Shown: positions 1 through 64,000 of the stretch, piece after piece
How the letters are laid out: each line of letters opens with the position of its first letter
Position numbering within the stretch: the first letter of the stretch is position 1
Origin: Lepidodermella squamata
Lineage: Eukaryota; Animalia; Gastrotricha
DNA length: 64,000 bases
Direction: 5' to 3'
Assembly (NCBI GenBank): GCA_047495785.1
Contig: JBLDXI010000009.1
Location: 2,356,001 to 2,420,000 of the forward strand
The notes under the pieces: generated by a model
The model's database searches: none
What the model was told of the DNA's origin: nothing
Seen by the model: the letters and a program-made list of their open reading frames with translations, nothing else
Made by a program: the position numbers and the translations under genes

Positions 1-327
1 CATGAAAAATCAGAACGTTATGCTGTGGCCGAGGCTATAAGCTTGCTTGCGAGAGTTATCGGGACTCACAGCAGCATTGTTACGCAAGAGGCTTCTGAAA
101 TGAATCACGTGTTTTTTAGTCATAAACATGTGTCTTAGCATAATTTTTTCAAGTCCCTTTATGAACTCAATATTGTGCCATATTGGGAGAATCACCCAAT
201 TTTTAACTTGAATCAAACTCATAACCACGTGATATTTTGTCGATTGTCTGCAATAACGAAAAAAATCACAAAAAAACAGTAAAGCAAGAAAAAATTCGCA
301 AAAATGATTTATTTATTTCATAACATT

Positions 328-1956
328 TCAAATTGCAAGAAATGCCACTATCATTACTAAGACTGATGCTAGTTGAGATTGATGCAAAATGTCAGCTGAA
401 TTTTTTTTCGGAATAACCGCGGACGGGAACCTCGTTACAGACTTGAAGCTTTCCAGAAACGTGTTCAGAGTCGCATCGACCTCCTCGCCCCCGAAAACAT
501 CCGCGGCAGGAGCTGCTTTTATGCCAGTCACTATTGCGTCTTCAATGTCCGTTTTCGACAAGGCCAGGTCAGAATTTACCATGGACGCAAACATCAGCTG
601 GAATTTGTCATTTCTGGAAAATAATCGAATTAATTTCAAATTGTTATCCTAAAAACGGGGTGGCTTACGTGTAAGTTATAGTTTTCAAGTCGACTTTACT
701 CGCAGGCAAACCACCCGCTGCTAAAATAGTTCCCATTTGTCGTTCAAGAGTGCCACCGAGCGCCTTTATGACACCGTCAGTATTTTGCAAATCGCTGCTC
801 GAAACTACGGTTCCATTTGGATAGACGAGTTTCGGTGCGTTCAAAATTGCCTCAACTTCTGGTAAAAAAAATAGGAATTAAGGTGAATTTTCATAAAATT
901 ATGATGACTCACTTGATGTAACAGATGGGAAAGTAACTCCAGGTCGAGTTGAGGAGCGGAAAAATGACGTTGAAGGTGATTTTGACATGATGGCTTTTGT
1001 AGAGGTCGAGGTCAAGGTTGCCCTAGTCGAACTTGAGATAATTGTGGTTGTGGTTGACTGCGCTTGAGATGATGTGGTCGTTGAAGTAATCGAGCTCGTC
1101 ATATCTGGTCACAAAAATTGTTAAAAAAAAGGTCACAATTTCAGGAGAATTCAAACATACCGTAAATTTTAGCCGAGCAAGCCTTTTCAATTTTTTTGAG
1201 ATCTTCAACGCCGAGAGAAATCGAATAGATAGCGAGGCTCGAGATGGAAACACCAGGAATCAAATCGGAAACTTCTGGCGTTCGTCCAATCGCGAAGCTG
1301 TTCGAATTTTTGTAGAACGCCCCTCCGTTGATTTTTGTCGATGCCTGAGTCGCGGTATTCAAGTCGAGTTGAAGCGTTAGTTGTTGATTCGCCTCGTCGT
1401 AGGTGATCGATACGAAATGCCACTGGCCCGGAATCATCGCAATTTCTTTGCCAACGCTGAAACGCGTGTTGTCGTAGTTGAAGTAGTTCAAACTGATGGT
1501 CGGAATTCCGGCCGATGTTACGCTGATGGCGAGAGACAACGCGTATTTCGCCGAGCTTGGATCATTGACGGAAACGATGCTGTACTGCTTGTTCACGGTG
1601 GCTGATTTTGTCTCGGTGTATCGCAGGTAGAACGTCATGGTGAATGGTCTGTTATTCGCGAAAAGTGACGAAATTCGTTTGGTGTTATCCGAATAGACAG
1701 CGATAGGTCCCGGGTCAGATTTCAAGGAGATTGATCGACCAGGTTCCTGCGACGGACCAGAATCGGCATCAATTTGATAGTTTCCATTAAGGGCAGGTGT
1801 TTCTCCAATTATGACATCAGTGGTCTTCGAATTTTCGTCCAAAGGCCAAAATGCTAGCAGGTAGGATTTCAGTGGCATATCCACTGTTGTCGGATTGATA
1901 GCGGCCATTGTGTAGACCAGGCCGAGAAAAGTCAGGAAGATAGAGTTCGGAGACAT
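328..1956 (-). CDS. LamG/pentraxin-like + mucin stalk + SEA-like domain + GPI-like tail surface protein, paralogue 1 (4 exons)
   Basis: ATG at 1956 starts a signal peptide (MSPNSIFLTFLGLVYTMAA). LamG-type motifs LAFWPLDE, FTMTFY, WHFVSITYD, SSLAIYS. GT-AG introns at 1105-1160 and 859-912, plus a third at ~615-669. Ser/Thr exon 913-1104; exon KVEAILNAPKLVYPNGT...; hydrophobic C-terminus LASVLVMIVAFLAI*. Confidence 0.8.
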
Positions 1957-3468
1957 TTTTTCTGCTAATCGCTGAGAGAATGATGATTTCGGAGCGCTTC
2001 GGCGGCCATAAAATACCCTCACGCGTCGGTGGTATGCGCGTGAAGCATCGCGTGAAGCACTGCACGTGAATTCGTTTTGTTTGTTTTCAATCAAAATTTC
2101 GGAAAATTGACACCGACGTCTGTGCTGGCGGTTCGGTTTTATGTCAAAAGTTCGTCCCCGACGACTGATAATAAGATCTGCGGGGGTTGGGAATAGGGCC
2201 AGCAAGTCTGATAAAGTGAGTTCGCGGCTTATAACGCTGAAAACCATTTCCTATTTGCCTATCATTTCGCGGCAATTAGTTCAATTTTTTGGCACGCATA
2301 CCAAATTTTCAACTCGCAGGTGGGCGTTTCATCAATGAAATGCAACACACACATCGAATTCACGTGGTTGGAAGTTCGCCAAATTAACGCACGTGTCGAA
2401 GTCCAAAAATCATCGGTGAACTGTCGAAATCCGTTATTTTCGCAATCGAATTGTGCCTAACCTCGTCTATGATACGAAGCAGAGATGCCTAATAAAAGGG
2501 AGACAATAATTCTATTGCTGAAGGTTCCGAATTCACAAATCTATAATGAGTGAATCACTTCAACCTCACTTCAACCAACTTCAATAACCAACTATTCACT
2601 TGATCTAAAACATAGCTTATAGTCACTTTTTTCCGCAGCGAATGACGCCGGCCATTTCGACCGATGACGCATCGTTATATCGCGCTATAGTGACATTTTC
2701 TGTAGATTCTTTGGCGGATTTGTTCATTCCTTGTTCCTAGTTTTTTAGGTTGTGGCTCGAATCCACATGCATGCGTCCATTTTACATCTATTTTTCTTTA
2801 TAGTGTGAACCTCAGACAAAATTATGTCTACGTATGGCGTGAACAGGAAAGCTTATCTTTCCGCTTGGCATCGAATATCGCACTGCCGAGGTTCGATCCT
2901 TGTTTTTGTGTTTGCGATTTGCCCGGATCATCACCACTTTTTTGTCGCAGATGAATGATTTATATGCTTTTAACCTAACTTTTACTTTTGATGCCCTGTT
3001 CGAACTCGTGCCATGGAAATAGGAATTCTGTAAAAAATGAACTCGAAAAAAATCCACGAAAATAGGCAGAGGACTTTTAATCCCTGGCGACTTTTGAGAT
3101 GCGGTTTTCAGATAATTGACCAGCGTGAAATATTGGGTCAGAAACGGAAAAAATCTCAATCCTATCGATGGAGATAGAACTTTTAGCTGCACTAACGACG
3201 AGTTCATATAAAAGAGTTCATAAATTCCAAATTCTATACAGCTGCTTTTTGTCGTCAAATGTCAGTTTGCCTCCTACGGGTTTTGAAGCACTCTGTTAGG
3301 CGGTAATTTTGAAATACTTTCTAGATTTGCACATATGACATATGACTGAATCGAATTACGTTGAATTATCCAAATGCCTAGCGCCTAGCATTGAATTTTC
3401 ACTTCCCTTGAAAACCCTCAAAAATTAAATTTTCGAACCAATCCTCCGCTAAAAAAACGGAATATCTT

Positions 3469-3742
3469 TTAGCGGAACCAAATTTTACGGTGCGCGCGGA
3501 ACCTAATTTGCTGTAGCGGAACCAAAGTCGAAATATGCCAAAATTCATTTTTTGAATATTTCTACGAAATTTAGGCTAAGCATGCGTTTTGAACTGAACA
3601 CTTCACACTTCGTCTTATAGAAAATGATGCGCTTGATTCATTGGTGAATTTTCTAGAATTATTGTGGCCAATCTTGACCTGCAAGAAATATCCAAAAAGC
3701 GATTTCAGGCTACTAGAAAATTCCAATATTTGGTTCCGCTAA
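3469..3742. mobile_element. Possible MITE-like relic with 15-bp terminal inverted repeats
   Basis: TTAGCGGAACCAAAT (3469-3483) is the exact reverse complement of ATTTGGTTCCGCTAA (3728-3742). Internal GCGGAACC copies at ~3496 and ~3515. No target-site duplication identified. Confidence 0.35.
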
Positions 3743-4395
3743 CAGGAGGACCCTTAAAAAAACACTTAGAAACTTCATTTATTGAGTTAAGTGGCATAAG
3801 ATGGGCAGTAAGATCCTATTTTATTATTATAAAAGGTCGATGCGGGGTTCAAGCGAAAACTCGACCTGAAAGTCGGCCGCGACCGAAATTAGTTTCAGAG
3901 CCAACGGCCTTAAACTTGAAGCTTTCATAGACGGCTTTCCACATTACTTGGAGTTAAGGGCTAAGTACTGGTTGTATGGCTTGTAGTTAAAATCCTTTGC
4001 GGATTGCCAAAAAATTCAAATAATTTTACCAAAGGTAAAAACATCGACGTGGCGATGAATCTTGAAATCTCACTTTTGGAAGGCTTGATGATGACCTCTT
4101 TTACTTGGATTTCTCTCCAATGACATTTCTCTTCTAGCTGAACTGTGTGGATCTGTTTAAAAGCTGTTAGTTAGGGCTATAAGTTATTATACCACGGTTG
4201 AAAGATTTTATTCGACGCAAAGAAGTCGATGCCATTTTTACTGATCCAATTCCAAAAAAACAAGGTGAAAGTAAAAGAGAAGGTATAAGCAGTTCAAGAA
4301 TGGTATTCGGAGTTGCGCTCAGAAATTTCGATCATTATGAAAGCATGTCAAAGTCAAAAGGGCGCAGGTGGGTATAGGTCGTATAAAGGTTTGAT

Positions 4396-6318
4396 TTAGA
4401 TCTGAGTGATCTTAATGATTACCGCAGACAATGCAGAAACCACAGTAAAAAATGAGTAGGAATTAACATGAATTCGTACTGCTAAGCTTTTTCCATTAGG
4501 CGACTGCTTGGGCTTTGTATCCATCGCTTGAAGGAATGAGTTGAGGGTGGCATCGGCTCCGGTATCGCCGAAAAGGTCTTTCAAATCGATTGCAGCTGCC
4601 CCGTCTTTGATCGCTTGCTCAACTTGACCTTGAGTTACTCCGAAATCAGAGCTCACCAGTGATGAGAACATCATCTCGAACCTCTTATCTCTGCAATAAA
4701 TTCAAAGCCTTCCTATTACTGATAACGGATGATGAAATGGACGTACACGTATTTGACGTCTGTTAAGTCTACTTTAGTCGGCGATAGGCTTCCAGCAGAA
4801 TAAATTGCACTCATCTGCTGCTCCAACTGCGGTTTCATGACATCGAGAAAGGCAGCGCTCTTTAGATCTGCGTCTGTTGGAACGGCAGTTTTGTTTGGGT
4901 ACAGCAATTTCTGAGCGCTCAACGTTGTCAAAACGGCTGAAAAAAATTGAACTCTAAATGTGTAGTCTAAATAGTTGGAAGCTACTAACTTGAGGGCACA
5001 AGTGACGAGGATGCAGCTTTGCTGACTGTTGATGATTTGATGGCCGAAATCGTTGAGCTGACCGATGCTGCTTTTGAGGGTCCATTCGTTTGGCCCTGGG
5101 CATTCGTGAGCTTTGTGGTCGACGATCCGGATTTAGAGGCACTGGCTGTGACGGGCTTTGCAGTTGAAGGTGAGGATGAAGCCGAAGAAATCGTTTGGCC
5201 TTGTGCATTTGTCAACTTTGTAGTTGACGAGTTGGGTTGAGAAACGCTAGTTGAGGCTGCTTTTGTCGTCGAAGAAGAGGTTGCAGCCGAAGTAGTTGTT
5301 TGAGAGGAACTTCCTGAGCCAGCTTTCGCTGTTGAAGTCATCTTGGTTGTCGTTGTTGAGGACGAGGTAGCTTGGGGTAAAAATAGGATTTCTATATTTA
5401 TTCTCCGCCGAAATCTTGTAAAATTAACCGGGCAAACGTTTTGAATCAAGATTACCTCCAAGCAAAATAACGAATTTTAACTTGTAACTTACATGATAAT
5501 GCCAAAGGACAAGCTGTTCTGACTTTATCAATATCCCCAGTTCCTAAAACGTCCTTGTAAATCGCCAGGCAGGAGAGGGACGTCCCAGGTAACATTTTGA
5601 TATTATCTCCGTACCCAAGGGAAATATCATTAGACCCAGGATACAACACTGAGCCATTAACCGCAGCGCTTGTCTGCTTAGTCGGGTTGCCGTCTACAGT
5701 CATGATCATCGTGAAAGATGCGTCGTAGGTTATAGTGACGTAATGCCATTTCCCCAAGTCGATGTCGATTCTTCCGCCGAGCTGGAAGCTCAACATTTTG
5801 TTGTTGCCGTAGTTCAGGCGAAGCTGAGGCTTTCCACTAACTGTTTCTATAAACAGTTTCAATGCGTAATATTCCGATCTGCGAATGGTGAAAAGGCTCG
5901 ACGACCGCCCTGTATAGACCGAACTATTATATCGTACGAAGAATGAAATCGTAAACGGCTTGTTAGCGGCGAATATTGGCAAAACTTTTCCAGCATCATC
6001 CTTGAACGAACCAATTTGGCTCTCAGAAGCCACAGAAAGCGATGTGCCAGGATCACCAAATGGTCCTGGTATTTGGTCTACCACCGGATTGCCTCTATTT
6101 GCAGTACCTCCTCCGAAAATCACCTCTTCGATATTCGAATACTTGTCAAATGGCCATAAAGCGACAATTGATTCACGTCTAGGCATTTTGCCGCTTAACG
6201 GGTGCGGATCAGCTTCAATTCCTAGGATGGCGAGAGCATTGACGTAAGATTCATTTTCTTGATAATCCTTACCTTCGAATTGAATGACTGCTAATAGATA
6301 AATCAGATTGGATATCAT
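4396..6318 (-). CDS. LamG + mucin + SEA-like + GPI-like surface protein, paralogue 2 (5 exons)
   Basis: A signal peptide appears after removing the 51-nt intron 6222-6272. Motifs MPRRESIVALWPFD, FTISFF, WHYVTITYD, SCLAIY...TACP. S/T exon ~4990-5370 with duplicated SSTTKLTNAQGQT; LLYPNKTAV...LEQQM domain; hydrophobic tail. Confidence 0.8.
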
Positions 6319-6958
6319 GATGAATCTGATATAACTGACTTATCCAAGAAGTTTTGTATCGAACCCTATGCAACTGAATCGTTTTTGTCTAATGATTTGT
6401 ATGTTATCAATTACTAGCGATATGGTAGTAAAGGAAAACGTTTTAACGAGCCCAGCAACTTCTGTGGGAAACGTCATAATGAAAAATATACTTTACGGTT
6501 TGAAAGTTCGGTTTGATGATTGAAAATAACTTTCTTGCAATGAAGTCGAGAGATATTGGGACTGCGAGTACCATTAAAGGGTAGGGTTTTACATGCCATC
6601 ATTATCCTTAGATGCTCTTTGCCAATGCTTATATTGCAGTTCTGCAAAAATAAGGCACTGCTAAGATTTTTGAGATGCGTAAACGGAGCTTGCTGAAATT
6701 TGTAACAGAATTCTTTAATAGATCGAGCGGCATAGTAAGGAACGATCGCGGATCGTCTTGCCAGGAGCGCGCGTTTTACCGAGACGTCACATCGAATTGG
6801 GATTAGGAGTACCCCATTCTTTGAGACGCTTTGATAGCAAACCTTGCAAAGCATTTCTCGAGCTCTGAGTTAGCTATTACATTTCAGACATAGATTCGAG
6901 TTTTATTTATTCTTCAAACTTCAGACACACAGGGAATTGGGTATACTTTGAAAAGCTG

Positions 6959-8866
6959 TCATTTCTGCAGTATGATAAGGGATAACATAAGGGTTAACGG
7001 TGTTGCCATTGACGGTGTCGAGTTTTTGACTACAGGTAAAGGGTTCGTGTTAGCAGTCGAAGTGGCCCCAATTGAAACCCCGCTACTGCCGAACAAGTCG
7101 GTCAGGTCAACCGAGGCCAAACTCTCCTTGACTACCTTATCAATATCCTCGGGCGATAAGCCTGAAGTAGAGCCGACAACTGCGTCAAACACCATTTGGT
7201 ACAGCTGCTTATCATCCCTATAATCATAGCAAAAATTATCTCACGATGTCCCTCATTTACGGTAAAACTTACAAGAATTTGATTTCCTTCAAGTCGACAC
7301 TATTAGACGACAGATTTCCTGCCGCAAAAATGTCAACCATTTGCTGCTCGAGCTGATTCTCCAACGACTTGAAAACATCCGGGTTATTGATGTCTTTGCT
7401 ATTAACGGCTGTTCCGTTAGGATAAAGCAATGTTGATGCACTCAGGGAGGTTGTCACCTCTTTAATTGGAAACAATTTTTTAGAGCATATATTAAGGGAA
7501 AATTCTTGCTTGTAGCAAAGGCTGGTGATGTCGTTGAGGGCGATGATGCGGTGGTAGATGATTTGGGCATTACCGTTGAACCAGCTGCTGCACTCTGTTT
7601 TACAGTCGAGGCCGATTGGGTGGCGGGAGATGATGGATTTTGCGCCTGGGATGCTGCGGTTGCTGCTTTCGATGATTGTGTTGGATTTGGTCCCGTAGAA
7701 GAGGATGGAATAGCCGTTGGATTTTGCCCCTGGGTAACTGCTTTTGAAGTTGTGTCTGCTGCTTGCGTTGGATTTGCTGTTGGTGCTGCAGGGGATGCTG
7801 TGGCAGTCGTTGGATTTTGCGCCTGTGTTGCTGCTTTTGAGGCTGTTGCGCCTGCTGTTTCTGTTGGATTTACGGTAGGCGCAGTTGTTGTTGTTGTTGT
7901 TGTTGTTGAAGTCGTCGTTGAAGTCGTCGACGATGAGGTTGAACCGGTTAGGTCTATAATTCATCGCAGTCAACAATTATACCAGAGCAAACAGAGCAGA
8001 AATCTTTAGCATTTAGCACTCACCTCTGTCGTAAGTAACACTTGCTTCTCTTAGCAGCTGAAGGTCAGATTCTTCCAATAGGCCCCTGTAAATAGACAAA
8101 CCAGCAATCGATGTTCCAGTATTCATATCGGAACTTGTTGAATTTCCAAATGTGATCGCGTTTGACCTCACAAACAAGGGACCTTCAGTTTCCGCAAATA
8201 CAGTGTCTTTGTCCACTGATAGAGAGAGATTGCCATTTTCGTTATTCCATTTAATTGTCACGAAGTTCCAAGTTTCCCATTTAGTTAGCACCATTGAATT
8301 AATTGAATTCATTCTCCCAGTGGTGTTCATGTAGAAGAGCATGAGCACAGGTTTGTTCCCGGAAGCGTGAGCCAATAGACTTAACGCAAAACTTTTTTGA
8401 GGCAGAGATCGTATACAGATGATTGCTGATTTATCATCTGCAGCCCAGCCAGTGTTTTGCAAACGCAAGAAGAATGCGATCGTCATGGAGCTAGTCATTG
8501 TCAAATATTGCGCTAGCTTTTCGCTAACAGATATAGAAATGAAGCCCGATTTCGTCACTGAAACAGAATGCTTGGGCTCGCCCAAAACTCCAGTGATTTC
8601 GTCGATCTGACGATCTCCTGATTCTGTTTCGCCTATTCCGAGATTTACCTCTGCAAACTGCGAAAACCAATCGAACGGCCAATATGCGACAAGATCGCTT
8701 CTCCGGGGCAACTTTGCCAAGGCTGGATGTTCAATCGCGGCTTCAGTGCTGATCACAGCAAGCGCTACTATTGTACAAAGAAGTCAGCATTTGTTCACCT
8801 GAATAACCCGGAAACCCTACCTAAAGCCGTAGTGATAATTCCCCGAACGCATAAAACTTTAGCCAT
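6959..8866 (-). CDS. LamG + mucin + SEA-like + GPI-like surface protein, paralogue 3 (5 exons)
   Basis: Exon 1 MAKVLCVRGIITTAL splices to VALAVISTEA (signal peptide). Motifs LPRRSDLVAYWPFD, WNFVTIKW. T/A/P-rich exon 7510-7953 with AKP/NPT repeats; LLYPNGTAV...LEQQM domain; tail TPLTLMLSLIILQK*. Confidence 0.8.
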
Positions 8867-9854
8867 TGGGGTCGGAAAATGTTCTCGCTGAATACAATGA
8901 CTTGCCAGCGATTCTTGAGAGAACTCCCTGGTCCGAAGGCTTTGATGATTGTTGAACTTTCGTTATTTTCATCATGTTTTAATTCAAAACAACTATTTGC
9001 CCAATCAGGTTTAGACGTTGTTATTATCAAATTCATCAAACATTCTGAAAAATGCAATCAAAATTACGACGGGCTGATTGCCGCATCCCTGAAAATGGAT
9101 GCATCGTCGGTATTCCGCTTGGAGGAGTGACATAGAAAGATGAGACAAGGGGCAAAACGAATCGATTACTAGCAATTTCAACTCACAGAGACCAGAGAAA
9201 AATGACCAGATATATTCCGAAAATCACTTTTGACCTGCGCTTTTACCTGAGAAAAGTAATAGATGACTTGGGCAGTACGGCCATTAATGGCGGCGGAGAC
9301 CTGGTCAAACAAGCCTTCCGCTCTATAAGCTGAGGTGTAGATTTCATGATTATGCGGCGAAACTGGGTATAGAGTAATAGCCGAGTAATAACTTCACACG
9401 TAGTTGCGCTTCTAACAAAAAACCATTTAATACGCGTGCGCTTCATCAACCAGTTGTTAACTTTGCCCGTCGTAAGTATATATATCACATCCAGTGCTCT
9501 CCCGGCATGGAGTGCTGCCGAGATTGACAAGCTTTTTTACGGACTTGTACATTTGGTGTAGCCAAAAATTATGTCCTCACTCAACTGGTAAACAAACAGG
9601 TCTTGTCTGGTTCAAATAGTATGGGTGTCGCCACATATTCTGTCCGTCAAGAAGTGTTTATACCTTATATACTCTTCCAGTTCTACTTTTTAATCAATGA
9701 GCACAGGTAAATAGTATATTGCACATATACAGCCAACTTATGAATATTCCTAATCTACTCTCCTCTGCTTTGAACTTCTTAAGGCTTGTCAGCACTTGAG
9801 CATAATAGCACGCAAGATTTCCTATTATTCTCCTCTTGATGTTAGGAACAAGCA

Positions 9855-12730
9855 ATGTTTCCCAGACACTCCATGAGCAGTATTCCGCCAATCGATGGAG
9901 AGTTTGAGGAGGTTCAACGAAAATCGCGGGATTCATCCAGGCGAACCTCGATATCCAGTGTTCAAACCACCGCCAGTTCCGTTGCATCGCTGCCTTCAAC
10001 TTCAGCCTTCGTACCCCGAGACAGGAGAGACTCCGTGCTATCTAGAATATCGAATGCAATCATCCGAGCTCCGATAAGGCGGCTGACAAGCGAAGGAAAT
10101 CGAAGCCGAGGACATTGGCATTCCCATGATGAGTTCATTCTGAGTTGTGTTGGAAGCGCTGTTGGATTAGGAAATATCTGGCGCTTCCCTTACCTTTGCT
10201 ACAAAAACGGAGGTGGTACTTACCTATTCGCCTATCTTGTGCTCTCAATTACGGTATTTTTCAACATTTATAACTGAAATTGCATGCTCCATTACTTGTT
10301 CAATAGATTGGCTTGCCAATGGTATTTTTCGAACTAAGTTTGGGACAATTTACAAGGAAAGGAGCAACTGGGGTGTGGGGTTACGCCCCCATAGCGAAAG
10401 GCCTCGGTTATTCCATGTGCGCTATCAGTGCTATCGGGTCAATATATTACAACGTCGTGATAGCTTGGTCGATCTACTACCTATTCGCATCATTCAGGTC
10501 ACAACTTTTGTGGGCCGAGTGCGACTACTCATCCTGGGCGGATTATCGATGTGATCTGAAAGTCATTCCTTGTGTTGGCGAACAACTCTTAAAAGCCACA
10601 GATGGCCTTTGTTACAATTTAGAGCCTTGGTTTTCCTCGCAGCAGACATTGCCTCATTTCGTCGAGACCAAATGTGAATTGTCAAATTCAACCGCACTAC
10701 AGTGCTATTACCTGGTCGACAGAGTTGCGCGGAATAGGTCGACGGTCGCTGGTGCCTGGAGTCAAGCAATAGCAACTCGTTTCCAGAGAGCCTCTCAATT
10801 TCCAACGGAGCAATTTTTCTAGTATTATTTTTTGTCAATACGAGCTGAAATGCAACTCACTTGACAATTTGTTTTACAGCAAAGAAGCCCTTGGATACAT
10901 TAAGGACGATAATCCATCCGTTTTCTCGGGTGTCTCTATCGGCACTCCAAGGCATTGGCTAGTGTTATCGCTGTTGCTTGCTTGGACTCTAGTCTTCATT
11001 TGTCGTGAGTCGACTTGGTGCTCTTTTTAAGTATTAATTACCACCGCTGATAATTTCTCAGAATGTTTGGACGGAACCAGGGTTAATGTGAAGGTCATGT
11101 ATTTTGCTGTCTTATTTCCTTACGTGGTAAGTTGATTCGATTTCGGGCTTTTTAAAATAAACGATACTTTTATCAGATAATGGCTGTCCTCATCGGCAGG
11201 GGAGTAAGCTTACCTGGCGCGGTCGATGGAATATTGGTCTTTATTACACCTGAGGCTAGAAAATAACGATTGGTCTTGAAATTAATTGTATTAAATTTCC
11301 ATCATATTCAACAGTTTCAACAGATGAAAAATCCAAACGTTTGGTATTCTGCCGGATCTCAGCTGTTCTTTTCGTTATCAATTGGATGGGGCTGTAACAT
11401 GGCGTTGAGGTGAGGAGCTTTGTGGTATAACATTTGGCCTTTCCTTTCAGCTGAACATTTTTCAATTTTTCAGTTCTTACAACGAAGTTCGGACAAACGC
11501 ACTCAGGGACGCTCTTATCGTATTCAGTAATTTTCATCTAGAAGACGACGGATAAGTTTAGCTTTGAATTTTACATTGCCTTAGTCATCGACACGTCGAC
11601 CTCTGTCGTTTCATCATTCGCAATTTTCTCCGTCCTTGGCTATGGCGCTTATATTCTGCAAAAACCGATCGGGGATGTCGTCGGCCTTGGAAGTGGCTTA
11701 GCTTTCATTCTATACCCGGAGGTATCATTTTACATGTCACCAATCTTCATTGGAGATCTTTGAGCCTTGCTTCATGAATGTATAATTTAGATAATCCAAC
11801 AGTTACCCGGATCAGTTGCTTGGTCTATCCTGTTTTTCCTCACAGTTCTGCTTCTGGGTCTCGACAGCGTCCTGAATTCACTCGAAACAGTCTCAACAGG
11901 TGTGTGATGCCTTGGTGGAAAACAATTTAATACCATTTGTAAAACGACCAGCCTTGTTTGATACATTTCCGAAATTGCGAAAAACTTGGCGTCGCCGATT
12001 AGCTACGACAGCTGCAACTTGCACTATATTCTTCCTTCTCGGATTGCCACTTGTCTGTCCGGTAAAAATTGATTAGCTATAAAGATGAGAACGGCAACAT
12101 TGCACCTATAACAGGGCGGTCCGGAGTTACTGGAAATAATTGATGAATATGGAGCAGGGTGGCCTGTTTTTCTCATCATTCTGTTCGAAACAATTTCTTT
12201 ATCGTGGCTCTACGGCATGCGCCGGTTCTCTAAAGATATCAACGTAATGATGCCCTGGCTTCTCGGCGGCAAAATACGAGCCAAAATTGTGCCTTGGATC
12301 TTGCAAATATTTTTTGGCATCATAGCACCTGGTTCCATTACGGTAAGAATTGTTACGATTACTCAGCTTTTAGTAAAACATTGTCCTTTAGTTTATCATG
12401 GTTTTTTCATGGCTGAATGACGAAAGGAGACCCTTGGCTGGCGAGGAGGCCTTAGGTTGGTGCGTTACTGTGTTTGTAATCATCTGGGTACCCGGAGCTG
12501 CTGTTTGGGTCATACTCGAGAAAGCTCATCAAATGAAAAGCTTCTGGGCTGGTTTTAAAAGTTCGATCTCAAGCTCAATAGGCTGGAACGATAATCGTCG
12601 GGAAATGTATGCAGCATACGGCGGCGAAAGTGACAAATCCAGCTATCCAAACGACGTCACTTCAGCGGGGAAAACTCGCCTTTCAAAAATTTTGAAGGTG
12701 GCTTTCAGGCAAACATCAAACGAATTTTAA
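9855..12730 (+). CDS. SLC6 / neurotransmitter:sodium symporter family transporter, probably an amino-acid transporter (about 12 exons)
   Basis: TM1 motif [28 protein letters not shown], then [44 protein letters not shown] and LLGLDS recovered across spliced exons. Confidence 0.93.
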
Positions 12731-12824
12731 TTGAAAATCCTCATAGTTCATAGTTCATTTAACTTTGCGCATCGCAAATAAAGTTTTCGATACAGCCATA
12801 CAGTGAGATTTTAATTAAAAAGAA

Positions 12825-14819
12825 TCAAAGAAGAGAAGGTACGTAAGCGAACATAGTAGTTATAAGCGCTCCGAACGTCGGAATGCAAACACCGTTGTTT
12901 GATTTCGCGGCTGGTCGGCTCGATACCAAAAAGTCCATAATACTGATATCTGAAGCTGACTCGCCCAGAGATTTCGTCATTTTACCAGCTGCAGCGCTGA
13001 CTGTCGTTCTCAAGTCATCGTCAGACATGGCTTTATCACCGGGTAGCGTCGTATACACCGACGTCAAGTATCTTCCAGATACGGAACTATGGAAAGAAAG
13101 TTGTTGGAAAAACGATAAATTGATAAAAGAAAGTAATAATACTCGTAAGATATATTCATAACATTGACGATGGAGCCGTTGATTAAATTGCCAGAAAGAT
13201 CATTCTGGATGGAATCGGCCAAAAGCGAGTATCCGGTCGCGTCACCTAAAGCTGAGCTTGAAACTGCGCTTCCGTTCGGGTAATTTAGTTTGGATGATGA
13301 CAGGGTGAAACCTTGTTGAAACAAAAATGACGGATAAATCAGATTTAGCAAAAAACCACTTACTCAGTTGATACGAATTAGGCATTGCTAGCAAAGTCAT
13401 CTTCTCAGGTATAGCAACGCTTTGCATCGTGGTGGAGGCTGCAGTTGTTGTAGTAGGAGTGGATTGCGCCTTAGAAGTGCTGGTTGGCAACTGGGTGGTC
13501 GTTGCTGGTTGTGAACTAATCGCAGCAGTCGTAGAGCTTAGCCTCGACATTCCCGTTGTCGTGGTAACAACAGGCTCTTCTGTTGTAGTAATCAACACCT
13601 CCATCTCGCCAGATTCTCCGCCAGAAGAATCCCCAGAGAAGTCACCCGATGAGTCTCCTGAAGAGTGAGCCGTTGTATCTTCCAGCATAAACTCATCCGC
13701 TGTTGTTGACGGAACTTCCGTAGCATCGAGAGTTGAGGATTCATTCGTGCTGCTCTGAGCAGTTGAAGAGCTTATTGATACCGTCGAGCTTGATTGGGTC
13801 GAAGAAACTGTCCTGGAGGTTTGTTGAGTACTAGTTGAAGATGTTGTGGCAACGGTCGTCGAAGGAGTTGTGGGTGCGATCGTTGTGGTTGTTGTTGAAA
13901 CGGTCGTCGAGGGTGTTGTAGGTGCGATCGTTGTGGTTGTTGTTGAAACGGTCGTCGAGGGTGTTGTGGGTGCGATCGTTGTGGTTGTTGTTGAAGCGGT
14001 CGTCGAGGGCGTTGTGGGTGCGATCGTTGTGGTTGTTGTTGTTGGGACGTCATCGGCCGGACAAGCTTCTTGAACGTGCTGGATTCTATCCAGAGGCAAT
14101 GCGCTGCTGTACAGACTGAAGCAAGCAATCGAATCACCAAGCCGCATGTACCTATTCCCATTGAACCCTATTCCGAAGTAGCTAGAGCTGCCCCCTGCGT
14201 AAATTGAGGCGGCTTTTTGCCATAGCACGTCGCCGTATCCGTCGTAGACCGTTATGTTCTGCCTGTCGTAGGTTATAGCGACAAATGTCCATCCATCAGC
14301 TTCGAATGCTTCGATTTCATCAGAGATCGTTGTCGAAACACGATCGAACGCCCAGGTCAACGACATTCTAGTTTGCCAAACAATCTTCGCACTGAATCTG
14401 ATGTAGAAGTTACCACCCGACAGCATTATGAAGCTGAAAATGCCCCCATCATCCGGGATTACTCTAGCCGGGAATCGCTTCGCGTTGTAGAAAAATGTGA
14501 GAGTGAAAGAGTCAAGAACAGTTTTCAAAATCTGAGTATTAGTGAGATAGTAGTTGACTTGACTACTAATAACATTTGCAACAAATGAAGTATTAGGCGA
14601 ACCATTTGGCCCGGGATTCGGATTCAGGATAGCTGCTGTACCACTCGAAGCTGTTGGGTCATAGCCAAACGCTACATCGCTTCTCTGTGATGAGCTGTCC
14701 AATGGCCAAAGCGCTACCAACGATTCTCTGTTAGGCATGCCCAGCAATGCTGGGTGCTGAGCGCCGACCGTTGATATGCTGAGGCATATCAAGATTCCTA
14801 GAGTCACCTTTCGATCCAT
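12825..14819 (-). CDS. LamG + long mucin/proteoglycan stalk + SEA-like + GPI-like surface protein, paralogue 4
   Basis: Signal peptide MDRKVTLGILICLSISTVGA. Motifs MPNRESLVALWPLD, WTFVAITYD, ACFSLY...EACP. ~230-aa S/T stalk; LNYPNGSAV domain; tail FGALITTMFAYVPSLL*. Confidence 0.82.
13850..14045 (-). repeat. Coding minisatellite, 4 x 48 nt (TTTTTIAPTTPSTT[A/V]S)
   Basis: Near-identical 48-nt units GGTGCGATCGTTGTGGTTGTTGTTGAA.CGGTCGTCGA.GG.GTTGT. within the mucin stalk. Confidence 0.9.
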
Positions 14820-15331
14820 ATCAAACTTTAGGGAATAAAAATTTAGATTGTTTGTAAAGCAACCCTGCTTTATTTCACACTTGTCGCTTTTTTATTGGCG
14901 TCAGATTCACCGGATATTACAACTTCGAGTTGTTTCAAGAGTTAACCACCGCGCCCCAGCTATCAAATACTTTTTGCTATTTCTGAATTAAATTTGATTC
15001 GTGCGAAAAGGACACAATCTCTCAACGTGCCGTCAAAGTCTCCACACGAGCAAAAGATGAATCATTATGTGTCAAGTTGTGTAGATCCCAAATCCTAATG
15101 CAACTTGCTGTGAAAATAACACCTTTTTGTCAGATAATCGCATTGTCCTTGTGAATTAGGTGCTTTTCCATGGCTTTTATACATCTTTTCACTACACAGT
15201 TCATCATTTGTTTCTCATTATCCCGATTCATTTTTTATTTATTATAAAATAGAAACAAATTTCTTTTGGAAGGATGCACATATGATGTAAAAATCAAGGG
15301 ATAATTTTCCTAATTTTTCAAGGATGAAGTT

Positions 15332-16302
15332 TCAACAGATCATATTCCTTGCATCTTGCTGGGTAACGATGACGGCGAAAGCTGTTATGATAAGAATTGC
15401 CGCGTTTTGAGTCCAGCCTTAAAAAACAAGAAAGTAATTTCAAGGATGCAGCATGAATAGCAACGATCCTCACCAAAACTTCTAGCCGCTAAGTTCTTCG
15501 CAGGAATATATACCGGGCAAGCACGTGACAATGAAGAAATTTCATCAGTAGTCAGCAACGCATTGTACAAACTGACGCAAGCCATCGAATCTTTGACGCG
15601 CATATTTGCAGTTTTGCTCCACCCAACCGGACGCGTTGAACCAATGTAAAGCATTTGGGCGCCCTCGAATACACTACTACCCGTCCACCATATACGTTGC
15701 CCGGCGCCATTGTAAGCAGACAATCGCCCGCCGATTACCACGTCATCGTAGGTAATAGCGATGAAGTTCCACGAATCGGGTTTTATCGGAATTGGCCCGC
15801 CGTTGTTGTTAGCGTCTCCAATATGGTTGATGGTGTCATTATCTTGCCACGTAAGTTGCAGCTTATCAGGTGACTCATAGTAGGCGCCGATTGATAGGTA
15901 TCTAGGCGATAACCCCCCAGGATACTCGAAGCTGAAAACTCCACTAAAGGACGTTGAACAATTGGAACAGGGCCAATAGTAAAAAGCAAAGGTAAATGAT
16001 CCCCCGGGCAATAAATTTTGATCAAAGTAGTGTGACAGATAGGTGTCATCTACTGAGACCCTAAATGAGGCATTTGCCTGGGCGTGTACGGGTCCGGGTT
16101 CTGGGTTTAGTTGCGCGGATTGTGTCGTAAGAAGAGATGATCTATTTTTCACCGTATCCATTAATTGATACCTGCTATCGAGCGGCCAAAACGCTGATAG
16201 GGACTCGGCTCTCGGAACACCTGGATAAAACTGACGCCACGCATCAGCGTAAGACAACCAAATGACGATGACGGAAACAACGTAAAAGAGGAAAGAAGTC
16301 AT
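15332..16302 (-). CDS. Stalk-less LamG/pentraxin-like protein with hydrophobic C-terminal (GPI-like) segment, paralogue 5 (2 exons)
   Basis: Signal peptide; VPRAESLSAFWPLD, WNFIAITYD, ACVSLY...RACP. Intron G|GTGAG...TTAAG|GC gives terminal exon GWTQNAAILIITAFAVIVTQQDARNMIC*. Confidence 0.78.
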
Positions 16303-17224
16303 TCGTAGCTGGACAAAATGTCGCGTCGCTATAACCAGGAACTTCAGTTATGCGTAATCACGGGACAGCTGATGTAATGTTCTATATTTCTCGGAAAGGT
16401 GAAAAATTATGCCTACGCTATCGCGTCCCTATTATTTCGCTGATTATTGGCAAGTGACATGTTTTCAAGAGCGGAAACCCGTCAGATTAATATTACCCCG
16501 CGTTAATGACATTTCGTTAGATTTATTGTCATGCCTCGCGCGTATATAAATTGAATAATATTATCCAACTAGGCTCAAATTAGTACCTTTCATCTGAACC
16601 TTTTAGCGGAGGAGGTCTTTGTCCGCCAAAACCTGTTGAAAAAAGGTGAAAAAAACCCGTAAAACAATTCCTGCAAGCAACTGGCCGGTAAAAACACCAT
16701 GAGTCTTAATCTCCTTCCGAAAGGATGTTACTCCCTCCGTTTAGGCAAAGCTTATGGTGAAAATCACCGTCCAATCGCGCGTACAGGGTTAACAAATCTG
16801 TTAAATACCAAAAATGCGCTAAATCTCAGGTATAATATAGTCGGAAGCCTACGTTTCCTTCTGGGATGAAGGGGACGTGGAGTGCAATGATATACAAAGG
16901 AGTTATCAAATTTATCCCGGCAAAACTATGAGCCGGCCTAACACAAAAACAGCGTTAATCATACACACGCCGACTGACAAAAAACACTACGCCACGTGTA
17001 TATTCATCAATGAAAAACGTGTCGCACGCGCCAGCAATGACTTCCAGCCCGTGATTCGTTATATACCTGCAACACGTTCGTTTTTTTGTGCCTACTGACA
17101 AGATTTAGTGACGAATAAACAAACACACAATGAATGATGAATGATGAATGTAAACGTGAACAGTGGACTGTGTGTATACATTCATGCTACAAGACATTTC
17201 AAGTACTCATCGCAATATCTTGAA

Positions 17225-17409
17225 CTAGAGAAGTGCCCGGCATAACTGCGGGCATTATCTGCGAAACAGGAGGTAAAGATTGAGCTAAGGGGCGTTATTT
17301 TACAATGCTTTATGCTTCTTACCTGACACTCATTGACGTAGGATCATAAGGAACATGAGTCACGACAATTAGCAGAGCTGTCATTTTGTAATTTATTTAT
17401 TATATAGGA
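17225..17409 (-). mobile_element. Short non-autonomous Helitron-like element (185 bp)
   Basis: The minus strand starts A|TCCTATATAATAAA and ends with hairpin TGCCCG...CGGGCA, 5 nt, CTAG|T. This gives the 5' TC, 3' CTAG, subterminal hairpin and A/T insertion site typical of Helitrons. Confidence 0.65.
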
Positions 17410-19400
17410 TGATGCGCGATCTCGTTAAGTCCGCTCGATGAACACTTTTGGCACCACGAAAATGAGACACCGGAAGTTGATTTAATCAATTTACAATGCC
17501 TTTCCGCCAATTACCGACCGAGAGCGTTTGACCAGCGAAAGTGACAGACTTATCATTAAAGAAAAAATGCGCAAAGTTGCGTATATTCAGTCTTTTATAT
17601 AGCTGCTGTATTGCATATTTCAAATCTTCAATGAAAAAACAGCAGCCAAATTCCTTAGTTGATGAATGAGGGGCCAATTTTCTAGTTAAAACCAGGATTG
17701 TTTAACGCGTGCGGCATGGACTTGAAATTGCCAGTTGATTAGCAAGATCTCTTAGGGAAGTATGCGCACTTAAGCTAATTGTCAAAGTGAAGGTATGTAA
17801 AATTCATGTAATGATGGCTCGGCACCAGGTCTCCATGCGACAATAAGAAAAATTTCGAGTTTGAAACAGGGTGGAAAATTTGAAAATGCAGGCTAACACC
17901 CGCTTTCACACCTGCCCCCATCTATACATAATTCGATTATTTGACGCCGCCGTTTCAGCGCAAAAATAGACATGTTGTATCTTGATCTCGACACCAAGCA
18001 GTACTGATAAATTAACTAAGCGCGCACTTAACGAGCAGTGTTCGCTATAAGTAAATAGCGGTTAGCCGATACCTGTCGCTAAATACTGTCACAATCAATC
18101 TGCAAGCCACGGCGCTAATTGTTCCTCACGTAATTAAAAACGATAAATAAAGCTTTGTAAATAGGAATTCAGCTGATTAACCGCTTGTTGATGTTTTTCG
18201 AACCTGCGGTAGAGTTGTTTAGCAGTGCGCCGACTTCAGTCCTCATCGTGGCACATTTGAGGATAATTGTGTTTGCGAGCCATATCGCAAGGTTAGGTTT
18301 CAGCCTGTCACAACTGCTAATATCATTAAAAATTGCATCAATAAAAAATTATGAGCCGTGATTAGTGTGCGTTGAGGTGTGCCGAAATACACATACAGCG
18401 GCCTAATTTGCGATTAAACCTCTAAAAATGAAACTTCGATGTCACTAGAAATTCGAAACGTTATGTGAATTTCGTCCTACTCTGGTACACCTCGCTCGAT
18501 ATCTGCTGTCACAAACATTGCTCGTATGAAAACACGGCTAGCCAAATTAATGCTATACACAGGCATTCATCTATCCCTGATTGAAGCAAATGTTCAATGA
18601 CACGTTAAAAATGGGGCTCGCCGAATGTCTTTTTAACATTATTTGAACCACATCTCTGCGACAACCGTCAGTAACCCAGTCATCAAATAGAAGACAAAAA
18701 ATGCATCATGCGCTATGTCGGTGACATACTACCGCAATGATAACTTCTAGCATACTGTTTCCGTGTCTGGGATCTTAAACGGTTATTAGGAAATAAGTTT
18801 TGAACATTCAAGCTGATGTCAAGTTAATTATTGCCTTGAGTTTGATGGTAGCCATTATATGAGCCATAGATGTCTAATGAGGAATGTGTCCCAAAATATG
18901 GCGCTGTCACCGGGATTCAAAAAAGTTCCGAATTGTATATTCCAGGCCGAAACTATAATAAGAATATTGAACCATGAAACTTTACAGGTGCCGAGAACGA
19001 GGCCCCTGACGACCGTTGCTATGATTTAGCGTGGGTTTTGATTTTTGGAATTTCGCCGCCTCGTCAAAAAAATTTGCTTTTGGCGATTTTGGAAACATGA
19101 GTTTGGTGAATAGGGAATAAGGGAGCTGAAATTTTTGATTCCCAATGTGCAAGGTTGATGAGGTTTGCTTCGATTTTGTAAGACTTGAAATGATTCCAGT
19201 CCCTTCTGTTGGAAAGCGGCCTAATCACTCCTTAAAAGCTAGCAGATTTCATAATAATTAGAATATACTCAGGAAAACATATTGGTTAAAGACATTGTTT
19301 TTATTCATACTGCTACAGAACAGAGAAGTGACACAAAGGCGACTAAATTTGCGATAAGACTTCAAAGAATGAGCTGAAGACGATGATGGGAAGACTGACT

Positions 19401-20807
19401 TCAAAACTCGGCACTATCGGCTTCAACGTCCTCCGCCACTGATTTGTCATCGAGAACAATTTGAGGAACCTCTTGCTGCGTGTCATCCAATTGCTGATGC
19501 TCGTAGCCATCGACTTGCTCGTAACTTTCATCAGCACTGCGAGGCTTGCGGCGGGACTTGTATAGGGAATTCGATTTCCTATCAGACTGCTCTTGGAACT
19601 TGTCATCCTTGATTTCGTCTTTGGCATGAGCTGCAAAGAATAAGATAAACAATTACAACGTAAGCTTTATATTTCAAGACAAACCGTTGTATTTGGCGAC
19701 AAGCAAGCGTCCAGTTGACGAGACCTTACCGCCAAGTCCGTTCTCGACTGAGCAGGTGTAGTCACCCTCGTGTTCCCTAGAGACTTGAATCACTTGCAGC
19801 CATGAGGTGACTCGGTCAGGCCTAGAAGCTCCACGACTGGATACAGAAATACGGCCATCCCCATCTTGAATAACAAACTTAAAGCAAGTTGGAACAGTAC
19901 GAAAATTGTTTACCAGGCAAGCTTCGGGTTATTCCATCAACAGTTTGAAGATGCCATTCGATTTCTGGAAGGGGGAACCCGGAGACATCGCAAGTGAACA
20001 TTACATTAGTTCCGAACGCAGCACTAACATGGTTCTCAATTGGTTGCAAGATTTTGGGCGCTTGAAAAAAGTCGAATATGATAGATGGTAAGACTTATCA
20101 TTGTGAACCTACCACTATTGCAGGGTCCCGAGTGGACAATCTCAACTCGAGTCTTCCTTTCAGGGCTTTGCAGTTGGTCGTCAGCAACCCACGTGTTCGC
20201 CTCTTCGTTAATTGAGCACAACGTCGAGTAGGTTTGGTTGTCAGATCCGCAACGAGGCGCCTGGTCAGTGCAGACACACGTCGTCTCAACTTTCTTCGGC
20301 GCCTCCGGGTCAACCTCAGCATCTTCCCCCTCTTCGTCCAAATCAGTTCTTTCGGACAAAAAAACATAAAGTATCGTTTACATGGGCGTGCCACGGAGTA
20401 AATAGGTCATCTTGCCTGATTTGACACTCGAGATTCAATCCGCACGCTCCGTGGACGTAATTAGCCGCGTAATTAGTCGCCGCCTCGTAGTACGTATGGT
20501 GATCGTCGCCGCTTTTGAATAGAGGCGCGCCTATATCGCATCGGTCGCCCTCGCGACGCGCACAGATTCGGCAACACAAGCAGCGATCCCTTGTAATTTA
20601 TCTATAAATATTTATGGGACACGTTGTTGGGACACCTTACCATATAAGACCAGCTGGGCAATTATGTGGATCAACGCACTTAGTTCGGTCGCATCGATCG
20701 CTGCAAGCTGAAGTTCCAGTAATAGGCTGGGGATGTACTACCCCGGCATAGACCGAGGGACCTGTTAAGGTGATCACAGTAACGATTCCCAACGCAAGCG
20801 CTGCCAT
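19401..20807 (-). CDS. IGFBP-related protein (IGFBP N-domain + Kazal + Ig; IGFBP7/IGFBP-rP1/KAZALD1 type) with acidic C-terminal tail, ~6 coding exons
   Basis: Signal MAALALGIVTVITLTGPSVYA. IB domain CSDRCDRTKC...CPAGLIW|DRCLCCRICARREGDRC...CGLNLEC. Kazal CVCTDQAPRCGSDNQTYSTLC...SGPC. Ig APKI...FTCDVSGFPLPEIEW...HEGDYTCSVENGLG. Confidence 0.9.
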
Positions 20808-23800
20808 ACCAGCAGCCGCTAAACAATTTGTAACAAATGATTCTATAAGAAAATTATTTTGTAAAAAGTCCTCCTTAAGGAAGATTGGTTAGCTAATTGA
20901 ACGCAATGGAAAGATTTGTATCTGCTGCTGAAAATAAGAAAACAATCAGCAATCAGCAATCATCTTTCATTTGCTGAGTGCGATAATCTGCAATCATTGA
21001 GAAGGCGGTGCTGTGAGTGAAGAAAATCGAACATATTTTGATAATGAAGATCTGCTGTATAGGTATATATAGGTAATGATATCTCGGCTAAGCCGTCGTA
21101 AATCTGACTATGCGCGCGCGAGTGGGAGCGAGTGGCGCGTAGATGCGCGCAGAAAATAATGGAAGACGAACGGCTTATAACACGCACCGTTGTTATAGTT
21201 ATTGCAATAATAAACAAGCCATGCATTTTATAGGTCGAACCGTATATATACTGTTGTTTGTGTTATTATTATTATTATTATTACTGTTATTGCTATCATT
21301 GTTCTTCGGCCATCATCAGAGCCACTTGAAAGCGCCGCCCGCTCGTAAAAAAAGCGCGCGGCCAAGTGAGAAGAGCCGTGCTGGTTTTCTTAGCATCAGG
21401 CGTGTTTTTATAGTGCCGCGCTATTAGGCTGTATCTATGCGCATTATTGCGAGTTTGATACAGGTGCGCGCACAACACACGCTTGTTTATCGTAGTGGGC
21501 GAGGCGCGCATCGAGATTCGGATGAGCGCAACACGCTCGGACAATAGCTAGCCGTGTGTCACGAGGCGCGTGAAAAGCGCGATGCCGCCCGCCTTGGACA
21601 AACAACAGCGCCGGAGTGGCCGCGCGACGCCACGTCGAAATCATCTCAATCAAACTGCTGCGCCAGAGCAACATCACCATCTATCGTAGCCGTGCATTTA
21701 TTCGGCTCGAGCCCTTCCGGTGTATCCTGAGACGTGACTCGACAACACGCCTGCGTTCCGGTTACCTTTATCAAGCAGCCTTTTAATTGCGTTGCTAGCC
21801 ACTCTCGCACCTGCTGCTACGTCTTGTTGCCTCTTCGCCGGCTCTCGCGCTGTCTAGCGCCTCCTAATTTGGAGCTGAATTACCTATGATATTCCTCAAC
21901 GATTTATTGCTCTCTTCCTTATAAGAAAAAATTCCAAATTTAATTATGAGGATGAAAATTGAGAGGAATCGTTTGACCTCGCTGATACTTTCCCTCGGGA
22001 TTTTCAGCATTAAAAGGCCTTTGTCTAATCGGCGGTTCAGATTTTTAGCTAACTGTAAATTTCTTCAACTGAAGCCCAACTTAACGAGGTAACTTTGGGC
22101 AAAACCATACAATGTGTCCCATTAGTAACGCAAGTGAATAAAATACATGGAAAAGGGTTCAGAAACTCTAAAATGAGAGACATCTCATGGTCAGACAAAT
22201 TTTAGAAAAATTCAAAAACACGGGAACATTTATCAATTATCAAGTAATGGTAATGCGATTAAAAAAGTCCGGAGAAATTCGGCCCAACCAGGTAAAATAC
22301 CGAAAATTACCGAACCAGTTTTACCATCGGGGTTTTCCGGGCCTTCTCCGGTAAATTTTTTATTTCTTCGGTTAAATTACGGATAAAATATGGAATATTC
22401 TCTCGGTAGGTTTAATTTAATAAAATTAGTTGACGCTTCAGGGACACGCTGTATTTTTGCTCATAGAATTCTGAAATTTGCATGAAAGTTGGCCAAAGGG
22501 ATTCCTGACTTTGTAGTAAATTATGAGAATCTATTAGTTTTCCACCGATTTTTAGCGATATAAAACGTATTCGGCTAAGCTTGGATAATTGAGGGTAATT
22601 TTGGATTTTTTGGAAGCTCATTTGCATATGCAGTTTCTTGAGTATCACGATTCGCCATTGAAATTTGAGTCACATTTTGGAGATCAGTTCAGTTTGCAGC
22701 ATCACTGCAGGCCGGGTTTCGTAAGGTCAAAGTGCAACCCATGATTCAAGCTATTGAGCCCGTGCAGTTTGGAGTCGGAATTGTTTTTCATATTTTTCAG
22801 ATGATATTGAAACTTGATGATTAATTTCATTAATTTCCAAAAAATTAAGGCTACGCATGGAACGCCACAGAATGGTGCTATTTTTGAATTTCATGCGCTA
22901 TTTTTAGAGTTGTACTTTGACCCTGCAACTGACCTACTGCCATCAGCATCATTTTTCACCAAATCAAAGACAAATGGATTCAAACTCGTGGCATGTCAAG
23001 AAAAGTCCAAAATTATCCTATATTTAAACTCGAACTTATAAGGCGGATGGTGGATGACTTTCCAAAACCGATCGTCCGATTGTCGTTTTTATGCAACAAA
23101 AAATGCTTTTTTTAGCGTTCGGCATGGCGTAGCCAAAGAGTGTCCAGGGTTACAATATGTCCACGATTACTCCGCCAATCGGCTTGAAATTTCGACAACT
23201 TTAAGCCAATTTTATCAAACACGTGCTTTCTCTACGTCAAATTATCAAATTTCGCCGCTGTCACCTCTTCCCGCCTACAGACATGCTGATTATAGATTAA
23301 GACGCTGTTAATTACTCGCTTCAGCTTATAAGCTGCCCGTCTCTTTTCACGCAAAAATCCCACGTAACATCACCTGAGGCTCGAGGCATGCCTAAACTCG
23401 GTCTGGTCGAACGCCCACCGTACAAAAATTAGCCAGGTTTTTATTACCCTCACTATCGGACGAATCGATCGCGAAAAGGTTCAATGAGTACATATTATAA
23501 TTGTGAATATTTGATCATTTCTTTCTTATTTGTGCACCGACCATTCGCGAAGCTATGGTTCCATCAATGATTTACGCTGAAAACCCGCCTTAATAATTAA
23601 GAAATTCTCGGCATTGCGGTGTATGCTCGTGATTAATTAACCATAACCGTTAGAGGTGTTTAGGCTGCGACTAAAAATAAATCATGAAACCTGATAGAAA
23701 ATACGGTGACTGCTTTCAGCACATATTTTATCAAAATTCAATCTGCTTCCTGATGAGAAAAATAAACGCAATATCAAATAGTTTTTTCTTGGCACAAATG

Positions 23801-23862
23801 AGACATGGTATTATGGTATTATGGTATTATATTCGGTGACACTATATAAAATTACGCCGTTA

Positions 23863-24612
23863 TTACGGGCAATATTCTAACATTTCCTGGTGGTTGCATG
23901 AGTTGTAGCAGCATTCACAGACGACATTTTGAGGTGTCCAGAATGGTGATTTCGCGGACACGAACGCATCCAACCGGCCGCCTTGCCGTCGGAATTTGCT
24001 TTTGCCTGAATGCAGGACAGCTTTCGCTCGATTAGGAGACACAACGGCCCTAAGTAGCGCGTCTGAAAACGCGGTCGCACTGCCCTTGCGCTGAAGCGTA
24101 TACAACGGTCGTTGATCTGTCAAGTAGGTTTAATTCAATTAAAAAATTGATTAAAATTCAAGACAGGACGAGGTATAACGTACCAAAATGTCTACTCGGG
24201 TTGTATTTAGACAAATTTGAGCGAAACTTTTTCTGGCTCTTAGCCAACGGGACGATCACCTGCGACGAAGATTCAGGTACAGCGGCCTCGTCGCCCGAAA
24301 AGTATTGATCGAGAATAGCCGACTTCCATTGATCCGATACAGAATCACTCGGGCCGGTTCTTAAGCGGACTGAAGGCGACTTCGCTAAGCGGCAAACGTC
24401 GCGGATTTTACTGACAAGGCGATCTCCGCATATACCTGAAAATTGTCGAATAACAATTTTGAAATTTCAAAACGAAAAAAATCGTCACCTTTCCAAGACC
24501 TTCTTGGCGCTGGATTCATACATTTTCGATCTAACTTAGCGTTAATAGTAGCCAAATTTATCGCGAGTAAGGCAACGATCAGTAAAATCGCAGTTTGAAG
24601 TGATTTCGCCAT
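23863..24612 (-). CDS. Insulin-like peptide precursor 1 (8-Cys, MIP-type), 3 coding exons
   Basis: Signal MAKSLQTAILLIVALLAINLATINA; B chain KCMNPAPRRSWK|GICGDRLVSKIRDVC; introns 24436-24488 and 24117-24183; A chain FWTPQNVVCECCYNSCNHQEMLEYCP*. Confidence 0.9.
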
Positions 24613-27415
24613 TTGTTTAGAATCAGCAAAAAGTCGAATGTGTTGCTGTACTGCTAACATTTTGGCTGAGCATACTTTTCGATAATTCATAAAGTTCTTT
24701 ATCTCCTAATACAAAATGTTGACTTTAAAGAGTGTTCTATGAAGTGTCATGAGAAAAATCAACTATGAAACGGTGCGTTTAAAATTAACTGACTGGCGTT
24801 TGAAAAATTGAAAACGCGTGTAATTCGATATCAACTCGCGCTAAAACCAGCGATCGACCGCGCGCCAGCCAGGCTAATCAAAGTCCGAGCGCGCGCGGCT
24901 TGTAAGACGCGCGTTATCGAGCGGAAAAAACGCGCTTTTCCTCTGCATGGTTGTTTTGAGAATTTAATTAAACAGCGGAATAATGAGTTCACAATAGAAA
25001 ATACGGACAGAGTTTTATTAATGAAATGCGGGGAGGCCGTGGTTAGAGACGCTTCCGCAGACGGGATGTTCCCAAAATAAAGCTAAAATCGCGACAATAC
25101 TCAAGGTCAGTCGCTGAGTTGGAATAAATCAAGCGAATTTTATGTTGAGAGAGAACGCATTAAAGTTACTTTTTTTATTGTTCGAAACTAAAGGTGGGGG
25201 TAGAGGTGGAAGACATTTTCTAGGGGCCTCATTTTGCATGTAAAGGGGTGAGTTTTTGCGTCGCTGTGGGAATATTATCTTCGATAATTTGTTAAGTAAT
25301 TGTTAATTGCTTAGCCCAGGTTAGCGGCTGAGTAAATAAAACCCTAACACGTTTTAAAGACGCCGCGATTGAATGAATAATTTATTCACTCACTCATAAA
25401 AACTTATTAATGCGCAGCGTTTTAAAATGTTCTTGGATTATGGGCGATGGGCGTCAATTAAGTCGATGTAACCAACCCCCCATGTCGTGTCTTGGCTGCT
25501 GTCTGAGCTGGATGCTATAAATAATGTGCTGCCGATATGATCCCGGTCATTATTAGTTTCATGTCGGGTGTTTCGAGGTTGCATTCCACTTTTCTAAATT
25601 TCATTTAACAATGAATCAAGAGTTCAAATTATATTAAAACTGAAAGGTCACCTAATGGGTTTAATCGAGTAGACATTAATGGAATATGATGGAACGAGAG
25701 CCATTCATGGAAATAAATGAGGATGAAGGCTATATCTTTCTTATCGAGCCGCATGTTTTGCACTTTTATGAACAGTACTCGGTGTTTGCCAGAAATCCGG
25801 GGGTGCTAATTTTGACAGCGCGGAATATGAGCCGAAAGCGGGCATTTTTCGGTGAATTTTCTAGAGGCTAGCTAAACCCTTAATCCTTCAGATCCTAATG
25901 TCACCTTTCCTCTATCGGGAATAAAATTAGCTGTTCATGAAATTGTATACTACTGAATGGGTTCTTCGGGCATTTCTAACATCATTCTAGACCCATGGTG
26001 CCGATGATGATTCATTAAGGTGAAGGGACGATTTTTCTTTCCTTGAAATACGATTTTACCTTGAAAACATGCGTGGCTGGAAAAATTGGGTGATAATATG
26101 GGCCTAACCGAAATAAGTGATCATCGATAGTCTAGCAGCTGTCGGTTGATTAAATAGGTCAATCAACGGTTAATCAGGGTATTGAAGCTCTTAGGAAGGG
26201 CTGCGATACTAAATTCGACACACTTAAATCTATTAATTGTCGCCTTTCGTGGCTATTTGATTAATTTCGGGGTAAAAATAGCGAGACTAGCCTGAAAATC
26301 AGGGGGCATATAGATTCATGGACTGCGCAAGGTTTAAATTCAATCGCAGACGATAAGCCCCGTTCAGACTAAATTCCCTGGATCATTATAATCCGTCGTA
26401 GACAGTAGACGCTAGTTTAATTTATGGCTGTTATCATACAAAATTAATAATAGCTTAAAATTTCACTTGCCAATTAATTTAATTCTACGAATGTCTTAGT
26501 GGTTGAAGTTTTGTAAAGTTGGACATTAATTTATAATGGCAACGGAATCCGTAATCGACCCGGACTAATTTACACTAGTACCTAAACCCCAATGTAAGAT
26601 TTTGTAACGCGATGCGCTCAACTGTTAAAATCCGCCTAATTAAAAGCCAATTTAACCAGTTTTTAAAGTCCTATGAGGTTGTGCGTGAAGTGAACTCCCC
26701 AAACATAGGATTCCAGGCTCCAGAACTAAAGAGCCCTAGCACTAATTCAGATTTTTCAGGCTTTACGTTTTCCTTTGAATATCAATCGATCAGTTTACGA
26801 GATACGCTATAGCCTGCAGAGCCGATATCGATTTCAAGTATCGATTTTAAAAATCAGTGATTTTTCCAATATCAGTAATCTTGTAAAGCAACATTTGAAA
26901 TATTTCCACCTATGGCGGATGATGCCAAGTAAAATCTCAGGGTCATGAGGGGCATCATCTTCTAGCAGGGAAAAAAATCGCAAAGAATTGCAGTCCTGGA
27001 ATCTTAATAATAATAGTGGTGCATATATATTTAGATCCGTATTTCAACGCAAATTGCGCGTAAACATTTCTAAAATTTCCTACTGCGTTTTGCGGGGAGA
27101 AAATCCCTACTCAGTGAGTTCTAATTTTGGAAAAAATAATGTCCGATTCAGCTGATTCGTGTGGGAAAATCAAGTTATTATAACTCGCCATGTTCTCTTT
27201 ATTTTTTGTCGCATAAAAATGTTTGGAAAACAATAAAATGTAAAAACATGATAATATAATATCGACAATAGTTCATCTGTATAAAAATATATATAGGCGT
27301 GTTCGACTGAGTTCAAAAGAAAACGCCCGTATGGTTTGCCATAGATTAGCTTTGAAACTTCGACGCTGCTTGCCACCGGTTGGAAAAATCACCGCTATCA
27401 GTTCCGGCTTCATCA

Positions 27416-28025
27416 TCATTTTCGAGTGCAATAGCTGAGCATTTCTTGACGACTGCATGACGAATAGCAGCACTCGCATATGAGATTGTTAGGCGGCCAC
27501 GTCGCGGCGTCTTTCGACGCTTGCCGGCGAGTTCGAACAACACTCAGCGCCTGTTCTTTGCTAAGACTCGAAAGCGTGCGACCGAGCAACCGGTAGTCAG
27601 GTGTTGTTGTCGAGGCAGCTTCTGTTTCCTGTTTTTGTTCTATGGGCTTCGCATCAATTAAAGCTCTCGAAAGTTCAGATGAGTCTGTGCGTAAAAAAAA
27701 CACTAATTTATAATGCGAAAAAATAGATGACTAATAGGTTACGATTAAAATTCCACGGGCTCATGAAGTTGCTGCGTAAAAGTTGTATATTCGCCGCGCC
27801 AGCTAGCTTGATGTTGAATTTAAGGCCTCGGCTCCGGCAGACCATTTTGATGATCGACAATAGGCGATGGTCGCAGATGCCGTAGTATGGTGGAGGTTGT
27901 TGATGAGGGCAGTACTTGTCTTGGCCAGCTTCGGCGATGGAGAATTCGAGCGATATTGCGAACATTGCGGTTACGCATAGCTTCACCAAAGTCACGGCTT
28001 TACTTTCCAACTCAAATTTATTCAT
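27416..28025 (-). CDS. Insulin-like peptide precursor 2 (8-Cys), 2 coding exons
   Basis: B chain KYCPHQQPPPYYGICDHRLLSIIKMVC; intron 27685-27742; RTRR site; A chain TWPPNNLICECCYSSCSRQEMLSYC. Confidence 0.92.
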
Positions 28026-28387
28026 TGGAAATAAAACCTAAAAAGTAAGAAATTGAAACTTGAGGAATCGGTTATACTTATTTCTTATCAAAAGAAAACC
28101 CGATTCTCGGAAATTGTACGAAATAACGTAAAAGAGCGCGTAGACACTGAAACCTGACGATGAGCGACAAATAATTTACTCGATGTTGAGAAGGTCCATA
28201 CTAAACGAGTAGGCTGGTTGTCACATCAATTAGCGACGAGTGGTTAATAAGACACGTACGAGATTCACAAACTGATCGAAAGTTATCGAAAGCGCAGGTG
28301 AGCGTGAGTGCGCGCGCACAGGTGCGTGCGCTCATTATAATATATGAATGAGGGGACAATTATAAGGAAGTCGTCGTCATAAGATGC

Positions 28388-28395
28388 TGACGTCA
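28388..28395. promoter_or_regulatory. Perfect palindromic CRE (TGACGTCA) upstream of ILP2
   Basis: TGACGTCA lies ~360 bp 5' of the ILP2 ATG and ~45 bp 5' of a TATA-like TATATTATAA (minus strand, ~28335-28344). Motif match only. Confidence 0.3.
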
Positions 28396-28709
28396 TCAAC
28401 TCCTTAGGGGTCCAACATAACGTCACAATTTAAAACTAAAAAAATATTTAATATAACAGAAAACTAAACATCATTTAAGGACCTCAAGGTCGTAGTAAAA
28501 ACATCCGTCTTGGTGAAATGAGCGAGCAAAAAAATTTAGAATTAATTTGATTGATAAACCCTCGAAAAATGGTTCGGCAAATACATTTCATGTTATTTTG
28601 CTAGTAACAAATCGCGTGGGCAAATTAAAGACTGGACACTGAGTTGTTTATATGATGTATGTGTGTGTGATGAATCATCCCATAATATTTGCGTGATGGA
28701 TAGTTTCAC

Positions 28710-29270
28710 TCATGCGCAATGCTCAATTAGCTCGTTGATGGTACAGGCCGAATAGCAACACTCGCAGATGATGTTTTGCGGCCGCCACCACGCGCCGGCC
28801 GAACGTGTTGTCAGCATTCGCCGTGCTTCGGAGGCGTTTATTATCGCGGCTTCGCCGAAAATCGATTTGAAATACATCTGACGGTGCGTGACGTAATCGC
28901 CGGCTTCGGGGGACGAGCCTGGGAATAAAATCCGGGATTTATTTTGCGTGTTCCGCAATTTAGGTAGTATTTTATCCTCACCAGTGCGTAAAAGCGGCAA
29001 ACTGCTGACGCCGGCTTTGCTATTTTTCGCCCTCCGGCCTTTACCGCCCCTTCTCTGATGAGCTGTTTTAACTGGTTTCGAGTGGGTTGCGCAAGCTTTA
29101 CGAAGAGCATCCAGCAAATTCATGCCACAAATGCCGAAATAAGGCGGAGGTTGCATGTTGGGGCAGTATTTTTCGAAAGCGGCTGCTTTTCTCGGCTGAA
29201 TGCTGAGAACATAAACGGCAAACAACACCGGTGCTGAAGTTGCCGCGAAGCCCGTTGATATTTGACTCAT
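28710..29270 (-). CDS. Insulin-like peptide precursor 3 (8-Cys); probable in-frame 63-nt intron at 28919-28981
   Basis: B chain KYCPNMQPPPYFGICGMNLLDALRKAC; A chain WWRPQNIICECCYSACTINELIEHC. Confidence 0.92.
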   Translation of the reverse strand: MSQISTGFAATSAPVLFAVYVLSIQPRKAAAFEKYCPNMQPPPYFGICGMNLLDALRKACATHSKPVKTAHQRRGGKGRRAKNSKAGVSSLPLLRTGEDKILPKLRNTQNKSRILFPGSSPEAGDYVTHRQMYFKSIFGEAAIINASEARRMLTTRSAGAWWRPQNIICECCYSACTINELIEHCA

Positions 29271-30631
29271 TATACGATAAGCTCTGCCAAAGAAATAAAG
29301 AGATCAATAGGCACGCGACCACAAAAAAACAAGCGTGGTAAAAAATGTGAGCAAAATTTGACAAAGTACTATGTAAAATGAGTCAGGTGAAATCAAAATA
29401 ATAGGAAGATGACTACATTTTCTGGCTACCTAAGAATGATCAAAAAAGTTGTAATTAGGAATTCAAATAAAAATTACAAAATGATGAACACGTCTGTCCA
29501 TAAATTGGGCACATTAAAGCCGTGTCTAGATTGACTTACTTTCCAAGGGCTGCAATAGAGTACACTTCCTTCCTGGCTGTGTGACACTTTGTCGATCCAG
29601 ACCTTCAAAGTTCATCACTTCACGGCTCTATTTACCGCTTGTCGGGTGCTTCATCAAGCGTGAAAATTTGGCGTTGATGCGTTTGACAGAGAGATGTCGC
29701 GGAAATGAACGCTTAATCATAGGAAAATGAATCATTTTCGTGCAAAGCCTCTCATTAAAAATCAGCTGACAAGTTCCTGAAATAGGTGAACTCTATCGAG
29801 TTTAGCAAAAAAGTTGTTATTCCAAGCCTGAACTGGAAAGATTCCTTGCTAACTTCTTTAGTCAATTTTCTTTTCCCTGTCAACTTATAATTGAAAGACT
29901 TGAATTGGTTTGATGTGGAACAAACACTGACATTTTCAAACCTTGCCAATTAAAATGTTTGTCATTATTAGGGCTAAATTCCCATACGTCCTAACTCAAA
30001 CTTCAATTTAAAAAATGGACATACCTTCATTGATCAGGCCCCTGTTGATAGATTTTGACAGCCGCAGTAGTAGTAAACATGCATTTGATGTGAAGTCATA
30101 GCACCGTGTCAATTTTCAGACCGTGGCAACTGATCAGCCGTAACCATGTGAGAGTGAAAAATTGTACACCTAATGGGACGAAGTGATGTCCCGCGTCCTT
30201 TACATTTTCGGCTATAACTTATTAGAGAGACCAAAATAGGGTGCCAAACAGTCAAGAAAGTTATTTCAGTCATAGTTGTTGTTTTATTTTCCGAAGAAAT
30301 CGAAACGAGTTGCACGACATTATAAGAGCTCATGAAAAGTCATCAAAAATTGTCATCAAATGCAGCATAATTAATATAGGGAAACCCATGGTTTTATTAT
30401 TATATATATATATAGTATGAACTGAAGATGCATGCAAGAATCAAATGGCAAATAAGGGAACCTGGATTATAATCTGCGGATCGAATTATGTACAGCTTGA
30501 TTAGAAAGGAGAAAAGCTAATATATTATTATGTAATAAAATGGTGATTAAATCTAGTCGAACATGAATCGAAAAACCGAGATTGATTTTGACTACATTCA
30601 CGACACGTAAAAAACATTAAAAGAAGACGCT

Positions 30632-31271
30632 TCACGGTTTTGTCCAACAATACTCCAATGCTTCTTGAACTTTGCAAGCGTGATAACAGCATTCACAGAT
30701 GATATTTTTCGGCGTCCAGCTTGGCAGCATTCTCCGCGATCGAATGAAAGATCGGGCGCTTCGCTTTTCCAACAACCGCCCCTTCCCAAGGGCGCTTATA
30801 ACCAAGCTATTAACGTCTTCTTCATCTAAGATAAAATAATTTAAAATTTTATGAAAAATTAATTTTGAATCTTTTACCTTCATAGCTGCTTTCGCGACTC
30901 TCCGAGTCAGGAATTTTGGAAATAGCTGCAGCTACACTTGGGTCAGATATAAGGGTATTGTTAGTGATAGACGTAGTTTTGAGGAGCGAAAGAGCAGTCC
31001 GCATTATGGAAGGAATGTTTTCGACGCTGAAAGTTGTAGACGAAGCTGTTTCGGCGATTTTGCCACTCGAGTGAAGCCGGCACAACTTTTTGATATACTT
31101 CATCATATCACGGCCGCAGACGCCCGGGAACGGGCCCGTTTGCTGATGCGGACAGTACTGCGTGTACCCGGCGGCATCGCTCGCCGGTACCAGCGTGGCG
31201 ATGAGCAGGTACCACGCGCCGCAGATGACTAGCAGCTCTCGTAGGGTGATTATGTCAATAAAATTAGCCAT
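30632..31271 (-). CDS. Insulin-like peptide precursor 4 (8-Cys), 2 coding exons
   Basis: B chain QYCPHQQTGPFPGVCGRDMMKYIKKLC; intron 30826-30877; KR and RSRR sites; A chain SWTPKNIICECCYHACKVQEALEYC. Confidence 0.92.
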
Positions 31272-33102
31272 TCTTTCCAAGCATTTCAGTGTAATATAAT
31301 ACAAGTCTATCAAGATTCAGAGGAAAATAGAAAAAATTGTTTGGAAGTGGAGGAGGGGGTGATGACGCAAATAAGGCGGTGTGGCACTGGTCACGCTTGA
31401 CCTGTTGGCTCCACCTTAAGGTCGTTCGTGTGCCAACAAATAAAACATCAAGCTGAACATGATTACATGACATGAATAAGTTGGAACAAAATCTAGATGA
31501 TAACAGGCGACACGAGGCTTTTTAATTATCAATCAAGTAAAAGTATATAACAGGAATTTAGAGGCGCAATTAAATTAGCGGGCACGCGAATTCTCGAAAA
31601 ATTGAACACTACTTTGTCTAGAACTTGTAATTATACCACTAAACCCAAAGGGCCGCGTAGTAAATATGTCTGCTTCTACACAATTCGCGCGTGACAAAAA
31701 ATGTTAAGACAATGCCCGGTCCATGATGTTATAATTTTGTTGTCGGCGATTTTTGTCTGATGACGCGGCAAGTCGGCCACTTTTTTGTTATTTTTACCTG
31801 ACGGCGCACTTGACTCGTACGCAGGTCGCGCGTTTGAGGCGTTTCGGGTTCGTTTCGAGTGGTAAAAATCCCATTCCACGCCGGCGGATCGGCGTCATAA
31901 TTTATTCCGCTTGAACTGAGCGAAATACTATACACCACCAGGCTTATATTTAAATGAAGCAATAACGCAGCTTGATTTGAAAGCAAATGTCAGCATATAA
32001 GCTCTTCAATTCATAGAATGTTGTTATAACCTATGCGGAACCGCAGGGAGCATCAGGGTGCACGAAAAACGGCCTCAAATGCTTTTTCATTGTATATTAT
32101 ATTAGCCAAGGTTGATAAACTCACTATAGACAACGGCTGCTTCAATAGTTGAAAAAAATGCGGGTAAACTGCAAGGTGTTTAAAAGGAATTGGCTGCACA
32201 CAATTAGCCGCGATGTTGTTGAGTGGTGAAATGGAATCCATGTAATGTTAAACTTGAAAAAAAAATAGAAACGTGACCACGTATATTTGTGAGGCGGCTG
32301 CGGCTAGTTCCTTGTTGCGCTTTTGTCTTGACATTATTACGCTTCATTATTTTTTTACCCTTCATAAATCATTTTCTCCCCATTTTCACACTTATGCCAT
32401 TTGACAGTTGAGGGTGATCGCAAATACTTCAAATGTCCCCGTAAATCATGTCAGATTTTCCGATGAATGAATAACTGTTTTTTACCATTTATGGCTTCAC
32501 TTCGAGTTCACATGTCTCAATTTAATTGCGAGTCTGGAAAAGTCCAACCCACACACGAGATTTTCCTCCGCAAAAATTATCAGAACGCGGTTAATCTGGT
32601 TTGAAAAAAAATCCGTTTTAAAAACATATTTTTTATAAGCTTTCTTAAAAAAGTAAAATTAATTGGCTAATTTGACAATAATATAATAGCGCCTTATATC
32701 GAGACACAAGAGTTTTAAAAATTCGCCAAGTCACGCGCATCCAGAGCCATCGAAGAGAGTCATTGATAGAAAACGAAAAAGATATAGTATAAGAGGTCCG
32801 CAACTTGTGTTTGTTCAGAGAAAAGTATAATTTTTGACCCTCTTCGAAGCTGCAAGATGCGCGAAGTTGGGCGAACTTTATGTCACACGGGTTCATGCAA
32901 TAAGAGCGAGCGGTAGAGAGACAGAGAGAGAGAGTGGGTCATAAAAAGAGAGAGAGAGTCAAAAAAACACGACACGCACAAGCCTAATAATAAGAAGATT
33001 TTCACCGCGATATTTTAAATTTTACGGTGTAATAAATTACGACATATATAGGTGTGGTGTTCAATTATTTTGAGAATCAACGCCCCGGTGGTTTTTTTTC
33101 AT

Positions 33103-33585
33103 TCAGCACCACGAAACCATCTCCTGAACGCTGCAGTAGTTGAAGCAGCACTCGCAGACCAAATTTTGCGGGCTCCACTTTTGAAACAGGTTGGTTACAT
33201 GCCGGCGAGAGCGAACCAGCGTACGCGCCGCTTTTGCATCATTTATCCGCGCAAGTACGAGGTTGGCGAACGCGTCGCTCATCGTGCGAAGCATCGGCAA
33301 TTTGCCATTGGCGCCGCCAAGCGCTCGGTTCATCCCACCGCCGCCGCTCATCGGTGCGACTTGGGCGAGAAGGCGGTCGTGGTGGCGGGGCGCGACGCCG
33401 CCGTTACGGGTCCGGCACACCTCGCCGAGTTTGCCTAACAGTTGCATACCGCAAACGCCGGGGAATGAGTGCAGGCCCTCGAGGCGCGGGTTAAGGCACG
33501 TTTTCGTCAAAACGGCGTCGGCGCTGCGTGACCAAAGCGACACCAGCAGAATGGTGACTGCAATCGTAGCTTGCAACAGATACAT
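33103..33585 (-). CDS. Insulin-like peptide precursor 5 (8-Cys), intronless CDS
   Basis: Signal peptide; B chain KTCLNPRLEGLHSFPGVCGMQLLGKLGEVC; RSRR site; A chain KWSPQNLVCECCFNYCSVQEMVSWC*. Confidence 0.93.
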   Translation of the reverse strand: MYLLQATIAVTILLVSLWSRSADAVLTKTCLNPRLEGLHSFPGVCGMQLLGKLGEVCRTRNGGVAPRHHDRLLAQVAPMSGGGGMNRALGGANGKLPMLRTMSDAFANLVLARINDAKAARTLVRSRRHVTNLFQKWSPQNLVCECCFNYCSVQEMVSWC

Positions 33586-35141
33586 TGATAGCAAGGTATT
33601 GTGATGGTAAAAAAAATTGTGATGAAATAATCACAATATTAACAACAAGTTGCAGACCATTTACGCCCTAGGAAACATAGAAAATAAAATATAAAAATTT
33701 GTCCGCACAAACAAAAACAAAGCCAGGTATATAATTTGCACTTCTTTCGAACTCGTAATCTAATAAAATATTTGTGGTATTTCCCAATATGAATATCTCC
33801 TAGTGGGCGAGGTAGCCGGAGGAAATTTTGTTATACAACATATGTCAAATTTTCAAGTAGTACATACGTTTTCTAGGTCCCCTTATATATTTCTAGTATA
33901 TTGGCGCCGGGGAGGAATAAATTTGCCGGGAAGGAAGCCAAGCGTGTGCCGATTGATATAGGAAATAAAAGAGGGCCAACTGTTTCCGTTATGGCTCAGG
34001 GGGCGTGTGATTTTGAGACGCAAATCGGCTTTCATAGAAAAATCACTCGAGCAATTTTTACGATTTACCAGATCATCCCAGCTTATTGTAGGGGTCAACA
34101 AGGTAGGGCACGAAAACACACGTGTTTTTTCAGTCCGAAGTCTAAGCCTTGCTCAGAATTATAGGGATAGTCTCGCAATAGAAAAAAAGTGCTTCGTTAA
34201 TGTTGAATAAAACCCAACATCGCACTAGCTACTATTTAGGATCAGGTGAGCTGGGTAATAGGAAAAAATTGAATTTGGTCGGGTTTTTAAACGCCGGTGA
34301 TGAAGCTTTGGCCTCCGTGTCCGTAAAAGGAGGTCTCTTCTAATTGGGCTTGTCAACTATTTAATTGAGATGTATAATGTTTGTTCAACGAAAATCACTG
34401 CGAAAATATCCGCGTTTCACCTGAACGAGACGCCTAGGATGTCTTTAATCCGCGACACTGTAGTCGGGGCTATTGCACAAATTCCTATCTGGGGGTGGCT
34501 TTCAATTGTACACATTCCTTTAATTAGCGGTAGAAAATAACTTGACGTAGGTCGATGAGGTGAAAATTCCGGCGCTATCACGTTTTTTTGTGTACGCCAT
34601 TAGGATGTTCAACTGAGGAATGCAAGGGCGGATGCGCTACTTTGCTGATCAAGACAATTATCGAGTCTTGTCAAGATTCATGATATAATGTCGCTGAATT
34701 TTTTTTAGCTTAGGAAAAAAACGATGGTCACCTCATTTTCTCTGTCGTCAGTCTTTATTTAGGCAAACATTTACTCCAGTTGTCGAGACGGAAAAAAAAT
34801 AGGAACGTGGACATTTTTTCGGCCGGGTTCATTCACAAAAATTATTATTCAACATAAATATTTACCGAGTATATAGAAACACCGCGGGGGCATCTAATAC
34901 GCAGTTTCATTCATCTTTTTGTCAACCAGACAGGAAGTCATTGGCTAGAGCTCAAGATTCGTTCAGCGACAAATATTTATCATATTAAAAAACGTCACGA
35001 AAAAAACAGGAAAAACTAAAACAGGAATAATATGATTCGGTCTAATTAAGACAAAACGCGAATTTCGAGGAGTAAACATATTTTCGACACAACCATGATG
35101 TCCTCGAATTTCACGAGTATTTATATGGACATAATTTTCTT

Positions 35142-35633
35142 TTACAGATATTTGCAATATTCCGTGATTTCTTCTACCGTACAGACGTTGTAGCAACATT
35201 CGCAGATGATATTCTGCGGCGTCCAGCCAGCTGTTGGCATAGAAATCGACCTTTTCGATCGCAGAACAGCCAGGGCGTCATGCCGGGATTTAGCCGGCAA
35301 TGCATCTCTTCGTTTTCGCAACACACTCAGGATCAGTTGATCGGCTACATCCTCATCCTCATCGTCGTGGAAGTTTCGCTTGTTGACGTAACCGAAACGA
35401 GGCTCGATGAAGTTCCCCGGCCCTGCGTTGTAGCCGTTACTCCGGCAAACGCTGTTAAGCTTTGCGAGCAGTCTCATGTCGCATATACCGGCGCCGTATC
35501 TCTGAGGGTGTTTACAGACCCTAGTCAGACCAGCTTCTGTGCTAGATGACATGGCTAATATGGTGACAAGCAAGACAGCTGCGACGAAATCGACACCGCG
35601 ACGTGACTTGAGCGTCTCAAATTTTCCCATCAT
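35142..35633 (-). CDS. Insulin-like peptide precursor 6 (8-Cys), intronless CDS, two C-peptides
   Basis: B chain RVCKHPQRYGAGICDMRLLAKLNSVC; KR, RKRR and RSKR sites; A chain GWTPQNIICECCYNVCTVEEITEYC. Confidence 0.94.
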   Translation of the reverse strand: MMGKFETLKSRRGVDFVAAVLLVTILAMSSSTEAGLTRVCKHPQRYGAGICDMRLLAKLNSVCRSNGYNAGPGNFIEPRFGYVNKRNFHDDEDEDVADQLILSVLRKRRDALPAKSRHDALAVLRSKRSISMPTAGWTPQNIICECCYNVCTVEEITEYCKYL

Positions 35634-37196
35634 TATCAGCAAAATATGAAGAAAAGCTACAAAAAAATGATGCAAAAAGCGTGAATGAGAGGGTACTAAG
35701 CGCGAAGACGTTGGTGTAGTTTGACAGTGTTCGTTAATGATAGGCGTGGGCAATATGAATATGGGGGTGTGGCGACTACAGCCACACAGATTCTATCGGT
35801 CACATATCGCTAAGCGGAAAAAAACAAGCTCTCCTGGCACAAAAAATGATGTGATGAGTGCCTAGAAAATAACATAATGTGAATGGTACTCGAATTTCTG
35901 GCACTGATTCAAATCTCTTGCTGAAAAGCGATATAGGAAAAACGACGCTATGGATTTTTTGCATATTATAAACAGGAATTTCGGGGTGTTGAGTTTGGCC
36001 AGCAATCTAGAGCCACGTTCGTTATATTGGATGTTCACTGAGGCGGAAACGGGGTTACACGAGTTCCCATGAGCCTTGATTTTCCAAGTCAGTTCATTTG
36101 AATTTAAAGTTGGTGCTGGTGAAAAAATAATCAAGTTTTTTTCGAAAATCAAGGTTGTAATAATTAAAATCAGATAGTAAATCTTTATCAATTAAAAACG
36201 CACTGACTGATTGAAGTTTTAATTACTTTCTGTCTGTTCTATATTTCTCAAGTGTTGTCGCGAGGCCTGGCGAATTATATAGTCCCGATATGGACACTGA
36301 TGTCAGGGTCTAATAATTCGATTCGATTATTTGCATCACGCGCTACTTAACGCAGTGAACCCGTTAACGGACTTCGTCACATCATATATTGCGTATCATA
36401 TATGTTTACGACGGATTTCCGATGATTCAAAACAACGTTGGCTTAGACATCCGTGAAAAACAGCTTCTTATGTTATAATAAGCGAAAACAATAAAATTGG
36501 CTGCAATCACCGGAGGTAGTGCCACTTGAGTGACGACACGCGTTATAGCTGATTGATGATAGCTGATAATTAGCGCCGCATAGGAAAGCGTTAGGAATTT
36601 TAACCATGTGATCGGATAGCACCGAAGGAATTTACAAATTATTAAATAATAAATTCTCGATTTTTCAGGAAGGTCTCGCGCGTAATTTCGGTGCGTCATT
36701 GAACAAGGTCTAGTGCGTCATCGGCATCTGCAATAGCCCACTTATGCTGTTTTATTTATATTTTTCTCATGATATACACGTAATTTGAAAAATAAATCAC
36801 AAACATTTTGCCGCGTCAACGAAAACGAGCAACGAAAAAAATATAATAATATCGATCGATAAATTTTTCAAGTTTTGAAAAATCCTTGATTTTTTTTTAG
36901 AGATCCTCTATAGTGGATTCAATCGCTACAGCTTGTCTTTCAAGACATGTTTCGTATAAAAGGAAGAATAAGATGCGATGAATGGCAATCGAATTACCCG
37001 ACCTATGGTCCCTATAGTCGGAACAACATTCTCAAATGTGTAACTAAAACTAGCCACGATTTTTCTATCGTATTAGAGATAGATTGAAACAGAAATTTTT
37101 AAAACATGCATTTCAAAAAATCAGCATGAAAATTTAGTGATAGGTATATCATAATATGTTTCAAACATTATCTCTGTTCATATTATGTTATTCAAC

Positions 37197-37866
37197 TTAA
37201 TTCAACTGAGGGCAATATTCTGTCATCTCTTGAACGGTGCAAATGTTGTAGCAACACTCGCAGACAATATTTTGAGGCGTCCAGTTTTTAGGGTTCAACA
37301 AATTGGCCCACATCGAGTTGGCACCCCCGGATCGAACGAAAGCCAGAGCAAGTTCCTTCCGCAGTATTAGTTCTCTGAGGCGAGGCGGTATTTCCACCGA
37401 AGGCAGCACTGGAATAGTTAAAAAATGTTAAAAGAAATAGGTCAAAAAAATTCGACTCACGATCTGAAGCAGCGATCACATTGTCTTCTCCACTCATCTC
37501 CGAGGACGCATCAGTCCCATTTTTTTCGAACGACAAGTCCGCCGAGCGACGTATGCGCTGGTTGCTGCTGGTTACTTTCGCTTGTTTCTGCAGCTTTTGG
37601 ATAACATATAAATTAGCGCGATCAATCGCCAACTGGCTCGGGTTCGATGGTGAGTTGGCGTATTTTACCAAGCCGTCGCGGTAGAGGGGGCAAACTTGGA
37701 AATGAACGACGTACATGAGTCGCTCGTTGCATATGCCTCGCTCGTGGCCGAAGCGTTGCGGCTGAGGGCAGATTTTCGTGTACAGGGCCGAGCATGAGTC
37801 GATGAGGCAACACGCAGCAAAAACTGCCACCGTCAAGCAAACTTCGCATTTTTTCAACCGCACCAT
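37197..37866 (-). CDS. Insulin-like peptide precursor 7 (8-Cys), 2 coding exons
   Basis: B chain KICPQPQRFGHERGICNERLMYVVHFQVC; RIRR site; intron 37409-37460; A chain NWTPQNIVCECCYNICTVQEMTEYC. Confidence 0.92.
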
Positions 37867-40543
37867 TTTTTTTGTTTGAAACTCAGTCACTCAATTATCG
37901 ACAATCTAAATCAGAAAATAAAACATAAACTATTTATACACTGCAAACTCAATGCCAGGACCATTTGGACATTTAGAAGACATTCCTTACTCAGCCCGGA
38001 CCAATTCGGAATAAGACTAATTAATTTAATCAAAATTGAAAAGCCAAACAAATTTCACTCGGGTCTAGCATAATATATTGACCGACTCGAGCGATAAATT
38101 ATGACAGAAGACTCTGACATAGGAAGTGGGCGATTGACATAAATTGAAGCGATGACGATGTGTATTCCCTTAGAGCGGAAGAGGCAAGTTTTTTGTTTTC
38201 GCCGATTGTGTTACAGTTTTGTTTTATGGTACAAGAAATATGAGCTACTTTTTAAGCCAAGACATGATAATAAAATTGCGCGAGATTTGTGGAAGAAAAT
38301 TCAAGTAACCAACAAGGCATTTTCGCGACAAAGGCTAATTCCGAGGCCTTCAGGAAGCGGAAATTAGGAAAAAGTACAATAAGGGAAATCGGAACACTAT
38401 AGTTAACTAGGTGTAAAGCGTAGGCTGGAAATTTGTCGAAAATCAGCGTAATAGCACCTTCGAAAAACCGCAAATCAAACTACGCTTTTAATTATCGAAA
38501 TCGAAGAGGAACATGGACTATAAAGTTCGATGGGTTTACGCTGTCATGGTTGAAAAAAATCATAGCTTCAAATTACACATCACGTAAAATACGTATTCGA
38601 AAGAAACCACGCCTACGCTTCAAGGGCATAAGAAAACGCAAATCGGCAATCAGTAGGAGTAGTCTTGAGGTTATCTATTAGGTTATTTTCGCACGCCATA
38701 GGGCGAATGAAGATGCTGTTCGAACTAATAGCGATGGACGATAGACGATAGATGGAAGTTAAAAATATATTCTTTTTCCTAGAATTTTGAGTCCGACGGC
38801 TATCTTAATATAATTGGAGAGTCTGACTCATTCTGTTTGTTCTAAGACCGTTAGAGTTCATCTTTTTATGAAGGAAAAATTAGCAGGCTAGAACCTAGAC
38901 GTTTATCCTTTCAGACTCTTCCTTAGACAAGGTGAATGACTATACATCATGATTTTTTCAGAGATGGATGCAAGATCATAAATCAAAGAAATTGAAAGAT
39001 TCGCATGTTCAAATCGTGATCAAATGTGAGAAATTGCCAGTAATGCAGGTGGGGAATTAGGATAAGATGGAATAAAGTGCGGGGTGAAATTATTACAATT
39101 CTATAATTGATGTAGGGTGTTAATCCGTAGCCTGCGTAGATCTTGTCGAAATTGTACAGAAAAATTCCCTCTAATTACTAGAATTCCTACTTTACATTTG
39201 CGTCGATTTCGCTCCTAGATCGAGCGAGATAACAGCAAGGGGCGATTTTCGCATTTTATACTGTCGAAAATTGAATTTTCATTAGCGGCGGATATAAGCA
39301 AATTTTCAGCTGATTCATCAACCAGACACTGTTGTGCAGACCTCGACCGGCGGCTTCCTGTTCAAACCTGGCTGCGAACTTCGGATGCACGTGTGAAAGC
39401 TGATATTGTAAAATTTTCCAATGGCGCAGTATTATCATCTCCCGATGTTCAATTATGGAGTATAATAAATTGAAAAATTGTGAGAAAGCAAGTCGCTACT
39501 GATGAGAAGGAAATCCCTTTGTGACATAGGAGTGACATTTTCTCGAAGCTGAAAACATCCTATCCATTACGTCTCGTTTTTCATGGCAGCAAAATTTTGG
39601 CAACAACCTACTGAGCACGACTTCGAGAAATTTTAGCTTCAAGTGAGAACTGTTGACGCAAACGTAGCATATATAGGCATTGCGGAATTCTTTACTGGGT
39701 TAAAAACCAAAAGTAAGCCACCACATTTACAAATCACAGCGGTTATTTGATCGCCTTTCGAATTATGACCTATTACGCCTCTCATCCAGACGCTAATTGA
39801 TGGTCAAAGTTGACTTTATTGCTTTATATCTCGCTGGCAGTTTATATTGTTCGATAATCGTTTTGTCGACCACGCCGATTTTTAGCCCACACTCATATGG
39901 GACACGAAAATCGATCGCTCTCCACCGCGGCGAGACGCTTTTCATTAACCATAATATTAAGACTTGTCGCGCAATTTGTCGCGATTTTTCTGGCACGATT
40001 ATTGGAGATTAAACCTGCTTATCCAGAGGCTTATATTCCGACAAAAACCCGCAATGACGTCAATAAAATGACCTTCGAAAATGACCTGATGCCAATACAA
40101 GTTCGATTAATTTTTTTTATTTCATTTTAAATTTCAGTTTCGTGAAATCATCATTCAACCAAGTCAAATTCGAGAACGAAATAAATAATAATAAACAGAG
40201 AGATGCGAGAGATTATATCGTAAATAATTTAAAAAATGAGTGGCGAGACATGCAATCTAAAACATCGATTTTTTTCAGACAGCCACACTTGTTTACAATG
40301 GTCACAGTCTACCGTATTAGGAACACGCGCTGATTTTTGCCGAAAAAATTGTTCGAGAGGGTTAAAAATCTTAACCGAAATGATTTTTCGTTGAAGAACG
40401 AACGATGAGACCAGCTCATCGAGAATACCTTTTGTTCGAATTGAAAAATTTCTAGCGGTCCAAATGTTGCGTCGAAATGTGTTGATCTCGGTAGATATGG
40501 AAAGAAAGTTGAAAAAATGAGGCTATTCAATTTTTTTTAATAA

Positions 40544-41044
40544 CTAGCAATACTCCAATAATTCTTGTACAGAACACTGATTATAACAACATTCACAGAC
40601 AACACTTTGCGCCTGCCATTCGACAGATCGCTTCAGCCGCCGTAGATTGCCGCGGCTTTTCACGAATGACCTCGCTGTTTCCATGTTATAAACCGCGTCT
40701 CGTAAAACTTTCGGAAACATCGTCACGAGGCTGGGTTGAATTTCGATCGACTGCCGATTGGCACTATTTTCTGCCATGATCTCTCGGCTGATTGATGATT
40801 GCTGCGGTTCGATGTCATTATTTTGTGTCATTTTAGTGCGGAACAGGCCTGAGCGGTGAAAATTGCTGCTTTTGCCTCGAAGTCGGCATAAATCTTTGAT
40901 GAAACGCGGCAGGCGTTCTCCACAAATTCCGTTGCGATGGAAGAAATTCTGCGGGGTCGGGCAGGTTTTCGAATAGCCGGCCTCGCTCATTGAGGCGAAC
41001 GCGACCAGAAGTGAAGCGATCGCGCCAAGTTGAAACACCTTCAT
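40544..41044 (-). CDS. Insulin-like peptide precursor 8 (8-Cys), intronless CDS
   Basis: Signal MKVFQLGAIASLLVAFASMSEA; B chain KTCPTPQNFFHRNGICGERLPRFIKDLC; RRLKR site; A chain SVEWQAQSVVCECCYNQCSVQELLEYC*. Confidence 0.94.
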   Translation of the reverse strand: MKVFQLGAIASLLVAFASMSEAGYSKTCPTPQNFFHRNGICGERLPRFIKDLCRLRGKSSNFHRSGLFRTKMTQNNDIEPQQSSISREIMAENSANRQSIEIQPSLVTMFPKVLRDAVYNMETARSFVKSRGNLRRLKRSVEWQAQSVVCECCYNQCSVQELLEYC

Positions 41045-43122
41045 AAGTCTTCGAATCGAAAGAATTTGTAAATGTCTACAGAAGAATCGGTATAATGGGT
41101 TAATAGAATCAACTGTTATGCTTATCTAGTAGTATGATGTTATCAGTTATGACTAATGAAGATGTTGACTACTACGTGAAAAACTTGTTTTGTTTCCGCG
41201 TCCTGTCGCCGGCGAAAAACAATAGCTGGGGCGCATCAATCGAAGCGCGTCGAGCAGAGTGCGTAATATTCCGATACTGTTAAATGTACGTTCTACAGCA
41301 GCTGCTTAGAAGCGTAAAAAAATTTTGATGTGATTACGATTTATAATACGACATGAAAGAGACTCTATCGAATACGGGTGCAAAACTAATCAGATACTAG
41401 ACTATTGTATCGCCCACTCGATTCGACCCGGCCTCTGCCATACAATCGAATCATTCCGATCCAAGCATAATTCATTCATAATTAGGCCCGCGTGATTTTT
41501 GAAAATTCATAAAATTAAAAAGGCACATAATTATTGTTTCAAATCAAGCGCGGCCACTTCAATTTCACGTGAGCCCCAATCCCGCAAATAAATATTTGAA
41601 CTAATTTTTTTCCGTCCAGGAATAAAATTGACGCGCATCAACCCGCGACAGAACATCTTCAAGTGTGGACACAGCGCTGAATCGAAATAGATGGCCTATA
41701 TCAAATTATGATAACGATAATTATCGCATAGAGAACGGCGGGGAGGGGGAGGTGATGTGTGCGCGTGCCTCGATGAGTTCACCCAACCGCGTATAAAACA
41801 CGATACGCAGGATGCTACAGGAAATTCGCCTAATTATTTTCAATGCTCCATCGCCGAACTTAATTTTATGAGTCCATAGTCGTGGGAACACTTCCTATTG
41901 AAAAATCTCGGAAAAGTATTACATCCATCAAGTGGAAAAGTTTATTTAGTAATACAAATGTATCCGGGATAATGGGCCGTATTCCAATTAGACAGCCGCA
42001 AGATTGCGGCAGATAATACTTAATAGCCGCTATTTTTAGACTCGTAATATGCTTGTTGAGTGATTGTTGAGGATATTGCGATGCGAATAAAAATCTATCA
42101 CAGGCCCCCTGCCATCAGCCGACCTCTCATCTCTCAAGCCGAAATAAAAACTACGCCACACTCGTGGGAGCGATTTTTTAGTTTTGCGTGGTATTTTATG
42201 CATTTTTAAGAGGCGCTTAGAATTATGAATGAAACAATCATCACATTTTTTTCACTAATGATGAGCTAGAATTCAAAAGACATCTTGCTTACTTTTCAGT
42301 ACGTGCATGATAATTACAGGCTGTAAAAACAAGTTTTTTGCAATAAAACGTCAAGATCCATTAGGCTCGATGGGTTGAAATTTCAAACGTTTCGGATCTT
42401 GAAGAGAGGAGGTATGTTGTTTACGAGCAGATATCATGGGACTGCCTTCTGGAATTCGAACACGGTGACCCGCACATGAGTAATCTCATTTTTTAACCGA
42501 CCCTTGTAATCTCATCAACGAGTGCACCGGTGACGCGAATTTGGGTTGAAATCGATAATCCAGACAAGCGGCGTTCTGAAATGAAATTTCGCCAAAAAAT
42601 GTAGGTGTTTCACGTTCGTTTTTATTTCTTGCTCCACGCTTGAACTTTCGGCAATAATTAATCAAAACAGGTAGTATGTAGTGGTTCTTCGACCTGAGGC
42701 GGTTTTCTGCTCACTCGAAAAATCGTACTCGATTCCTTTTATTATTATTATTATTATCAGTGCGGGGAAGATGAACCGGGCGCGGCAGTCACAACGAAAA
42801 TTAATTCGCGAAAGAATAATTAGCGTTGACGATATACAACGGTCAAGATTAAGGCAGGCGCAAACAACAAAATATAGCATACTATCGAACCGGCTCAAAT
42901 TTCTCTACAAATTTTCACGGCGAACTAGCTACACACAAATATTTTTCACTGCAATAAACACACGAGAAATACAATATTCAGCGAATCTGAACTCATCATC
43001 ATCATTTATTTAACGGGAATACGTCAGTTTTTCTAGTAAATTGGCTGTTGTTATTAAGAGCTCTTATTCCACTTCACTTGCCAATCACCAACAAATAAAT
43101 CGATCGTTTAAGGTTGTTAGAT

Positions 43123-45341
43123 TCACTTGAGTTTGCCAGCATCCTTCATCGCCTTGACCATGAACTCGCCGATTTTGGCCGGCGAGCGGGAGACGAGGAC
43201 ACCGGCGTTTTCCAGCGCCTTGATCTTCTCCTGAGCCGTGCCCTTGCCGCCGGAAATGATGGCACCAGCGTGACCCATGCGACGACCGGGCGGGGCGGTA
43301 AGACCGGCGATGAAGCCAACAACTGGTTTCGCGTTCGCACCCTGGAAAATGATAAAATAGTGAGCAAATTTACTCATTCCAATTTTAGCTACTCCAAATA
43401 TTATTCAAGACCTCGGTTGGTAAATAAATTACCGATAAATGCAAACAATAATTTCCAGGGAAAAGCCAACGTCCCAGAAATCAATTTCAAAAACGGGGAG
43501 AATGATTTTTTAGAAAAAATAGTTTTTCCTCTAAAACCGAACGAACCTTGTTGTGTTCTTTCAAGTAGTCAGCAGCCGCTTCTTCAGCAGTACCACCGAT
43601 TTCACCGATGAGCACGATGCCCTCGGTTTGCGGGTCCTTGAGGAAAATGTCGAGGCAGCCGATGAAGTCGGTTCCGTTGAACGGATCACCACCGATGCCG
43701 ATGCACAGCGTTTGACCGAGGCCAGCCTTCGTGGTCTGGTGTACGGCTTCGTAAGTCAGGGTACCCGACCGGCTGACGATGGCTGGAAGAATACAAATTC
43801 AGAATCTCATTTTTGGGACTTCATTATACACCTTGTAAAATTATAATTTTTCAATCATCAAATTTCTAGCGGTTTCATTTCCACGTCCCAACAATTTCTG
43901 TTTTTCTCATAAATATTCAGAGGGCCCAACCACAATTTCGAGCTTTTAGTAGCTTAAATGAAAGTAAACAAGTCACGCATGTTCTTGTGGCTGAGTCCAA
44001 TGCGATACCGCGCGCTCAATGTACGGTTTTGTTCGCTAAAAGCATAGGAGTGACATTGCAGGAGAAGAATACGACAATGTGTGGGCTTTACAGCAGACGT
44101 CGCGAAACGGACTCTCCCATCACTTACTTGCCCTCGCGAACTCCGTAAAACAAAATTAAAACACATAGCCGATCGATCCATCAAATGAGACATGTTAAAA
44201 ATACGAATGAATTCGCAGAATAAATTCAGCGTCACTACCGTTATTTTAGAAAAAATCATGTTTTTCCAAGGTCGAGTATCAACTGCTGCTAAAAAATCTT
44301 AAATTTCAAAAACACGTGGGCAAGGTGATACCTAATTTTCAAGCAAATTCTGGGAATTTCATATTTTTAAGAAAGCGATGTTTGACCATTTTAATGGTGA
44401 AATTTCAGTCGAATTTTGAAGGTAAACAACAAAGCTTTATTCTTCAATGTCTCGAATGAAAAACTATTATAGGTCACTAGTTCAAATTTGAGATTTATGC
44501 CCAAACTAATCGTCAGGTTTTGTTTTTATTCCGGGTTCGGATATGGAATGCCCTTGCAAAGTTTACCACAAAAATCGTCATTTATAAAGAAGATATGGAG
44601 AAAGTCCACTGCTTATAAACCTATAAAAAAAATTATAGTTTTATAAGCAGTGGACTTATTTTGGAAAAATTTGCTTACGTCAATTAACTGGTAAGAAAGC
44701 AAATTTTATGAGGTAAAATCCCCCATTTCCCCTCTTTCAGCGTTGCAAAACCCTAAGATTACCCGCGTCATCCCCATATTTGGTTGAAATTATCTGAAAT
44801 TATTACCAATTTTGCCGGGTTTGTGGATGTGACCAGGCATGATACCAATCTTGCATTCACCAGGCTTGATAATACCAGGGCAGTTAGGGCCGATGAGACG
44901 AGTAACAGACTGGCGCATGAGGCGATTTTTCACGCGAACCATGTCTTGCTGGGGGATACCCTCGGTGATGCAGACAACCAGGGGGATGCCGCCGTCGATG
45001 GCTTCGTGGATCGCGGCAGCGGCGCCGGGCGGGGGTACGTAGATCACAGAGGCAGTCGCGCCTGTCTTCTCGACGGCCTCACGGACGTTCTTGAAAACCG
45101 GCAAGTTCAGGTGCTTCTGGCCAGCCTTGGCCGGGTTGACACCGCCGACCATGTTCGTGCCGTATTCGATGGCTTGTTGCGTGTGAAAAGTGCCCTGCTT
45201 GCCGGTCAGACCCTGGCAGATGACCTTCGTATGCTTGCCGATCATCATGTTCTTGCGGGTGTCGGCATAGCAGGTTCGCATCGAGGTTTGAACAATCTTG
45301 CGAGCGGCAAGCATCATCGTCGAATTCATTCCCGCGGCCAT
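43123..45341 (-). CDS. SUCLG1: Succinate-CoA ligase alpha subunit, mitochondrial (3 exons)
   Basis: Motifs [69 protein letters not shown] (phospho-His). Introns 43783-44806 and 43342-43546. N-terminus resembles a transit peptide. Confidence 0.97.
44602..44657. repeat. Near-perfect 56-nt hairpin in SUCLG1 intron 1
   Basis: Arms AAGTCCACTGCTTATAAA (44602-44619) and TTTATAAGCAGTGGACTT (44640-44657), one mismatch, a further 6-bp CTATAA/TTATAG stem, and an A6 loop. Confidence 0.85.
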
Positions 45342-45701
45342 TATTGCAAAATTTATTTTTCACAACAAAACAAACACACCTACATTGAAAAAAACAAGCC
45401 AGCTTAACAATGGTGTAAAGATTTATTAAATTTTCGATTTAGCAATGATAATGAAGCAGCAACAAGTGAACAACGCGACGTGAGAAAGACTTTTTGTCAC
45501 TATCGTTTCGACTCAATCCGTAAAAAGAGATAAGAAAAATTCACAACCTTTCGATTTTTTTTCAACGGAATGTTTCCGTAATCTGGAAGATGCAAGTTAA
45601 GTATAATATGATACAAATAAATAGGCTTAAAAGACAAATTAAGAGCCGCAACCTTGCTATTTGCTCCAACCCGGAATAAAATATCAAATTTTGACAAAAG
45701 G

Positions 45702-47816
45702 CTAAAAATCCAGCAGTTGAAAAAGTTGACTATGATCAGAAGTACAAGGCTCTATCACTATTTCGACAGCATCTTCTTTCGATTGAGCACAAATGTTGTT
45801 GGCAGTTCGGGGCGGCGGTAAAGTGTTATTTTTACCGCATCTCTCGTCTCGACACATGGTCGGAAAGTGGCGGGCAACCAGGCATTTTTGCGATAAATGC
45901 GACTCGTCGACGACTAATTGCAACTGAGATGACGTCATCCCGTCCAACCACCGCCACTTGTTACTCTTCAAAATCTTCCTCATGGGCTGGTCATTTGAAT
46001 TCGACTGCGGTTTAGCTATAATAGGAGGGCAGACTGAGATAGCAACCGCTGGATTGTAAGCGGCAGACCAGGCCATACAGCCGGATCGGTCGAGAAGCAT
46101 ATCCCCTTGCCAGGTTTCGTACCAACGTTGGTAACGAGCGTTTTCACAGCGCGACAACGTTAGACACGTATATGACGTCGAATCCCCGGGTAAAACATGG
46201 GCTGGAACGTTTCGAACCGGGCTAGCTTCCCCTATCGTTACACACATTCCGCTGACAACGTGGAAGAGATGGCCAGATCGGCGGCTTCGGGACATGTAAC
46301 TTTCCAAGTTATCTTTTCCGGCCTTATCCGGCGATAATTCATCGACTGGTTTATCCAAAGTGAGTCGATGGGAATCACCCGGGTTTGCAATACTTGGAGC
46401 AGGCGGATGGTCAGGGTAGAATTTAGATAGATACCAGATGAAGGACTTGCATTTCAACTTATCTCGAAGTTCTTTACGGGATGAAACATCGCCAGCTGAA
46501 ATTCGTTTAGCCTCAGGAATTGAGTGGTAGAAATACTCTAAATAAGTCGCATCAGTCCCGTCAACCAGCCAAACCAGAGCAGTACGAAGTGCGTTAAAAG
46601 CAAACCAATAAGTCGGGTCGTTTACGCCAGGGCCAGGATGGGAAGAGATCGGAACAGGAGGCCGTCGTCGAAAAACGTGTCCAACCCGAGAACAGGGAGT
46701 AATCAACACACGTCCGCCGCACATACCAGCGCGTAAGGCTAGTTCAATGTTTTCCGCGCCCCATTCATGCATGCTTTCGTCGTAAGCACCCGTGTCGAAG
46801 AACTGCTTACGATCAACCGCAAATACACCGCCTGAGAAGGCGGGGCTTTGAATGAACTGAATTCCATCGACTTCTTCAATCATGGCATCGCCAGCGTGTT
46901 CCCACTTGAAAACCATGTCCCAGTCAAAGCCTCCTCGGATTGCAGGACTGGAACGATACGCGAATGTTTCGTCATCGATGATATCAATCACAGGAACGGC
47001 AATAGTCAGTGTCTCGCCCTTACTTTTACCATGCTGAATAATGGAAAGAAGCGGTTCTATCCAGCCAACGTTTGGTTCGGCGTGACTTTCCATAAACACC
47101 AAAATGTCACCCTTAGCTTCTCTCGCACCGGCCATACGAGCACCAACGATTCCGACATGTTTTTCAAGACGAATTATCCTAGTTTTGACAACTTGAACTC
47201 CACTTGACAACAATTCATCAATTTGGGTCCGTAGTTCACTCCGATCACTGCCATCATCTATGAGGAGAATCTCAGCAAGGATTCGCTCTGGAGTACGATG
47301 AAGAATAGACATGATAGTGCGAGCAAGTGTAACAAAGTGTTCGTTGTGAAAAGAAATGATAACTGTGATCGTTGGCAGTTGTTGACGTAACGAGTCGGCT
47401 TCGGTGTTACGGCATACCTGCGGGATTGTATCGGGAAGCTGACGAACTCTAGCGCCAATTTTCTCGCTGGCTTTCACATTAAATCCATGGGCAGAGCTTG
47501 CCAACTGCCTCGCAATATCTTCTTCGGTTTTATCATGATCATGTGGATGTTTTTCTAACCCAATACGCTGCTCGAACGCAAGATTCCTAGGAGCTGGAGC
47601 AGGTGGAGTCCATCCAGGTGGAGGTCGATGAGGATCATTCTCCCACATGTTAAAATTCGTTAGAGCCAGAAAAATTGCCATCCACAACACCGCAACGCTT
47701 AGCAACCCGACTAAAACAGGCGATGCTGAGCATCGATGGACGATAAACCATAGAATTTCACACCAGCGCGAGGGTTTCGTCGGTGACTCAGGGCGAGGCT
47801 CCTTTTTGCCCCACAT
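45702..47816 (-). CDS. GALNT: Polypeptide N-acetylgalactosaminyltransferase family protein (GT27; type II membrane, divergent ricin-type lectin C-terminus), single exon
   Basis: TM anchor; LPTITVIISFHNE, EILLIDDGS, ARMAGA, ESH (DxH position), PVIDII, RGGFDW, WGAENIEL, PCSRVGHVFR, GDVSSRKELRDKLKCKSFIWYL. Confidence 0.92.
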   Translation of the reverse strand: MWGKKEPRPESPTKPSRWCEILWFIVHRCSASPVLVGLLSVAVLWMAIFLALTNFNMWENDPHRPPPGWTPPAPAPRNLAFEQRIGLEKHPHDHDKTEEDIARQLASSAHGFNVKASEKIGARVRQLPDTIPQVCRNTEADSLRQQLPTITVIISFHNEHFVTLARTIMSILHRTPERILAEILLIDDGSDRSELRTQIDELLSSGVQVVKTRIIRLEKHVGIVGARMAGAREAKGDILVFMESHAEPNVGWIEPLLSIIQHGKSKGETLTIAVPVIDIIDDETFAYRSSPAIRGGFDWDMVFKWEHAGDAMIEEVDGIQFIQSPAFSGGVFAVDRKQFFDTGAYDESMHEWGAENIELALRAGMCGGRVLITPCSRVGHVFRRRPPVPISSHPGPGVNDPTYWFAFNALRTALVWLVDGTDATYLEYFYHSIPEAKRISAGDVSSRKELRDKLKCKSFIWYLSKFYPDHPPAPSIANPGDSHRLTLDKPVDELSPDKAGKDNLESYMSRSRRSGHLFHVVSGMCVTIGEASPVRNVPAHVLPGDSTSYTCLTLSRCENARYQRWYETWQGDMLLDRSGCMAWSAAYNPAVAISVCPPIIAKPQSNSNDQPMRKILKSNKWRWLDGMTSSQLQLVVDESHLSQKCLVARHFPTMCRDERCGKNNTLPPPRTANNICAQSKEDAVEIVIEPCTSDHSQLFQLLDF

Positions 47817-48767
47817 TCTGCGGCTGACTAAGCCAATAATATGAAATTAGAAACGCCTAGAAAGCGGAATGAGAGAATATAGAGAACTTGAACTGCTGCA
47901 TCATAGACGAGGTTTTGCAAGCATAATCCATTTGTCAACTTGCGAACCCGCTCTAAAACAGCGCGGGTATATGAAAGTTTCGAGAGTAGACTTATTCCCG
48001 ATCCCTGCCCGATCCCGCCCCATTCCTCAAGAAATCCCAAGGGTTCAGGTAGCCTTCCCGTTTTTGACATTAACAGGCATTCTAAGCTGCCTCAAGTTCT
48101 CGAGGCTCAAAGGTAAAAAGGTAGCGTGCTGCGTGCTACATGTTACATGTTACATGGGACAGAACGCGTAAGGCGCAAGGTTTTGGGTGTTAGGTGTGGT
48201 GTGTGGATCGTGGTTCAAGAGGAGGTGGCGGGTGGCGGCAAGAACTTTAAAACAGGCCGCCGCGCAACCAAAGATGCAACCCCCAACCGCAGCTACCACA
48301 ACCCCTGATAAAGTCCATCTTCATTGTAAAATAATAGTTGCCGTGATATACTTCCCTTGAAAATAATTATTGTAAATTTACCTGTTGACAATGGATATTA
48401 AATGTCGAAACGACGCGGGATCAAATTTTGATTGCTCCTTGTTTAGGTTGCTTTGGTTTTGTGGTTGGCCCGCTGTCGAGTCAAGTCCAAAGTTGAAAGT
48501 AACCAAAGCGACACGTTACAGATAAACTGGGAAACAGCGAGAATCTAGAATCGGCAATTTCCAACGGACAGGCAGCGTCCATTTTCAAGTCGAAATTGCA
48601 AAATCACAAACTGTTATCTTCGATTCTCTTGCGTGGCATGGACGTATCTCGAATCACTTTTCTTGATTTTCAAGTTAGATGTTTTGCAATTTCTACTTGC
48701 GTAGATTTTGATGATTAACCTATAATGATATGTCAACCTCTCTCATGAATAATTGCTATTAACTCGA

Positions 48768-49963
48768 ATGGGAGGCTGCTTAAGTCTTGGCACTCCGAGT
48801 TCAAGACGAAGAAGACGTAATCAGACAGATCAGAGCGGCCGTTCAGCATCTCGAAGTGATTTTTCATTTGAATGACTTTCTAGTTAATTCAGCGTTCTGG
48901 TTTATCAGGTCGCAGAAGCGTAGGCGAGATTCAAACCCAGCCGCTCAAACCTGTGAAACCCAAATGGAAAAGTGATATTCCAATCACTGATGGGCAGTTG
49001 AGATCAAAGCGAGACGAGTTCTGGGAAACAGCTCCGGCTTTTGAGGGTAGGAAAGAGATATGGGACGCTCTCAAAGCTGCAGCTGTAGCTCTGGAAACTG
49101 GCGATCATTCGTTAGCTCAGGCTATCATCGACGGAGCGAATATTCTGCTACCATATGGTTCGCTATTTGACCCGTAACTTGAATCTCACTGCTATCTAAT
49201 TTTTCACACAGGAACTTTAACTGACTGCTATGATGAACTCGGGAACCGATATCAGCTACCAGTATATGTGCTTTCATCCCCTGTCAATCTCATCGAAGAC
49301 TTATCCGGCGAATCCGAAAATACTACTGAACTTGCTGATGTCCAGCCTGGGGGCAAGGACATACTGCTTGGCATTCGACTTTCAACTGGCAAAGAGCTCA
49401 AGGTGAAATTTTTAAAATTTCTATCTGTTGTTGACTTATACATGTGTCATTTTAGTTGAAAGTGAATACTGGTGAATCAATTCATAGTCTTAAGCGGAGA
49501 ATTTTCGAGCTTGAAGGAGTTGACCCTAGCAAACAGCGTTTTCTATTTTGTGGGCATCTGCTGGTCGATCGTGATAGATTATCTGCTATTAAAATTCCCA
49601 AAGGATTCATGGTGCAGGTTGGCGGATAAACATTTTATTTATGAGATATTTCAGCATTTTCTTCCCTAGGTTATGATTGTTGAACCCATTTCGGTGCAAT
49701 CGGTGATTGCTGCAGATAGTGGCCATAGTGAAAAACCGTCACCCTCGGCTTCTGTGCTCAAAGAAAACGAAGAAGGCGAAATGCCAGAACCATGTGATGA
49801 CAGCTCAACAGTTGACGTTAACGGAATTCAGAGTGAACTAAACGATCAAAACACTGCTAATCAAGACGGATGTGAGGGTGATAATGTCGCTGTGAGTTGC
49901 AATAATGCGGGCGCAAAATGTGAAAAATCTTTGCCAGAAACTATCGAAATGAACGCGCTTTGA
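48768..49963 (+). CDS. UBTD: Ubiquitin domain-containing protein UBTD1/2 homologue (5 exons)
   Basis: MGGC N-terminus (lipidation motif); [42 protein letters not shown]; [27 protein letters not shown]; ubiquitin-like domain (RLSTGKE...QRFLFCG). Confidence 0.93.
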
Positions 49964-50507
49964 TTGAAAATTAATGCAAATGTTTTGTGATTCGCGAGGT
50001 CTGATGCCACAGGGTATTTCTCTTATCTTCTTCGGCCATGATGAAAGTATTATTCTGCGTATTAAAATGGGGGATTTCTTTTATTCATTCGTTCGAATTT
50101 CATCGTCGAATCTACTATCTGTCTTTTAAATTTTGTATAATGCTGAGAGATGTGTCATTTGTTTTACGTCACAAAGCAGCCATGCACATATGCGTTTATT
50201 GAGCGATAATGATCTGAATGAAAGAGTGAAAATCGAAGCATTTTAATGCTTGCCAATGCGGCTAAACAGGTTATATGCCAGAGTATTTGCAACTCCATCA
50301 ATGTTCATATTTCTGATAACAAAAATTACGCGCTGTATAAATTTGTTGATATTTATTTGTATTTTCGATACCTACGGAAGACCGGAACTGAAGAGTGCGC
50401 AAAACGTGCTAATTGGATTATCTGTCATCTTCATTGATGCCTAAAAATACAATAACATTTTGATGGTCACGACCGCTCTGTTTTTGTTTCATTAGATCGT
50501 TTTAAAG

Positions 50508-51615
50508 ATGAAGGCGGATATGATCGATGAGGTGTTGGGCGGGCTCGCCTGCGCCCATTACATCTTTATGATGACAATAATGCCATACATTAGCATTGTC
50601 GTTGTTTACGTAATACTGCCCTTGACTTCTTACTGGTACGTAACAATCGCGTATTTATTATGGCACTATTACGATCAAAACACGCCGTACGAAGCCGGTC
50701 GAAATTGGGAGTTTCTTCGTCACCTTTCAATATGGAAATATATGGCTCGTTTTATTCCGGTTTCACTTCACAAGACTGCGGATCTGGACCCTTCGAAAAA
50801 CTACATATTCGCCTATCATCCTCATGTGAGATTGACATATTTTCTGAATTACTGAATCATTAATTTTATTTTAGGGTCTTTTTGTATTCGGCGGAGTTTG
50901 TAACTTTCGATGCAACGCCACGGACTTCGACGAAAAATACCCTGGGATTAAAACGAAAATGCTGATATTAGACGGATTCTTTCGGTACCCGATTTACCGC
51001 GATTACGGTCAACTTTGCGGCTTTGCCCCGGTCAGTGCACCAAGTGTTGATTACAAGCTGACGAAAATGGGACCTGGTCATTCAGTTCTAATCGTTGTTG
51101 GCGGGGCTGACGAGTTGACCCAGGTCGACCATCGGTGCTATAAACTTAAGTTGATTGGTCGAAAGGGTTTTATTCGACGATCTCTTGCGACTGGGTATGA
51201 AATAATTATTCTTTTTAAGGATGTTGCCTATGGTTTTTTTTATTTTAGGGCTTCTGTCGTTCCGGTTTTTAGTTTCGGTGAGCACAAAGTTTACAAGGCC
51301 AAAGTTCCCAGGGCTGGAACTCCAGCGCATCGAATTCAAAAATTCATCAAGAAAATGACGTTTCTCGAGCTTCCGATTTTTGTCCGTGGTCGCTACTGGT
51401 GGAGTTGGTTTTTCCTGCCCAAGCGCCAACCAATAAACACCGTTGTAGGTGCTCCATTGGATTTTTGCTCAATAACCGGCCACGAAAAGAGCCAAGAACC
51501 GCCTGAAGATCTAGTCGACCGATGTCATTCACTTTACCTCAATGCCTTGCGTAAATTATACGATGAACATAAGACCAGATTTGGCGATGAAGATACTCCA
51601 CTGATCTATTTCTAA
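50508..51615 (+). CDS. DGAT2/MOGAT-family acyltransferase, copy 1
   Basis: LHKTADLDPSKNYIFAYHPH|G, VGGADE, RKGFIR, VPVFSFGE, TVVGAP; 2 introns. Confidence 0.92.
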
Positions 51616-51759
51616 CCCATTTTTTACTGACCTTTTGCAATTTTATTACTCAACTTTTGCTCATTCTCGTTGTATTTTCTCGTCTGTGATAAATAGTCTT
51701 GTTTTGTTTTGTGGCATTAAAAATCCAATGGTAAATTTTCGCGATCTGTTTTTTTATAG

Positions 51760-52837
51760 ATGACTTATCAAACTGACTTTTTACAACGAAACATCGCGGA
51801 ATTTCTGGGAATGCTTACCTGCATTCACCTGGCTACAATGATGACATGTGCACATGTTTTGAGTGCCATTTTGTTTTACGGCGTTTTGCCTTTTACATCG
51901 CTTTGGTATCTGCCGCTGATCTATCTAATTTGGTACTTTTACGATCGAAAAACCCCGTTTCAAGGCGGCAGAACGGCGGAGTTTTTACGGAACTTGCCTA
52001 TTTGGAACCACATGGCTAAATACGTGCCTATTCACCTGCACAAAACTGCGGATTTGGACGCGTCGAAGAATTACTTATTCGCATTTCATCCTCATGTAAT
52101 TGCAAATTCTGGCGCTGAGAAATCTAGATTTATATTTTTCCGAAATTTAGGGTTTGTTTGTTTTTGGCGGGGTGTGCAATTTCTGCACGAATGCGACTGG
52201 CTTCAGCGAGAAATTCCCCGGTATCAAGGTTCAAATGCTGATGTGGGACGGCTATTTTCGCTTCCCAATTTACCGCGATTACTTGAACCTATTCGGTTTC
52301 GGCTCCGTCGGCTCAGATTCTATTGATTACAAACTCACGCAAACAGGCCCTGGAAATTCCGTCTGGATTGCAGTGGGCGGAGCCGAGGAACTCACTTTTA
52401 CTGATCATTCTTGTTACAAATTGAAAATTCTATCACGCAAAGGTTTCATTCGGCGAGCGCTCAAAACTGGAGCGCTAGTTGTTCCTGTTTTCAGTTTCGG
52501 CGAGCAGAAACTTTACAACGCCAACCCGCCTAAACCCGGCTCGTTAGCCGGTTTGCTTCAAAAATTTGTTAAATTTATTACAAATCTAGAAGTTCCGACA
52601 ATTATCACCGGTCGTTATTGGTGGAGTTGGTATTTACTGCCAATTCAATACCCTGTCAACACTGTCGTCGGTGCCCCGATCGATTTTTGCTCAGAACGGT
52701 CTTTCCAGAAAGGCCAAGACCCTCCTGAACAGTTGGTCGATGATTGTCATAGGATTTATCTGGAATCTCTACAAAAACTCTACAACGATCATAAAGCTCA
52801 ATTCGGTGACGAAAACACGCCTCTAGTCTTCGTTTAA
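51760..52837 (+). CDS. DGAT2/MOGAT-family acyltransferase, copy 2
   Basis: HPH|G, VGGAEE, RKGFIRRALKTGALVVPVFSFGE; 1 intron. Confidence 0.92.
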
Positions 52838-52918
52838 TGTTTTTATTTCAAATAATTTTAAGTTGGATTTTTATTATAATGTTTTTTTCTGAAGTTAGAC
52901 TTTTAAGTTATAAGGAGG

Positions 52919-54032
52919 ATGGCGGTTAGTGCGGTTTCGATTTTGATTGGAGCAGCCACGTGCTTTCATCTGACATTCATGATTACTATTGTCAATTTTC
53001 TGCTGGCTTTCTTGTTCATTTTCGTCCTGCCTTTCACGCAATACTACTACATTCCTTTGCTGTACTTGCCTTGGTATTTATACGACCGGAAAACGCCGTT
53101 TAGAGGCGGTAGAATCAGGCAATCTCTTCGTCAACTTGAGATTTGGAAGTATCTTGCGAATTATTTTCCGATGAAACTGCACAAAACTGCGGAACTTGAT
53201 CCAAGTCGGAATTACATGTTTGCCTTTCATCCTCATGTAAGATAGCTAGGCTTCACTTCTCCGCTCCTTATTTTTCTTGTCGCCGATAGGGCTTGCTACC
53301 TTTCGGTGGATTCACTAATTTTTGCGTCTATGGGACTGGCTTTGACAAAATATTTCCCGGAATTAACGTTCATTTGTTGGTTTTGAATGGGCAATTCAAG
53401 TTCCCACTGTACCGTGATTATTTGATTGCTGCCGGGTTTGGCTCGGCCGGCGCGAGTAGTATCCATTACAAACTGACAAAAATCGGCCCCGGCCAGTCTG
53501 TTTGGCTAGCTGTCGGCGGAGCAGCTGAATGTTTGATTATCGATCAAACCGATTATTACTTGAAGCTCTATAATCGAAAAGGATTCATTCGGCAGGCGCT
53601 GAAGGCCGGGTAAATTTTTTTTATTTTTTTTTTTAAGAAATCGAGTTAATGACGCGTTAATTCAGGGCTTGCGTCGTTCCGGTGTTCAGTTTTGGTGAGA
53701 ACAGACTCTATGATATTCGTTACCCCCAACCGGGTACTTTTTTCTATTACCTTCAACGAATTGTTAAATTTATCTCAAACGTCGAACTGCCGATGGATGT
53801 CCGCGGCCAATATTGGTGGAATTGGTATCTGATTCCTAAACGAACCCCTGTGAACACTGTTGTTGGCGCGCCGTTGGATTTCTGCTCTCTTAAGTCTTTC
53901 CAGAATGGCGAGGACCCTTCGAAGGAACTTGTTGACGAGTGTCATAAAATTTATATGGACGAACTACGTAAGCTATTCGATGAACACAAAGCTCGGTTTG
54001 GCGACGAAAACGCTAAGTTGATTTATGTTTAA
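52919..54032 (+). CDS. DGAT2/MOGAT-family acyltransferase, copy 3
   Basis: YFP, HPH|G, GGAAE, RKGFIRQALKAG|, FSFGE; 2 introns. Confidence 0.92.
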
Positions 54033-54243
54033 CTGCCAAATTTTATTTTCTCAATTGACATTGTGAGAGACGAAGACGTGAAGAGACATATTGCGGGTAT
54101 ATTGCTTCAACCGTTGAAATTCTATTATATCAAAACCTTCAATTTGCCCTGTTTTTGATTCTTGTTGGCGATTTTTGCCCTTGAAAAGTTGAAGAATCGG
54201 AATTTTCTCAATTTTACTGCTGAATTTCTAGGAATATTAAAAA

Positions 54244-55337
54244 ATGTTGGGCGCGGCTATTCTCGAAACCTTGGCTTGCTTTCATCTTTCGGTTTTGATG
54301 ACTGTCTTCAATCCGCTTTGCGCATTGATTTTCTACGTCATTCTCCCGTTCACGAAATACTGGTATATATCGGCCGTGTACGTGGCTTGGCTAATATATG
54401 ATTATCAAACCCCGTTCAAAGCTGGTCGTCTTTTCTCTCCATTGCGGGATTTATCGTTATGGGGCTACGCTGCTCGCTATTTTCCGGCAAAACTGCATAA
54501 GACCTGCGATGTGGATCCGTCGAAAAATTATATCTTCGCCTATCATCCTCATGTGAGATCAATGAACCAATTTTTTTTTGTAATATGAATTTAATTCTCA
54601 GGGAATGATGGTATTCGGCGGGTTGATTCATTTTATCACAAATGCAACTGGTTTCGACCGAAAATTTCCCGGCATTACACCCCACGTGCTTATTTTGAAC
54701 GGCCATTTCTGGGTCCCGATCTACCGTGATTACCTGGTATTTTATGGTTACGGGTCAGCTGATGCAAAGTCGATTGATTACAAGCTTAGCGAAATCGGAC
54801 CTGGTCATTCCGTATGGCTTGCCGTTGGCGGATTAGCCGAGGCGCTATTTTTTGAGCCACATTTTTACAAAATCAAAATTTTACATAGGAAAGGTTTTAT
54901 CCGTCGCGCTCTTTTTAACGGGTAAATTTTAAATCATTGATTTTTCAAGCTTAATAATACTAATTTATTTCAGGGCATGTGTTGTGCCTGTTTTTAGTTT
55001 TGGCGAACATAAGCTGTATGTAGCTGATAAACCCAAGCCATGGACATTTGCTCACTTTCTCCAAAAATTGGCGAAACTCACGTGGAACATGGAACCGCCG
55101 ACTGATATTAGCGGACGGCCGGGCTGGTGGATTTTCCTACCCCGGCGCTATCCGATAGAAACTGTTGTTGGTGCTCCACTCGACTTCAATTCGATGATGT
55201 CTTTCGAAAAGGGCCAAGAGCCACCTCAAGACCTTGTCAACAAGTGCCATTCGATCTACCTCGATACGCTGAGAAAGCTCTATGATGACAACAAAGCTCA
55301 ATTCGGTTACAGCGATACTCCCCTGGTATTTGTCTAA
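54244..55337 (+). CDS. DGAT2/MOGAT-family acyltransferase, copy 4
   Basis: YFP, HPH|G, GGLAE, RKGFIRRAL, PVFSFGE; 2 introns. Confidence 0.92.
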
Positions 55338-55456
55338 GATTGACAGCTTTCATATTCCGGTGACAATTTTTTAAACATTTTTAACCTCATTTTACCCTCA
55401 GGAAAATTTTAGCTTGGAGTGTCAATTTTCATTTTTCTAGGTTTTATTTTTTTATA

Positions 55457-56583
55457 ATGGTTCTTGACGTTTTGAGTTGTTTCGGTTATGTCGGCACAAT
55501 TTTCATACTTCCGATCGCTTCTATTTCAACTGCAATCGGTCTTTTATTCACCCGATTTTACCCGGTTACACTTCTGTACGCCGCATGGTATATTTATGAC
55601 ATGAAAACTCCTTATCAAGGTGATTTTTCAACAAAATCAGCTTTGAGATTGACGTAAGATTTTTTAAGGCGGACGCCCTTGCGATTCGTTTCGAAAACTT
55701 TCATTTTGGCGCTGGCTCGCCAGTTATTTTCCGATAAAGCTTCACAAAACTTGCGATCTCGACTCTTCAAAAAATTATATTTTCGCATTTCATCCTCATG
55801 GAACGTTCGTTCAAGGTGGCACTTGCAATTTTCTGAGCGATGCCACCGGCTTCTCGCGACTTTTCACTGGTTTACGAATGCATTTCGCCATCGTGCCCGG
55901 CCATTTTCGCATACCTATTCATCGAGAGATTTTCCTTGCCCTGGGATTTATGCCTCCGGCTGCTGAAAGCCTCGAGTACGCTTTAACGAAAAAAGGCCCC
56001 GGTAATTCGGTTTTAATTGTGATCGGCGGAGCGGCTGAAGTGCCTCTAACTTCGATGAGCGAGTACAAGCTTCACATCCTTAACCGAAAGGGCTTCATTC
56101 GACTTGCGCTGAAGACTAGGTTGGATTTCGACCAATCTAATTTCGTTTAATTCTGATAAGTTTTTCCAAATGTTAAGGTCTCCGATAGTTCCAGTGTTTA
56201 GTTTTGGCGAGTCGAAATTATTTCATCTCGACCCACCGAATCGTGAGGCTTTCCTATGGCGAATTCTCGCTTACATAGGCATTCAACCGCCTCCTTTCAT
56301 AACCCGAGGAAATCCGATTTTTCCGGCCTTGATTCCCTTGAGGCAAGAAATCAATACCGTCGGTCTGTATTTACTCTTGAGATTTCTAAAAAAATATCAC
56401 GATTTGTTCGTTTCAGTTGGAGAACCGATTGAATTCAATCCGTTGCCTCCTGAAAGCTCGGAACAAGAAAAAATCGAGCACATCGACTCCTGCCATGAGA
56501 TTTATCTTGAAAAACTTCGCCACCTGTATGACAGAAACAAATCACGATTTGGTGATGAAAACACGCCTTTGATTTTTACATAA
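55457..56583 (+). CDS. DGAT2/MOGAT-family acyltransferase, copy 5
   Basis: YFP, FHPHG, GGAAE, RKGFIRLALK, VPVFSFGE; 3 short introns. Confidence 0.88.
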
Positions 56584-56648
56584 ATTTTATTTTAATTTTA
56601 CCAAAAAATTATTTTATTTTGAAGAAATAGAGTGGTTTAATTCAAAAA

Positions 56649-57734
56649 ATGACGCAACGCTCTTTTCTGCTGAAAACGTTGGAAACCATCAGCTTGTTGC
56701 ATTATCTATCGCTGTTTTTCGTATGTAACATCATCGCTGTGCCGATTTTTATTTACCTATTCTGCTCGCGCCTGTTTTTTATACCCGTCGCCTACCTGGT
56801 ATGGATGTATTTCGACCTGAAAACGCCGAATCGAGCTGGTCGTCGCGTGAAATTTCTCCGCGAATTATTTGTCTGGCGGTATTTAGCAAGTTATTTCCCG
56901 GTTCATCTTCACAAAACGACAGAGCTTGACCCGGAAAGGAATTACATGTTCTGCTTTCACCCGCATGGCATTGTTGGCGTGGGCGGGTTCGTCAATTTCA
57001 TCACTGAAGCTAACGGATTTTCGCAGCAATTCAACGGAATAACTTTACATCCTCTCACGCTGGAAATCAATTTCCGAATGCCGTTATTTCGTGATTACAT
57101 GATGGGTCTAGGACTCGGATCGGTTCATTCTGATAGTATTCATTACAAGCTGACCAAATTAGGACCAGGCCATTCGGTTATGATTGTTGTTGGAGGCGCT
57201 GCTGAGGCTCAACTAGCTGACCCGGACAGACCATATCGTTTGAAAATTTTGACTCGGAAAGGCTTCATCCGGGAGGCCTTGCGAGCTGGATCACCTCTTG
57301 TCCCTGTTTTCTCGTATGGCGAATCAGAAATTTTCTACCAGCTGAAACCATCGCCAAATTCGCTGTTCCAACATTTCCAGCATTGGGTTCACCGAGTTTT
57401 TCGATTTGTGCCAATGTTATTTCGAGGAGAACGATTCTTGATCCCAATCAGAAAGCCAATTCACACCGTTGGTAAGTTGAATTTTTCAATCCATTGCTCA
57501 TAAGTATGATTCATTTTTTCGTTTTCAGTTGGAAACCCGTTGGAAGTTCCTTACATCCCAAGCCCTACTCAAGCTGACATCGATTTGTGAGATTTTCAAG
57601 CTTTAAATTGATTCGAATTTTATATTTTTCTAATTTTAAGGTGGCACGGAAAATATATTGATGCATTGAAGCAATTATTTTTAACAAATCGTGATCGCTA
57701 CGGGTGCCTTAACAAGGACTTGGAACTGTTTTAA
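56649..57734 (+). CDS. DGAT2/MOGAT-family acyltransferase, copy 6
   Basis: YFP, FHPHG, VGGAAEA, RKGFIREALRAG, PVFSYGE; two 3' introns; ends KDLELF*. Confidence 0.92.
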
Positions 57735-58134
57735 CCAATGCATGACTGATTAATTGTTGAAATTACAACATTTTGTAACATCAAATAAGATGACAAAAAT
57801 AACGCATAATATTAATAATAATATTTATACTTTGAATAATTTTCTACTCGACGTGCTTTTGCATGGCTAATGACCATTCTTCGAAACTAAAAATCTTCTA
57901 ATCAAGCTTTTTTTCGAATCGACCTGTGCTCACTAGTTCCGACATAAGTGCTTTGAAAAAAGTTTTAAATCTCACAAAAGCGTGATGTGAACTTGGAGGA
58001 AATTCAATAAAGTATCGATAACTTTTCTAAACAATGGACTTTTTATCTAATTTTAATTCCCTATTTTTTTGTACGAAATTCGTAAATTTACAGCCAATTT
58101 TTTATTAGAATAGTAGATTATTTTTTCATAAAAA

Positions 58135-59342
58135 ATGCCGTCTTTCAAATCTTCCATTCCGAACGAATTTCCTGAAAATCTGCTGGAGAAATCATCAACT
58201 GCTGTTTTGAACGCAAAGGATCATGCTCTTGCAATTCTCGGATTTCTGAAATATTTCGTCATGTTCTTGGCGTTGGTTGGCTTCGGATCTATTCCTATAC
58301 TCTTCAACATGCTGTTCACGCCGTTGTTCTTTGTGCCTTTGACGGTCGCCTCTTGGCTAATTTACGATTATAAAACGCCTTATCGAGGTGGCCGCCGTTT
58401 CGATTTTGTCCGCCGCCTTTCAATTTGGAAATACGCTGTCAAATATTTCCCTGTTAATTTATACAAAACCGCTGAACTTGATCCGTCAAAAAATTATTTG
58501 TTTGGATATCACCCGCATGGTATGAAATGAAATGAGGTTTGAATATTCATGAATTTAATCATATTTAATCATTAGGAATCCTTGCGCTTGGAGCTTTTTA
58601 CAACTTTGGCACTGAGGCAACCGGTTTTTCGGAAAAATTCCCTGGTATCAAGCCCTTTGTTATGACTTTGGATACTGCGTTTCAGCTTCCATTTCACCGG
58701 GATTATCTCATGGTAAATGAGAAAATTCAGCGATCGAGAAAAATTTATTGATAATTTTTCAGGCTTATGGGGCTGCTCCAGTTCGGAAGGACAGTATCCA
58801 TTACAAAATTTCGGGTAAAAACGGGTGTGGCAATGCCGCTGTTGTTATAATTGGAGGAGCGGCCGAGGCTAAGCTTTGCGACCCGAATAACCCGTATCGC
58901 TTGAAGCTCAAAACCCGCACTGGTTTCGTCCGTGAGGCTTTAAAAGCCGGCGCCAGTCTTGTGCCGATTTTCTCATTTGGCGAATCTGAGATTTACAACA
59001 TTGTCGAAGCTAAGCGAGGCTCGTTGCTAGATCGCTTTCAAAAATTCGTTCACTACATGATGAGATTTGTGCCGATTGTTTTCTACGGTGCTTTCGCTAT
59101 CTTGCCATTCAGGAAGCCGATAAACACTGTTGTCGGAGCTCCGATTGATTTACCTCGCATCGAAAATCCCGACGAGGAAGAAATTGAGTTGTAAGTATTT
59201 AAGGTGGATTTTTTTCAATTTTTCTATTAATTTTCTCGCAATTTTCAGCTGGCACAGCAAGTATATCGAAGGCCTGAAGAAGGTTTTCAACGATAACAAG
59301 GCTCAATTTGGTCTTCCAGGAAAAGACTTGGAGCTATACTGA
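58135..59342 (+). CDS. DGAT2/MOGAT-family acyltransferase, copy 7
   Basis: YFP, YHPHG, GGAAEA, GFVREALKAG, FSFGE; 3 introns; ends KDLELY*. Confidence 0.92.
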
Positions 59343-59454
59343 GGAGATTTATTTTTCGAGTGAAGTGCAATATTTTGATGAGAGATTTTTCGGCCAAAGA
59401 ATGTTTGCCTTGAAACTAAACATTTTTCTCAATTCAGATAGGCTTTTAATAAAA

Positions 59455-61127
59455 ATGACAACAAAACTTGAAGAGGGAACATTAATGGAACGATGGCTTC
59501 CAATTTTGGGCGTTATGCACTACCTTGGCGTTTTCGCATTTTTTTACCTGTGTTCCGTGCCAATCATGATTTCAATTTGTTTCACTCCGCTTTTCTTCGT
59601 ACCAGTGTTCTACGTCGTATGGATGTATTTCGACTACGAAACGCCATTTAGAACTGGCCGAAGGAGGGATTTCATCAGAAATATGCCAATTTGGAAGCAT
59701 ATGGCCCGCTATTTCCCGTCAACACTGCATAAAACAGCCGATCTGGACCCGGCTAAAAACTACATGATAGTCTATCATCCTCACGGAATTCTTGGCGCAG
59801 GTTGTTTCCTGAATTTCGCCACTGAAGGCACCGGCTTCTCGAAGAAATTCCCCGGCATTATACCCCATGTTCTAACTTTGGACATCAATTTTCGATTTCC
59901 GATTCTACGAGACTACGCAATGGCGTTCGGTTTTGTTGGCGTTAACCCTGGCAGTATTAATTATAAATTGACAAAAATGGGCCCTGGTCATTCAGTTGTT
60001 GTCGTAGTCGGCGGCGCGGCTGAGGCTGAGCTAGCTGACCCGAACGAACCGTATCGATTGATCATCAAACACCGGCACGGTTTTGTCCGCGAGGCCCTGA
60101 AAGCTGGCGCGGCTCTAGTTCCGACCTTCGCGTTTGGTGAAACTAACATGTTCAACGTTTTCAAGCCAAAACCTGGCTCGTTCCTGTGGAATCTGCAAAA
60201 ATGGATTTACAAGTCCTTCAGCTTTTTTCCTGTTATTTTCTACGGAAAGCTGCCACTGTTCCCGCTAGCCAACCCGGTGAACGTTGTGGTTGGAGCTCCT
60301 TTGGTCTTGCCAAAAATTGAGTCGCCTAGTAAAGCAGAAATAGCGTTGTAAGTTTGAGTTTGAAAATCATTTACAGTGTCTTTTCAAGAGATCGATTGGT
60401 GTTGAAATTAATGGGGGAATCTGTTCGCTTGCTCGCCCTTTGGTGTGGACATCGACTCGCTTTGGTGTTGACATTGTCCACTGTAGCAACCCCTTAGAAA
60501 ACATATTTATAATGAGACTCGTGCCACAATGGGCTGATCGTTTTTTTTTGCTACGATATCCTATATTTGGAGCATAGAGGCACTAGCCCTGGGTCAAAGT
60601 TCACTATTATTGAATGACGCAAGCCACGCGACACCTTGGATTGCCGCATGGCGAATCATTCTGTTTTTGGAAGTGAACTTTGATCTTGATCCACAATGCG
60701 TGTTGTATACAATTCTTGCTATTTTTCTGAGAATATTTTCTTGGAAATTATTTGGATGGGCCTAGTGGAATCTCTAAATTCATAGGGTTCCAGAGCTAAA
60801 TTTTCCCATTGTATAATTGTTCTAGTTTCACGTCTTCTCTAAAATCTCACATTGATAAAAAGATGAAGCGGCAAAATCTCATAAATTTGAAAAATTTAGT
60901 GCTGGAACTTTTGTTTAGATTTGCAAATATTTAGACTGGAATAATTTCAGTGAGAAATAATCATTTTTGAAGCGTTTTTGCCTTGAATTAATTTTTTTTC
61001 ATTCTTGAATTAATTCTTTCTTTCATTCCTTAGCTGGCATGCCAAGTATATCGGTGCTTTGACGAAGCTTTTCGAAGAGAACAAGGATCGCTACGGAGTG
61101 CCAAACAAGGAGCTCGAGCTCAATTAG
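59455..61127 (+). CDS. DGAT2/MOGAT-family acyltransferase, copy 8 (last intron expanded to ~690 nt)
   Basis: YFP, YHPHG, GGAAEA, GFVREALKAG, FAFGE; terminal exon WHAKYIGAL...KELELN* at ~61034-61127. Confidence 0.92.
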
Positions 61128-61356
61128 AATACTATTTTAAATGTCATGTTGTGAGCTACGCGTTGTTCAAATTTTTATTTGCATCGGTGTTGAGGTATTT
61201 CTTGCACAACCTACGCCTTTCAGTCTAGTTTTATTGAATTATTGATATTTTATTTGCCAAATGTCTGTCATTAATAGCTCATAATTAGAGATTAAAATTA
61301 TTCTAGGCTGTGTAAATAGAAAATAATTTTTTTAAATTTAGATCATCGATTTTAGA

Positions 61357-62461
61357 ATGAATAAATATATATCATTTGCGTTGGCCTATGTGGAGGGGCA
61401 TCTGGTCAATACCCTAGAATTAATAGCCGTCCTACACTATCTATCGCTTTTCATGCTTTGCAATGTTCTTTCGATTCCACTCTTCTTCCTCATGCTGTTC
61501 TCGCCGCTATTCTTCATCCCTCTGGCCTACTCGGCTTGGTGGTTCTACGACCGTAAAACCCCGTTTCGAGCCGGCCGCCGAATCGAATGTTTCCGGCGCC
61601 TTTTCATCTGGAAATTAATGGCGAAATATTTCCCCGTTCAATTGCATAAAACGGCCGAGTTGGACCCATCGAAAAACTACGTCATGTGCTACCACCCCCA
61701 CGGCATTCTCGGCGTTGGTGTCTTCATAAATTTCGCGACTGAAGCTAACAACTTTTCGAAAAAATTCCCCGGAATCACGCTGCATCCGCTAACGTTGGAC
61801 GTTAATTTTCGTATCCCGTTCTTCAGGGAGTACCCAATAGTAAATTTTTCGAACCCATCTTAAACATTTTTATATGATGTTTAATTCACAGGCCTTAGGT
61901 TTGGCTGCGGTTCGGCAAGATAGCATCAGCTATAAATTGACGAAAATTGGCCCTGGACATTCGGTTATGATCGTAGTAGGCGGCGCGGCCGAGGCTGAAA
62001 TGTCAGACCCTGACAACCCGTATCACCTTAAAATCCATAGCCGGAAGGGTTTCGTGCGTGAAGCTTTGAAAGCCGGTGCCTCCCTAGTCCCTGTTTTCTC
62101 ATTCGGCGAATCAGAGATATTTTACTTGAAAAAAGCTGAAAAAGGTTCGAAGCTGCAGGCCTTCCAGAAATGGTGCCATCGCTACCTCAGATTTGTCCCG
62201 CTTGTTTTCTACGGAAAACTGCCCTTCTTCCCGTTTCGAAAGCCGATTAATTCAGTTGTTGGAGCTGCTATCGACTTGCCTCACATCGAATCGCCGACTG
62301 AAGAAGATATTACTCTGTAAATACTCTTTATTTTGATAAGATTTTCAAATTTCCTATTTATTTTAAGGTGGCATGGAAAATATATGGAAGCCTTGAAAAA
62401 GCTGTTCGAGGATCACAAGGATCGATTTGGTCTTCCCGGCCAGGAATTGCACCTTCATTGA
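61357..62461 (+). CDS. DGAT2/MOGAT-family acyltransferase, copy 9
   Basis: YFP, YHPHG, GGAAEA, RKGFVREALKAG, FSFGE; 2 introns. Confidence 0.92.
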
Positions 62462-62715
62462 AAAACTGCTAACAAAATTTCAACGCGCTCAACTTTTAAT
62501 TTTGATTTATCGTAATTAGTCTTTTCGAAACTCCCTGTGAAAATTGATTTTCAAGATATTTTATGGATCCCTTATAGCGGGATTTGTTTTGGCTTTAGCA
62601 TATTCCAATTCAATTTGAGACGCGTTTTAAGGATTTTATCGGCGCTGTAATAAAATCATGACAGCTTGAATCTATCGTGGTAAATAATTTTCTAGTAATT
62701 TATTTTTTCAATTAA

Positions 62716-63797
62716 ATGACCATGACAAAACCGAGTACTGGCATTCTCGGAATGCTGATGGCCGCTCAATACGTTTGTTTCTTCCTAATCGGCCCGTTGT
62801 TTATGCTTGGCTTCATTATCTCATTTTTCACCTCAATCTACCCATTCTCTCTGCTCTATCTCGCCTGGTGCATTTACGACCGCGAAACTCCGAATCTCGG
62901 CGGCCGTCGCTTCGATTGGCTTCGCAACATGTCCGCCTTCCGCACTTTTGCCGACTATTTCCCGGTGAGACTGCACAAAACTGCCGAGCTGGACCCGGCA
63001 AAGTGCTACATTCTCGGCTTCCACCCGCACGCTATCCTCAGCATTGCGAGTTTCGCGAATTTCGCCACCAATGGCACGGGTGCTAATAAAAAATTTCCTG
63101 GCATTAACTTTCATTTGCTGACTCTTTTCATGAATTTCTGGGCACCGCTTTGGCGCGATTATGAGCTTGGTTTCGGCATGGGCGCTGTCACGGCTAAGAG
63201 TATAATTCATAAGATGACGAAACTCGGCCCAGGCCATGCTGCTATTATTGTTGTTGGGGGCGCTCAGGAGGCTAAACTTTCGGACCCTGAAGACCCGTAC
63301 CGATTGATTTTGAACGCCCGCAAAGGGTTCATTAAGGTGGCTCTCCGAACTGGGTATGTTAATCGAATAGATCACCTATTTTTCTTGAAATTATTTGTAA
63401 TAATTTAGTGCCTCGCTTGTGCCTGTTTTCACATTTGGAGAAATTGATGCTTTTACGATTAAAAAAGTTTCCCCGCATTCGCTTGTTGGAAGAATTCAGC
63501 GCCTGATATACCGAATTTTTTCGTTCTTCCCCATTGTTTTCTACGGTAAATACTTGCTAGTCCCATACCAATGCCCGATTCACACAGTTGGTGAGTTTCT
63601 TTGAATTCTAGTTTTTTTTCGATGATTTTGACCTAATTTTCCCAGTTGGCGCCCCAATCGATGTCCCACTAACGCCTCATCCTACCAATGAAGAGGTCAA
63701 TAAGTACCACTCGATGTATGTCGAAGCTTTGAAGCAGCTATTCGAAGACAATGTTGTTAAATATGGCGACCCGACAAAGAAACTGACAATCTTGTAA
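62716..63797 (+). CDS. DGAT2/MOGAT-family acyltransferase, copy 10
   Basis: YFP, FHPHA (variant), GGAQEA, RKGFIKVALRTG|, FTFGE; 2 introns; ends KKLTIL*. Confidence 0.92.
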
Positions 63798-64000
63798 AAT
63801 CAAACTGATATTATGAGTTATTTCTGGTCTTCAAATCACCAGCATATTATTTTTGCTATAGATGCTGTCTTTCCATTGCCATAATAAAACTTCCGAAACC
63901 TTAGAACGAAATTATCTATGAATTTCGTAATAATTTTTCTACAGTTGTGCTCAATTATTAAACACTAGAAAAATCTCGACTAACATTGCAATAAGAATTT

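What the first reader, a model, noticed from the sequence alone, without database searches (positions are those of the whole stretch)
19401..41044. Eight-gene insulin-like peptide array physically linked to an IGFBP7-type binding-protein gene
Seen: eight divergent ILP precursor genes (23863-41044) on the minus strand, followed ~3 kb downstream in the same orientation by an IGFBP-Kazal-Ig gene, with no other recognisable gene in between. Known: IGFBP7/IGFBP-rP1 proteins bind insulin-family peptides and modulate their availability. Inference: this could be a co-regulated ligand-plus-carrier/antagonist locus, in which one binding protein buffers a diversified hormone family. I do not know of this linkage being described, but cannot check that.
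Basis: partly seen in the sequence, partly recalled or inferred. Interest (0 to 1): 0.85.

Follow-up and report, generated by a model that had tools for sequence, protein, structure and literature searches.

The report
Insulin-like gene array beside binding-protein gene
A small invertebrate (probably a gastrotrich) has eight insulin-like hormone genes in a row, followed by a gene for a secreted protein of the kind that binds such hormones in crustaceans; a distant relative keeps the same hormone-then-binder order, but nothing yet shows that the two work or are switched on together.

Summary
Eight minus-strand insulin-like peptide (ILP) genes lie at 23863-41044, all of the 8-cysteine type. Four have no intron, three have one predicted C-peptide intron, and one has two. 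A six-exon, 377-aa gene (19401-20807) lies 3.06 kb downstream on the same strand and encodes signal peptide, IGFBP-type N-domain, Kazal domain, Ig domain and a charged tail. Nothing recognisable lies between them.

RNA contigs show the binding-protein gene transcribed and spliced at four introns as predicted. One intron is GC-AG, and the mRNA carries a non-genomic 5' leader.

A metagenome contig from a deeply diverged relative (synonymous sites saturated, 69% protein identity) carries the orthologue with one ILP gene 1.6 kb upstream on the same strand. Both outer flanks differ from the window. The pairing is therefore old. At least one ILP lineage (ILP4) also predates the split.

Not shown: co-regulation, binding, or linkage outside this lineage. 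It is absent in Nasonia and at five other metagenomic ILP loci. A recent paper assigns non-chordate "IGFBP7" genes to the Kazald family.

The scan noted other ILP clusters in this genome (s1-384572, s1-395097, s1-407601). None was followed up, and none mentions such a neighbour.

The parts
40544..41044 (-). ILP1: intronless prepro-insulin-like peptide of 166 aa, the member furthest from the binding-protein gene.
   Evidence: The ORF is. Pfam Insulin scores 26.6 bits against a cut-off of 23. A KR site precedes the A chain.
37197..37866 (-). ILP2: two exons (37461-37866 and 37197-37408) with a predicted 52-nt intron at 37409-37460 (GTGAGT..CAG) in the C-peptide. The B chain is atypical: Asn replaces the usual Gly, and 12 rather than 11 residues separate the two core cysteines.
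   Evidence: The A-chain exon scores 23.3 bits for Pfam Insulin. The intron is predicted only; there is no RNA evidence.
35142..35633 (-). ILP3: intronless, 163 aa counted from the first ATG. An RSKR site precedes the A chain.
   Evidence: Pfam Insulin scores 17.7 bits, below the cut-off.
33103..33585 (-). ILP4: intronless, 160 aa. Its orthologue in the relative is P0001.
   Evidence: Pfam Insulin scores 26.0 bits. ILP4 pairs with P0001 in both the A-region tree (support 85/94) and the B-region tree (92/96). 30 of 49 core positions are identical.
30632..31271 (-). ILP5: two exons (30878-31271 and 30632-30825) with a predicted 52-nt intron at 30826-30877 (GTAAAA..TTAG).
   Evidence: There is no Pfam Insulin hit on either exon alone, but the cysteine framework is complete.
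28710..29270 (-). ILP6: intronless, 186 aa.
   Evidence: Pfam Insulin scores 24.1 bits.
27416..28025 (-). ILP7: two exons (27743-28025 and 27416-27684) with a predicted 58-nt intron at 27685-27742.
   Evidence: The A-chain exon scores 14.9 bits for Pfam Insulin, below the cut-off.
23863..24612 (-). ILP8: three exons. Exon 1 is 24489-24612. Intron 1 (24436-24488) splits the B chain. Exon 2 starts at 24435. The boundary between exons 2 and 3 is unresolved. The A-chain exon ends at 23863.
   Evidence: Small RNA contigs of run X2 lie on 24245-24372 and 23842-24083.
20845..23862 (.). Spacer with no recognisable gene. It holds an (AAT)n microsatellite near 21250-21300 and a high-copy repeat at about 22000-22600.
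   Evidence: No Pfam hit for the eight longest ORFs in the spacer (58-94 aa). No Rfam family. Word depth in X1 reaches about 35,000 against about 150 elsewhere, and the only RNA contigs lie on the repeat.
19401..20844 (-). IB-Kazal-Ig (invertebrate Kazald / IGFBP-rP1-type) gene with a 377-aa coding sequence in six exons. Exon 1 (20641-20807) encodes the signal peptide and first half of the N-domain. Exon 2 (20416-20589) encodes the rest of the N-domain, including CLCCRIC. Exon 3 (20113-20348) encodes an acidic linker and the Kazal domain. Exons 4 (19914-20060) and 5 (19685-19864) encode the Ig domain. Exon 6 (19401-19630) encodes a basic-then-acidic tail and the stop codon. The trans-splice-like acceptor AG is at 20844-20843.
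   Evidence: Sequence and Pfam results. RNA joints match introns 20590-20640, 20349-20415 (GC-AG), 20061-20112 and 19865-19913, and a 20-nt non-genomic 5' leader is present. Intron 5 (19631-19684) is predicted only. The orthologue P0026/L009 is 149/215 aa identical over the compared segments. The orthologue's best solved-structure match is human IGFBP7, E 3.7e-14.

Best explanation
The locus is a tandem array of eight old, diverged paralogous genes for secreted 8-cysteine insulin-like peptides. Each precursor has a signal peptide, a B chain, a C-peptide flanked by basic cleavage sites, and an A chain with a WxPQNxxCECC N-terminus. A single gene follows on the same strand for a secreted protein made of an IGFBP-type N-domain, a Kazal domain, an Ig domain and a charged tail. 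This is the invertebrate Kazald / IGFBP-rP1 family.

Shown here: all nine genes are intact. The binding-protein gene is transcribed and spliced, and its mRNA carries a 5' leader not encoded in the window. An ILP-then-binder gene pair in the same order exists in a relative so diverged that synonymous sites are saturated. The ILP family had already diversified before that split.

Inferred: the IB-Kazal-Ig protein binds some or all of these ILPs outside the cell and acts as carrier, buffer or antagonist, as the decapod proteins of the same architecture do with their androgenic-gland ILP. The long-kept adjacency may then reflect shared chromatin or enhancer control rather than co-transcription. 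The genes are 0.7-3 kb apart, and the binder has its own leader-acceptor site.

My estimates for the separate parts are: genes as described 0.95; linkage ancestral to the two species 0.8; the protein binds at least one of these ILPs 0.5; linkage maintained by selection for co-regulation 0.25.
For: Eight A-chain and B-chain frameworks were found, with Pfam Insulin support. The gene model of the IB-Kazal-Ig gene is confirmed by spliced RNA contigs at four of its five introns. Its orthologue P0026 was found by exhaustive HMMER search. That orthologue sits on the 14.4-kb contig L009, with an intronless ILP at 3203-3517 upstream of the gene at 5081-6188 on the same strand. tblastx finds nothing else shared between L009 and the 64-kb window. 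dN is 0.19-0.32 with dS saturated or not computable, and 149/215 aa are identical. ILP4 pairs with the relative's P0001 in two independent region trees. For the orthologue, the best solved-structure relative is human IGFBP7 and the nearest ESM Atlas clusters are IGFBP7, Kazald and IGFBP-rP1. In the literature, crayfish Cq-IGFBP (IB-Kazal-Ig) pulls down the ILP IAG, and the lobster orthologue is modelled binding three ILPs (PMC5618481). In a prawn, knock-down of either IAG or its binding protein lowers the other (PMC7352508).
Against: There is no expression evidence for ILP1-7 and no co-expression data. The single read-laying run covered only 19200-25199. No shared upstream 8-mer was found beyond T-rich sequence. 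Only one relative could be examined. In it a single ILP adjoins the gene, and its ILP4 orthologue sits at another locus. That neighbouring ILP has no in-frame ATG in the contig, and its closest window paralogue is unresolved by the trees. Other agents' notes say gene order is often conserved between this genome and a distant relative, which lowers the weight of one conserved junction (untested here). Human IGFBP7 binds insulin and IGF only weakly and acts as a heparin-dependent adhesion molecule (PMC13510594). The N-domain could only be tested exon by exon, and Pfam IGFBP is weak (E 0.044). The linkage is absent in Nasonia.
Confidence: 0.5

Rival explanations
1. The linkage is neutral. The ILP array and the Kazald-type gene are neighbours by historical accident, kept only because no rearrangement has yet hit that junction. 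The IB-Kazal-Ig protein works independently of ILPs, for example in matrix, adhesion or development, as proposed for vertebrate IGFBP7 and Kazald.
For: Human IGFBP7 has low affinity for insulin and IGF and acts as a soluble adhesion molecule (PMC13510594). Kazald genes have developmental and regeneration roles (PMC12955574). No shared promoter motif was found. Only one of three junctions is conserved in a single comparison, and microsynteny with a distant relative is reported as common in this genome (untested). The Nasonia orthologue has gustatory-receptor and prominin neighbours.
Against: The junction survived while both outer flanks changed and synonymous sites saturated. Decapod proteins of this architecture do bind ILPs (PMC5618481). 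My own rough estimate is that, in a genome of some 10^4 genes with a handful of ILP loci, the chance that this particular gene lands next to one is of the order of 10^-3.
Confidence: 0.4
2. The genes form an operon. ILP8, or the whole array, is transcribed with the binding-protein gene as one precursor that is resolved by spliced-leader trans-splicing, giving obligatory co-expression.
For: The binder's mRNA contig starts with 20 nt that are not in the window, joined at a lone acceptor 35 nt before the ATG. Most ILP genes also have a pyrimidine tract plus AG just before the ATG. Other agents report a spliced leader and operon-like clusters in this genome.
Against: The spacers are 0.7-3.06 kb here and 1.56 kb in the relative, against about 100 nt in the operon-like clusters noted elsewhere in this genome. 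The ILP8-binder spacer holds a transposon-like high-copy repeat. No RNA contig bridges the spacer. Spliced leaders are also added to monocistronic mRNAs (established knowledge).
Confidence: 0.07
3. Part of the array is decaying. Some members (ILP2 first, possibly ILP5 or ILP8) are unexpressed or non-functional, so the effective hormone set is smaller than eight.
For: ILP2 has a 12-residue inter-cysteine B helix, Asn in place of the near-invariant Gly, and extra cysteines in its signal region. ILP3 and ILP7 have Asp at that Gly position. ILP5 gives no Pfam Insulin hit. Only ILP8 was checked against RNA.
Against: All eight keep open frames, signal peptides, all eight framework cysteines and basic processing sites despite 22-31% overall identity. 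This is the signature of long purifying selection on the framework.
Confidence: 0.2

Closest known systems
Decapod IGFBP-rP1-type ILP-binding proteins (Cq-IGFBP, Sv-IGFBP, Mr-IAGBP)
   Same: They share the secreted IB N-domain, Kazal and Ig architecture. They are the invertebrate members for which ILP binding (pull-down of IAG) and mutual regulation with an ILP are reported (PMC5618481, PMC7352508).
   Different: No genomic linkage to ILP genes is reported in the papers I could search. The gastrotrich protein has a 32-residue insert in the N-domain between the ninth and tenth cysteines, conserved in the relative (APLF..HHTY..Y.HG.CG..LEC). It also has an acidic linker and a 76-aa basic-then-acidic tail ending in EF.
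Vertebrate IGFBP7 and Kazald1-4
   Same: For the relative's orthologue, human IGFBP7 is the best solved-structure match, aligned from the N-domain end through Kazal and Ig, and these families are the nearest ESM Atlas clusters. Both have 11 cysteines in the N-domain, including CxCCxxC.
   Different: IGFBP7 has a basic heparin-binding loop after the N-domain where this protein is acidic. According to PMC12955574, non-chordate genes of this kind descend from the single ancestral Kazald gene, not from IGFBP7. Human IGFBP7 is on 4q12, far from INS/IGF2 on 11p15 (my own knowledge).
Tandem ILP gene clusters (Drosophila dilp1-5, Bombyx bombyxins, C. elegans ins clusters, molluscan MIP genes)
   Same: All are tandem arrays of diverged ILP paralogues. 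The extra cysteine pair (a B-chain N-terminal Cys plus CxCC in the A chain) is the molluscan MIP-type 8-cysteine framework (my own knowledge; the pattern was tested).
   Different: In those species the known ILP binders (Imp-L2, SDR, ALS in flies) are not adjacent to the ILP cluster (my own knowledge). Here a candidate binder closes the array.
Insect Imp-L2 / IBP
   Different: Imp-L2 consists of two Ig domains with no IB or Kazal domain, and its binding mode is unrelated to that of IGFBPs (PMC6155051 abstract; PMC11925022). The present protein has one Ig domain plus IB and Kazal domains.

Membership tests
Insulin/IGF/relaxin superfamily (PF00049) | A chain with CC-x3-C-x8-C | tested here: met
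   All eight genes have it, in the extended form C-x-CC-x3-C-x8-C.
Insulin/IGF/relaxin superfamily (PF00049) | B chain with two core cysteines 11 residues apart after G-x-C | tested here: met
   Seven genes match by pattern. ILP8 matches across a 53-nt intron. ILP2 has 12 residues, and ILP2, ILP3 and ILP7 lack the Gly that usually follows the first core cysteine.
Insulin/IGF/relaxin superfamily (PF00049) | Profile score above Pfam's curated cut-off | tested here: inconclusive
   Above the cut-off for ILP1, ILP4, ILP6 and the ILP2 A-chain exon. Below it for ILP3, ILP7 and ILP8. No hit for ILP5. The split genes could only be tested exon by exon.
Insulin/IGF/relaxin superfamily (PF00049) | Signal peptide and basic processing sites around a C-peptide | tested here: met
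   Hydrophobic N-termini and KR, RSKR, RSRR or RTRR sites before the A chain are visible in the alignments. No signal-peptide predictor was run.
8-cysteine (molluscan MIP-like) ILPs | An extra cysteine pair: one near the B-chain N-terminus and one two residues before the A-chain CC | tested here: met
   Present in all eight genes and in both ILPs of the relative.
Invertebrate Kazald / IGFBP-rP1 (IB-Kazal-Ig) | N-terminal IGFBP-type cysteine-rich domain with CxCCxxC | tested here: inconclusive
   Pfam IGFBP gives only E 0.044 on exon 2 alone, because the domain is split by intron 1. The 11-cysteine pattern is visible. The relative's DRCLCCRVCARREGDRC aligns with IGFBP7 residues 55-72. The joined model was not searched.
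Invertebrate Kazald / IGFBP-rP1 (IB-Kazal-Ig) | Central Kazal domain | tested here: met
   Kazal_1 scores E 2e-6, 28.1 bits against a cut-off of 21. PDB matches include HTRA1 and IGFBP7.
Invertebrate Kazald / IGFBP-rP1 (IB-Kazal-Ig) | C-terminal Ig (I-set/C2) domain | tested here: met
   I-set scores 24.6 bits on exon 4 alone. The orthologue P0026 scores I-set E 4e-12.
Invertebrate Kazald / IGFBP-rP1 (IB-Kazal-Ig) | Binds insulin-family peptides | not testable with these tools
   No multimer modelling or assay was available. The precedent exists only in decapods (PMC5618481).
Classical IGFBP1-6 | C-terminal thyroglobulin type-1 domain | tested here: not met
   No such Pfam hit on any exon. The C-terminal half is an Ig domain plus a charged tail.
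Imp-L2-type insect ILP-binding proteins | Two Ig domains with no IB or Kazal domain | tested here: not met
   The protein has one Ig domain preceded by IB and Kazal domains.
Spliced-leader-resolved operon | Same-strand genes separated by about 100 nt, with the downstream gene receiving a leader | tested here: not met
   A leader-like 20-nt 5' end is seen on the binder's mRNA. However, the spacer is 3.06 kb (1.56 kb in the relative), and no RNA contig bridges it.

The most novel reading that the evidence does not exclude
The ILP-then-Kazald/IGFBP-rP1 gene pair is an ancient, selectively maintained ligand-plus-binder unit. The ancestral bilaterian IB-Kazal-Ig protein was an ILP partner, and in this lineage its gene has stayed beside its ligands and shares their regulatory domain. 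This would give the first genomic argument that ILP binding is the original role of a family whose IGF/insulin binding is disputed in vertebrates.
Probability: 0.2. Interest if true: 0.7.

Novelty: new member of a known kind. Interest (0 to 1): 0.45.

Why it matters
Whether IGFBP7/Kazald-type proteins are true regulators of insulin-family hormones is unsettled. Vertebrate IGFBP7 binds them weakly and has other roles, and only decapod data support real ILP binding. A ligand-binder gene pair kept together across a deep divergence, in a tiny animal that can be cultured, gives a concrete case to test: one binder, eight candidate ligands, all sequences in hand. The locus also documents a large, old ILP repertoire and a Kazald-family gene in Gastrotricha, a phylum for which I found no account of insulin signalling in the papers searched. 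If binding and co-expression fail, the locus is simply one more tandem ILP cluster with an incidental neighbour.

Tried and rejected
Steps that led nowhere:
- A word-indexed protein search with ILP1 found nothing.
- A profile of all eight ILPs found only P0001.
- A search with P0026 found only itself, so no wider set of orthologues could be collected for a synteny survey.
- A metagenome scan with the Kazal exon found no relative.
- A metagenome scan with the ILP profile gave five loci (L001-L005). Three or four show a single ILP A chain (L004 and L005 are identical over the ILP); L002 matched only weakly and shows no A-chain pattern. L004/L005 have a B-chain exon more than 1 kb upstream. They probably come from other animals, and no IB-Kazal-Ig gene lies in the DNA held for these loci (1-19 kb; up to 10 kb either side of the ILP in L004).
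- The Nasonia IGFBP-rP1 neighbourhood has no ILP gene.
- An upstream 8-mer comparison of the eight ILP genes, the binder and the relative's genes found only T-rich words.
- Trees of the A-chain and B-chain regions, kept separate, did not resolve which window ILP matches the relative's binder-adjacent ILP. Identity (30/49) and the signal junction SEAGYSK[TS]CP favour ILP1.
- Rfam found nothing in 18-43 kb.
- Literature searches for any described ILP-IGFBP/Kazald linkage found none.

Readings rejected:
- Classical IGFBP: there is no thyroglobulin type-1 domain.
- Imp-L2 type: the domain set is wrong.
- Operon: the spacers are too long.

Handling of spliced models: a local script translated across candidate GT-AG pairs to place introns. 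One search printed far too much, and one search is the usable version. Spliced genes were searched exon by exon by reference.

Full report
OBSERVATION

A six-frame pattern scan finds the insulin A-chain framework, in the extended form C-x-CC-x3-C-x8-C, exactly eight times on the minus strand between 23869 and 40597. The only other hit in the 64-kb window is a spurious one in a wrong frame of a mucin-like gene. Seven B chains of the form C-x(9-13)-G-[IV]-C-x(11-12)-C lie upstream of seven of these A chains. The eighth gene, ILP8, has its B chain interrupted by a 53-nt intron (24436-24488) and reads CMNPAPRRSWK|GICGDRLVSKIRDVC once that intron is removed.

Four genes are single ORFs: ILP1 40544-41044, ILP3 35142-35633, ILP4 33103-33585 and ILP6 28710-29270. 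Three need one short intron of 52-58 nt in the C-peptide: ILP2 37197-37866, ILP5 30632-31271 and ILP7 27416-28025. ILP8 (23863-24612) needs two introns.

Pfam Insulin is above its curated cut-off for ILP1, ILP4, ILP6 and the ILP2 A-chain exon. It is below the cut-off for ILP3, ILP7 and ILP8, and absent for ILP5, which could only be tested as two separate exons. Whole-precursor identity among the intronless members is 22-31%. All eight keep a hydrophobic N-terminus, eight framework cysteines, a conserved A[RL]xxVRSRR-like processing region and a WxPQNxxCECC A-chain start. Gene-to-gene spacers are 0.7-2.8 kb.

THE DOWNSTREAM GENE

From the sequence I predicted six exons separated by introns of 49-67 nt, giving a 1131-nt coding sequence of 377 aa.
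- Exon 1 (20641-20807): signal peptide and the first four cysteines of an IGFBP-type N-domain.
- Exon 2 (20416-20589): the rest of that domain, with CLCCRIC.
- Exon 3 (20113-20348): an acidic linker and a Kazal domain.
- Exons 4 and 5 (19914-20060, 19685-19864): one Ig I-set domain.
- Exon 6 (19401-19630): a 76-aa tail with a basic patch (KSRRKPR) and an acidic end (..EADSAEF).

Pfam supports Kazal_1 (E 2e-6) and I-set (E 2.7e-5). The split N-domain gives only E 0.044.

One public run (coded X2, 2015) holds a spliced 809-nt contig. Its four joints fall exactly on my predicted introns 1-4, including a GC-AG intron at 20349-20415. A second contig lies on the 3' exon. The gene is therefore transcribed and processed as modelled. 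Intron 5 remains a prediction.

The contig begins with 20 nt that are not in the window. They are joined at a lone acceptor (AG at 20844-20843), 35 nt before the ATG. This fits the spliced leader that other agents report for this genome. I did not verify that the sequence is the same.

Small X2 contigs also lie on ILP8 exons (24245-24372 and 23842-24083). The 3.06-kb spacer has no Pfam-recognisable ORF, no Rfam family and no RNA contig other than on a high-copy repeat at 22.0-22.6 kb.

WHAT FAMILY IS THE BINDER GENE?

An exhaustive HMMER search with the Kazal exon mostly returned multi-Kazal proteins. [quoted passage not shown]

P0026 is a clear orthologue. It matches the window gene from the end of the N-domain through Kazal, Ig and the tail, down to the terminal EF.

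The contiguous second exon of that orthologue (286 aa, L009:5328-6185) has human IGFBP7 as its best solved-structure relative. The match (E 3.7e-14) is aligned from the N-domain through Kazal and Ig. The nearest named ESM Atlas clusters for P0026 are IGFBP7, Kazald1/3 and IGFBP-rP1.

A 2026 phylogenetic study argues that non-chordate "IGFBP-rP1/IGFBP7" genes descend from a single bilaterian Kazald gene and that IGFBP7 proper is a chordate development (PMC12955574). The accurate label is therefore invertebrate Kazald / IGFBP-rP1-type. The gene is not a classical IGFBP, because it has no thyroglobulin type-1 domain. It is not Imp-L2-like, because it has one Ig domain preceded by IB and Kazal domains.

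Two features are conserved between the two species but absent from IGFBP7. The first is a 32-residue aromatic-rich insert between the ninth and tenth N-domain cysteines. The second is an acidic linker where IGFBP7 has its basic heparin loop.

IS THE LINKAGE CONSERVED?

P0026 is encoded on three ENA metagenome contigs, and the longest (L009, 14.4 kb) has enough flank to test this. In L009 the orthologue spans 5081-6188. It keeps intron 1 at the same position and phase and lacks introns 2-5.

An intronless 104-codon ILP lies at 3203-3517 on the same strand, 1.56 kb upstream. This is the same order and orientation as ILP8 followed by the binder in the window.

tblastx finds no other similarity between L009 and the whole window. 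The left neighbour in L009 is a Cys-loop receptor gene, and the right neighbours are cysteine-rich and serine-rich ORFs.

The two species are far apart. Over 215 gap-free codons, protein identity is 69% and dN is 0.19-0.32. dS is about 2 or not computable. The pairing has thus outlasted saturation of silent sites and the turnover of both flanks.

There are limits to this result.
- It is one comparison.
- Other agents' notes say that gene order is often shared with a distant relative in this genome (not tested here).
- The relative has only one ILP next to the gene.
- That ILP has no in-frame ATG in the contig; the ATG at 3201 is 2 nt out of frame.
- Its closest window paralogue is unresolved. 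ILP1 is favoured by 30/49 identical core positions and by the junction SEAGYSK[TS]CP, but the trees leave it in a polytomy.

A second ILP of the relative, P0001, was found with the eight-gene profile. It pairs with ILP4 in both the A-region tree (support 85/94) and the B-region tree (92/96). It sits on another contig between Cys-loop receptor and RDD-domain genes, with no ILP or binder nearby. The ILP paralogues are therefore older than the species split, and the array has been either assembled or dispersed since.

Outside this lineage the linkage was not seen. The Nasonia gene has gustatory-receptor and prominin neighbours. At five other metagenomic ILP loci, no IB-Kazal-Ig gene lies in the DNA held (1-19 kb; up to 10 kb either side of the ILP in the longest, L004).

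HOW IT PROBABLY WORKS

Shown: nine intact same-strand genes, expression and correct splicing of the binder, and an ancient ILP-binder adjacency.

Inferred from family knowledge: proteins of this architecture can bind ILPs. Crayfish Cq-IGFBP pulls down the androgenic-gland ILP. The lobster orthologue is modelled binding three ILPs through its N-domain. Prawn IAG and its binding protein affect each other's expression (PMC5618481, PMC7352508). Human IGFBP7, in contrast, binds insulin and IGFs only weakly and has IGF-independent adhesion functions (PMC13510594).

I therefore rate "binds at least one of the neighbouring ILPs" at about 0.5. I rate "linkage is maintained for co-regulation" at about 0.25.

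Co-transcription as an operon is unlikely (about 0.07). The spacers are 0.7-3 kb, against about 100 nt in the operon-like clusters noted elsewhere in this genome. No RNA contig bridges the ILP8-binder spacer, and that spacer holds a repeat insertion. A crude upstream 8-mer comparison found no shared motif.

NOVELTY

ILP gene clusters and IB-Kazal-Ig proteins are both known kinds. Seven full-text searches found no description of an ILP cluster linked to such a gene, and none of insulin signalling in gastrotrichs. The locus is a new member of known kinds, with one new and testable feature, the conserved pairing. Earlier scan notes list other ILP clusters in this genome, one of them 67 kb beyond this window. 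None was followed up, and none mentions such a neighbour.

ORGANISM

Run and organism names were coded. Other agents' notes call the organism probably the gastrotrich Lepidodermella squamata. I did not test this. The tiny introns, the gene density and the leader-bearing mRNA seen here agree with their description of the genome.

LIMITS

Only one read-laying run was available, and it covered 19200-25199, so ILP1-7 have no RNA evidence. Spliced models were searched exon by exon. The joined 377-aa model and the joined ILP2, ILP5, ILP7 and ILP8 models were not searched or folded. No multimer modelling was possible.

Noticed in passing
window 20842-20844 (minus strand): The RNA contig of the IB-Kazal-Ig gene begins with 20 nt not encoded in the window (mRNA sense GCGAATTTGATTTGTGTCTA). 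They are joined at a lone acceptor ttcttatag, 35 nt before the ATG. This looks like spliced-leader trans-splicing. Most ILP genes show a similar pyrimidine tract plus AG just before their ATG.
   Followed up: partly
window 20349-20415: Intron 2 of the IB-Kazal-Ig gene is a GC-AG intron (cag|gcaaga ... gaaag). The spliced RNA contig confirms it.
   Followed up: yes
window 22000-22600: A high-copy repeat lies in the ILP8-binder spacer. Word depth in the DNA run reaches about 35,000 against about 150 around it, with many variant joints. It is probably a MITE or transposon fragment. An (AAT)n microsatellite lies at about 21250-21300.
   Followed up: partly
L009 5081-6188 versus window 19401-20807: The relative's orthologue keeps only intron 1, at the same position and phase. 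The window gene has five introns. This points to intron gain in one lineage or loss in the other since the split.
   Followed up: partly
L009 3195-3210: The relative's binder-adjacent ILP has an otherwise intact 104-codon frame but no in-frame ATG. The sequence reads aATGTGaaaatt, with the ATG 2 nt out of frame. This could be an assembly error, a polymorphism or a disabled start. It remains unexplained.
   Followed up: no
L009 545-2423 and L006 1551-4065: In the relative, both ILP loci sit head-to-head with paralogous Cys-loop ligand-gated channel genes (36-44% aa identity). This suggests a duplicated receptor-plus-ILP unit. No such receptor gene is in the window.
   Followed up: partly
window 37690-37770, 35445-35516, 27837-27911: ILP2, ILP3 and ILP7 replace the near-universal glycine after the first core B-chain cysteine with Asn or Asp. 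ILP2 also has a one-residue longer inter-cysteine helix. This is a possible sign of functional divergence within the array.
   Followed up: no
window 50500-63400 (+ strand): A tandem array of at least nine DGAT2/MGAT-family acyltransferase genes (Pfam DAGAT, E down to 6e-79), most with short introns.
   Followed up: partly
window 300-16300 (- strand): A tandem family of secreted proteins with a Laminin_G_3 (concanavalin-like) domain. Several are followed by Thr/Ser-rich mucin-like repeats. An SLC6 transporter gene on the plus strand (9.8-12.7 kb) interrupts the family.
   Followed up: partly
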